Shown here piece after piece: positions 1 to 32,000 of a stretch of DNA of 32,000 nucleotides. The stretch covers positions 90,001-122,000 of the forward strand of contig NZ_CP054059.1 of the NCBI RefSeq assembly GCF_021057185.1, given 5' to 3'. Below the pieces are notes generated by a model. It saw only the letters and a list, made by a program, of their open reading frames with translations, was not told the origin of the DNA and did not search any database. The position numbers were made by a program, and so were the translations under genes. Source of the DNA: Candidatus Absconditicoccus praedator (GTDB lineage: Bacteria > Patescibacteriota > Gracilibacteria > Absconditabacterales > Absconditicoccaceae). Positions within the stretch are counted from its first letter, which is position 1, and each line of letters starts with the position of its first letter.

Positions 1-1479
1 TACTATCTCTTTTTCTCACTGATTTTTTCCAGTTTTGGTTCTTGCTTTTCATTTTCATATAGACAAAAAATCCACCTTTTCGTATATTTGTTTGATTTTC
101 TGATTTTCTTTTATAAGTTTTTTCAAGATATTAAGCTGTCATTTACCACCATCTATCACAAACAAATCAGGTAATCTATCATTTTTAAACCTCCTTATGA
201 GCACTTCTTTGATTGCTAGATAATCATCACTTTTTCAGTTTTGTATAGTATTTATTTTGTACATTCTATAAAACTTTTTATCTGGAATTCATCATACCAA
301 GCAAGACAAACCACCAGATATATAATCTCATCAAATATGAGAAATATCTATACATTCCATCTTATACGGATAATTATCAAGAAAATACCTATTTTGCAAG
401 TTAGTAAGCAACTCTCACATTACATTCTTTTTGGAAAAAGTAGAATTTATTATCAAAGATTCTATACTATTATCCAATATGTCTGATAAATTGTTTATTA
501 CATCAGTTTTCATATTTTTTCATGAAATAGTTCCTCAAAAGAATTTTTCTTCTGTTTTATCATAATTGTAAATTCTACCAAACTCATTTTGAAATTCTGT
601 TTTCAATTGACCAAAACTGGCACCAGAAGAATGCTCAGTAAACTTCAACACATCTATTAGTTTTCAATTAAAAAACTTCAATGCAGAAAATGCATAATAC
701 TCACCTATCTTTTTTATTTTCAAAAAATATCATGTAGTATTATCTTGAAGTTCTATAGTTTGTTTTTGGGTATGTTTTTGGATAGTATACAAAACATCTC
801 TAAGTTTTGCTGCCCATTCAAAATTTTGATTTTGTATTGATTTATTTATATTTTCAACTATTTCATTTTCTATTACTTTGGTATCTCACTGGAAAAATTT
901 CTGAATTTTATCTATATAATCATCATACATTTTTTTTGCATTTGTATTTTCTAATTTCTCATTATTTGTATTACACCAACCATCACACATACCAAAAGAA
1001 TAATAATCACATAATTTTCATTTTTTGAACTGTGTTTTATTGCAAGCTCTAATTTTGAAAAAATATTTGATTACTTGCAACAACTGCTTGAGGTCTTTTT
1101 TATAAACCTTTGGTCATATATATATAGCTCAATCATTGTTTTTGAATCTTGTAAAAAAGATTTGTGGAAATTCTTCATTAGTGATTTTTATGTATGTATA
1201 TGAATTGTCTCATTTTAATAAAGTATTGTATACAGGCTGATACCTTTTGATAAGATTATTTTCAAGGATATAGGCCTCTTGGTCTGTATTGGTAGTCAAA
1301 AAATCAACATGACTGGATTTGTTTACCATATCCTGTTTCCAAACTCATATATCTTTGTTGAAATATTGAGAAACTCTTTTTTTGATATCTTTTGCTTTTC
1401 ATATATATAAAATTCTTCAAGATTTATTCTTGAAAAAATATACTCAAGGATTATTGGGTAAATGGCTAATTTGTAACAT
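1..1479 (-). CDS. uvrC: Excinuclease ABC subunit C (UvrC), N-terminal 493 codons; 3' end lies beyond the window edge
   Basis: The reverse frame is open from the ATG at 1479-1477 to position 1 when TGA=Gly. The N-terminus [40 protein letters not shown] is a GIY-YIG signature. Later ...MECIDISHIGGDYISGG...YRMYKI...DDYLAIKEVLIRRF...LPDLFVIDGGKGQL matches the UvrC core. No SD upstream. Confidence 0.9.
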
Positions 1480-1678
1480 TAAATATTGCTAATATTATCT
1501 AAATTTCAATTTTATTATAGCATATACTTTTATATCTACAACATTGTAAACAACTCCAATCTAAAAACAAGAAAATTTTCCAACATACCACCACAATCTA
1601 TTGTTTTGTACAACAAAAATTTGCAAAAATATAAAAATTGATTAATATGAAAACAATCTATAAATCACAAAAAATACA

Positions 1679-2860
1679 ATGGGTAAAATAAAAAATACAT
1701 TTTCAAACCAACAAATATCAAATCCTGCAAACAAATTAAGTAGCTTACAAATACATGAGCTGATAAATATTTTTTTGCAAACAAAAAAGTCTATCAAAAC
1801 TCAAAAATCATATTTTGTAGATTTGAAACAATTTTTTGAAGACTTCCAAATATATGAATGAGCACAACTTATACAAAAACTATCAGACCATTCTATTTCT
1901 GAAGATATTACAAACTTTATCAATTCTCACAAAAAATACGACCCTCAAAATCCCAACAGACTACTAAATCCAAGAACTATAAATAGAAAAGCATATTCTT
2001 TGTCATCTTTTTTTAAATTTTTACAAAAAAGATTTAAAGTAAACTACAATCCGGTGATTTTTGAACCTGCATCTACACCAAAATTTTCTGAAACAAACAG
2101 TTTAAATAAAGAAGAACTTGTATGATTTCTTGAATATCTCAAAGAAAAATACAAAAAAAGTTCAGACAAAAAAATACATATTCATCTTAGAAACTACCTA
2201 ATATTTGGCTTTATGTTTTTTTCTTTGAGAAGAAGTGAAGTATCACAACTTAGACGAGAAGATATAAACTTTGAAGAACAATATATAAAAGTTTTACAAA
2301 AATGATGAACAAACAAATATATACCTCTTCCCGAAGAATTTTTCAATAAGCTTATGCAATTCAAAGATATAAAAGAATCAAAAAAAATTGAAAGTGATTA
2401 TATATTTACACCATTTTACAACAATAAAACTAAAAATTTTGAGAAACCTCTAACTTCCGAGTATATATACAATCTTACTCTGAAACAATGGATAAAATAC
2501 AAAAACAACGAAGAATTATCTCAAATATACAAAGAAAAAGATAAATTAAAAAACAGGAAAAAATACCTCAACAAAAAGCTCAAGCTTTCAAAAGACAAAA
2601 AAATAGAAAATGAAATTAGAATAGTTGAAGAAAAGATTGAACAACTAAATATTAGAAAGAAAAGACTTCTTCAAACAACAAAAAGCATATCATGCCATAG
2701 CTTTAGAAAAAGTTTTGTAGAACAAGCAATTCTTAGATGAGATGATTTTGTTGAGATACAAAATGCCACATGACATTCAGGGCCTGCTATGATATGATAT
2801 TATCAATCTATAAGTAAAACCAAACACAACTCAGCCAATAAAATGAGTGATATATTTTAA
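1679..2860 (+). CDS. Tyrosine recombinase / phage-type integrase (393 aa) with a Lys/Glu-rich coiled-coil-like insertion
   Basis: 394-codon frame with 7 in-frame TGA; it joins track ORFs 1679..1861 and 2354..2740. Motifs: FFSLRRSEVSQLRREDI (Arg box), SCHSFRKSF (HxxR), GHSGPAMIGYY (His/Tyr). A ~65-aa insert KEKDKLKNRKKYLNKKLKLSKDKKIENEIRIVEEKIEQLNIRKKR lies between the boxes. TAA stop at 2858-2860. Confidence 0.8.
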
Positions 2861-3066
2861 AACCTTTCTGATTAATTAATCAACCAAAAAGCACCACTAA
2901 GTGATACTAAGATAGATTAATACTGTGATAAACTTCATTAATACGTGCGATAATCAAGTATTTTCCTAGTTTTATGATTAATTTTATTTTTAATGATAGA
3001 TATTTCTTTATCAGAATACAAAGAAATGGCAGATCATTTAGGTATAAAAGTTCTAATAAGTCAGTT

Positions 3067-3109
3067 ATGTCAAATGAAAATTTGACATTAAAAGATATAT
3101 ATTTATAAT
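3067..3109 (+). promoter_or_regulatory. Sigma70-like promoter (TTGACA 3082-3087, 16-nt spacer, TATAAT 3104-3109) with a perfect palindrome over the -35
   Basis: ATGTCAAAT-gaaa-ATTTGACAT (3067-3088) has 9-bp perfectly complementary arms and contains the -35 hexamer. It lies ~50 nt upstream of the SD-led ORF at 3159. Confidence 0.5.
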
Positions 3110-3158
3110 ACAAGTGTCTAGCAAATTCTTTTGTGGAAAAAAATCTTGGAGGTGCGCT

Positions 3159-3545
3159 ATGAAAAACCAAAAAAACAATGTTGTTCGTTGGACTGTATGG
3201 GTTATTACAATTGTGTTTATAACTATTGCGGGAGTGTTCTTTTTAGATTTTCTATCTTTCTTTGATAGACTATTTATGACTTACTTTGATCAACACCTTG
3301 CTGAATCTAAACTTGCAACACTCATCGTCGCATTATTATGTCTTGCAATAGCTATTGCCATAGCTGCGGTGTCTGGTTTTATACTGGACAAAACCCAAGC
3401 TGACCACAAAGAAATTGACTTTAAAAACAATAGTGATGGAAGCATAACTATTAGAACTGGCAGCAAATACATTACTGCTGAAACTGGTGAAGATGGAAGC
3501 ATCACCCTTAGAACTGATAATGGCCCAGTACTTAAGGGTATCTAA
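3159..3545 (+). CDS. Small membrane protein (128 aa, about 2 TM segments) with tandem DGSIT(I/L)RT motifs; SD-led, TGA-free cassette ORF
   Basis: GGAGG at 3148-3152 sits 6 nt before the ATG at 3159 (MKNQKNNVVRW...). Hydrophobic stretches are VWVITIVFITIAGVFFL and LATLIVALLCLAIAIAIAAVSGFIL. The C-terminus has NSDGSITIRTG...EDGSITLRTD. 8 Gly, all GGN. TAA stop. GC is visibly above the backbone. Confidence 0.7.
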   Translation: MKNQKNNVVRWTVWVITIVFITIAGVFFLDFLSFFDRLFMTYFDQHLAESKLATLIVALLCLAIAIAIAAVSGFILDKTQADHKEIDFKNNSDGSITIRTGSKYITAETGEDGSITLRTDNGPVLKGI

Positions 3546-3568
3546 AGAAGAGAAAATGCTAGACACTT

Positions 3569-3618
3569 AGAACTGCTTCCAGTTCTAGAGGTGCTTGCTT
3601 ATATAGCAGCACCTTTTT
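3569..3618 (+). terminator. Double-hairpin intrinsic terminator
   Basis: AGAACTG-cttc-CAGTTCT (3569-3586), then GGTGCTTGC-ttatata-GCAGCACC (3590-3613), followed by TTTTT (3614-3618). Confidence 0.75.
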
Positions 3619-3808
3619 CTATTTGTAAGCACACTTATTTAGATAAAAAATTATTAATATAATTTTTTTATCAACTACTATAACTGGGGTAAAAATTTGA
3701 AGCATAGATTATATAGCTTTAAGTAAAAACTAGCCAATAAGGCTTGAAAAGATAAGAAAAATCATTAATAAATTAGTTAAACAATTTTAATTTATTTATT
3801 AGTTTATA

Positions 3809-5668
3809 ATGACAGAAAGTTTACTTAGATCTAGACATAGTCTTGCACATATACTTGCACAAGCAGCACAAAGAGAATTTGGTGCCAACTTGAAACTATG
3901 AGTATGACCTGCTATAGATGATGGTTGTTATTATGATATATTACCTACATCTGAAGAGATCAAAATCCAAGACAAAGATCTAAAAAACATCCAAAAATAT
4001 ATGGAACAAGTCATAAAGCAAAAACAAGAATTTCACTGTATTTCTATGGATGTTCAAACAGCCAAAGATCTAAATAATTTTTTATGACAAGAATTAAAAA
4101 ATGAACTGATAGATGAATTTGTTTCTCAATGAGAAAGTGAAATTACTTATTATATTAATTTGATACCAGCAAAAGCAAAAGATGCACTTATGAAATGAGC
4201 TAATCCTAGCTATATTTCTTACTATGAAGAAATAAACAAACATATGCATCAAAATTTCAGTTTACCAGAAGACAAGTTTGTTTGTTTCATAGATATGTGT
4301 GAATGACCACATATTGCACATACTTGAGAGCTAGATCCCAAAACTTTCAAGTTGGCAAAGATTGCTTGAGCTTATCGAAGATGAGATGAAAAAAATCCTA
4401 TGATGACTAGAGTTTATGCTTATGCATTTGCAAGCAAAGAAGAACTTCAAGAACATATAAATTTCTTGGAAGAAGCCAAAAAAAGAGACCATAGAGTTTT
4501 ATGAAAACAATTAAAATTATTTACTACTAGTGATTTGGTAGGTGCTGGATTACCATTGTTGCAGCCAAGATGAATGATTATTCGTAAGGTTATAGAAGAC
4601 TATCTTTGGGAGTTACACAAAGAAAAATGATATGAAAGAGTTTGGAGTCCACATATCGCCAAAAAAGACTTGTACGAGACTTCATGACACTGGGATAAGT
4701 TTTGAAATGAGCTTATGAAAATTGAATGAAAATATGAGGATTTTTGTGTAAAACCGATGAACTGCCCTCATCATATGCAGATATTTGCAGACAATCAATT
4801 TTCATATCGTGATTTACCAGTTAGATATTTTGAACCTGCCACTATATATAGAGATGAAAAGCCAGGTCAATTATGAGGACTTACTAGAGTAAGATCTATC
4901 ACCCAAGATGATGGACATTTATTTTGCAGAATAGATCAATTAGGCCAAGAGATAAGTACAATAGTAGATATTATCAAAACATTCTATGAAAAAATGTGAA
5001 TGATGAACGATTATTGGGTAAGTTTATCAATAAGATGAGAAGAAAAGTCTGATTATATATGAGAGGAAAATGTATGGCAAGAAGCAGAGTCTGCTTTGGA
5101 AAAGGCTGCCAATGATAAATGATTGAATTTTAAAAAAGTAGAATGAGAAGCTGCTTTTTATTGACCAAAACTGGATTTCATGTTCAAAGACTGCCTCAAT
5201 AGAGAGTGGCAACTTGCTACAATACAGCTAGATTTCAATTTACCAGAAAGATTTGAACTTGAATATACAAATGATAAATGAGAAAAAGAAAGACCAGTAG
5301 TTATTCACAGAGCCATATGCGGGTCATTAGAAAGATTTATGTGAATTATGATAGAACATTTTGCATGAGCCTTCCCTTTTTGGCTAGCTCCAGAACAAAT
5401 CAAAATTATACCAGTTGCAGATAAATTTGAGGATTATGCTCACAATATAAATCAACAATTCAAAAATCAATGAATCAGATCAAATGTAGATTCAAGTGAC
5501 GACAGTTTCAACAAGAAAATAAGAAACTGAGAAAAAGCAAAAATACCTTATCTTATAATAGTATGAGAAAAGGAAAGTAGTAATAATACTTTATCTATTA
5601 GAAGATACAGTGACAAAAAACAATATGAATCTACACTAAACGAATTTTTAAATGAAATTTCCAAATAG
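3809..5668 (+). CDS. thrS: Threonyl-tRNA synthetase (619 aa, apparently without the N-terminal TGS domain)
   Basis: 620-codon frame with many TGA=Gly. [37 protein letters not shown]; ...HRVLGKQLKLF...; [59 protein letters not shown] are class II ThrRS motifs. TAG stop at 5666-5668. Confidence 0.92.
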
Positions 5669-5741
5669 ATTTAACATCTTCACAAAACTTCATATCTACA
5701 AAAAATAATATTTAATAATATTATAGCTATAATACTGCTTA

Positions 5742-7376
5742 TTAATGAAAACCTTTGGAATCATCTACAATAAAGGTTTTAGTTTTATCTGTATCAGGAG
5801 TTCAGTGCACCATTGATAAGCCTTTATCAAAGTAGTAGGCATAATAATAATCTCCAAAAAACTTATTCAAAGAAGATACATACCTCATTACTAATACATC
5901 AGTTGTTTGGTAGCTATTAAATATTTGAATTATTTGATCTTCTAACACCTTAAATAAATGATATACATTTGCTTCCTTAGTATTTAGTTTTTCTGTAAAA
6001 ACAAGCTTTATTTTATCTTCTCACTCATCATCATTTATCTGTTGTAATAACTCAACTGAAAGATCTGACAACAAATCTAAATTGCCTTTCTCTAAGTTAT
6101 CATATAAAACAACCAAAAATTCTCTTATATATTCTGCTAGACTGTATTCAAAGCCCAACTTATAAGACAGTTGCAAACATTTTTTGATGTCTCAAGCTTG
6201 TTTATACTGCTCAAATATTTGAATTTCCTTCTGTAGTACACCATAGATAGACTCCCTATTTTCCATATAAATTCAAATACTATTTAGTTTTTTGTAAAAG
6301 TTAAGTAGAGATTTTCTATATTTTTCTTTTCAGTATATATTATAAATATTTAAAAGTTTAATAAATGCCATATTTAAAAAGCTAGCTTCAAATCACTCCT
6401 CATTTATTGCAAAATCTAATGAATCCTCTAATATAGATACTAAAGAATCAAAATCTTCAGTTTTTTCAAGAACATAAATTAACAAACTTAAATATTTTCA
6501 AGACTTATCTATACTATAAAGCTCATATAAAATGTCTTTTGCAACATCAAAGTTTCATTCAGAAAACATTAATTCTATATATTTATCAAAAGAAACTGCA
6601 TCCAACTGATCCATACCCTGCCAGTAAAGATCTTTAGCTTCTTCTATACATCATACATTTTCACAATATATTCAATAATATCAAAAAATATTGTTTCAAA
6701 ATCTATAACTTATATTTCAATCCATATATCATTCATAATATTTTTCTAATATGTCTTCTATAGTTAGTTTTCAATTAGGAGTATCAATCAACATATCATA
6801 TCAAGCTCAATCTATTTCCAAAAGATTTATTATAGCTCATAAAATATCAATATCTACTCAATATTCTTTTGTTATATGCAAACACTGTTCTAATGAAATT
6901 TGGTGTTCTCAAACATATGCAGAAAAAATTGCTAAAAATTTTTTTTCTTCAAAATTAAAAGCTCCATATATATCTATATTCAAAATTATATTTGATAAAA
7001 CTTCGATTATATAATCTTTTGATTCATATTTTTCCAAGACCGACATACACCTATATATGAAATAAGTTTTATATAAAGATAGATCATCTGGAATTTGATT
7101 TAAATCTACTTCATCCAATCATTTATAATTTTCATTTATATAAGTTACGAATTTTTGAACAAACTCCTCCAAAAAATTATTATTAATATAATATTTCAAT
7201 GATTCTAATGACTCACCTGATTCAAGTATATGATCAATTATTTGACTTTCTTTAGCTTTTAGATGACTCATAACATCCTCTTTCATTCTATCTGTTAATG
7301 CTTGAACAGATGACTCAGCTTCTCAAGCTCAATATACTTCTGTTAGCATATCAGTATCTAAACTATCATACTTCAT
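5742..7376 (-). CDS. Hypothetical protein (544 aa), acidic and probably all-helical; no recognisable family
   Basis: 545-codon reverse frame, ATG at 7376, TAA at 5744-5742, about 25 in-frame TGA. It absorbs track ORF 6909..7118(-). Begins MKYDSLDTDMLTEVYGAGEAESSVQALTDRMKEDV. No motif I can name. Confidence 0.6.
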
Positions 7377-7541
7377 TAATAAATTTTAGCAAATAAACAC
7401 TCAAATATATACTCATAAAACAAAAAATGTAAATAGATTTTTTCTAAAAATCATTATCTATCCTAAGATTTTTATTGTACCTTGTATTAAATACGATTCT
7501 AAAAAGTATATATTGATTTTTTTTGCTTCTAAAATATAATA

Positions 7542-8429
7542 TGTAAGAAAAGGTAGCGTTGTTAAAAAATTATCAGTAATAGAACTTTTCAATAACTTCA
7601 TAAGGAGTTTTATTATCTAGTCATTTATGTGGCTTTACAGTGTTATATCGATTTACAAATCTTTTTAAAGACATTTTTCTATGTTCTGATGACTTAAAAA
7701 CTTCCTTACTGTGCCACATATCGATTAATGTTCTTATAACCCTCTCTGCTTTTCAATTTGTTCTTGGTGTTCTAACTTTTGTAAATTTTTGCTTTATTCA
7801 GCTTTTTACACACTCTTTAACAAATTCATGTTTATCATTTCATTTGTACTCAACTCAATTATCTGAGTACACACACTCAATAGTGTAAGGACATTCATCT
7901 ATTACCTGTCTAAGAAACATAGACGAAGATACTTGTGTCTTATCTTGCATTATAGCTACATAAAGTTCTCTAGAATAGTCGTCTATTCATACAAATAAGT
8001 ATTCAGACTTTTTGTTTGCTGCTCATCTTATAAGAGGTAGTTTTTTTGTGTCAAAATGCATCATTTCTCAAGGGTAGTTTTTATTGTATCTTCTAGCTTC
8101 TTTGTTTTTCTTTTCTATTATCTTAGATTCTATTTTAGCTAATCTAAGTAATCATCGCCTAATGTTTCTAAATCTATTATTGATAGAATTTCTTGGTAAA
8201 AACTCTTGAGTTCTTGCTCTCTTTATTATCTTGTATATGGTAGGCAATGATACATTGAACTTAATATGTAAATCCTTAGGCTTCATTCATCTTTTATAGT
8301 ATTCCCAGACCTCTTTTCTCTGGAGTGGTGTTAGTCTTGTATTTTTATGTATATTCATTACATAGTTTGTTATCAAATAAATAGTATTTTGTATACACAT
8401 TATTTTTAACAACGCTATATAATCTTACA
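7542..8429 (-). mobile_element. IS481-family insertion sequence (~888 bp)
   Basis: Imperfect terminal inverted repeats: left TGTAAGAaaaggTAGCGTTGTTAAAAAATTA (from 7542), and right, reverse-complemented, TGTAAGAttataTAGCGTTGTTAAAAATAAT (ending 8429). It has TG...CA ends and a single DDE transposase ORF. A possible 4-bp AATA duplication is too low-complexity to trust. Confidence 0.8.
7570..8358 (-). CDS. DDE transposase, IS481 family (262 aa)
   Basis: MNIHKNTRLTPLQRKEVWEYY...LPTIYKIIKRAR (HTH); NYPGEMMHFDTKKL (D); CVYSDNGVEYKG (D); RTPRTNGKAERVIRTL (E). All 11 Gly codons I count are TGA. Ends ...YYG (TGA) TAA. Confidence 0.85.
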
Positions 8430-8438
8430 AATAATTTT

Positions 8439-9320
8439 TTAATAACTTTCTAATGCTTTTATTCTATCTTCTATGCTTGGATGTGAATTTGTCCACCCAT
8501 TTTTAGATGATGGATTTTCTATATACATATGGTAAATACTTTTTTCTTCTAAACTTAATGAATTTTTTTCTTTTTGAATTTTTTTTAATGCAGATATCAT
8601 AGAATCTTTATCTTTGGTTAGTTCTACAGCTCAAGCATCAGCTAAAAACTCTCTACTTTTAGTTATGGCAAGCTGCACAAAAGGGAAAATTATATGGCCA
8701 ACTATCAATAAAACTGTTCATATAATGAAAAAATAAATCCCTCCTTTGTTCCCTGAACTATTATATCTCAAGCTTCTTATGATTGCTTCTCATAAGGTTT
8801 TGATAACTCATATAAAAAGAATAATTATCAAAATTAGTAAATTATCTTTATTCTTAATATGAGTTAATTCATGAGCTGCAACTGCTTGGATTTCTTTTTT
8901 TGTTAGGTTTTCTATTAGACCTCTAGTGAAGACTATCCAAGAATTTTTATCATTCCATCATATAGCAAATGCATTTAATTTATTATCTTCTATTATTCAA
9001 ATATTTGGTGTTTTGAGTCATCTTGAAATACATAAATTTTCTACTGTATTATATATAAAAGGTTCCTCTTTTCTTGTGACTTCATTAACTCAAGTGATAG
9101 AAAATATAAAATCTTTATGATAATAGAATGATACTGATCACAAAAATAATAGAACTGGTAACCATATAAGTAAATTTGTAAAAGCATGCAATATAGGGTC
9201 TGATACCACAAAAAAAAGAAGTAAATAAATTACTAAAAAAAGAATTATAGGGTATAATATGATCAAAAGAATTGTTTTGTAAGTATTTCTCCAGATACTG
9301 GTTTGTATTCAAACATACAT
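8439..9320 (-). CDS. htpX: M48-family zinc metalloprotease, HtpX-like (293 aa)
   Basis: The reverse frame from the ATG at 9320 has N-terminal TM helices (ILLIILYPIILFLVIYLLLFFVV, LLIWLPVLLFLG), NAFAIGWNDKNSWIVFTRGL, AVAAHELTHIKNKD (HExxH), REFLADAGAVELT and SHPSIEDRIKAL. The track ORF 9115..9312(-) is the +1 shadow of its N-terminus. Confidence 0.85.
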
Positions 9321-9521
9321 ATATTTGACTTTTTTGCTAAAAGTTAGTTGTAAATTATAAACTTTTTAAAATTTTTTTCAAATTTCTATAATTATTATTT
9401 ATGCTTACTGTTTATAGGTTTCAAATGTGTTTGTAAGAAACCTTAAATACATTTCCTGTATAATTTACTTTCTCTTGAAAAAGACAATTTTGTCATTAAT
9501 AAAAGGATGCAATCCATCAAT

Positions 9522-9684
9522 AGAGGAGGAGCAGAAATGTTCTGGCCGAACAATGATGGTTGAGCTCAGATACATGAGCAGTTAGAGGGAGTTCAATACA
9601 CTCAACAGAGGAGGAGTTGCCGTGTATCCTGATAATAAGGGGTAACACGGTCGCCGGGGTTAGAATCTAGCCCCGGCTTTTTTT
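9522..9684 (+). ncRNA. GC-rich structured transcript with two identical super-SD boxes, two mini-ORFs and a double-hairpin terminator (function unknown)
   Basis: AGAGGAGGAG occurs at 9522-9531 and again at 9607-9616. ATG at 9537 (MFWPNNDG then TGA at 9561) and GTG at 9622 (MYPDNKG then TAA at 9643). Hairpins: GCTCA..TGAGC, CCGTGT(9620)..ACACGG(9650), GCCGGGG(9653)..CCCCGGC(9677), followed by TTTTTTT. GC is far above the flanks. Confidence 0.4.
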
Positions 9685-9871
9685 ATTAAGTATACAATTG
9701 ATATCTTTTCAAAATATCAAAACATAAAACAAATTTTCTCAAAAATAAACTCAAACAAGATTTTTAACAATTTCAACAAAATAGTCAATTTTATAAATTT
9801 AGCTTGAAAAAACTTGTAAACTGTTTATCTTATATTATAATAAGCTAATTTTATACACTTTCACAACAAAG

Positions 9872-12220
9872 ATGCAATTTTCTGAAGCTGATACCAAAGC
9901 CAAATTCATAGACCCAAAACTCAAAGAATCAGCACGAGATGAAGCCAATATCATCAGAGAAGAATATTTTACCACTTGAAGAAAATTTGGAGCCAATACC
10001 AGATGAACTCCTGGATATGTAGACTATCTTCTCAAATACAAAAACAAAAACTTAGCAATAATAGAAGCCAAAAAATCTGAAGAATCTCCCACCAAATGAC
10101 TAGAACAAGCCAAAACCTACTGACAAAAACTTCAAGTAAGATTTGTATATTCTACCAACTGATACGAAATATACGAATTTGACCTAAAACTATGAAAATG
10201 AGATTTTGTAGATAGCTTTCCATCTCCAGAAGAATTATTCCAAAAAATTATTTGAAAAACCAACCATCTCAAAGAAAAGCTGTTAAGTACAGCCTACAGT
10301 ATAGAATGAAATGTCAAACCAAGATACTACCAAGAAAATGCTATCAACAAAGTACTTGAATCCATAGCAGACGGCAACCAAAGAATTCTTCTAACTCTTG
10401 CCACAGGTACCTGAAAAACATTTATAGCTTTTCAGATAGTTTGGAAACTGTTTCAAGCCAGATGGAACAACAAATCCAATTCACAAAGACCCAAAATCTT
10501 GTTTCTTGCAGACAGAAATATTTTGGTAGATCAAGCAATGAACACTTTCAATCCATTGGAAAAAGATATGATCAAGATTGACTGAAGCGAAATCAAAAGA
10601 AGATGATGAAAAGTACCTACCAATGCCAATATATTTTTTGCTATATATCAAGCAATCAGCGACAAAGAAAATATATGATGATACTACAAAGAATATCCTT
10701 CGGATTTTTTTGATTTGGTGATAATAGATGAATGTCATAGGTGATGAGCCAACGAAGAATGAACTTGGCATGAGATACTTCAGCATTTTTCTCCTGCTGT
10801 ACACCTGGGACTTACTGCCACTCCCAAAAGGCAGGACAATATAGATACTTATAATTATTTTGGTGAGCCTGTATATGAATACTCACTCAAAGAAGGGATC
10901 AACGATGGTTTCCTAACTCCCTACAAAGTCAAAAGAATCCAGACCAATCTAGATGAGTTTGTGCTAAATTCTGGAGACAAAATTTTGAAATGAGAATCTA
11001 CAAAATCTGTTTATGATATACAAGACCACGAAAGAAATATAATAATCCACGAAAGAACAGATCTAATAGCTCAAGCAATACTACAAAATATAAATCCTTA
11101 TGAAAAAACTATTGTTTTTTGTGTAGACCAAGATCATGCTCTAAGGCTCAGGGATGCTATCAACAAATACAAATCCAACAATGAAAAAGATTACTGTGTC
11201 AGAGTCACTTCTGATGAATGAGTAGAATGAAAACAATACTTAGAAAGATTCCAAGACAACGACAAAACTTTGCCTGTGATTTTGACTACTTCTCAGATGT
11301 TAACTACTGGAGTAGATGCCAAAAATGTCAGAAATATAGTTTTGCTGAAGCAAATAGGTTCTATGGTAGAATTCAAGCAGATAATATGAAGGTGAACCAG
11401 GCTTTTTGAGTGAAAAGATTATTTCAATATTATAGATTTTGTAGGAGCTACCAACAATTTTTATGATGAAGCCTGGGATGGTGAACCAGCTGCACCTGTC
11501 AAAAAATCCAAACTACAGCTTGGAGAAGATGAAGAGCAGTTAGAAGAAGTCTTGGAAGATTATCAAGAATCAGCAGAAAATCAAAATGAAAGTAATGATT
11601 ATGAGTTTTCTTCTCAGGATCAAGACCTGCCCAAAGAGAAGTTGGAAGTAGAGCTTGGAGACGACAGGACTGTCAAAATCATAAACATAGAAGAAAGATT
11701 TATTGATGAGAATTGAAAGCCACTAAGTGCAGAAGATTTTTTGCAAAAGATAGTGGGAAATATACCTCATCTATATCAAGATATAGATCAACTAAGGCAG
11801 GCTTGGGCTGATCCAGAAAGTAGAGAAGCTTTGTTACAAAAGCTTTATGATATGTGAATAGACAGAGAACAACTCCAAAATCTAAGGAAAATGTTTGAAG
11901 CTGATGGAGTGGATGTTTTTGATATATTGGCTTATATATCTTTCAATGTGGATATGAAAAAGAGGAAGGAAAGGGCTGATTATGTCAGGGAAAATACTGG
12001 TATATTGGAAAAGTATGAAAGTTCTAAGGCTAAGGAGTTTTTGGAATTTTTGTTAGAACAGTATGAAGCCAATGGTATTTTTGAGTTCAAAAGTCATAAT
12101 CTAAAAGCTATGATAGATTTGTATCATTCTACTCCTACGGAGTTGTCCAAGGCTTTTGGTGGGGCTGATAGGTTGAGAGAGGCTTATTTTGAGTTGCAGA
12201 AGGATATTTATGAATTGTAG
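9872..12220 (+). CDS. hsdR: Type I restriction enzyme R subunit (782 aa)
   Basis: MQFSEADTKAKFIDPKL (HsdR N-terminal nuclease region), LLTLATGTGKTFIAFQ (Walker A, with G encoded by TGA), DLVIIDECHRG (DEAH), HLGLTATP, TSQMLTTGVDAKNV, QIIGRGTR. The C-terminal EcoEI-R-like tail is track ORF 11891..12220. Confidence 0.92.
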
Positions 12221-12371
12221 AAAATTATTACTTTTTTAATAAGGTTGAACTCTATAAAATTAGGGATTTATTCTAGGAATTTAGTTTTGAGTGATTTTTA
12301 ATACAGTGAATTATTGACAGGAATTGAATGTTGATTACATATAGTATAATTTATTTTTTAAAATTAACAAT

Positions 12372-12878
12372 ATGTGAAATTATGCCTTTATAGACTGACA
12401 AAATCTATACTTATGAACAAGTAGTGAATGATGGAATTTTGATTTAGAAAAGCTTAGAACATATCTTAAGGATAAATACAAAGTTACCAAGGCTTATTAT
12501 TTTTTGTGATATGTACAGGATGAAAATAATTCACTTTATACTAAATTGCAAGAGTCGGGTTTTATAGTGGTATTTAAAAAACAGATGGTAAATATGACTA
12601 CTGCCAAAAAGTGAAATATAGATAGTGATATGATATTTTGGGTGATGCAAAAACTAATAGAAGAACCAGAAAAATTTGAGCAAATAGTAATAGTATCAGG
12701 AGATTGAGATTTCAAGATATTAGTTGATTACTTGATAAGAAAATGAAGGCTCAAAAAAATATTATTCCCAAATAAAAAATATGCTTCTTCTTTGTATAAT
12801 GATCTTTTGAATGAATATTTTGCTTATATGAAGGATATTAGACCCAAAATTGAGTATAAAAAAAGAGAAGGTACCTAA
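12372..12878 (+). CDS. NYN-domain (LabA/DUF88-like) putative ribonuclease (168 aa)
   Basis: MGNYAFIDGQNLYLG...KAYYFLGYV...GFIVVFK...KGNIDSDMIFWVM...IVIVSGDGDFKILVDYLIRKGRLKKILFP follows the NYN/LabA pattern (IDGxN...D...SGDGDF). 7 in-frame TGA. TAA at 12876-12878. Confidence 0.8.
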
Positions 12879-13008
12879 AGCACCAACACTTTTCGGATCC
12901 CTTCTCGTCTTGATACATTTATATTATAATCAGTTTTTTCAAAAATTCAAGTTTTTGATAAAAAAATTATTTACTTTGTTTCTGTGGTATGTTTGGATTA
13001 AGAAAAAA

Positions 13009-13035
13009 AGGTTTGAAATTTGCTTCAAACCTTTT
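13009..13035 (+). terminator. Intrinsic terminator-like hairpin downstream of the NYN gene
   Basis: AGGTTTGAA-atttgc-TTCAAACCT followed by TTT. A second GC-rich hairpin, CTCCATCGC-ttttg-GCGATGGGAG (13057-13080), follows. Confidence 0.55.
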
Positions 13036-13206
13036 ATATTATAGTTATTAATTTATCTCCATCGCTTTTGGCGATGGGAGGATCCCGGAGGACATTATGA
13101 ATATATGTTAATTAAAATTTTTTAGAATTCAAATAAATCTATGAAAAATAACATAATTAGATTCTAATATAGAAAGAGGTAATTTATTCTTATTATATTT
13201 TAAATA

Positions 13207-15177
13207 ATGCAATATAACTCTTTTAGGAAAATACTTAAATTAATTTTTTTACATCTTTTACCGTCAATTATATTTTATTATATTTGGAAAATTTTTGATT
13301 TTCTTAAAATTAAATTTAAACCTTATAAGGCAATTTTAAATAAATTATCTCTTTTTTTATTGTATGTTTTATTTACAACATTTTTAGCTTTATTGTCTAT
13401 TCTAATTTACAATAACTATATACTTTCAAATGAATTAGATATTATTAATTATCATGATTTATTGATACTACTATTTTTTTTTCTTTTATTCTTATTTTTA
13501 AGAAATGCTGAAACTATATTAGATTATACTCATAGTAAAATTAAAATAATTTCTTCTTTAATTTTATTTCTATTTTTATTTTTTAATATAGAGGAAATAT
13601 ATGCGATATGATTAGGTCAGTTTTTAACTGCAATTTTTTTTTACTGACTATTCTTTATTATAGTTTTTAATGTTTCTTGAGTAAAATCATATAATAATTG
13701 ATTATTAGTAAAATCATATAAGATAGAAAATAGAAGTTTTGATCAATTCTTTGATACATATTTAAATTTATTAAACGAAAAATGAAATTTTATAAATCCA
13801 ATTTTTGATGAACCAATATCAATTGATAATGATGATATATTTTGAATTAATGATATCGTCCAAAATTTATACAATATAATTTTGTGAATAGACTTCAACA
13901 ATCAAAAAGGTTCATATAGTATATGAATAGTAGGTGAATGGTGAAGCTGAAAAAGTAGTATTATAAATTATCTAAAAGATAAATATTTATTTTGATCACC
14001 AACAATTAAAACACTAGAATTTAATCCTTGGAATTATGAAAAGGATGACTTAATAAATAAGTTTTTCACTGAATTGTCTATTGTGCTTTGAAAATCAACC
14101 AATTTGAATAGTAGTATAAAAAAGTATTTAAAGGCATTGTGAGAATTACATAGTTCATTTAATGCTATTAATAGCTTGATTTCAAGCAAGTCTATTAATG
14201 AGATAAAAAAAGATTTGAATAATGAATTAAATAACTCATGAAAGAAAATTATTGTGATAATTGATGACTTAGATAGATGTGATCCATATGAAATTCTATT
14301 AATGCTAAATTTAATAAAAAACTTATGAGATCTGAAAAATATAATATATTTAGTTTCTTACGATAAAGGGAATATAACTAAAGTTCTTGATGATAAGGGG
14401 TTTGATTGAAATTATATAGAAAAGATTATAAATATAGAAAGGTTTGTTCCTGTTTTCACACAAGAACAAAAAAAGAAATATTTTAAAAATGAACTTAAAA
14501 ATATTCTTTGAAAATTATTTTTTAATAAAATTATTTTACCATTAAATTTTGATAAATGGTTTGAAAGTCTATATGTTCAAGATGTGTATATTTCTAAAAA
14601 GGCAAATGCTGAAATTAGAGAAAAATGGCAATTAGCTAAAAGAGAACCTTATTATTTTTTTAAGTATTTAGATGAATTTAATTCTATAGTTAATATTAAT
14701 TTACCTAAAACACTTTTAAACTATAAAAAATTATATTTAAATAAGCCTGAAAAAATAGTCAATACACTATTAAATGAGTTTGATAAAATGCTTGAAGTAG
14801 AAAATCTTAGATTTATAAAAAAATTATTAAATCAATTAAATATTGTTTTGCAGTTAAATTTGAGTAATAATACTAATATGATTCTTGATTTTCATGATGA
14901 AGATTATAAAAAAATTATTGCTATAAATTATTTTAAATTAAAAAATTATTCAAAATTTAACTATGTGATAGATAAATTTATACTAAAAGAAGTTTGAAAA
15001 TTAGTTGATGATAAAAAAATAAAAAGAATTAAAGATGATGATTTTCTTATCAATAAAGATATATATAATGAATATTTTTTAAACAATATATTAAATATTA
15101 GCAAAATGGATCAGTCTAATTTAAGATATACAACTATAAGTGATAAAGATTTTAAAATTATAAAAGAGTTTTCATAA
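13207..15177 (+). CDS. KAP-family P-loop NTPase with an N-terminal multi-TM domain (656 aa); Tmn-like
   Basis: About 5 hydrophobic helices in the first ~160 aa. Then IGIVGEWGSGKSSIINYL (Walker A, both invariant Gly encoded by TGA), LEFNPWNY and KKIIVIIDDLDRCDPYEILLMLNLIK (KAP Walker B). Joins track ORFs 13207..13611 and 14584..14997. Extremely AT-rich. TAA TAA stop. Confidence 0.85.
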
Positions 15178-15223
15178 TAATAAAAAGTAATTATACATTT
15201 ACTATAAATAACCTACAAACCCA

Positions 15224-16390
15224 ATGCAAAACCTACCTGAATGATGGGAAATAAAAAAACTTTGAGATATAGCAACTTTTACAAATTGATTTGCATTTAA
15301 AAGTAGCTTATTTAAGGATGAATGAAAACCAATTTTAAGAATAGCTAATATAAAAGAGAACTGAATTTCTTTTAAAAATCTTGTATATTTTAATGATGAA
15401 GATTATTCACAAGATTTGTCGAATTATAAAGTTTTTCCTTGAGATTTAGTAATAGCAATGTCTTGAGCTACTACTGGGAAACTTACTATAAACAACACAG
15501 ATAAAACCTTTTATTTAAATCAAAGAGTTTGAAAAATTTGATTTGATAATGAAATTACTAAACAATACATTTATTCTTTTTTAAAAACTAAAATAGAATA
15601 CAATCTTAATCGTTCATCTTGATCAGCCATACCCAATTTAAGTACACAACAAATAAAAAATACTGAAATCCCACTCCCACCTCTCGAAACTCAAAAGCAA
15701 ATAGCAGCCAAACTTGATGAAGTGCTGGGAGATATTGACCAGTCTATCCAACTAATCCAACAAAACATAGCCCACATAGATGAAATGAGCAAATCTGTCT
15801 TGAATCAAGTTTTTGAAGAAAAATGGGAAATAAAAAAACTTTGAGATATAGTAAATTTTTCTCAATGACTTCAAGTTCCTATAAAAGAACAAAAATATGA
15901 TTGAAATTATAGATTTTTAAGAATAATTGATTTTACACAATGAAATCAGGAACCTAGGTTTATAGAGAAATATGATGAGAGAGCTTTTGTAAAAGAAACA
16001 GATATTTCTATGGTTAGATATTGAGCATCTACTTGATTTATATGTACTTGAAAAAAATGAATTATAGCAAATAATTTATTTAAGATTACTGCAACTATAG
16101 ATAGTCTTAATAAAAAATATTTGTATTTTTATTTTTTATCAGATTTTTTTAAAAATTACCTTTTTCTAAATGTATATTGAGCAGCAATGCCAGCTATTAA
16201 ATTTTCAACTATTAGCGAATTAGATATCCCACTTCCACCTCTATCCAAACAACAAGAAATAGTTGATTATCTAGACAATATTTTCCAAACCAACGAACAA
16301 CTCAAAAATCAATACCAACAAAAACTTGCCAATCTACAAGAACTCAAAAAATCTGTCCTAAACTCTGCTTTTGAAGGGAAACTGGTTTAA
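15224..16390 (+). CDS. hsdS: Type I R-M specificity subunit with two target-recognition domains (388 aa)
   Basis: LPEGWEIKKLGDIATFTNGFAFKS (TRD1 start) and EEKWEIKKLGDIVNFSQG (TRD2 start). Conserved helices IPLPPLETQKQIAAKLDEVL and IPLPPLSKQQEIVDYLDNIF. C-terminus SVLNSAFEGKLV. Confidence 0.9.
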
Positions 16391-16412
16391 TTATAAGTTT
16401 GATGAAAATTCA

Positions 16413-16985
16413 ATGAGCAAATCTATCAAAAAAGCTGTTTATCTAATATTCTTGGCTATATTTATACTTCTTTTATATTTGGTATACACAATCTGACCTG
16501 CTCAAATTGTTGATTTTATCTGACTAGAAAATACATACCTTGTAATTTTCTTTTTTGCTTTTGTATGATGAGTATTTTTCCTAACTGCAGCTACATTTTA
16601 TACAACATTAGCAACTTTTGTTGTATGATGAGCAGATTTGCTTACTTTGTCGCTAATATCAGCAATATGACTAACAATTGGTGATTTCTTCTTTTATTTT
16701 TTGGGGAGGAAAGCAAAATTATTTATAAATGATAGCAAATACAAATCAAAAGTTGAAAAATTTTCCAACTGGATAAGAGCCAAATCTGATAAAACAATTT
16801 TTTGGTTTTTGCTGCTTTATTGGAGTTTTGCCCCATTGCCAAATGATATACCATCATCATGATTATGAATTGCTTGATACAACTGGAAAAAAATGATACT
16901 TCCAATTTTTGTGTGAAATATTAATTATAATTTGCTGATATGAAGCCTGGCAATGTTTGGATACAGTATATATTGAGTACTCTAA
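16413..16985 (+). CDS. DedA/SNARE-associated (VTT-domain) family membrane protein (190 aa)
   Basis: Polytopic hydrophobic protein with the diagnostic LTIGDFFFYFLGRK motif and ...FAPLPNDIPSSGLGIAGY. 14 or more in-frame TGA. Confidence 0.7.
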
Positions 16986-17016
16986 AAGGTCTTTACAGGT
17001 AATTTAATGGGGTGTC

Positions 17017-17200
17017 CCCCTTCAAACATCCAACGAATGTTTAAGGGGATCCCTTCAAATCCCTAAGTTACCGCGCGGAGTTGAAGGTATGGACCACCCC
17101 TAAATTATCGCGCGGAGTTGAGGGTGTGCGGCATCCCTAAGTTATCGCGCGAAGTTTGAGGTATGCTGCATCCTTCAAATATTCAATGAACATTTGAGGG
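17017..17200. repeat. GC-rich repeat element: three tandem 37-bp units flanked by two homologous hairpins
   Basis: Units are 17061-17097, 17098-17134 and 17135-17171 (CCCTAAGTTACCGCGCGGAGTTGAAGGTATGGACCAC and variants). The left hairpin is CCTTCAAACAT..ATGTTTAAGG (17017-17048). The right hairpin is CCTTCAAAT..ATTTGAGGG (17172-17200). A truncated unit (CCTAAATTA) follows. Confidence 0.8.
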
Positions 17201-17234
17201 AGCTACCTAAATTAATAAAAACATAATCATAAAG

Positions 17235-17302
17235 ATTTCCAACCCACATATTAATATTGAAAAAAATATCCAAAGATATATTATATCAAATAAGTTTAGC
17301 TT
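17235..17302 (+). repeat. Copy 1 of a duplicated ~68-bp promoter-like segment (upstream of the 17317 gene)
   Basis: ATTTCCAACCCACATATTAATATTGAAAAAAATATCCAAAGATATATTATATCAAATAAGTTTAGCTT is near-identical to 18222-18290 and contains TTGAAA-N17-TATATT. Confidence 0.75.
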
Positions 17303-17316
17303 GTCATAACAAAGAA

Positions 17317-17886
17317 ATGACAAAAAAAGATAAATTGGCTATATATCAAAATGATAATTGAGAAATAAAAGTTAATTTTGATGAAAATCAAGAAACTTTT
17401 TTATGACTTGATAGTACTTGATGGACATCCCTGAGTGCCATAGCTATATTTTTATCTGTATTAGCATCTTTATTTATTTCTATTTGTTTAGAACCACTAA
17501 AAAATAGTTTTAAGAAAAAAAGGATTTTAAAAGTCTTAGAAAGTAACTTAGACAAAAATATTGAAATTTTGAAAAAAATAAAAGAATTTGATTTGTATGA
17601 AATTACTAGAAATCAAAAAGAAGAAGAACAAGAAAAATTAAAGAAATTTGTTTATAGTATAAACTTTGAATCTTGGGAATTAAATAAAAGTTTTTTATCT
17701 ATAACAAGCCCACAGGAATTTGATAAATATAATAATATACATATTAAATTAAGTAATATAAAAAATGAATTTTGTGAACTAGAAAACATCAATAGATATT
17801 GGTATACTAAAAATGTTGAAAAGATAATAAGTAAGTTTAATTATACTAAAAATAATATAAAAAAGTTCTTAGAGGAATACGAATAA
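17317..17886 (+). CDS. Hypothetical membrane-anchored coiled-coil protein (189 aa)
   Basis: MTKKDKLAIYQNDNGEIKVNFDENQETFLGLD..., one TM segment (LSAIAIFLSVLASLFISICL), then a Lys/Glu-rich helical region. Extends track ORF 17569..17886 upstream through 3 TGA codons. Confidence 0.55.
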
Positions 17887-18221
17887 ATACAATGCTATAC
17901 TATATTTATTTAAAAAATTTGAATAGGTATATTTCTAACTTTTAAATCATTATTAATATCTTCTAATTCAATTAGTTCCAAAATGACACTAGTTTAAAAA
18001 AAGCAATGTGCAAAAAATGCACATACCACTAAATTGAGCCTGGTTAATAAAATCAGCAAAACTATTTCCAAACAAACTCAAACTTAGAAACAGTTTGTAA
18101 TAGTAAGTAGATTTCAAAATCTTTAAACTTGTCACGATTTACAAAACAACATTGTCCGTGACAAAAGCTAATATAAGTTTTGAATTGATTTTTCTAAAAA
18201 ATATCAAATTGGACCGTGACA

Positions 18222-18290
18222 ATTTCCAAACCCCAATATTAATATTGAAAAAAAAATCCAAAGATATATTATATCAAATAAGTTTAGTTT
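18222..18290 (+). repeat. Copy 2 of the duplicated promoter-like segment (upstream of hsdM)
   Basis: ATTTCCAAACCCCAATATTAATATTGAAAAAAAAATCCAAAGATATATTATATCAAATAAGTTTAGTTT. See 17235-17302. Confidence 0.75.
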
Positions 18291-18380
18291 ATAAAAAATC
18301 ACTTATTTCATATTTTGCAACAACTGTCATTTGTACTATAAATCATTATGTTAAACCAATTTACCAAATAATCATACCCA

Positions 18381-19826
18381 ATGCAACAACAAATAAACAG
18401 AATTACAGATATTCTCCGTAGAGACGACTGAATCTCTTGAGCTATGCACTATACAGAACAAATATCCTGGATTCTTTTTCTGAAATTTATAGATGATTAT
18501 GAAAAAGAAAATTATGAATGAGCCTTGCTTGATGGCAAAGATTATGAATTTATACTAGACCCAAAGTTTAGACGAGATAATCGAGCCTGTCCCAAGACCA
18601 AAGACCACAAACTTGATGTGAACAATGCTCTTACCTGAGATGATCTCAAAGATTTCGTAAACAATGAGCTTTTCCCTTATCTTCAATCTTTCAAAGATAC
18701 CAGTAAAGATTACAATACTATGAAATACAAAATAGGTGAAATCTACTATTTCATAGACAACAGGATAGAAAGCTGACACACTATCAGAGAGATTTTGGAT
18801 ATAGTAGACTGACTCAGTTTTCAAAGCGAAAAAGATCTTTTTGAGCTTAGTAAAATATATGAAGACTTGCTTCAGTGAATGGGTAGCGATGGTTGAAATT
18901 CAGGTGAGTTTTATACTCCAAGACCTGTAATAAAAGCTATGACAGATACTATCAACCCCAAGATTGGGCAAACTATTTATGATGGAGCCAGTGGTAGTTG
19001 TTGATTTTTGATAGAAGCTTTTGAAAACCTAAAAAAACAAGAAAAAACAACTGATGACTACTATTTCCTAAGGAATAAAACCTTTTATGGAAACGAAAAG
19101 ACACCAATAGCTTATATTATGGGTATGATGAATATGATACTTCATTGAATTTCCAACCCAAACCTAAGCAAGCAAAACAGCCTCACCCAAGATGTAAGAT
19201 CTATTGAAGAAAAAGACAGATACGATATTATCCTTGCCAATCCACCTTTTGGATGAAAAGAAAAGGAACAAATTCAAGCTAATTTCCCTATCAAAACCAA
19301 CTCTACTGAAATGCTATTTCTCCAACATTTTATGAAAAAACTCAAAACTTGATGAAAAGCTGCTATAATTGTCCCAGAATGAGTTTTGTTTAATACCTCA
19401 CAACCTTTCCAAAAAATTAAACAAGAACTTATAGAAAATTATAATCTACATACTATTTGTAGTTTGCCTGCAGGAGTGTTTTTGCCTTATTCTGGAGTAA
19501 AAACAAATATTATATATTTTGACAAACAGTGAACTACCAAGGATATACGATATTATGAAATAAATCCTTGAAGAAATCTTACCAAGAATTCCCCTTTGAA
19601 ATACGAAGAAATCCAAGAATTTATAGATCTTTTTGATAGCAGGAAAGAAACAGAAAATTCATGGATAGCTCCAGTAGAAGATATCAAAGACTATGATATA
19701 TCAGCCAAAAATCCTCACAAAAATAAACCAGAAGAATACAGAACTCCTCAAGAAATACTAGAAAATATTGAAAATAATGACCAAAAAATCAATGAATTAA
19801 CCAATAGACTAAAAGAAGCTATCTAA
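18381..19826 (+). CDS. hsdM: Type I R-M DNA methyltransferase subunit (N6-adenine), 481 aa
   Basis: ITDILRRDDGISGAMHYTEQISWILFLKF (HsdM N-terminus), GEFYTPRPV, IYDGASGSCGFL (AdoMet motif I), ILANPPFGGKE (motif IV), STEMLFLQHFM, AAIIVPEGVLF. Confidence 0.92.
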
Positions 19827-19854
19827 AGTTTTAGCAAACTTAATTTTATACAAA

Positions 19855-19913
19855 GAAAAAAGCGCTAGCAGTATAAGCAAGCACCTTCTAACCCAGAATT
19901 GAATACAATTCTG
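19855..19913 (-). terminator. Double-hairpin terminator module, homologous to 3569-3618
   Basis: On the reverse strand: CAGAATTG-tatt-CAATTCTG, then GGTGCTTGCTTATActgctagcgc, then TTTTTT. It shares GGTGCTTGCTTATA and the trailing TTTTTCT.TTTGTA with the 3.6-kb copy. Confidence 0.65.
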
Positions 19914-19915
19914 AG

Positions 19916-26773: not shown

Positions 26774-29023
26774 ATGAGTAAAAATTTTGAGAATCAAAAT
26801 CATTCAAATACAAATGGTAATTTAAAAAATTCCAAAGTTTCTTCTAATACTGCTTTGTATGTAGCAATTGCAATTTCATTTACTTGAATGTCTGCAGAAT
26901 CTAGATCTAATACAATTGATGATTATTGTGATACACAAGAAACAACACAAACTTATCAAGTTGTTTCTTGAGATACTTTGTATACTGTTATGAGAGATCA
27001 GTTTTGACTTGATTATAGTGATGCTGAAGATAGGATGGCTTTCAAGCAAGAAAATAATATGCCTTCACCTGCACTTAGTGTATGAGATGAACTTACTTGG
27101 ACCACCACAGAAACTCAATGTGATATTCCTGATAATGCTTATGTTGTGCAAAGATGAGACGGTCCTTATTATGCTATGAATGCATTATGATTAGATTATA
27201 ATGATTCAGAACAGGTAGAAAGATTTTTTGAGTACAATCAAATAGAAAATCGTTGAGGAAGATTTTATGTAGATGGTGAGCCTATGGAAGAATGACATGT
27301 GTTCTTTGAGCCAGAAGAATCAGAAGAATCTAGGGTTAAATGAGATTTTCAAGAAACATACAAATTGCAGCCATGAGATAGTATAAAAGAGGCAATGATA
27401 TGACTTTGAATGGATCCAGATGATGAAGAACAAAGATCTGATTTTTTCAATTATAATAATATTACTATACTTAGAGGTCTCCCTCGTATAGATGGTGAAG
27501 TTTTTCAGCCTTGAGATGAAGTAAAACTTCCTTCAAGATATTTGTGAAAAGTTAAGTTGCAGGAAAGTTATGAAGTACAACATTGAGATAATTTGGATAA
27601 TGTGATTGAATGACTTGGGCTTGATCCAGATAATGAAGATCACAAACAGGATGTTTTAAATTATAATAATATGCAGGTAGTTGGAAGATTTGCTTATTAC
27701 AAGTGAAGAATAATTTCTCCAGGAGATCTGATAGAACTGCCTGCAAACTATCATACAAAGAAAAAAGTAAAAGAAGATGAAGTAGCACCTGATGCAGATG
27801 TAATGCAGGATGTAAGTGAGTTTAAGATATGAGAGTGAGTAAATGAAAGAGTTTTGTCTGTTTGACAAAAAATTTACTATATGGATGATGAAGAAAATAT
27901 TTATGATGCAAAGGTTGAATGAATAAATTATTGAGGTGATGTGGTAGTTTCCATAACAGGTGATCCCTTTAGGAAAGTTGCTCAGCATGACCAATTTAGG
28001 CTGATCAAAGATGGTGATGCTTTTGAAAGAATCAATTTGATCAAAGAGTATAAAGAAAGATTTGAAGAAAGGATAGATAGGACATTAGCATGGGCTGGAA
28101 ATGAAAGCAATCCAATACATGTTCCGTCCAATTATCAGGAAAAACTTGAAAATGAGCTTCAAGCTCTAAAAAATGTTGCATTATCTCAAGTATCTGAACA
28201 AGAAAAAAGAGAAGAGCTGGTAAGGCAGTGAAGATATTTCACAGAAATTATTGATTATCCATTGAGAACTATGGATTTGGTTCAGTTATTTGATGATGTG
28301 GCAACTATGATGAGAATAAAAAATGCCAGAATGTATTTTGAATCTATGGATTCTGATACATTTGTAGAATATAAAAACAGATATGGTTTTAATTCTGTGA
28401 TAAATATGCTAAGATTAAAAAGAACAGTTAATTATACTGCTCAAAGTAAAAATTATATAAATCAGATAGATGGGTTGGTGGAAGACTTGTTTGAAAGATA
28501 CAATTACAATGAAAGGTGATGAAAAGAACTTCCAGATTATTACAAGATATTGCTTGTGTGATTGATTGACTTGGAGTCAAAATTTAATCCATTCAATATA
28601 TGACAAGCAGGAGAACTTTGAATGGCTCAAATAATGCCAAGTAATTTTTTGGCTTGAAATGCTTGGTTCAACAGGAAAGAAATAAATCCTTTCAATCCAG
28701 AGATATCACTTTCTTGGGCAATAACTTATCTTAATTATATTTACAACAGATTTCGTACTGTAAATTTGTGAGATGGTGGATACGACCTGGCTGAGATGGT
28801 TCTTACTTGATATAATATGTGACCATCAAGAGTTATTAGATGAAGTTGACAAACTTTTAGGGTGGTTATAAACAGGTATCCTTGAAGAGTAATTAATAGT
28901 GTAAATGAATTGTTGAGAACTCATGATAATATTAGAGAAATGGCAGCTTGAATGTCCCAGCAAGATAAAAATAGATTACAAGAATTATGAGTAGATCCAA
29001 ACTTATTAAGAAGGCATTACTAA
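26774..29023 (+). CDS. Membrane-anchored protein with 4 divergent LysM-like repeats and a C-terminal lytic transglycosylase (SLT) domain (749 aa)
   Basis: N-terminal anchor ALYVAIAISFTG. Repeats: YQVVSGDTLYTVMRDQFGLD, YVVQRGDGPYYAMNALGLD, YKLQPGDSIKEAMIGLGMD, YEVQHGDNLDNVIEGLGLD. SLT motifs: LESKFNPFNIGQAGELGMAQIMPSNF ... LTGYNMGPSRV. Joins track ORFs 27941..28231 and 28262..28519. Confidence 0.85.
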
Positions 29024-29100
29024 ACTTTTGTTTGTAAATATTGTTGAAAAAAAAAGAAAAAATATTATAGTTTCTTTATTTAAGAATTTAAGTTTAGTAT

Positions 29101-31365
29101 ATGCCAACAAAAACTAAAGCTTCCACAACAAAAAAGTCTACTAAATCTACCACCTCAAAAACCACAACTTCTAAAAAATCCACAAAACCATCAAAATGAA
29201 AAAATCTTGTGATTGTGGAATCTCCTGCAAAATCCAACACAATAAAAAAATTTCTATGAAATGAATGGGCAGTAGAGGCTAGTATGTGACATGTAGTGGA
29301 TTTGCCCAAAAAATGATTTTGAGTAGATATAGACAACAATTTCAAGCCAGAGTATGAAACAATGCCCGACAAGAAAAAAACAGTTAATAATCTTAAAAAA
29401 CTTGTTAAAAGTTATGAAAAAATATGGATAGCAACAGATGAAGATCGTGAATGAGAAGCTATATGATGGCATTTGATAAATGTTTTAAATCTAAAAAAAG
29501 AAGATACTCCAAGAATAGTGTTCCATGAGATAACAAAAGATGCGATTCAAGAGGCTGTCAAAAATCCTAGGACAATAGATGAAAATTTGGTAAGTAGTCA
29601 GCAAGCAAGAAGAATTCTTGATAGGTTAGTATGATTTAAAATTTCTCCAGTTCTTTGGAGTAAAGTAAAAAGATGACTTAGTGCGGGTAGAGTTCAGTCT
29701 GTTGCAGTAAAGTTGATTGTAGAAAAAGAAAGAGAAATCCAAAACTTCAAACCTGAAGAGTCTTGGTCTGTTTTGTGATTGTTTAGTTATAATAAACAGG
29801 AATTCAAAGCAACTCTTGAGAAAATAAACTGAAAAAAAATATCTCTCAAAAAACAATCTGATTTACAAAAAATTTTTGATGAGATTTGATTGACCAAGAA
29901 GCCAAAAGAATCTTCAGAAGAAAAAACTTGAAATAAAATAATATATTTTGATGAAAAAATTCCTTTTCAAATAATACAACTAAAAAAATCAACTAGTAAA
30001 AGGTCTGCTTCTGCTCCTTTTATAACTTCAACATTACAGCAAGAAGCTAGTAATAAGCTTTGATGGTGAGTAAAGCAGGTAATGTCAGTTGCTCAAAAGT
30101 TGTATGAAAATTGATATATAACATACATGAGAACGGATAGTTTGAATTTGTCGTCTTGATTTATCAACTCTGCATGATCATATATTAAAAAAAATTACTG
30201 AAAAGAGTTTGTTCAAACCAAAAACTATAAAACAAAATCAAAATGAGCGCAAGAAGCCCATGAAGCAATAAGGCCTACAGATATAAATAAAACCCCAAAA
30301 AATGTTGGGCTTTCTGGGAATGAAGCAAAGTTGTATACATTGATATGGACAAGAAGTTTAGCTACTCAAATGGCAGATGCAAAGCTTGAAAATCTTACAT
30401 TGAAAATGACTGTGAAATGAAAAAATCATGAATGGTCTGCCAAAGGTCAGACAATAAAGTTTTTGGGTTTTATGCAAGTTTGGCAGGATGTTTTTGGAAA
30501 GATTCCGATGCAAGAAAATATTTTGCCACCTTTACAAAAAGATCAAGAAATTGAGTCGGACAAAATTTTGTCAAATCAGCATTTTACAAAACCACCAGCA
30601 AGATACACAGAGGCTACTTTGGTGAAAAAACTTGAAAGTGAGTGAATTTGAAGACCTTCTACATATGCACCAACAATAAGTACAATAATAGATAGAGGTT
30701 ATGTAGAAAAAAAAGATGACAAAAAACTTCATCCTACAGATATAGCATTTTTGGTGAATGATTTTTTGGAGTCAAACTTTAAAAGCTTGATGGATTACAA
30801 TTTTACAGCAAAAATGGAAGACAAGCTTGATAAAATTTCAGAATGAAAGCAAGACTGGGAAAAGATGTTGAAAGAATTTTGGAAAGATTTTGAAAAAGAT
30901 TTGCAAGCATCAGATAAAAGCGAAAAAGCTAAAATGTATGTATGAGAAAAATGTCCTAAATGTTGATGAGATTTGGTGTATAAGTTTTGAAAAACAGGTA
31001 AGTTTATAGGTTGTGATAATTATCCTGACTGTAAATATGTTACAAACACCAAAGAAGAACAAGATTATATCCAACAACTAAAAGATAAATATGAATGAAA
31101 ACCTTGTCCAGAATGAGGTAATATAGTGGTAAAAGTATGAAGATATTGACCGTTTTTGGCTTCGGATAAGTATCCTGAAGTAAAGTGGATATGAAAAATA
31201 CCAGATGAGAAAACAGAGAAATTGCAGGAACAATTTGGCTGAGAAACTTGTGATAAATGTGGAGAATGAAAAATGGTTGTGAAAAAATGAAGAAGATGAC
31301 CATTTTTGGCTTGTGATAAATATCCAGACTGCAAAAATGCCAAACCTATTCCTAAGAAAAAATAA
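29101..31365 (+). CDS. topA: DNA topoisomerase I (754 aa) with a Ser/Thr/Lys-rich N-terminal tail and three C-terminal zinc ribbons
   Basis: [19 protein letters not shown] (Toprim), [57 protein letters not shown] (catalytic Tyr), and the CPKCGG...[14 protein letters not shown]..., CDKCGEG...CDKYPDCK fingers. Confidence 0.92.
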
Positions 31366-31410
31366 TTTTTTGATATTTGACAAAATAAAAAAGATGGTTA
31401 TAAATAGTAT

Positions 31411-31435
31411 GCTGGTAGTTTTGCCAGCGTTTTTT
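31411..31435 (+). terminator. Terminator-like hairpin after topA
   Basis: GCTGG-tagttttg-CCAGC followed by gTTTTTT, ~45 nt after the topA TAA. It is overlapped upstream by TTGACA(31377)-N16-TATAAA. Confidence 0.55.
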
Positions 31436-31451
31436 ATAAAAAGGAGAATAT

Positions 31452-31655
31452 ATGCACAAAGTCCAGACTGTCCAGACTGAACGGGCTGCAAACTCTATCA
31501 TTACTGGCAGAGAGGTTATGAGACTCCAAAGCGAAGATGACTTTTGGAGACTTGTAGATGAACGTAGGGGAAATGAGGATGTAATTCCTCTCAGCCCCTT
31601 AGCTATAGAGTGTGCGGCCAAGAAGGGATGGTTGAAGACACCTGAGGTGTTATAA
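31452..31655 (+). CDS. Small hypothetical soluble protein (67 aa); SD-led, TGA-free, GC-elevated cassette ORF
   Basis: AAGGAG sits 6 nt before the ATG at 31452. MHKVQTVQTERAANSIITGREVMRLQSEDDFWRLVDERRGNEDVIPLSPLAIECAAKKGWLKTPEVL. TAA stop, then a double-hairpin terminator. Confidence 0.55.
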   Translation: MHKVQTVQTERAANSIITGREVMRLQSEDDFWRLVDERRGNEDVIPLSPLAIECAAKKGWLKTPEVL

Positions 31656-31701
31656 CACTTCAGGTATCCACCTTGGAGTTTACTCCAAGGTGGTCTTTTT
31701 T
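31639..31701 (+). terminator. Double-hairpin intrinsic terminator
   Basis: ACACCTGAGGTG-ttataa-CACTTCAGGT, then CCACCTTGGAG-ttta-CTCCAAGGTGG (11 bp perfect), followed by TCTTTTTT. Confidence 0.75.
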
Positions 31702-31865
31702 GTTGAAAAATATTTAAAATTATTTATAAAATACTTATTTAGGAGGTTGCTCCTTTTTTATTTATATTGTTATCTTAAATGTTTTTAAATTCTTCTTAAG
31801 ATTAACTTTTAGATAATAGTTTTTAGTAATTAAGCTCTCAAAAAAATATGTTGTATAGTTGAAAT

Positions 31866-32000
31866 ATGATTGGTAGGTTGATAAATATTGATGATAGTTA
31901 TGAAAATTTAGTAAAAAATTTAACATTGAAGTCTTGTGAAGTAGAAGAAGTCAAAAAAAGACAGCTTCCAGATGAGTTGGTTGTTTGAAAGACTACAAAA
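31866..32000 (+). CDS. Probable phenylalanyl-tRNA synthetase beta subunit, N-terminal 45 codons (runs off the window)
   Basis: MIGRLINIDDSYENLVKNLTLKSCEVEEVKKRQLPDELVVGKTTK resembles the PheT N-terminus (...L...G.EVE.V...... vvvGkv tRNA-binding domain). One TGA=Gly falls in the VVG motif. The sequence is short, so the call is tentative. Confidence 0.45.

Follow-up and report, generated by a model that had tools for sequence, protein, structure and literature searches.

Phage morons, in the concept of Hendrix and Juhala, are autonomous units made of a promoter, a gene, and a terminator, and located between conserved genes. Integron cassettes are promoterless, bear an attC site, and lie next to intI and attI, and in the Agrobacterium T-DNA a donor genome carries genes equipped with the expression signals of the recipient. 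As for Absconditabacteria/Gracilibacteria, code-11-compatible phages are predicted to infect them, a nearby TAA or TAG backing up the TGA stops, and the integrated prophages of the same study are all TGA-rich (PMC10746230). Finally, Vampirococcus lugosii has been proposed to take up host DNA by means of ComEC and type IV pili (PMC8080830).

The window analyzed here, a stretch of 32,000 nucleotides, belongs to the chromosome of Candidatus Absconditicoccus praedator. This organism reads TGA as Gly (code 25), is poor in Shine-Dalgarno (SD) sequences, and has a GC content of 29%; its prey is Halorhodospira halophila (PMC11452946). An earlier note on this DNA had described two gene classes within it, namely backbone genes rich in TGA and lacking SD, and about eight small SD-led units devoid of TGA. 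This dichotomy is confirmed, the two classes being separated on SD strength, TGA use, GC content, and terminators, and all the reported SD boxes were found where they had been placed. The cassette set considered hereafter comprises six intact ORFs, starting at 3159, 20402, 21050, 22467(-), 23083(-), and 31452, each of which has a strong SD, ends in a strong hairpin terminator, and is raised in GC, TGA being used at 0 of their 66 Gly codons. SD strength was taken as the duplex energy of the 20 nt upstream of the start codon against ACCUCCUUA; it ranges from -6.8 to -12.2 kcal/mol in the six cassettes and from +1.8 to -1.2 kcal/mol in the 18 backbone genes checked (two of them with start coordinates a few nt off), none of which has an SD (Fisher p = 7e-6). 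Among all ATG-initiated ORFs of at least 50 codons in the six frames of the window, only 10 reach -6.5, six of them being the cassettes and the other four internal or antisense ATGs, and long ORFs with both an SD and an ATG are far more frequent than chance predicts.

In the same line, TGA accounts for 271 of the 388 Gly codons (70%) in the 15 backbone genes counted, against 0 of 35 in the cassettes other than dapD (p = 2e-17), and 0 of 18 in the three TAA-terminated cassettes (p = 1e-9), whose ORF definition is free of circularity. The GGA:TGA counts are 11:0 in the cassettes and 41:271 in the backbone (p = 7e-10). Since the native membrane proteins htpX, hyp157, and DedA show a normal TGA usage, this avoidance is not a membrane-protein effect. 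GC content was raised as claimed (0.36-0.59 in the cassettes vs 0.19-0.34 in the backbone), and so was GC3 (0.28-0.73 vs 0.13-0.29). Besides, the codon usage of the ORFan units is shifted toward C-ending as well as G-ending codons, a shift that points to composition and not to translational selection. The hsdR and hsdM genes, both without SD, have an intermediate TGA share (55% of Gly codons) and may be older imports.

Like morons, the units each have their own sigma-70-type promoter and factor-independent terminator, as predicted from the sequence, together with a composition unlike that of their neighbors, and their products are mostly small membrane or unknown proteins. They occupy gaps between conserved genes, with thrS, htpX, hsdRMS, umuDC, and topA as neighbors, and a 3.3-kb zone (19.85-23.15 kb) behind the type I restriction-modification locus. 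Unlike morons, they reside in a cellular chromosome and not in a prophage, no phage structural genes are found nearby, and they contrast with their surroundings in genetic code and translation initiation, beyond GC content. Unit A (3082..3618, forward strand), which a tyrosine recombinase gene (1679-2860) adjoins, has TTGACA (3082) and TATAAT (3104) boxes 16 nt apart, a GGAGG SD at 3148, an ORF at 3159-3545 encoding 128 aa with two transmembrane (TM) segments and ending with TAA, and a double hairpin at 3567-3613 followed by a T-run. Its product is UFX82614.1, a hypothetical protein of Ca. A. praedator, matched among 1.84e9 representative proteins only by itself and by a Logan copy of the same gene. 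Unit B (9475..9685, forward) starts with TTGAAA (9475), 16 nt, and TAATAA, carries two AGAGGAGGAG boxes (9522 and 9607) ahead of ORFs of 8 and 7 codons, respectively, and ends with a terminator at 9653-9677. Its transcript of ~180 nt folds strongly (MFE -66 kcal/mol, z = -5.3) and belongs to no Rfam family (top match Spot_42, E = 0.39); unit B is probably a structured RNA of that length rather than a protein gene. Unit C (19855..20306, reverse strand) has TTGACA at 20306-20301 and an AGGAG SD at 20232-20228 leading into an 18-codon ORF with its ATG at 20219 (-); a membrane ORF of 67 aa (20119-19916, reverse) lies in another frame, and only a 1-nt shift within an A7 run connects the two, so that either the gene is frameshifted or the homopolymer was misread in sequencing. 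Its terminator (19913-19857, reverse) is a double hairpin sharing an exact 15-nt core with that of unit A, and the only imperfect inverted repeats common to the units are terminators. Of the eight or so SD-led units initially proposed, six thus stand as intact ORFs, the boxes at 9522 and 9607 probably belonging to a structured RNA and the one at 20226(-) to a frameshifted unit.

Unit D (20324..20752, forward) has TTGACA (20324), 16 nt, TATAAA, a GAGGAGG SD at 20390, and an ORF at 20402-20713 for a multi-TM protein of 103 aa ending with TGA, with a terminator hairpin at about 20720-20749 (-21.7 kcal/mol, z = -5.1); no structure is seen behind the code-25 TAA (z = +0.55). The protein matches the membrane protein phrog_2169 (E = 1e-7), a profile of the category 'moron, auxiliary metabolic gene and host takeover' whose end falls at residue 103, i.e., at the TGA; this weak match is the only phage family found near the units in the window, and the sole hit for the protein in large protein and sequence collections is the same DNA in a Logan assembly. 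Unit E (20985..21562, forward) has TTGACA (20985), 16 nt, TATATT, a GGAGG SD at 21040, an ORF at 21050-21511 for a soluble protein of 153 aa with a TGA stop, and a terminator hairpin at 21530-21555 followed by T7; a search of 5.8e9 protein clusters returned no homolog, and the AlphaFold2 model has a pLDDT of 39. Unit F (21578..22531, reverse) has TTGACA at 22531-22526, 16 nt, TATAAG, a GGAGG SD at 22476-22472, the dapD ORF at 22467-21625 (280 aa, 59% GC, TGA stop), and a hairpin at 21608-21584 with a T-run. Unit G (22745..23147, reverse) has TTGACT at 23147-23142, 17 nt, TATAAG, a GGAG SD at 23093-23090, an ORF at 23083-22790 for 97 aa with 2-3 TM segments and a TAA stop, corresponding to the deposited Ca. 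A. praedator protein UFX82626.1, and a terminator hairpin at 22776-22750. Finally, unit H (31377..31700, forward) has TTGACA (31377), 16 nt, TATAAA, an AGGAG SD at 31442, an ORF at 31452-31655 for a soluble protein of 67 aa (47% GC, TAA stop), and a terminator hairpin at 31668-31693; another hairpin, between promoter and SD (31409-31430), is likely the topA terminator. The description of the products as mostly small membrane proteins holds for four of the seven protein units, the products starting at 21050 and 31452 being soluble and one being the DapD enzyme. In type I toxin-antitoxin systems, the membrane toxins are hydrophobic peptides, usually shorter than 60 aa, and an antisense RNA overlaps their gene. 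The membrane proteins of 97-128 aa seen here have 2-4 TM segments and no family hit in Pfam, NCBIfam, or PADLOC.

The products starting at 3159, 20402, and 21050 were searched against large protein collections, ~15 billion proteins in all, and have no homolog there, while those starting at 23083 and 31452, likewise with no detected homolog, were searched against phage, plasmid, and viral collections; the latter found no match among phage, plasmid, and IMG/VR sequences, and the donor of these two is assumed. That three of the five intact ORFan proteins lack a homolog in large collections would fit native lineage-specific small proteins, differing in composition by chance or through their amino-acid content, and a de novo origin of genes has indeed been proposed for Absconditabacteria (PMC8080830). 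However, birth from intergenic DNA of 20-25% GC would yield neither raised GC, nor CGN, GTG, and TAC codons, nor a lack of TGA at all 35 Gly codons, native membrane proteins use TGA normally, and dapD, which has the same architecture, is demonstrably foreign. A native origin of the units therefore appears improbable.

Regarding the ends of the units, the strongest terminators of the window combining a hairpin with a T-run all lie behind cassettes. Three ORFs (20402, 21050, and dapD) stop at TGA, with a terminator directly after each, and the other three (3159, 23083(-), and 31452) at TAA. The claim that they contain no in-frame TGA is hence valid under the standard code and fails under code 25, where the first three read past TGA for 22, 64, and 95 codons, respectively. 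The units thereby resemble the code-11-compatible phages described by Liu et al. 2023 (PMC10746230) in being code-25-associated DNA without in-frame TGA and readable in the standard code, and the three TAA-terminated ORFs likewise give one product under both codes. They differ from these phages in the distance to the next stop of the TGA-terminated units, and in being single genes without phage hallmarks. The likeness to integron cassettes concerns small, mostly unknown ORFs of foreign composition and the recombinase gene beside unit A; an integron cassette array was rejected, each unit having its own promoter and terminator, with mixed orientations and no shared recombination site.

The only unit whose relatives are clear is F. 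Its product is a tetrahydrodipicolinate N-succinyltransferase, matching the TIGR00965 equivalog over residues 13-279 of 280, i.e., its full length (464 bits for a cut-off of 375), as well as PF14805, PF00132, and PF14602, the THDPS N-terminal domain and hexapeptide repeats. Amino-acid identity to DapD of the H. halophila type amounts to 88-89%, the top named match being H. halophila (88%), and a neighbor-joining tree places the copy of unit F inside Halorhodospira, as sister of the H. halophila/P0004/P0006 group. At the nucleotide level, identity to the donor gene is 83% over 22422-21625, and the homology stops exactly at the TGA stop codon. In the donor genomes, dapD belongs to a dapC-dapD-dapE operon with 67% GC. 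This dapD was thus horizontally transferred from the genus of the prey. Its own branch has accumulated 28 synonymous and 13 nonsynonymous changes, only four of the latter beyond the first 34 codons, and these 41 changes include 31 from GC to AT and 3 in the reverse direction. With a dN/dS of 0.08 (0.04 without the first 40 codons), only two changes at columns invariant across 11 relatives, and a GC3 of 0.73 compared to 0.81-0.96 in genes of the Halorhodospira clade, dapD has drifted toward AT under purifying selection, and since this constraint has persisted after the transfer, the gene is used.

Since predator and prey grow together in this culture, prey DNA wrongly joined to the predator contig during assembly could mimic such a GC-rich block, and the small ORFs could be chance ORFs, the deposited annotation apparently having no protein between hsdM and UFX82626.1, judging from accession numbers. 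This is hardly credible in view of the 17% nucleotide difference of dapD from H. halophila, its 31:3 bias, a 21-nt insertion near its 5' end, and the AT shift of its first ~100 nt, to which the excess of long SD-led ORFs over chance is added. Moreover, dapD is flanked on both sides by DNA of 14-20% GC with a correctly oriented promoter and terminator, and the left junction, between AT-rich DNA and the dapD 3' end, is also present in a Logan assembly, 100% identical over 18258-21838. The gene is therefore resident in the predator genome.

The promoters had been put forward as another mark of the cassettes. This does not hold, as the same AAAAAATATTGAC type precedes the backbone genes LysM-SLT and NYN; being native, the promoter type does not separate the two classes, and promoter-like matches in the window are overall at chance level. 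The promoter and terminator of dapD are not donor DNA and look native (AAAAAATATTGAC being common to LysM-SLT), hence these flanks were built or recruited in the predator. As to its SD region, which reads AGGGAG..agcATG in the donor and TGGAGG..agcATG in the window, it is ambiguous whether the SD was acquired together with the gene.

These native-type promoters and recruited flanks, the strong and optimally spaced SD of every unit, the GGAGG of dapD, nearer to consensus than the AGGGAG of the donor, and the purifying selection, implying expression somewhere, could also mean that the predator ribosome still uses SD. A small set of foreign or native genes would then be kept SD-led, TGA-free, and individually terminated so that GC-richer mRNAs are translated strongly or under conditional control, while bulk genes start on unstructured A/T leaders. 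Such a dedicated class seems rather unlikely, as SD is unused by every backbone gene, genes adapted to a code-25 ribosome would have no reason to end in a TGA stop followed by a terminator, and hsdR and hsdM, if older imports, suggest that SD is not maintained. In addition, two complete Absconditabacteria genomes have 2-7% of SD genes and 16S tails, AATCACCTTTGTACA and GACCACCACCCTAAA, without CCUCC (PMC10783764), a feature which the earlier note regarded as contrary to dedicated expression and which would be so here if true for Ca. A. praedator; the window contains no rRNA.

On balance, we consider the first of the origins suggested for the units, a foreign one in the standard code, to be probable: they would have entered by horizontal transfer and persist as stand-alone, moron-like transcription units. 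This is supported by the position of dapD inside Halorhodospira and its homology ending at TGA, by the codon shift of the ORFans, and by the terminators directly behind the three TGA stops, which, like the phrog profile ending at TGA, count for a standard-code origin; the frameshift of unit C, consistent with dispensable arrivals, counts for a foreign one. The literature reports 126 horizontally transferred genes and a proposed ComEC-based uptake of host DNA for Vampirococcus (PMC8080830), and code-11-compatible phages linked to Absconditabacteria (PMC10746230). Genes would arrive from standard-code donors and settle as autonomous promoter-to-terminator units in gaps between conserved genes and in the accretion zone that follows the type I restriction-modification genes, their SD boxes, missing TGA-Gly codons, TGA stops, GC content, and codon usage being donor legacies awaiting erasure. 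Since their promoters are of a type that the predator itself uses, it is most likely the predator that transcribes the units, and its ribosomes would read through the three TGA stops, yielding longer proteins or stop-less mRNAs. From these features we infer that the ORFan units are of foreign origin, that the predator transcribes the units, and what becomes of the TGA stops. Besides the native-looking flanks and the ambiguous SD of dapD, some observations do not sit easily with this reading: a strong SD at a suitable spacing is present in all units (the 4-nt GGAG being the weakest), a uniformity exceeding the expectation from random donors, which hints at selection for SD, and dapD has kept its TGA stop despite many GC to AT changes, although TGA to TAA takes a single G to A. 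Further points against it are the lack of an obvious use for a lone dapD in such a genome, and of homologs for three ORFans in the large protein collections.

A last possibility, raised in the earlier note as an involvement of the host or prey, is that the units are kept standard-code on purpose. They or their transcripts would enter the prey during attack and be expressed there, or an element shuttling between predator and prey would carry them, with expression alternating between the two cells, as a counterpart of the T-DNA. The place of action of the small membrane proteins and of the prey-type dapD would then be the Halorhodospira cell. Consensus sigma-70 promoters, canonical SDs, TGA stops, and intrinsic terminators are indeed all readable by Halorhodospira, purifying selection acts on the prey-type dapD, whose TGA stop has not been converted, and code-11-compatible phages have been linked to CPR and non-CPR hosts (PMC10746230). 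Nevertheless, the likeness to T-DNA is one of formal logic only, in that the expression signals suit another type of cell more than the carrier: the units are spread over 28 kb instead of clustered, border repeats, relaxase, phage genes, and transfer apparatus are absent nearby, the promoters fit the carrier and match those of its native genes, and no sign of outward transfer is seen. Unit C is frameshifted, a single retained TGA stop is statistically untelling, and no benefit is apparent in supplying the prey with a dapD of its own type. To our knowledge, no mechanism is known by which a CPR predator delivers DNA or RNA to its prey. Action in the prey thus looks very improbable, and what stands of this proposal is an involvement of the prey in another sense, its lineage being a donor.

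Under the import of standard-code genes, Ca. A. praedator would parallel V. lugosii, both being Absconditabacteria that prey on a purple sulfur bacterium and in which foreign genes supplement a reduced genome. Here, by contrast, one donor is the prey's own genus, and the imports keep a full standard-code syntax (SD, TGA stop, and terminator). It has been argued that the reassignment of UGA leaves Absconditabacteria/Gracilibacteria genetically isolated, or that it scrambles the DNA they import (PMC8080830). In this cultured predator, purifying selection acts on a gene of the prey lineage whose TGA stop, SD, and terminator are still those of the standard code. An SD, a TGA share of Gly codons close to zero, and a TGA followed by a terminator together provide a phylogeny-free marker of recent imports in recoded genomes, where code-25 annotation easily misses or mis-calls such genes, and the proportion of Gly codons written as TGA may act as an approximate clock of residence time. 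Finally, the predator-prey co-culture makes the fate of standard-code genes in a code-25 cell directly testable, be it glycine read-through, a non-stop mRNA and its subsequent rescue, or a tolerated C-terminal extension.

The window has a GC content of 29%, and while its standard-code reading yields only short ORFs, long genes are obtained when TGA is taken as a sense codon: a tyrosine recombinase gene, thrS, a transposase gene, htpX, hsdR, NYN, KAP, hsdS, DedA, hsdM, umuDC, yjjX, the gene of a LysM-SLT protein, and topA. The translations are sensible with TGA read as glycine, as illustrated by the P-loop WGSGKS in KAP, which suggests, judging from these translations, that TGA encodes Gly. The organism, Candidatus Absconditicoccus praedator, has been cultured and preys on Halorhodospira halophila (PMC11452946). 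The window contains neither a tRNA nor a member of any Rfam family, and a metagenome scan for syntenic relatives with the LysM-SLT protein gave no match.

The earlier note had divided these genes into a TGA-using backbone devoid of Shine-Dalgarno (SD) sequences and a set of SD-led, TGA-free promoter-to-terminator cassettes, a split that proves to be real and far beyond chance in terms of both SD strength and Gly-codon counts. The SD boxes were located where they had been placed. In 18/18 backbone genes, pairing with ACCUCCUUA reaches -1.2 kcal/mol at best, compared to -6.8 to -12.2 kcal/mol (p = 7e-6) for six cassette ORFs, named by their start: 3159 (unit A, 3082-3618 (+)), 20402 (unit D, 20324-20752 (+)), 21050 (unit E, 20985-21562 (+)), 22467(-) (unit F, dapD, 21578-22531 (-)), 23083(-) (unit G, 22745-23147 (-)), and 31452 (unit H, 31377-31700 (+)). 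Only 10 six-frame ATG-ORFs of at least 50 codons have an SD this strong, these six and four internal or antisense ATGs. As for glycine, TGA makes up 271 of the 388 Gly codons in the 15 backbone genes counted and none of the 66 in the cassettes, or 0/35 without dapD (p = 2e-17); the three TAA-terminated units alone, a comparison free of circularity, still give 0/18 (p = 1e-9). Since Gly-poor backbone genes such as KAP contain TGA-free runs of 100-137 codons, a valid test has to be confined to Gly codons, and since native membrane proteins use TGA normally, its avoidance is not a membrane effect. The cassettes have a higher GC, as had been noted, and also a higher GC3. Beyond Gly, the codon usage of the ORFan units differs from that of the backbone by a decrease in ATA, GTA, TTA, and AGA and an increase in ATC, TAC, GTG, GAG, CGN, and CCG; this shift to both C- and G-ending codons is a compositional signature and not a pattern of translational selection.

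The strongest hairpin-plus-T-run terminators of the window all lie 3' of cassettes, in agreement with the architecture described previously. The TGA-free character, for its part, holds in the sense that no in-frame TGA occurs under the standard code, but the 20402, 21050, and 22467(-) ORFs end in TGA, and strong terminator hairpins (-21.7, -24.9, and -20.4 kcal/mol, respectively) follow these stops by about 6-22 nt. For 20402, no folding is seen after the code-25 stop (z = +0.55), and the matching PHROG profile ends at the TGA. These three TGA-terminated units are thus laid out for standard-code reading; with code 25, the 20402, 21050, and dapD ORFs would run on for 22, 64, and 95 codons. The terminators of units A (3589-3618) and C (19857-19886), each with a second hairpin before it, have an exact core of 15 nt in common, AGGTGCTTGCTTATA, inside a similar stretch of about 30 bases, a statistically weak but suggestive likeness that may reflect a shared origin or a reused terminator module.

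The promoters, in turn, do not distinguish the cassettes, contrary to what had been advanced: an A-tract, TTGAC(A/T), a spacer of about 16 nt, and a TATAAx box are common to the cassettes and to the backbone LysM-SLT and NYN genes. This occurrence in native genes, together with promoter-like matches at chance level in the window overall, rules out the promoter as a class marker. Divergent promoters have their -35 boxes arranged as inverted repeats at 3068-3087 (TGTCAAAT-gaaa-ATTTGACA), which could double as an operator, and at 20301-20329 (TGTCAA-N17-TTGACA).

The origin of one cassette can be traced. The 59%-GC ORF at 22467(-) encodes a full-length DapD (TIGR00965, 464 bits) whose nearest named relatives are those of H. 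halophila (88%), H. abdelmalekii, and H. halochloris, and it nests inside the Halorhodospira clade, which places its source in the lineage of the prey, as judged from sequence. The gene aligns with its H. halophila counterpart at 83% nucleotide identity, the alignment starting at about codon 16 and ending precisely with the TGA stop; upstream, the N-terminus MIADV resembles the MAADI of the closest relative and is followed by a 7-residue insertion. In donor genomes, dapD is the middle gene of a dapC-dapD-dapE operon at 67% GC, with a stop codon that overlaps the start of dapE, so that the promoter and terminator found in the window are not donor DNA; as regards the SD, the evidence on whether it was brought along by dapD is ambiguous. 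Across positions that do not vary among four Halorhodospira-clade genes, the copy in the window differs by 28 synonymous and 13 nonsynonymous changes, and the first 34 codons contain nine of the latter; 31 of the 41 changes are GC>AT and three are AT>GC, and the pairwise dN/dS is 0.04-0.08. From these counts, we conclude that dapD has resided in the AT-rich genome long enough to drift and has been kept functional. Such drift and constraint make a mis-assembly unlikely, as does a Logan assembly that reproduces 18258-21838, including the terminator/dapD junction. The absence of TGA from dapD is no sign of selection, GGA accounting for only 2 of its 31 Gly codons and no G>T change being found on its branch. 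Three top DapD matches of greater length, considered as possible code-25 read-through products, are actually internally duplicated mis-assemblies. A comparison of DapD with genome contigs, in which conserved peptides dominate, returned distant Proteobacteria, with no Halorhodospira among the matches listed. The deposited accessions UFX82614.1 (unit A) to UFX82626.1 (unit G) span exactly the eleven backbone genes in between, and this numbering suggests that units C-F (19855-22540), dapD included, have no protein in the public annotation.

The other units are mostly ORFans. Two of their small proteins correspond to deposited hypothetical proteins of Candidatus Absconditicoccus praedator, UFX82614.1 (A) and UFX82626.1 (G). 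Besides phrog_2169 for unit D, nothing significant was found for them in Pfam, NCBIfam, PHROGs, or PADLOC. Among 5.8e9 protein clusters, the unit E protein (c21050) has no homologue and that of unit D (c20402) matches solely its own DNA in the Logan assembly; among 1.84e9 representatives, that of unit A (c3159) retrieves solely its own deposited protein. The proteins of units G (c23083) and H (c31452) have no match in phage, plasmid, and IMG/VR collections. The AlphaFold2 model of c21050 has a pLDDT of 39, too low for a fold search. The description of these products as mostly small membrane proteins applies to four non-dapD units, which encode proteins with two to four transmembrane segments, but two others are small and soluble and dapD stands apart. 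In unit C (19855-20306 (-)), the SD noticed at 20226(-) is present but leads an ORF of only 18 codons, and a 1-nt shift at an A7 run (AACAAAAAAAGA) at about 20190, within 20163-20219 (-), is needed to join it to a membrane ORF of 67 aa. A frameshift mutation in a decaying gene, a homopolymer sequencing error, or a slippage site could each explain the shift. Unit B (9475-9685 (+)), with SD boxes at 9522 and 9607, had also been counted among the cassettes, but only 8- and 7-codon ORFs are found there. This promoter-to-terminator unit of about 180 nt has a much more stable predicted fold than its shuffled versions (z = -5.3) and belongs to no Rfam family; CAA[T/C]AGAGGAGGAG occurs in it twice, along with other GGA/GGGA motifs. 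It is more likely to be an RNA of about 180 nt than a protein gene, to judge from its predicted folding, and may be a small RNA; that it acts as a sponge for some GGA-binding factor is mere conjecture.

Within the backbone, type I restriction-modification genes are interrupted at 9872-19826, in the order hsdR, NYN, KAP NTPase, hsdS, DedA, repeats, hyp209, and hsdM. Both hsdR and hsdM lack an SD, and TGA represents 55% of their Gly codons, as against 63-100% for the remaining backbone genes examined; both may have been acquired earlier from a standard-code donor and have advanced further in the same decay. Following DedA, the gap at 17059-17182 contains a GC-rich repeat of 37 nt, ATCCCTAAGTTACCGCGCGGAGTTGAAGGTATGGACC, present three times head to tail in copies that are 78-80% alike, in DNA that is otherwise AT-rich. 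A 74-nt direct repeat (88% identity; 17236-17309 and 18224-18297) brackets hyp209, a 21%-GC ORF separating hsdS/DedA from hsdM, and the region looks like an insertion that duplicated sequence upstream of hsdM. Between NYN and KAP (13045-13100), a short hairpin CCATCGC...GCGATGG is followed by two GGAGG and a 4-codon ORF, just downstream of a bidirectional-looking terminator (13006-13035), and may be the remnant of another unit. Finally, between hyp544 and htpX (7530-8441), 39-nt inverted repeats, 82% complementary, bracket a transposase-like ORF (7570-8412 (-)) whose 11 TGA codons imply the native code; the whole looks like an IS element.

Taken together, the nesting of dapD in Halorhodospira, the three standard-code-framed units, and the compositional codon shift support the foreign, standard-code origin that the earlier note had put forward among three options, and import from standard-code genomes is most likely, being the simplest account. 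The source would be the prey for dapD and an unsampled mobilome for the other units. A predator of this group has been proposed to take up host DNA through ComEC and type IV pili (PMC8080830); useful fragments landing behind a usable promoter would be kept, flanking donor DNA would be deleted, and the donor syntax (SD, TGA stop, GGN glycine, higher GC) would decay slowly. In the predator, the TGA-terminated ORFs would have to be read through, with longer proteins as the outcome or, should the terminators be functional, non-stop mRNAs.

Four observations fit this import poorly: the strong, well-placed SD in every unit; a dapD SD nearer consensus than that of the donor; the TGA stop kept by dapD, although a single G>A change, in line with the drift of this genome, would turn it into TAA; and a lone dapD without obvious role. 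They keep two other explanations alive. In the first, the predator ribosome can use the SD and the cassettes form a dedicated expression class, which we regard as unlikely: in two other complete Absconditabacteria genomes, SD sequences precede just 2-7% of genes and the 16S tail lacks CCUCC (PMC10783764), and if that tail holds here too, the SD boxes are fossils. In the second, the cassettes act in a standard-code prey or host cell, which seems highly improbable and goes unsupported, since the units are scattered, their promoters are of native type, one member (C) is frameshifted, and transfer functions are absent nearby.

Under the favored import account, the cassettes are classed as recent horizontal acquisitions in the form of autonomous units, which are of a known kind. 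Their architecture is that of phage morons, except that they reside in the chromosome and that code and initiation mode set them apart from the DNA around them. Another resemblance is to the code-11-compatible phage DNA associated with Absconditabacteria (PMC10746230), but the back-up-stop feature of these phages is missing in 3/6 cassettes and phage genes are absent from them. For Absconditabacteria predators, horizontal gene acquisition is established (PMC8080830); the new elements in the present case are a donor of the prey genus in a cultured pair, although dapD may have been reported earlier, as well as the complete standard-code syntax still in place and the constraint on dapD after its transfer. 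The cassettes thereby provide a system in which to examine what a recoded cell does with standard-code genes.

What the first reader, a model, noticed from the sequence alone, without database searches (positions are those of the whole stretch)
9470..9690. GC-rich structured locus with duplicated AGAGGAGGAG boxes, twin mini-ORFs and a UGA-dependent reading choice, upstream of hsdR
This ~165-nt GC-rich island sits in AT-rich intergenic DNA.
- Two identical 10-nt super-SD boxes lie 85 nt apart.
- Each box is followed 5 nt later by a start codon.
- Under the standard code they give similar peptides, MFWPNNDG (stop TGA at 9561) and MYPDNKG (stop TAA at 9643).
- Under code 25 the first ORF reads through its TGA for 32 codons and stops at TGA-TAA (9630-9635). 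This lies inside hairpin CCGTGT/ACACGG (9620-9650), just before the terminator GCCGGGG/CCCCGGC-T7 (9653-9684).
The locus could be a novel sRNA, a pair of micropeptide genes, or a leader/attenuator ~190 nt upstream of hsdR. In the attenuator case, the outcome would depend on whether UGA is decoded or terminated, which would make it a possible sensor of perturbed UGA decoding. That last idea is speculative.
Basis: partly seen in the sequence, partly recalled or inferred. Interest (0 to 1): 0.65.

Follow-up and report, generated by a model that had tools for sequence, protein, structure and literature searches.

The report
Orphan structured small-RNA candidate upstream of hsdR
A 180-base GC-rich, strongly folded, terminator-ended island between htpX and hsdR of the predatory bacterium Candidatus Absconditicoccus praedator is most likely a lineage-specific small RNA gene (or a relic of imported DNA); it is not a UGA-sensing switch for the restriction enzyme, and no relative could be found to show that it is functional.

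Summary
The window comes from Ca. Absconditicoccus praedator (29% GC, UGA = Gly). The island at 9505-9686 (47% GC) has four predicted hairpins, a 39-nt open linker and the strongest intrinsic terminator in the left half of the window. It contains a 15-nt direct repeat, TCAAYAGAGGAGGAG, twice (0 of 1000 shuffles reach this).

The functional readings hold up less well.
- SD boxes: 16 of 17 native genes here lack a Shine-Dalgarno sequence. Published Absconditabacteria 16S ends lack CCUCC, so the boxes are unlikely to be ribosome-binding sites.
- Mini-ORFs: their similarity is at chance level (p about 0.16). Their codon usage is non-native, they have no homologue, and they are not annotated.
- Attenuator: no antiterminator exists. 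hsdR has its own promoter-like site 187 nt downstream, and the closest hsdR homologues lack the element.

Rfam, ARAGORN, phage and plasmid BLAST, pattern scans and a covariance model found no relative.

Best reading: an orphan sRNA gene (confidence about 0.4). Main rival: a relic of the standard-code-style GC-rich cassettes scattered in this window (about 0.28). Interest is modest.

The parts
9365..9392 (+). Best-scoring promoter-like site upstream of the island (TTTAAA-16-TATAAT, 10 of 12). It would give a transcript of about 287 nt.
   Evidence: A consensus match only; promoter-like sites are no more frequent in this AT-rich DNA than in shuffles.
9457..9464 (+). Extended -10-like TGTATAAT. 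It would put the 5' end near 9471, giving an RNA of about 215 nt.
   Evidence: Read directly from the sequence. No -35 element. Inferred.
9475..9502 (+). Weaker TTGAAA ... TAATAA promoter-like pair. It would put the 5' end near 9508, giving an RNA of about 178 nt.
   Evidence: Read from the sequence. Below the scanner's threshold.
9510..9562 (+). Hairpin P1 (CAA.CCAUCA / UGAUGGUUG) with an inner hairpin P1b at 9525-9547, capped by a GAAA tetraloop. The 3' half of box 1 pairs with the ORF1 AUG region.
   Evidence: MFE and centroid structures. Pairing probabilities.
9517..9531 (+). Repeat copy 1, TCAATAGAGGAGGAG (box 1 = 9522-9531). Six of the 10 box bases are paired in the MFE; mean unpaired probability 0.40.
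9564..9579 (+). Hairpin P2 (GCUCA-GAUACA-UGAGC).
9580..9618 (+). 39-nt largely single-stranded purine-rich linker. It carries AGAGGGAG and repeat copy 2, TCAACAGAGGAGGAG (9602-9616; box 2 = 9607-9616, mean unpaired probability 0.62). This is the candidate interaction site.
   Evidence: Unpaired in the centroid. Accessibility.
9619..9651 (+). Hairpin P3 (12-bp interrupted stem, loop GAUAAUAA). It contains the GUG of mini-ORF2 and the stop codons of both ORFs.
9653..9684 (+). Intrinsic terminator: 11-bp stem with 8 G-C pairs, 3-nt loop, T7 tail; -20.1 kcal/mol.
   Evidence: It is one of the five strongest terminator-like sites in the window.
9537..9635 (+). ORF1: 8 codons under the standard code, 32 under code 25, and extendable to ATG 9507 (42 codons). 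Judged non-coding.
   Evidence: Codon score -0.37; no homologue; not annotated.
9622..9645 (+). Mini-ORF2 (GTG start, 7 codons, TAA stop). Judged fortuitous.
   Evidence: Similarity to ORF1 is not above chance.
9450..9504 (.). Left arm of an imperfect AT-rich inverted repeat that brackets the GC island. The right arm is about 9681-9735; the core is 9485-9504 / 9681-9700, 16 of 20 complementary.
   Evidence: 31 of 2000 shuffles and 0.5% of equally spaced window positions score as high. Meaning unclear.
9681..9735 (.). Right arm of the flanking inverted repeat.
9814..9841 (+). hsdR's own promoter-like site (TTGTAA-16-TATAAT), 30 nt upstream of the hsdR ATG at 9872. Not part of the element, but it argues that hsdR is transcribed separately.

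Best explanation
The island is an independently transcribed, lineage-specific (orphan) small non-coding RNA gene of Ca. Absconditicoccus praedator. It lies on the + strand and is roughly 180-290 nt long, depending on which upstream promoter-like site is used. It ends at the strong intrinsic terminator at 9653-9684.

The RNA folds into three hairpins (P1, P2, P3) plus the terminator. Between P2 and P3 it leaves a 39-nt purine-rich linker open. Its two identical 15-nt boxes (UCAAYAGAGGAGGAG) are not ribosome-binding sites in this SD-less organism. One box is half-buried in P1 and the other is exposed in the linker.

I infer that the boxes are twin recognition sites. Through them the RNA would bind a partner, in one of two ways:
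- as a decoy for an RNA-binding factor that recognises GGA/GGAGG motifs, or
- as a seed that pairs with pyrimidine-rich (CUCCUCC) stretches in target RNAs.

Shown: composition, fold, terminator, repeat, lack of coding signal, and lack of linkage to hsdR. Inferred: that it is transcribed, the position of its 5' end, and the whole mode of action. Given that it is an sRNA, I put decoy and base-pairing at roughly 40% each.
For: - GC island of 47% in intergenic DNA of 19-25% GC, in a genome under strong AT pressure.
- Strand-specific predicted structure. The body without the terminator has z = -3.1 to -3.6 on the + strand and -1.1 on the - strand. Only 3.7% of 160 same-size windows across the 32 kb reach -3.1, and most of those contain terminators. 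No CDS window of the GC-rich cassettes goes below -2.6.
- Canonical terminator on the same strand.
- Promoter-like sites upstream on the same strand.
- 15-nt direct repeat beyond chance (0 of 1000), found nowhere else in the window.
- No coding signal: non-native codon usage, no homologue of the 42-aa code-25 ORF, and only one marginal low-complexity match for the 52-aa table-11 ORF (E 7e-4). No CDS is annotated there.
- It lies between divergently transcribed genes that each have their own promoter-like site.
Against: - No relative was found anywhere, so there is no conservation or covariation support.
- The rest of the 1.13-Mb genome could not be read. It is absent from genome contigs and from the contig index.
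- No expression data are available.
- The promoter assignment is ambiguous, and promoter-like hexamers are as common as in shuffles in this AT-rich DNA.
- The island shares its style (GGAGG motifs, GC-rich stem terminator, higher GC) with several standard-code-type ORF cassettes in the window. It could therefore be a degraded piece of imported DNA rather than a selected RNA gene.
- No partner for the boxes is known.
Confidence: 0.4

Rival explanations
1. Relic of imported DNA. The island is a short, possibly decaying leftover of the class of GC-richer, standard-code-style expression cassettes present elsewhere in this window. Its SD boxes, start codons, standard-code stops and GC-rich terminator are inherited from an SD-using, standard-code donor. 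They have no selected role in the predator.
For: The window holds at least six ORFs that differ from native genes. They are 128 aa (3159-3545), 118 aa (20357-20713), 164 aa (21050-21511), a full-length 59% GC dapD (21625-22467, minus strand), 106 aa (22790-23110, minus strand) and 67 aa (31452-31655).
- None has an in-frame TGA, whereas 71% of Gly codons are TGA in native genes.
- All have higher GC than native genes.
- Four have a GGAGG- or AAGGAG-type SD.
- Three end in TGA.

The five strongest intrinsic terminators in the window are those of four of these cassettes and of the element. ORF1 ends at TGA if read in the standard code.
Against: - A decayed CDS does not explain a 15-nt exact-type duplication.
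- It does not explain a body more structured than any window of the cassette CDSs.
- The strong AT pressure of this genome should erase an unselected 47% GC piece unless it arrived very recently.
- No donor sequence was found in phages, plasmids or the pattern scans.
Confidence: 0.28
2. Small-protein mRNA. ORF1 would encode 32 aa under code 25 (42 aa from ATG 9507), and/or the two 7-8-codon mini-ORFs would be translated.
For: The open frames exist with start codons. ATG 9507 has the A-rich upstream context typical of native starts.
Against: - Codon score is -0.37 per codon, below even out-of-frame native sequence.
- The AUG of ORF1 and the GUG of ORF2 are both inside stems.
- No homologue was found, and none in Pfam or PHROGs.
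- It is not annotated.
- SD boxes are not used by this lineage.
- The similarity of the mini-ORFs is at chance level.
Confidence: 0.1
3. MITE-like or other small mobile insertion. The GC-rich core, bracketed by imperfect terminal inverted repeats, was inserted into the htpX-hsdR spacer. This is a variable region next to an IS481-like transposase and a type I restriction-modification island.
For: - Flanking inverted repeat, core 16 of 20, extendable to about 55 nt. 31 of 2000 shuffles and 0.5% of window positions score as high.
- The IS481-like transposase at 7570-8400 is present in at least four identical copies in the genome.
Against: - Only one copy in 32 kb.
- No target-site duplication is visible.
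- The arms are AT-rich DNA in which such matches arise fairly easily.
- The arms contain promoter-like sequence, which could explain their similarity.
Confidence: 0.08
4. DNA-level element. The two 15-bp direct repeats, 85 bp apart (about eight helical turns), would be binding sites for a DNA-binding protein that controls the divergent htpX and hsdR promoters.
For: Exact-type direct repeats on the same face of the helix, located in a divergent intergenic region.
Against: - It does not explain the strand-specific RNA fold or the canonical terminator.
- The repeats lie more than 140 bp from htpX's predicted promoter and about 200 bp from hsdR's.
Confidence: 0.05
5. Leader or attenuator of hsdR, whose outcome depends on whether UGA in ORF1 is decoded.
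For: Same strand as hsdR. A leader-like ORF ends 18 nt before the terminator stem.
Against: - No alternative structure competes with the terminator. It stays intact while masked segments stop short of the stem, and competitor pairings are -9 to -10 against -20.1 kcal/mol.
- 187 nt and a separate promoter-like site lie between the terminator and hsdR.
- The element is absent upstream of the closest hsdR homologues, which share the operon layout.
- ORF1 is unlikely to be translated.
Confidence: 0.04

Closest known systems
Free-standing bacterial trans-acting sRNA genes ending in an intrinsic terminator (generic class; Spot 42, RF00021, was the nearest Rfam model)
   Same: Own promoter-like site. 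Size of about 180-290 nt. 5' hairpins, a single-stranded segment, then a GC-rich terminator with a U tail. Located between divergent genes.
   Different: The Spot 42 match scores only 18 bits against a gathering score of 80, and it rests on the terminator hairpin alone. No sequence family, no known chaperone, no known targets, and no homologue.
CsrB/RsmZ-type protein-sequestering sRNAs
   Same: Several GGA-containing purine motifs: AAGGAUG at the 5' end, two GGAGGAG boxes and GGGAG. Some are exposed. Identical binding-site-like boxes are repeated, and the RNA ends in a terminator.
   Different: No Rfam hit to any Csr/Rsm family. Only about six GGA motifs, and only one box is clearly exposed. 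The presence of a CsrA-like protein in this genome could not be checked.
Leader-peptide transcription attenuators (trpL/hisL type)
   Same: A short ORF followed by a hairpin and an intrinsic terminator, on the same strand as a downstream gene.
   Different: No antiterminator alternative. 187 nt and a promoter-like site precede the gene. No informative run of regulatory codons. The organism lacks SD-led initiation. Not conserved upstream of hsdR homologues.
MITEs such as Neisseria Correia elements (from my own knowledge of that family)
   Same: Small (about 230 bp with the arms), bracketed by inverted repeats, and carries promoter- and terminator-like signals.
   Different: Single copy in the window, no target-site duplication, weak AT-rich arms.

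Membership tests
Any Rfam 15 family | Covariance-model score at or above the family's gathering threshold | tested here: not met
   No hit at gathering thresholds over the whole window. At E up to 10 on 9300-9900, only noise: Spot_42 at 18.2 bits against 80, and STnc540 at 11.9 against 38. At E up to 1 over the whole window, nothing in the element.
tRNA / tmRNA | Cloverleaf or tmRNA architecture detected by ARAGORN | tested here: not met
   No gene found in the window.
Leader-peptide attenuator | An antiterminator structure mutually exclusive with the terminator | tested here: not met
   The terminator (-20.1 kcal/mol) persists in five of six masked folds. It changed only when the mask (9625-9655) covered the first three bases of its own stem. 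The best upstream competitors for either arm are -9.0 and -10.2 kcal/mol.
Leader-peptide attenuator | Terminator directly precedes the regulated gene, with no intervening promoter | tested here: not met
   187 nt of spacer containing TTGTAA-16-TATAAT at 9814-9841.
Leader-peptide attenuator | Translated leader ORF | tested here: inconclusive
   The ORF exists, but its start is buried in P1b, its codon usage is non-native, and SD is not used in this lineage. Translation itself was not measured.
Leader-peptide attenuator | Conserved upstream of orthologous genes | tested here: not met
   hsdR homologues at 61% identity (L254-L257) have only the upstream gene's terminator and an AT-rich spacer. 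The covariance model finds nothing there.
CsrB/RsmZ-type sponge RNA | Multiple GGA motifs presented in loops or single-stranded segments | tested here: inconclusive
   About six GGA motifs. Mean unpaired probability is 0.62 for box 2, 0.40 for box 1 and 0.65 for the 5' GGAUG. This is few compared with known members.
CsrB/RsmZ-type sponge RNA | Cognate CsrA/RsmA protein encoded in the genome | not testable with these tools
   Only 32 kb of the genome is readable. The genome is not in the contig collections.
Type I toxin mRNA | Small hydrophobic or membrane-active ORF | tested here: not met
   ORF1 (MFWPNNDGGAQIHEQLEGVQYTQQRRSCRVSG) is polar, with no hydrophobic stretch.
MITE | Terminal inverted repeats | tested here: inconclusive
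   Imperfect arms with alignment score 18; p about 0.015 by shuffling, and 0.5% of window positions score as high.
MITE | Multiple dispersed copies with target-site duplications | tested here: inconclusive
   Single copy in the 32 kb and no duplication at the ends. The rest of the genome could not be searched.
6S RNA | Rod-like fold with paired 5' and 3' ends and a central bubble, and an Rfam 6S model hit | tested here: not met
   The fold is a string of separate hairpins. No 6S hit even at E up to 10.
Protein-coding gene with homologues | Detectable homologue, or codon usage like the host's | tested here: not met

The most novel reading that the evidence does not exclude
Published relatives of this organism have 16S rRNA ends that lack the anti-SD, and almost none of its genes carry an SD. 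An RNA that displays two perfect SD boxes, each followed by a start codon and a standard-code stop, would be 'legible' only to the ribosomes of its gammaproteobacterial prey.

The window also holds other ORF cassettes that are TGA-free, carry an SD and in three cases end in TGA, including an intact dapD. Together with these, the island could belong to a set of predator-encoded sequences made to act on, or be decoded by, prey ribosomes. An example would be a 30S decoy delivered during epibiotic feeding.

Nothing here tests transfer. The predator's own 16S 3' end was not available.
Probability: 0.03. Interest if true: 0.9.

Novelty: new member of a known kind. Interest (0 to 1): 0.3.

Why it matters
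Almost nothing is known about regulatory RNAs in Absconditabacteria, or in the Candidate Phyla Radiation generally. Ca. A. praedator is one of the very few cultured members, so a discrete abundant sRNA there could be tested directly.

The more general point is compositional. In an SD-less, UGA = Gly genome, GGAGG boxes, GC-rich terminators and TGA-free ORFs mark a minority class of sequences, and their origin and expression are worth explaining.

On present evidence the island itself is an unvalidated single-genome candidate. The attractive 'UGA-decoding sensor' idea does not hold.

Tried and rejected
- **Known RNA families.** Rfam at gathering and E-value thresholds, and ARAGORN: nothing.
- **Phage and plasmid BLAST.** blastn of the element against phages and plasmids gave nothing beyond a 47-nt chance match.
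- **Two-box pattern scans.**
  - The loose pattern gives more than 120 chance hits in viral contigs, mostly Glu-rich coding repeats.
  - Stricter versions gave 0 viral hits and 3 unrelated hits in genome contigs. The organism's own genome is not in that collection.
  - blastn and the covariance model found no homologue among all 244 loci. The two weak model hits are a tandem repeat and noise.
- **Single box plus start codon, and exact terminator, in viral contigs.** Three ordinary ribosome-binding sites and nothing, respectively.
- **Synteny.**
  - htpX homologues (57% identity or less) sit behind lemA and have no such element.
  - hsdR homologues (61%) have none either.
- **Same-organism Logan contig.** L121 is 100% identical, so it gives no variation.
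- **More of the genome.** Attempts through HtpX, the multi-copy transposase and the table-11 hsdR fragment all failed: not on record.
- **Coding tests.** Codon score, exact look-ups, a word-indexed search of the 42-aa ORF, a full phmmer search of the 52-aa table-11 ORF, Pfam and PHROGs were all negative. The 32-aa ORF was too short to search.
- **Target search.** Searching the window for sequences complementary to the linker found only its own antisense.
- **Replication origin.** There are no DnaA boxes in the spacer.
- **TIGR-Tas reading of the nearby 37-nt array.** No Nop-domain protein is nearby.

Full report
**Source and genetic code**

The HtpX-like protein encoded at 8439-9320 (minus strand) is 100% identical to an M48 metallopeptidase of Candidatus Absconditicoccus praedator. 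That protein comes from a single 1,129,696-bp record. A. praedator is a cultured epibiotic predator of the Candidate Phyla Radiation (PMC12428579).

The window is 29% GC. Under table 11 it breaks into short ORFs. With TGA read as a sense codon it gives long genes. TGA falls at conserved glycines, for example the hsdR Walker A motif LATGT-G-KT and KAP GEW-G-S-G-KS. TGA supplies 71% of the Gly codons in native genes. Code 25 is therefore correct.

The gene order around the finding is:
- IS481-like transposase (7570-8400, minus strand)
- htpX (8439-9320, minus strand)
- a 551-nt spacer
- hsdR (9872-12220, plus strand), then NYN, KAP NTPase, hsdS, DedA, an unknown gene and hsdM

**The observation**

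- The repeat is longer than stated: 15 nt, TCAAYAGAGGAGGAG, at 9517-9531 and 9602-9616. No dinucleotide-preserving shuffle of the island gives a repeat that long (0 of 1000). The 10-mer occurs nowhere else in the 32 kb.
- The island is 47% GC, against 19-25% in its flanks.
- The + strand folds at -66 kcal/mol (z = -5.3). The - strand reaches only z = -2.95.
- Without the terminator, the + strand still reaches z = -3.1 to -3.6, against -1.1 for the - strand.
- Only 3.7% of same-size windows across the 32 kb do as well, and most of those contain terminators.

One part of the observation does not hold. Downstream of the boxes the two 'twin' mini-ORFs are no more alike than shuffled sequence (320 of 2000).

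**Anatomy**

| Part | Coordinates | Notes |
|---|---|---|
| P1 | 9510-9562 | Inner GAAA-capped hairpin pairs the 3' half of box 1 with the ORF1 AUG |
| P2 | 9564-9579 | Simple hairpin |
| Linker | 9580-9618 | Mostly unpaired, purine-rich; carries AGAGGGAG and box 2 (unpaired probability 0.62, against 0.40 for box 1) |
| P3 | 9619-9651 | Holds the GUG of mini-ORF2 and both stop codons |
| Terminator | 9653-9677 plus T7 | -20.1 kcal/mol |

Three promoter-like sites lie upstream on the same strand: TTTAAA-16-TATAAT at 9365-9392, an extended -10 TGTATAAT at 9457-9464, and a weaker TTGAAA/TAATAA pair at 9475-9502. None is decisive in DNA this AT-rich.

An imperfect AT-rich inverted repeat brackets the island. 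Its core is 16 of 20 complementary and its score has p of about 0.015.

**Are the boxes ribosome-binding sites?**

Probably not in this organism.
- Of 17 native genes in the window, 16 have no SD-like motif in the 30 nt before the start. Their upstream regions are simply A/T-rich.
[quoted passage not shown] They have 2% and 7% SD genes, and their 16S 3' ends read GACCACCACCCTAAA and AATCACCTTTGTACA (PMC10783764).

The 16S rRNA of A. praedator itself is not in the window. This step is therefore an inference from relatives plus the window's own genes.

**Is it coding?**

- ORF1 is 32 codons under code 25, or 42 from ATG 9507. It scores -0.37 per codon on the window's own codon table. Native genes score 0.5-0.84, and even their wrong frames score higher than ORF1.
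- Both start codons are inside stems.
- No protein in the 5.8-billion-sequence collection shares three 5-residue words with the 42-aa product.
- The only table-11 ORF across the island (52 aa) has one marginal, low-complexity match in 1.84 billion representatives.
- Pfam and PHROGs are empty.
- GenBank numbers HtpX and HsdR consecutively (UFX82618, UFX82619), so no CDS is annotated between them.

**Is it a leader of hsdR?**

- The terminator stays intact in constrained folds that mask upstream segments, as a ribosome would. It changed only when the mask reached into its own stem.
- The best upstream competitor for either arm is half as stable as the terminator.
- hsdR lies 187 nt further on and has its own TTGTAA-16-TATAAT site.
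- The closest hsdR homologues (61% identity) sit in AT-rich recoded genomes with the same layout, hsdR - insert - hsdS - insert - hsdM. Upstream they have only the preceding gene's terminator and an AT-rich spacer.

The UGA-sensing attenuator idea is therefore not supported.

**Relatives**

None was found.
- Rfam and ARAGORN are negative.
- Phage and plasmid blastn are negative.
- Pattern scans of the viral, genome and metagenome collections returned only chance matches, checked by blastn and by a covariance model built from the island.

Two limits apply. The organism's own genome is in neither the genome collection nor the contig index, so paralogues elsewhere in its 1.13 Mb could not be sought.

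The nearest HtpX relatives in any database are at most 57% identical. This species therefore has no close sequenced relative in which a fast-evolving sRNA could be recognised. A Logan assembly of the same organism is identical across the spacer.

**Context that bears on the interpretation**

The island is not the only oddity in composition. At least six ORFs in the window differ from native genes:
- 128 aa at 3159-3545
- 118 aa at 20357-20713
- 164 aa at 21050-21511
- a full-length 59% GC dapD at 21625-22467 (minus strand)
- 106 aa at 22790-23110 (minus strand)
- 67 aa at 31452-31655

None contains an in-frame TGA, and all are GC-richer than native genes. Four carry GGAGG- or AAGGAG-type SDs, and three end in TGA.

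The five strongest intrinsic terminators in the window belong to four of these cassettes and to the island. Standard-code-compatible mobile elements associated with code-25 hosts have been reported (PMC10746230).

The island therefore shares a 'style' with sequences that look imported. That is the basis of the main rival, a relic of such a cassette.

Three points count against that rival:
- The 15-nt duplication.
- A body more structured than any window of the cassette coding regions, whose lowest z is -2.6.
- The persistence of 47% GC under strong AT pressure.

**Verdict**

The most likely reading (about 0.4) is an orphan small RNA gene ended by a terminator. Its exposed purine-rich twin boxes would serve as binding sites for a protein or for pyrimidine-rich RNA. 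That mechanism is inferred, not shown.

| Rival | Confidence |
|---|---|
| Relic of imported DNA | about 0.28 |
| Small-protein mRNA | 0.10 |
| MITE-like insertion | 0.08 |
| DNA-level twin operator | 0.05 |
| hsdR attenuator | 0.04 |

It is a new, unvalidated member of a familiar kind, so interest is modest. The speculative reading that remains open is that SD-bearing, standard-code-legible sequences in an SD-less, recoded predator are aimed at prey ribosomes. It would matter, but nothing here supports it directly.

Noticed in passing
window 20300-23200: A cluster of four ORFs that read as intact genes under the standard code, with no in-frame TGA, in a genome where 71% of Gly codons are TGA. 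They are 118 aa (TGA stop), 164 aa (GGAGGT SD, TGA stop), a full-length proteobacterial-type dapD (280 aa, 59% GC, GGAGGT SD, TGA stop, E 1e-125 to solved DapD structures) and 106 aa. Each is followed by a GC-rich intrinsic terminator. The cluster looks like recently imported standard-code DNA. In this host the TGA stops would be read through.
   Followed up: partly
window 31380-31700: A compact unannotated cassette: TTGACA-type promoter, a terminator-like hairpin in the leader (31409-31430), an AAAGGAG SD, a 67-aa ORF (31452-31655, 47% GC, no TGA) and a strong terminator (31668-31693). The product is not in the protein collection and has no Pfam, PHROG or viral relative.
   Followed up: partly
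window 3159-3545: An annotated hypothetical membrane protein (128 aa, WP_231178341.1). It has a GGAGGT SD 7 nt before the ATG, 36% GC, and 0 of 8 Gly codons as TGA. It is the only SD-bearing gene among those first listed.
   Followed up: partly
window 17017-17205: A GC-rich (47%) array of about five tandem stem-loops with a 37-nt period (consensus ATCCCTAAGTTATCGCGCGGAGTTTGAGGTATGCAGC, 3.1 copies by TRF). It is flanked by two related hairpins and lies between DedA and an unknown 189-aa gene inside the hsd operon. It superficially resembles the stem-loop guide arrays of TIGR-Tas systems, but no Nop-domain protein is nearby and the units vary little.
   Followed up: partly
window, all strong terminators (9653, 21530, 21608 minus strand, 22776 minus strand, 31668): The five strongest intrinsic-terminator-like sites (at least 10 bp with at least 5 G-C pairs) all belong to the GC-rich, SD-bearing cassettes or to the element. 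None of the strongest sites follows a native gene such as hsdR, thrS or topA.
   Followed up: partly
window 7570-8400 (minus strand): An IS481-like (rve-domain) transposase whose 262-aa product carries at least four GenBank accessions in this genome. It is therefore a multi-copy IS, here sitting next to htpX.
   Followed up: partly
window 9872-19826: The type I restriction-modification operon (EcoAI/FtnUII-family hsdR) is interrupted by NYN, KAP P-loop NTPase, DedA and an unknown gene. The order is hsdR - NYN - KAP - hsdS - DedA - array - 189 aa - hsdM. The closest hsdR homologues (L254, L257) show the same pattern with different inserts (Fic, AAA ATPase, AbiEii).
   Followed up: partly
window 13058-13110: A hairpin (CTCCATCGC...GCGATGGGAG) followed by two GGAGGA motifs 10 nt apart and a 4-codon ATG mini-ORF. 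It lies in the NYN-KAP spacer and is another isolated SD-like motif in this SD-poor genome.
   Followed up: no
window 9300-11200: Gene orientation switches from mostly minus to mostly plus at the htpX-hsdR spacer, and cumulative GC skew has its minimum nearby (about 11 kb). No DnaA-box match lies in the spacer, so this probably reflects gene strand rather than an origin.
   Followed up: partly
L254 5975-6000 and L257 452-477: The two closest hsdR homologues share an almost identical 5' leader (TTTTTTTTATGTTGCCAAACAAAC-ATG), although the proteins are only moderately similar to the window's hsdR. The window's hsdR does not have this leader.
   Followed up: no

What the first reader, a model, noticed from the sequence alone, without database searches (positions are those of the whole stretch)
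9872..19826. Type I R-M system dispersed over 10 kb, with four unrelated genes and a repeat element interleaved between hsdR, hsdS and hsdM
The order is hsdR - NYN - KAP NTPase - hsdS - DedA - [37-bp repeat element] - coiled-coil membrane protein - hsdM, all on the same strand. Type I loci are known to harbour embedded defence genes, for example the PrrC anticodon nuclease inside EcoprrI. Here, though, every junction of the system is occupied, including R|S and S|M. This suggests a composite defence island in which the inserted genes may be licensed or guarded by the R-M complex. An intrinsic terminator and new promoter-like sequences between the modules argue against a single operon.
Basis: partly seen in the sequence, partly recalled or inferred. 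Interest (0 to 1): 0.7.

Follow-up and report, generated by a model that had tools for sequence, protein, structure and literature searches.

The report
Type I restriction locus carrying cargo genes
This is an intact EcoAI-type (type IB) restriction-modification system in a code-25 candidate-phylum bacterium, with unrelated genes between its three subunit genes; that layout is the norm for this enzyme family and is already described, so the finding is real but largely ordinary.

Summary
Read with genetic code 25 (TGA=Gly; the organism is Ca. Absconditicoccus praedator), the + strand encodes hsdR, NYN, TM-KAP NTPase, hsdS, a DedA-like protein, a 3x37-bp repeat, a TM/helical ORFan and hsdM at exactly 9872-19826. 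All three hsd genes are full-length with intact motifs.

The claim that full junction occupancy is unusual is not supported. Of 61 complete loci of this HsdR family, 22 have cargo at both junctions, 32 at one and 7 at none. Among code-25 relatives with the same R-S-M order, 7 of 8 have both filled, with AbiEii, Fic, Schlafen, SMODS, DUF3800, AAA_13 or another KAP. Campylobacter rlo/mlo genes, PrrC and Vibrio TgvAB are published precedents.

The cargo is modular. KAP relatives mostly lie outside hsd loci. A close relative (hsdM and DedA regions 94-95% identical in DNA) has deleted hsdR-NYN-KAP-hsdS in one event and lacks the ORFan cassette, but keeps DedA and hsdM.

The one new lead is the small NYN RNase. 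It has a conserved 3' hairpin and sits directly after an hsd gene in 3 of 8 independent genomes, across three different hsd families. Guarding by the R-M complex remains untested.

Verdict: new member of a known kind, moderate-low interest.

The parts
9872..12220 (+). hsdR, 782 aa, EcoAI/FtnUII-family (type IB) restriction subunit
   Evidence: NCBIfam NF046051 equivalog, 882 bits against a cutoff of 550. Pfam ResIII, Helicase_C and EcoEI_R_C; PADLOC REase_I 8.7e-167. The nuclease D51/E65/K67 and the helicase motifs GTGKT, DECH, TATP and QxxGRGxR are invariant in alignment A1.
12372..12878 (+). Small LabA-type NYN (PIN-like) predicted RNase, 168 aa
   Evidence: PF01936, 7e-17. More than 1650 homologs at 55-82% identity. 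The acidic residues D8, D84, D86, D111 and D113 are invariant in A9. It follows an hsd gene in the window, L170 and L171.
12866..12905 (+). Conserved hairpin at or after the NYN stop codon
   Evidence: The motif CCTAAAGCACNNNCACTTTTCGG occurs once in every NYN locus that holds an exact copy; L002 carries a diverged copy seen in the alignment. 12 pairs, 96.9% of cells paired, 3 pairs with compensatory changes, 3 of 500 shuffles as good. No Rfam match.
13006..13035 (.). Palindromic terminator-like hairpin between NYN and KAP
   Evidence: 13-pair stem, reported on the - strand by the scan. The sequence is palindromic and has T-rich flanks on both sides.
13207..15177 (+). KAP-family P-loop NTPase with an N-terminal multi-TM region, 656 aa
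   Evidence: PF07693, 1.5e-32. PADLOC PifA 1.7e-35 (partial coverage) and a weak QatA hit. Walker A GEWGSGKSS and Walker B IIDDLDRC are visible in the translation. About 5 hydrophobic segments in residues 8-161. A 100% identical NCBI protein from Ca. Absconditicoccus praedator exists.
15224..16390 (+). hsdS, 388 aa, two target-recognition domains
   Evidence: PF01420 in 2 stretches, 5.6e-49; PADLOC Specificity_I 3e-68. An internal 54-nt repeat marks the two halves.
16413..16985 (+). DedA/VTT-like multi-pass membrane protein, 190 aa
   Evidence: PF09335, 31.3 bits (below the gathering score of 33.9). Multiple TM segments. No PADLOC hit. A 98% identical copy is retained in relative L005, which lacks hsdR and hsdS.
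17005..17215 (.). Hairpin-rich element containing the 3 x 37-bp tandem repeat (17059-17182)
   Evidence: RNA folding z-score -4.8 (+ strand) and -5.4 (- strand). Conserved with 3 copies in L005. Found nowhere else in the window or in the 180 loci.
17236..17309 (+). 74-nt direct repeat, copy 1 (promoter-like TTGAAA-16-TATTAT), upstream of the ORFan
   Evidence: 88% identical to copy 2. The 43-nt core is identical but for one degenerate position.
17317..17886 (+). ORFan membrane-anchored helical protein, 189 aa
   Evidence: No Pfam or NCBIfam hit. Among 1.84 billion representative proteins the search finds only itself and two marginal hits. One of these, P0324, is a real distant homolog (31% over 134 aa). 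One TM segment at residues 34-62. All-helical AF2 model; only generic four-helix-bundle matches.
18129..18222 (.). Three CGTGACAA motifs (one inverted) in the 3' part of the ORFan cassette
   Evidence: These are all three copies in the window, clustered within 94 nt. Absent from L005.
18224..18297 (+). 74-nt direct repeat, copy 2, upstream of hsdM
   Evidence: L005 has a single hybrid copy.
18381..19826 (+). hsdM, 481 aa, N6-adenine methyltransferase subunit
   Evidence: HsdM_N + N6_Mtase, 1.2e-60; PADLOC MTase_I 4.7e-158, full length. The NPPF motif is present. 60-69% identical to homologs across phyla.

Best explanation
The region is one intact EcoAI-family (type IB) restriction-modification system. 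Its three genes lie in the order R-S-M that is typical of its closest code-25 (Gracilibacteria/Absconditabacteria/Peribacteria) relatives. In this enzyme family the two junctions between subunit genes act as cargo bays, repeatedly filled with different accessory genes by horizontal exchange and recombination. Here the R|S bay holds a small NYN RNase with its own conserved 3' hairpin, plus a membrane-anchored KAP NTPase whose NTPase core resembles PifA. The S|M bay holds a DedA-like membrane protein, a hairpin repeat, and a 988-bp cassette with an ORFan membrane protein, bracketed by a duplicated 74-nt promoter-like block. Inferred working: HsdM2S methylates a bipartite target, and R2M2S restricts unmodified DNA. 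The cargo genes act as independent modules (KAP probably as an abortive-infection NTPase; DedA probably not in defence at all) that simply share a mobile, fast-changing locus. Predicted transcription units are hsdR (possibly with NYN), KAP-hsdS-DedA, the ORFan, and hsdM. Shown: gene identities, intact motifs, family-wide architecture, modularity, and indels in a close relative. Inferred: enzymatic activity, transcription units and cargo functions.
For: Identities and intact motifs. Family survey: 80 HsdR-anchored loci. Of 61 complete loci, 22 are occupied at both junctions, 32 at one and 7 at none; all 8 R-S-M loci use code 25, and 7 of them are occupied at both. Cargo in relatives: AbiEii, Fic, Schlafen-AlbA_2/HATPase_c_4, SMODS, DUF3800, AAA_13, Bro-N, KAP, Zeta toxin, RhuM and AAA_21/15; the 88 cargo proteins of the non-code-25 loci fall into 65 clusters. 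Modularity: KAP relatives lie outside hsd loci in L001 and L003/L004, and 80 further KAP loci show no hsd or NYN gene. NYN is 86% identical in L170 next to an HsdR only 32% identical. Turnover: in L005, hsdR codon ~20 is fused in frame to the hsdS 3' end at the microhomology ACTCAAAnAATC; L005 also has a single 74-nt repeat and no ORFan cassette, while DedA (98%) and hsdM (95%) are kept. Short gaps KAP-46-hsdS-22-DedA. Strong terminators bracket the locus. Published precedents: PMC5183652, PMC11411939, PMC2610378, PMC12707154.
Against: No expression or methylation data are available, so activity is inferred from sequence only. NYN lies next to hsd genes more often (3 of 8 contexts) than simple independence predicts. 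In this AT-rich DNA, promoter-like hits are no more frequent than in shuffled sequence, so the transcription units are guesses. The gene calling in the survey was my own simple ORF caller, and hsdS fragments may have misassigned a few junctions.
Confidence: 0.72

Rival explanations
1. Guarded-effector model. The NYN RNase is held inactive by the type I complex, like the PrrC anticodon nuclease in EcoprrI. It is released when a phage anti-restriction protein blocks the enzyme, and then cleaves RNA to abort infection. KAP may act with it.
For: NYN has a PIN-like RNase fold with all acidic residues conserved. It sits immediately downstream of an hsd gene on the same strand in 3 of 8 independent genomic contexts: 151 nt after hsdR in the window, 28 nt after hsdR in L170, and 15 nt after hsdM in L171. 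The hsd systems belong to three different families: L170 HsdR is 32% identical to the window's, and L171 HsdR is of the HSDR_N/T1R_D3 type. A NYN-KAP neighbourhood recurs once more, in L002. PrrC and PARIS are precedents for R-M guardians (PMC12707154).
Against: Five of 8 NYN contexts have no hsd genes: Sod/MoxR, SufBD/ABC, UPF0102/YmdB, PDDEXK_3 plus a tandem NYN, and KAP/DnaK. NYN homologs also occur on four viral contigs without hsd. NYN has no ATPase or sensor domain of the PrrC/RloC kind. NYN is far more conserved than the adjoining HsdR, so the two do not co-evolve. In L002 the NYN and KAP genes converge and so are not an operon. The embedded TgvAB system of V. cholerae works independently of HsdR (PMC11411939).
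Confidence: 0.15
2. Decay model. The dispersal reflects an R-M system being broken up by insertions and on its way to loss, so the locus is no longer a working restriction system.
For: A close relative (hsdM and DedA regions 94-95% identical in DNA) has already deleted hsdR through hsdS and keeps only hsdM. An rve-family transposase and a tyrosine recombinase lie just upstream, and a foreign high-GC gene lies downstream.
Against: All three hsd genes are full-length with every catalytic motif, and score as full-length equivalogs. The same interleaved R-S-M layout occurs in 7 other code-25 genomes with intact genes, so interleaving does not mean decay.
Confidence: 0.08
3. Housekeeping-neighbour model. 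NYN and DedA are ordinary conserved cellular genes, and the hsd genes merely recombined into position around them, so the locus is not a composite defence island at all.
For: NYN is conserved at 55-82% identity in over 1650 proteins of many CPR lineages, often in housekeeping surroundings. DedA has no defence hit and survives the R-M deletion in L005 at 98% identity.
Against: KAP (PifA-like core) and the ORFan cassette are not housekeeping genes. A single system's R and S genes flanking NYN in two genomes with different hsdR alleles is hard to obtain by separate hsd insertions. The NYN family is also carried by phages. Relatives fill the same slots with classic defence and toxin genes.
Confidence: 0.05

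Closest known systems
EcoAI / type IB restriction-modification systems
   Same: HsdR is an equivalog-level match to the EcoAI/FtnUII family, with the EcoEI_R_C domain. HsdM and HsdS are full-length, and HsdS has two TRDs.
   Different: The gene order is R-S-M rather than the R-M-S seen in the Gammaproteobacteria and Bacteroidota members of my survey. The host reads TGA as Gly. Four extra genes are interleaved.
Campylobacter jejuni hsd loci with rlo and mlo genes (Miller et al. 2005, as cited in PMC5183652 and PMC2610378)
   Same: Unrelated ORFs lie both between hsdR and hsdS and between hsdS and hsdM, and they vary between strains. Some are defence genes (RloC, RloF).
   Different: Different phylum and different cargo: NYN, KAP, DedA-like and an ORFan instead of the rlo/mlo families. 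I did not compare the direction of transcription relative to gene order.
EcoprrI-PrrC (and RloC)
   Same: A predicted RNase gene is embedded inside a type I R-M locus.
   Different: PrrC and RloC are ABC-ATPase-linked anticodon nucleases with demonstrated silencing by the R-M enzyme. NYN is a small single-domain PIN-like protein, is not obligately linked to hsd, and nothing is known of its regulation.
Vibrio cholerae VPI-2 type I R-M with embedded TgvAB (PMC11411939)
   Same: A two-gene insert sits inside a type I R-M operon that remains active, and the insert works on its own.
   Different: TgvAB is a GmrSD-like type IV restriction system. Here the R|S insert is NYN plus a KAP NTPase, with no evidence that the two act together.
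PifA of the F plasmid (KAP-family abortive-infection NTPase)
   Same: The KAP P-loop core gives the best PADLOC match (1.7e-35). The protein is predicted to be membrane-associated.
   Different: Only part of the profile is matched. The N-terminal multi-TM region is not conserved even among close relatives. No phage-exclusion phenotype is known.

Membership tests
Type I R-M system, EcoAI (IB) family | HsdR with a PD-(D/E)xK nuclease, SF2 helicase motifs and the EcoEI_R_C domain | tested here: met
   NF046051, 882 bits against a cutoff of 550. Pfam domains. Invariant D51/E65/K67, GTGKT, DECH, TATP and GRGTR.
Type I R-M system, EcoAI (IB) family | HsdM N6-adenine methyltransferase with HsdM_N and the NPPF catalytic motif | tested here: met
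   PF12161 + PF02384, 1.2e-60; PADLOC MTase_I 4.7e-158, full length. ANPPFG is present in the translation.
Type I R-M system, EcoAI (IB) family | HsdS with two target-recognition domains and conserved spacer regions | tested here: met
   Two PF01420 stretches. Internal repeat at 15239/15818.
Type I R-M system, EcoAI (IB) family | Sequence-specific bipartite m6A methylation and ATP-dependent restriction | not testable with these tools
   Needs methylome data or biochemistry.
hsd locus with intervening ORFs (rlo/mlo-type architecture) | One or more unrelated ORFs between hsdR and hsdS and between hsdS and hsdM, variable among relatives | tested here: met
   gaps of 3003 and 1990 bp. Relatives carry different cargo.
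PrrC/RloC-type R-M-guarded anticodon nuclease | ABC-type ATPase domain fused to a C-terminal nuclease domain with the Arg-Glu-His triad | tested here: not met
   NYN is a 168-aa single PF01936 domain. No AAA_13 or ABC hit in any window cargo protein.
PrrC/RloC-type R-M-guarded anticodon nuclease | Consistent genetic linkage of the nuclease to a type I locus | tested here: inconclusive
   NYN lies next to hsd genes in 3 of 8 independent contexts. RloC itself is only rarely linked (PMC2610378).
PrrC/RloC-type R-M-guarded anticodon nuclease | Silencing by the R-M complex and activation by an anti-restriction factor | not testable with these tools
   Needs an experiment.
KAP family P-loop NTPase | KAP P-loop domain with Walker A and B motifs and associated transmembrane helices | tested here: met
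   PF07693, 113.5 bits against a cutoff of 20. GEWGSGKSS and IIDDLDRC. Hydrophobic segments in residues 8-161.
PifA abortive-infection protein | Full-length similarity to PifA and a phage-exclusion function | tested here: inconclusive
   PADLOC PifA 1.7e-35, but the best stretch covers profile positions 147-275 of 720. The function could not be tested.
DedA/VTT membrane protein family | VTT domain above the Pfam gathering score | tested here: inconclusive
   31.3 bits against a gathering score of 33.9, E 3.1e-7. Multi-TM. No NCBIfam hit.
NYN (LabA-like) nuclease | PF01936 domain with conserved acidic active-site residues | tested here: met
   62.7 bits against a cutoff of 24.2. D8, D84, D86, D111 and D113 are invariant in 17 homologs.

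The most novel reading that the evidence does not exclude
The small LabA-type NYN RNase, together with its conserved 3' hairpin, is a previously unrecognised accessory module of type I R-M systems in code-25 Patescibacteria. It would be inserted directly behind hsdR or hsdM in at least three different hsd families, and would work as an R-M-linked RNA-cleaving back-up (analogous to PrrC but unrelated in fold), possibly with the hairpin as its own regulatory target.
Probability: 0.17. Interest if true: 0.6.

Novelty: new member of a known kind. Interest (0 to 1): 0.33.

Why it matters
The result shows that the hsd junctions of EcoAI-type systems are general landing sites for accessory genes, and that this holds in recoded, ultra-small episymbiotic or predatory bacteria, where defence systems are little studied. 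These junctions are therefore a useful place to look for new defence genes in candidate phyla. Several cargo proteins in the relatives (645-830 aa) have no known domain. The NYN RNase is a concrete, testable candidate for a new R-M-associated effector. The locus itself needs no new biology to explain it.

Tried and rejected
1. Code 4 (Mollicutes-like, TGA=Trp) was rejected: TGA aligns with Gly, never Trp.

2. A first genetic-code heuristic for the survey loci misclassified high-GC genomes and was replaced.

3. A metagenome scan with a KAP alignment gave 80 loci, but only 2 were close relatives. None had NYN or hsd genes, so it added little.

4. A tblastn of NYN against plasmids gave only ~29-30% identical rhizobial hits and was not followed up.

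Its TGA-free part (residues 36-189) was accepted.

6. The structure and fold search for the ORFan gave only generic four-helix bundles, and four of the five AF2 models were poor, so no function was inferred. The afdb50 library was unavailable.

7. Rfam, both at gathering thresholds and at E<=1, found nothing for the 37-bp array, the NYN hairpin or the RNA-like region upstream of hsdR.

8. The single phage-contig match to the NYN hairpin motif covers only the inner stem and is near chance expectation, so I did not build an att-site hypothesis on it.

9. CRISPR was considered for the 37-bp repeat and rejected, because the copies are head-to-tail with no spacers.

10. The ORFan shows no similarity to the small TM/helical cargo protein of L006.

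Full report
**Observation**

With the bacterial code the region has no long ORFs. Reading TGA as a sense codon gives seven consecutive + strand genes. TGA stands for glycine. It falls on the invariant glycines of the Walker A and helicase motifs. At the 16 in-frame TGA codons of hsdM, seven standard-code homologs have Gly in 88 of 112 aligned cells and Trp in none. A 100% identical KAP protein in the public database is from Candidatus Absconditicoccus praedator, a member of a lineage that uses code 25.

Translated with table 25, the genes are:
- hsdR, 9872-12220
- NYN, 12372-12878
- a KAP NTPase with a multi-TM N-terminus, 13207-15177
- hsdS, 15224-16390
- a DedA/VTT-like membrane protein, 16413-16985 (just under Pfam's threshold)
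- a 189-aa membrane-anchored helical protein, 17317-17886
- hsdM, 18381-19826

The 37-bp element is a three-copy tandem repeat at 17059-17182 inside a hairpin-rich 210-nt stretch.

**Integrity of the R-M system**

HsdR is an equivalog-level match to the EcoAI/FtnUII (type IB) family, at 882 bits against a cutoff of 550. It keeps the nuclease D-ExK residues and all helicase motifs. HsdM matches a type I methyltransferase profile end to end and has NPPF. HsdS has two recognition domains. Nothing suggests a pseudogene. Activity itself cannot be tested here.

**Is the interleaving unusual?**

I fetched 80 loci anchored on relatives of this HsdR (44-59% identity) from one genome per species. For each I chose the genetic code, called genes and located R, S and M. 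Of 61 complete collinear loci, counting the window and two more from metagenomes:
- 22 have more than 300 bp of inserted sequence at both junctions
- 32 have it at one junction
- 7 have it at none

Three layouts exist:
- **R-S-M** occurs only in code-25 genomes (8 loci, 7 with both junctions filled).
- **R-X-M-S** occurs in Gammaproteobacteria and Bacteroidota (17 of 18 with an insert).
- **M-(X)-S-(Y)-R** occurs in more distant members.

The cargo in the code-25 loci comprises AbiEi/AbiEii pairs, Fic, Schlafen-AlbA_2/HATPase_c_4, a SMODS nucleotidyltransferase, DUF3800, Bro-N, an AAA_13 ATPase of the PrrC/RloC kind, a second, distant KAP NTPase, and several large proteins with no known domain. 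In the other loci, 88 cargo proteins fall into 65 clusters. The recurrent ones are AAA_21/AAA_15 ATPases, Fic, Bro-N, Zeta toxin, RhuM and Schlafen-like proteins.

The literature already describes ORFs between hsdR and hsdS (rlo) and between hsdS and hsdM (mlo) as a hallmark of Campylobacter jejuni hsd loci (PMC5183652; PMC2610378). It also describes the embedded TgvAB system of Vibrio cholerae (PMC11411939) and PrrC as an R-M guardian (PMC12707154). Occupancy of every junction is therefore the family norm, not an exception.

**Are the inserts tied to the R-M system?**

- **KAP:** its closest relatives lie beside a Vsr-like gene (L001), in a recombinase and type III R-M island (L003), or next to NYN without any hsd gene (L002). 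Eighty more distant KAP loci show neither hsd nor NYN.
- **DedA:** it has no defence-profile hit. It is retained at 98% identity in the close relative L005.
- **Deletion in L005:** hsdR codon ~20 is fused in frame to the last ~13 codons of hsdS across the microhomology ACTCAAAnAATC. This single deletion removed hsdR, NYN, KAP and hsdS.
- **The ORFan cassette:** L005 has one hybrid copy of the 74-nt block that is duplicated in the window, and it lacks the 988-bp ORFan cassette between the copies. The cassette was therefore gained or lost by recombination at that repeat.
- **The ORFan protein:** a search of 1.84 billion representative proteins finds only itself and two marginal hits. One of these is a real distant homolog, at 31% over 134 aa. 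Its predicted fold is a generic helical bundle.

These data show a modular, fast-changing locus rather than a co-adapted unit.

**The exception worth noting: NYN**

It belongs to a very conserved family (over 1650 homologs at 55-82% identity, mostly from candidate phyla) with all active-site aspartates intact.

Three of eight independent genomic contexts place it directly behind an hsd gene on the same strand:
- the window: hsdR-151 nt-NYN
- L170: hsdR-28 nt-NYN-96 aa-reverse transcriptase-hsdS, with NYN 86% identical but HsdR only 32% identical
- L171, an Altimarinota genome: hsdM-15 nt-NYN-248 aa-hsdS-...-hsdR, with an HsdR of a different family

The other five contexts have no hsd genes. 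Related NYN genes also occur on four standard-code viral contigs.

Each NYN locus carries one copy of a ~40-nt hairpin, 0 to about 850 nt after the stop codon. An exact motif copy is found in ten loci and the window, and a diverged copy in L002. Across 8 loci, 96.9% of cells are paired, three pairs show compensatory changes, and there is no Rfam match. The association with type I loci is more frequent than I would expect by chance, but it is not obligate. Eight contexts are too few for a firm claim.

**Transcription**

Promoter-like hexamers are no more frequent than in shuffled sequence. The best evidence for separate units is therefore indirect:
- the gaps of 328, 331 and 494 nt
- the palindromic hairpin between NYN and KAP
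- the duplicated, conserved 74-nt promoter-like block in front of the ORFan and of hsdM

By contrast, KAP, hsdS and DedA are separated by only 46 and 22 nt and are probably co-transcribed. Expression of the specificity subunit would then be tied to a cargo gene. Strong + strand terminators bracket the whole locus.

**Verdict**

The interpretation as a special, fully interleaved composite system whose inserts are licensed by the R-M complex is only partly supported. The locus is a new member of a known and common kind: a type I R-M locus with embedded accessory genes. The NYN-type I link, the NYN hairpin, and the pool of unannotated cargo proteins in code-25 relatives are the parts that merit follow-up.

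Noticed in passing
window 1-32000: The whole window uses genetic code 25 (TGA=Gly). Tools that translate with table 11 fragment every gene. The organism is Ca. Absconditicoccus praedator, by a 100% protein match.
   Followed up: yes
window 9470-9690 (+): A GC-richer, strongly structured RNA-like element (folding z-score -5.8) with repeated GAGGAGGAG motifs. It ends in a perfect intrinsic terminator (9653-9677 plus a T7 run) in the divergent region upstream of hsdR. There is no Rfam match even at E<=1, so it may be an undescribed small RNA.
   Followed up: partly
window 21000-22600; gene 21625-22467 (-): A block of ~47-57% GC in a ~27% GC genome encodes an intact DapD-like tetrahydrodipicolinate N-succinyltransferase (THDPS_N_2 + hexapeptide repeats) with no TGA codons. 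It looks like a recent foreign acquisition (perhaps from a high-GC host or prey) or an assembly chimera.
   Followed up: partly
window 12866-12905, and one copy in each of L170-L180 (a diverged copy in L002): A conserved ~40-nt hairpin accompanies the NYN gene in every NYN locus examined, 0 to about 850 nt after the stop codon. It has compensatory base changes and belongs to no known RNA family.
   Followed up: partly
window 17236-17309 and 18224-18297: A 74-nt direct repeat (88% identical) carrying a promoter-like TTGAAA-16-TATTAT brackets a 988-bp cassette with the ORFan gene. The close relative L005 has one hybrid copy and no cassette.
   Followed up: yes
window 18129-18222: All three copies of CGTGACAA in the window (one inverted) cluster within 94 nt just upstream of the hsdM promoter-like block. 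This may be an operator for an unknown regulator.
   Followed up: no
window 1679-2860 (+) and 7570-8400 (-): A tyrosine recombinase (Phage_integrase) and an rve-family transposase lie upstream of the hsd locus, which fits a mobile or rearranging region.
   Followed up: no
L005 8849-11446: A close relative (hsdM and DedA regions 94-95% identical in DNA) carries an hsdR'-'hsdS fusion remnant of about 31 codons, followed by DedA and an intact orphan hsdM. Its genomic flanks differ from the window's (ClpB upstream).
   Followed up: yes
L170 10612-13038; L023 8101-10377: Other code-25 type I loci carry a 698-aa reverse transcriptase (RVT_1), or a SMODS nucleotidyltransferase with two small partner genes, in the R|S junction. 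Several 645-830-aa cargo proteins (L006, L007, L029, L036) have no Pfam domain at all.
   Followed up: no
L182-L185 (IMG/VR contigs): NYN-family homologs (43-50% identical) are encoded on four standard-code viral contigs, one of them inside what looks like a phage structural gene block.
   Followed up: no
L175-L178 7294-8495: Some genomes carry two tandem NYN paralogs (52% and 70% identical to the window's) preceded by a PDDEXK_3 nuclease gene.
   Followed up: no

What the first reader, a model, noticed from the sequence alone, without database searches (positions are those of the whole stretch)
17005..17210. GC-rich element inside the R-M island: 3 x 37-bp tandem repeats with co-varying CGCGCG palindromes, bracketed by two homologous hairpins
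The three exact-period units (17061, 17098, 17135) each carry an 8-bp palindrome that changes symmetrically: CCGCGCGG, then TCGCGCGG, then TCGCGCGA. This preserves dyad symmetry, as expected for a dimeric protein-binding site or a paired structure. The array is flanked by two related stem-loops (17017-17048 and 17172-17200, ~22/28 identical). The repeated CCTTCAAAT segments can pair with TTGAAGG/TTTGAGG inside the units, which offers mutually exclusive helices. GC is far above the ~30% background, a classic hallmark of structured RNA in AT-rich genomes. The element lies between the DedA gene and the duplicated promoter that drives the next gene. Candidate roles are a novel ncRNA, an iteron or operator array, or the remnant or end of a mobile element.
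Basis: seen in the sequence. Interest (0 to 1): 0.65.

Follow-up and report, generated by a model that had tools for sequence, protein, structure and literature searches.

The report
Strain-variable array of hairpin repeats
A 200-base GC-rich stretch between two genes of the tiny predatory bacterium Candidatus Absconditicoccus praedator is a row of five to six related 37-base hairpin-forming repeats. Unit number differs between strains, it is found only at this one locus in close relatives, and it shows no sign of being a conserved RNA gene, so it is a fairly ordinary REP/BOX-like intergenic repeat.

Summary
Three 37-bp units (17059-17173) each carry a CGCGCG core and are flanked by two homologous hairpins. 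GC is 47% against a 29% background.

Re-phasing shows that the hairpins and the units are variants of one ~37-nt imperfect palindrome. The element (17009-17216) is therefore a tandem array of 5-6 units.

The window comes from Candidatus Absconditicoccus praedator, which reads TGA as Gly. Orthologous arrays lie after the same DedA-like gene in three related assemblies, and they differ:
- One has an extra hairpin unit.
- One has the two hairpin types adjacent with no CGCGCG unit between them.
- The poly-C tract is C5, C7 or C10.

Other results:
- More distant relatives lack the array.
- Pattern scans of species-representative genomes, JGI metagenomes, viral contigs, phages and plasmids found no other copy.
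- Rfam gives no match.
- The array diverges at about the synonymous rate of the adjacent gene (5.6% against 5-6%).
- There is no significant covariation, and one orthologue breaks the "symmetric" palindrome flank.
- Single CGCGCG units fold no better than shuffled sequence.

Best reading (confidence 0.4): a locus-specific palindromic minisatellite with BOX/BIME-like architecture, lying in the 3' end of the hsdR...hsdS-DedA transcription unit and acting, if at all, as a cis RNA hairpin barrier or insulator. The main rival is a functionless relic. Interest is low to moderate.

The parts
16413..16985 (+). DedA/VTT-like membrane protein gene (TGA read as Gly). The array begins 24 nt after its stop. 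It is the conserved upstream partner of the array in all orthologous loci.
   Evidence: Code-25 translation. Pfam VTT_dom E=3e-7, below the curated cutoff. 97.4% nt identity to L001 10001-10573.
17009..17044 (+). Unit M0, 'hairpin A': GGGGTGT-CCCCCTTCAAACAT-CCAACGA-ATGTTTAA(GGGG). It includes the poly-C tract 17016-17020, which is C5 here, C7 in L001 and C10 in L002.
   Evidence: RNA hairpin -13.3 kcal/mol; nhmmer A/B profile E=2e-11.
17045..17085 (+).
   Evidence: (helix I2).
17086..17122 (+).
17123..17159 (+). Together with its linkers it forms a 44-nt imperfect palindrome centred on CGCGCG.
   Evidence: (I1).
17160..17197 (+). Unit M4, 'hairpin B': GGTATGCTGCAT-CCTTCAAATAT-TCAATGA-ACATTTGA(GGG).
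   Evidence: (-13.5 kcal/mol, z -2.4).
17198..17216 (+). Degenerate partial unit M5 (GGGAGCTACCTAAATTAAT), the 3' edge of the array.
   Evidence: Read from the sequence, re-phased. This assignment is weak.
17235..17302 (+). Promoter-like block (TTGAAA-16-TATTAT at 17257-17284), conserved with the array in all orthologues and duplicated at 18222-18290.
17317..17886 (+). Chimeric gene. The first ~28 codons are the N-terminus of a RhuM/Fic gene that is intact in L006/L030; the rest is unrelated. It is absent from L001, so it is not a conserved partner of the array.
18381..19826 (+). hsdM (type I methyltransferase). In L001 it is the gene that directly follows the array and promoter.
9873..16390 (+). 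hsdR, NYN-domain gene, KAP NTPase gene and hsdS, upstream of and co-directional with the DedA-like gene. They are deleted in L001 by a fusion of hsdR codon ~19 to the last codons of hsdS.

Best explanation
The element (17009-17216) is a locus-specific tandem array of five to six diverged copies of one ~37-nt imperfect palindrome.

**Anatomy.** There are two unit variants. The outer units have an 11-12-bp stem and a CCAACGA loop. The inner units carry a CGCGCG core. Each unit is a palindrome and the units are tandem, so every 3' arm can pair with its own 5' arm or with the next unit's 5' arm. This gives the 'mutually exclusive helices'.

**Evolution.** The array gains and loses units and poly-C bases between strains, most likely by replication slippage or unequal recombination between units (inferred). 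Its sequence drifts at about the neutral rate.

**Position.** It lies at the 3' end of the co-directional hsdR-NYN-KAP-hsdS-DedA gene string. It is directly followed by the promoter that drives the variable defence genes and hsdM.

**Most likely effect (inferred, not shown).** It acts in cis on the transcript. A row of stable stem-loops without a U-tract would block 3'-to-5' exonucleases and attenuate read-through. That would separate the upstream transcription unit from the downstream promoter, as REP/BIME and BOX-type intergenic palindromic repeats do in other bacteria.

**What it is not.** It is not a member of those families. Its sequence is unrelated, and it is known from only one locus in one genus-level lineage.
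For: - The repeat structure and the homology of all units are shown.
- The whole 221 nt folds at -79 kcal/mol, z -4.6 on the + strand and -5.0 on the - strand. Hairpin B alone has z -2.4.
- Orthologous arrays sit at the same place after the DedA-like gene in L001, L002 and L006 but differ in make-up. L002 has an extra hairpin-A unit. L006 has hairpin A directly followed by hairpin B. The poly-C tract is C5, C7 or C10.
- Both unit types are found only at this locus in 202 kb of held sequence.
- They are also found only at this locus in scans of GTDB representative genomes, JGI metagenomes, IMG/VR, phages and plasmids.
- There is no canonical terminator between the DedA stop and the next promoter. 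Canonical hairpin-plus-T-run terminators do occur elsewhere in the window, at 9653-9677, 31409-31430 and 31668-31693.
- With L006 as outgroup, three derived substitutions in the window's lineage each turn a stem mismatch of hairpin A or B into a Watson-Crick pair.
- The array holds about 11 CpG in 200 bp, in a genome with CpG O/E 0.24 (about 0.9 per 200 bp). It contains all three CGCGCG of the window.
- The BOX architecture (terminal modules plus a variable number of tandem internal modules, strain-variable length, effect through RNA secondary structure) is described in PMC3049150.
Against: - No transcript data exist, so an RNA-level role is inferred only.
- No hairpin is followed by a U-tract, so it is not a canonical intrinsic terminator.
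- Window against L001: the array differs at 11 of 195 aligned sites (5.6%) plus 3 indels. DedA third positions differ at 5.2%, DedA four-fold sites at 6.3% and the downstream spacer at 5.1%. There is no sign of purifying selection on the sequence.
- Covariation is not significant. There is one C-G/U-A exchange between the A and B types, and 74 of 500 shuffles score as high. The CGCGCG units show none.
- Several substitutions break predicted pairs.
- Single CGCGCG units fold no better than shuffles (z +0.7 and +1.0).
- REP, BIME and BOX elements are dispersed in tens to hundreds of copies. No second copy was seen here.
Confidence: 0.4

Rival explanations
1. It is a functionless relic. It would be a palindromic minisatellite that arose by local amplification, or the remains of a foreign or mobile insertion, and it now drifts neutrally and changes unit number by slippage. 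Any effect on neighbouring genes would be incidental.
For: - Divergence is at the synonymous rate.
- There is no significant covariation, and several changes break pairs.
- Unit composition differs among close strains.
- It is absent from the next-closest DedA homologue (51% aa, L003/L004), where the gene is followed 20 bp later by an MFS gene. It is also absent from the hsdS-Fic spacers of related type I operons.
- Its CpG and GC content are foreign to this genome, and the same window holds another clearly foreign GC-70% segment.
- Two of the window lineage's derived changes are CpG-to-TpG, as expected for unprotected decay.
Against: - It is retained at the same place in four assemblies, including the more diverged L006 (85-89% identity).
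- All nine CGCGCG cores are intact despite genome-wide CpG depletion.
- Three derived stem changes all improve pairing.
- No terminal inverted repeats, target duplication or source sequence were found.
- The sample is too small for any of this to be decisive.
Confidence: 0.3
2. It is a DNA-level protein-binding array. The three CGCGCG-centred dyads, spaced 37 bp apart, would be operators or architectural sites (regulator, gyrase/nucleoid protein, recombinase or partition protein). They would control or insulate the downstream defence-gene promoter.
For: - Each inner unit is an extended imperfect palindrome centred on an invariant CGCGCG.
- The array and the promoter block travel together in all orthologues, while the genes behind the promoter differ.
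Against: - A 37-bp spacing is about 3.5 helical turns, so successive sites face opposite sides.
- The arms flanking CGCGCG are poorly symmetric on the DNA level, and the flank pair is C/A in L001.
- L006 shows hairpin A directly followed by hairpin B, with no CGCGCG unit between them and the promoter.
- No DNA-binding, replication or partition gene is conserved beside it.
Confidence: 0.1
3. It is an independent structured non-coding RNA. One version is a multi-hairpin RNA whose palindromic CGCGCG loops pair with one another (kissing loops, multimerisation). Another is a protein sponge.
For: - The region is strongly folded on either strand.
- It is GC-rich in an AT-rich genome.
- The CGCGCG sequences are self-complementary and can pair between units. 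RNAalifold pairs unit 1 with unit 2.
Against: - There is no Rfam match.
- No convincing promoter lies upstream and no terminator lies downstream. Promoter-like hits are at shuffle frequency.
- There is no compensatory change among orthologues.
- It diverges at the neutral rate.
- Module number is not conserved.
- It is restricted to one genus-level lineage.
Confidence: 0.08
4. It is a contingency (phase-variation) switch. Changes in poly-C length or unit number would alter expression of the downstream hsdM and defence genes.
For: - The poly-C tract is C5, C7 or C10 in three assemblies, and unit number varies.
- It is the only C run of 5 or more in the window.
- It lies in a restriction-modification locus.
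Against: - The tract is about 240 bp upstream of the -35 element and outside any reading frame.
- The differences are between strains or assemblies, not shown within a population.
- Long homopolymers in short-read assemblies are error-prone.
Confidence: 0.05
5. It is a type III toxin-antitoxin RNA antitoxin (ToxI-like): tandem ~36-nt repeats that are processed and neutralise a neighbouring endoribonuclease toxin.
For: - It consists of 5-6 direct repeats of ~37 nt inside a defence island. This is the same format as ToxI, and repeat arrays preceding the toxin gene define type III systems (PMC3401426).
Against: - The gene that follows the array differs in every strain: a chimeric RhuM' gene, hsdM, or PDC-S18.
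- None of these matches a ToxN/CptN/TenpN-type toxin in Pfam or PADLOC.
- There is no promoter directly upstream of the repeats and no terminator between the repeats and a toxin gene.
Confidence: 0.02

Closest known systems
BOX elements of Streptococcus pneumoniae (boxA-(boxB)n-boxC composite repeats; PMC3049150)
   Same: - The layout is composite: two related terminal modules bracket a tandem run of internal modules.
- Module number varies between strains.
- The location is intergenic and co-transcribable.
- Extensive stem-loops are predicted.
- Length is about 200 bp.
   Different: - There is no sequence relation.
- BOX occurs in over 100 dispersed copies per genome and is thought to be MITE-like. 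Here there is one locus only.
- Here all modules are variants of a single 37-nt palindrome.
REP / BIME (palindromic units) of enterobacteria
   Same: - The units are GC-rich imperfect palindromes of about 35-40 nt, clustered after a gene's stop codon between co-directional genes.
- The known REP/BIME function, an mRNA 3'-end barrier and attenuator, fits the position (function recalled from the literature and summarised in PMC3049150).
   Different: - BIME units alternate in orientation and number in the hundreds. They are linked to RAYT transposases.
- Here all units are direct and single-locus, and no RAYT is known.
ToxI-type antitoxin RNA arrays of type III toxin-antitoxin systems (PMC3401426)
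   Same: - Both are tandem direct repeats of about 36-37 nt.
- The copy number is about 5.5.
- Both lie within phage-defence loci.
   Different: - There is no conserved toxin gene downstream.
- There is no promoter-repeats-terminator-toxin layout.
- The units here are palindromic and GC-rich.
Intrinsic (Rho-independent) terminators
   Same: GC-rich stem-loops at the end of a transcription unit.
   Different: - No U-tract follows any hairpin.
- There are five or six hairpins instead of one.
- The same genome has canonical terminators elsewhere.
Iteron / operator arrays
   Same: Direct repeats with internal dyad symmetry, lying upstream of a promoter.
   Different: - The period is 37 bp, which is out of helical phase.
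- There is no adjacent rep or regulator gene.
- The repeat number and even the repeat type vary between strains.

Membership tests
REP/BIME | Imperfect palindromic units of about 20-40 nt in intergenic DNA after gene ends | tested here: met
   Units of 36-41 nt with 9-12-bp arms, starting 24 nt after the DedA stop.
REP/BIME | Tens to hundreds of dispersed copies per genome | tested here: inconclusive
   No second copy in the 32-kb window, in about 15 kb of extra sequence from the close relative L001, or in 170 kb of other loci. Two exact-pattern scans of GTDB representative genomes found only one orthologous contig. The complete A. praedator genome itself could not be read.
REP/BIME | Units in alternating orientation within a cluster; RAYT transposase in the genome | tested here: not met
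   All units are in direct orientation. Presence of a RAYT could not be tested.
BOX-type composite repeat | Terminal modules bracketing a variable number of tandem internal modules | tested here: met
   A-u1-u2-u3-B in the window and L001. A-A-u1-u2-u3-B in L002. A directly followed by B in L006.
BOX-type composite repeat | Sequence homology to boxA/boxB/boxC and multi-copy dispersal | tested here: not met
   No similar sequence in any collection scanned. Single locus. No direct comparison with the BOX models was run.
MITE | Terminal inverted repeats, target-site duplication, multiple copies, matching IS ends | tested here: not met
   No inverted match of at least 80% over 12 nt between the two ends. 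No 11-mer shared with the IS (rve) region or the rest of the window beyond AT-rich chance hits. No empty site was available to define a target duplication.
Type III toxin-antitoxin antitoxin RNA | Tandem direct repeats of about 34-45 nt | tested here: met
   5-6 units of about 37 nt.
Type III toxin-antitoxin antitoxin RNA | Repeats followed by a terminator and a conserved ToxN/CptN/TenpN-type toxin gene | tested here: not met
   The downstream gene differs in each strain. No toxin family hit in Pfam or PADLOC.
Rfam structured RNA families | Score at or above a family's gathering threshold | tested here: not met
   0 hits at gathering thresholds over the window. Only sub-threshold hairpin-like chance hits at E of 0.75 or worse.
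Conserved structured ncRNA (general) | Compensatory base changes that maintain helices among homologues | tested here: not met
   0 of 64 alifold pairs have a double change. A/B hairpins: 1 pair, not above shuffles. CGCGCG units: none. Power is low, with only 3-4 close orthologues.
Intrinsic terminator | GC-rich hairpin immediately followed by a U-tract | tested here: not met
   No terminator-like site on the + strand in 16300-18500. The hairpins are followed by G/A-rich or mixed sequence.
Iteron/operator array | Repeats in helical phase beside a cognate rep or regulator gene | tested here: not met
   Period of 37 bp. The neighbours are DedA-like, hsdS, a RhuM fragment and hsdM. Protein binding itself cannot be tested with these tools.
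CRISPR array | Repeats separated by unique spacers, cas genes nearby | tested here: not met
   The units abut one another without spacers. No cas genes among the window ORFs.

The most novel reading that the evidence does not exclude
The CpG-rich array is kept in a strongly CpG-depleted, TGA-recoded CPR genome because it is a working switch at the border of a defence-gene hotspot.

Two versions are possible:
- An RNA whose three palindromic CGCGCG loops pair within or between molecules, giving a kissing-loop scaffold or multimer.
- A methylation- or supercoil-sensitive (Z-DNA/cruciform-prone) DNA insulator that sets expression of whichever defence cassette sits behind the conserved promoter.

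Unit and poly-C number would provide heritable tuning.
Probability: 0.07. Interest if true: 0.6.

Novelty: new member of a known kind. Interest (0 to 1): 0.25.

Why it matters
Intergenic palindromic repeat arrays are well known in proteobacteria, neisseriae and streptococci. To my knowledge they have hardly been described in the reduced, recoded genomes of Absconditabacteria and the candidate phyla radiation (I did not search the literature on this point).

This one is a clean, small example. It has a single locus, strain-level unit variation and a CpG-rich composition in a CpG-poor genome, and it sits at the edge of a defence-gene hotspot.

Uses, if it proves functional or not:
- If it acts as an RNA barrier or insulator, it would show how such organisms separate transcription units without canonical terminators.
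- If it has no function, it is still a useful strain marker.
- It is a caution that 'GC-rich and well folded in an AT-rich genome' does not by itself indicate an RNA gene.

Tried and rejected
1. **Rfam.** Searched at gathering thresholds over the window and at E up to 10 over 16800-17450. Nothing meaningful. No tRNA or tmRNA.

2. **Exact degenerate pattern scans.**
 - The unit 22-mer gave 0 hits in genome contigs, metagenome contigs and viral contigs.
 - The hairpin pattern gave 0 hits in viral contigs.
 - The shorter hairpin pattern found one true orthologue (L006) in genome contigs. All other hits were AT-rich chance matches in genomes and metagenomes.
 - Looser one-unit and two-unit patterns in viral contigs gave only GC-rich chance hits.

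3. **blastn against phages and plasmids.** Only 26-nt chance hits at E about 0.8.

4. **Retrieving the window's own genome.** Table-11 ORF fragments and the exact NCBI protein P0001 are not on record.

5. **Type III antitoxin idea.** Rejected, because there is no conserved downstream toxin.

6. **attC, dif/Xer-site and G-quadruplex readings.** Considered from the sequence and dropped. The units are too short for attC and match its core sites only partly. The inner arm bases are not symmetric, as Xer sites require. The G-runs are too far apart.

7. **MITE reading.** No terminal inverted repeats and no similarity to the IS.

8. **Six-frame translation of the array, for use as a protein query.** Open stretches are at most 31 aa, too short to be useful, so it was not run.

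9. **The original genome paper** (doi 10.1111/1462-2920.15823) is not held.

10. **Promoter-like matches on either strand around the array** are at shuffle frequency and were not used as evidence.

Full report
**1. Observation**

- Tandem Repeats Finder gives one array at 17059-17173: period 37, 3.1 copies, score 137. This is the highest score in the window.
- The repeat finder gives three copies spaced exactly 37 bp apart (78-80% identity). It also gives two related hairpins at 17019-17047 and 17172-17200 (79% identity).
- It reports the alternative helix 17049-17062 with 17077-17090, and a 44-nt palindrome centred on the third CGCGCG.
- GC reaches 47% against 29% for the window.
- Neither motif recurs in the window, and none is expected by chance.

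**2. Organism and context**

In-frame TGA makes up 3-5% of the codons of every long ORF, so TGA is a sense codon, read as glycine under code 25. The downstream protein is 100% identical to an NCBI protein of Candidatus Absconditicoccus praedator on a 1,129,696-bp contig.

Gene order on the + strand is as follows:
- hsdR
- a NYN-domain gene
- a KAP NTPase gene
- hsdS
- a DedA/VTT-like membrane protein gene (16413-16985)
- the element
- a promoter-like block (17235-17302)
- a chimeric gene (17317-17886)
- a second copy of the promoter block (18222-18290)
- hsdM

**3. Anatomy**

Phasing the sequence at the GG that follows each 3' arm shows that the 'hairpins' and the 'units' are variants of one ~37-nt unit. 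M4 (hairpin B) and M3 (unit 3) share GGTNTGCNGCATCC..T.AA...GAA..TTTGA. The element is therefore M0 to M5, five full units and a degenerate sixth, at 17009-17216.

Each unit is an imperfect palindrome. In a tandem array this gives two dyad axes per period, one at the loop and one at the linker. That explains the mutually exclusive helices.

Folding results:
- The full 221 nt fold at -79 kcal/mol, with z -4.6 on the + strand and -5.0 on the - strand.
- Taken alone, only the outer units are good hairpins: hairpin A -13.3 kcal/mol and hairpin B -13.5 kcal/mol (z -2.4).
- The CGCGCG units alone fold no better than shuffled sequence, with z +0.7 and +1.0.

**4. Relatives**

The DedA-like protein led to two ENA contigs from closely related strains, L001 and L002. 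A hairpin-pattern scan of species-representative genomes found a third, more diverged contig, L006. All three carry the array at the same place. Their make-up differs:
- L001 has A-u1-u2-u3-B.
- L002 has an extra hairpin-A unit.
- L006 starts inside the array and shows hairpin A directly followed by hairpin B, then the promoter.
- The poly-C tract is C5 in the window, C7 in L001 and C10 in L002.

The genes behind the promoter differ in each assembly. In L001 it is hsdM. In the window it is the chimeric RhuM fragment. In L006 and L030 it is a PDC-S18 candidate defence gene followed by an intact RhuM/Fic gene. L001 has lost hsdR through hsdS by a clean deletion that fuses hsdR codon ~19 to the last hsdS codons.

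The next-closest DedA homologue (51% aa identity, L003/L004) is followed 20 bp later by an MFS gene and has no array. Related Gracilibacteria type I operons (hsdR-X-hsdS-Fic-hsdM) have AT-rich spacers with neither DedA nor the array.

**5. No other copies**

- Profile HMMs of both unit types hit only the orthologous locus in the 32-kb window plus 170 kb of fetched loci.
- Exact degenerate patterns found nothing else in GTDB representative genomes, JGI metagenomes or IMG/VR.
- blastn against phages and plasmids gave only chance hits.
- Caveat: the window's own genome could not be read directly. Single-copy status within it rests on the collection scans, assuming the genome is in that collection with only this window masked, which I could not verify.

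**6. Constraint**

Between the window and L001 the array differs at 11 of 195 aligned sites (5.6%), plus 3 indels. For comparison:
- Third codon positions of the adjacent DedA gene: 5.2%.
- Four-fold degenerate sites of DedA: 6.3%.
- The spacer after the array: 5.1%.

The primary sequence is therefore not under visible purifying selection.

Covariation tests give little:
- RNAalifold on the orthologues finds 0 of 64 pairs with a double change.
- Across seven distinct A/B hairpins, one pair switches C-G to U-A between the A and B types. The score is matched by 74 of 500 shuffles.
- Across seven distinct CGCGCG units, no pair changes on both sides.

Two observations hint at some constraint or at a templated mutation bias:
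- With L006 as outgroup, three derived substitutions in the window's lineage each convert a stem mismatch of hairpin A or B into a Watson-Crick pair.
- All nine CGCGCG cores are intact in a genome whose CpG O/E is 0.24. The array holds all three CGCGCG of the window.

Two of the window's derived changes are CpG-to-TpG, so CpG decay does act inside the array.

**7. Mechanism**

The array lies at the end of a co-directional gene string and just before the next promoter. No canonical terminator lies between them, although the genome uses canonical hairpin-plus-T-run terminators elsewhere.

The most economical reading is a REP/BIME- or BOX-like cis element. In the transcript, the row of stem-loops would impede 3' exonucleases and read-through and so separate the two transcription units. 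Slippage or unequal recombination between units would change unit number.

This is inference by analogy. BOX architecture and its RNA-structure effects are described in PMC3049150. No expression data were available. I give it 0.4.

A functionless relic of local amplification or foreign DNA is nearly as likely (0.3). The remaining rivals have little support: a DNA operator or insulator, an independent ncRNA, a contingency switch, and a type III antitoxin.

**8. Comparison and novelty**

The element works like, and is laid out like, composite intergenic palindromic repeats. These have terminal modules, variable tandem inner modules and strain variation.

It fails membership of REP/BIME, BOX and MITE on orientation, sequence similarity and terminal repeats; multi-copy dispersal could not be shown and remains inconclusive because the complete genome could not be read. 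It fails type III antitoxin membership because no conserved toxin follows it. It matches no Rfam family.

It is a new, lineage-restricted member of a known kind of element. Interest is low to moderate at 0.25. The residual interest lies in the CpG-rich cores and in the position at a defence-gene hotspot border.

Noticed in passing
whole window: TGA is a sense codon. It appears in frame at 3-5% of the codons of long ORFs, a frequency that fits Gly (code 25) and not Trp. Table-11 ORF lists therefore fragment every gene. The source is Candidatus Absconditicoccus praedator (Absconditabacteria/SR1).
   Followed up: yes
window 21340-22593 (-), GC peak 21561-22437: A GC-70% segment encodes a tetrahydrodipicolinate N-succinyltransferase (DapD) homologue (Pfam THDPS_N_2 1e-25, Hexapep). 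It sits in a 29%-GC genome and is flanked by terminator-like hairpins. It looks like recently acquired foreign DNA, possibly from the GC-rich prey. It holds the only CGCG tetramers of the window outside the array.
   Followed up: partly
window 9500-9685 (+): A GC-rich (up to 53%) intergenic stretch ends in the strongest terminator of the window (GCCGGGG...CCCCGGC + T7 at 9653-9677), just upstream of hsdR. It could be a small RNA, or a 42-codon ORF under code 25. It has no Rfam family (best hit Spot 42, E 0.35).
   Followed up: partly
window 17235-17302 and 18222-18290; L006 and L030: The promoter block after the array is duplicated (69 bp, 92.8% identity) around the inserted gene 17317-17886. 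Different defence genes sit behind this promoter in different strains: hsdM, a RhuM fragment, or PDC-S18 plus RhuM/Fic. The site behaves as a cassette-like hotspot. Several short-read contigs break here.
   Followed up: partly
window 17317-17886 and 17997-18027: The 'hypothetical protein' is chimeric. Its first ~28 codons (17317-17401) are 96% identical in DNA to the start of the intact RhuM/Fic gene of L006. A further 31-nt RhuM fragment survives at 17997-18027. The gene is a disrupted RhuM.
   Followed up: partly
L001 9883-9978 versus window 9873-16390: In the close relative, hsdR codon ~19 is fused in frame to the last codons of hsdS. This deletes hsdR, the NYN gene, the KAP NTPase gene and hsdS, and leaves an orphan hsdM.
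   Followed up: yes
window, excluding the array and the DapD segment: CpG is strongly depleted (O/E 0.24), while GpC is normal (1.16). There are zero CGCG in 30.3 kb, which is as expected given the CpG depletion (0.6-0.8 expected).
   Followed up: yes
window 7570-8424 (-): An rve-family (IS481-like) transposase gene lies about 1.4 kb upstream of the R-M island. It shares no sequence with the array.
   Followed up: partly
window 18125-18225; L020 340-440: Repeated TGTCACGA/TCGTGACA-type inverted motifs (ttgtcacgat...cgtgaca, ...ccgtgacaa) lie upstream of the second promoter copy. They are shared with the region upstream of a Fic gene in L020 and look like operator sites.
   Followed up: no
L001 15005-15218: A 27-bp x 7.9 tandem repeat (95% matches, TRF score 379) lies inside the S8 peptidase gene of the related strain. 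It is an in-frame coding repeat.
   Followed up: no
window 31453-31656 (+): A small GC-richer ORF of 67 codons follows topA. It has its own ribosome-binding site and a strong terminator (31668-31693).
   Followed up: no
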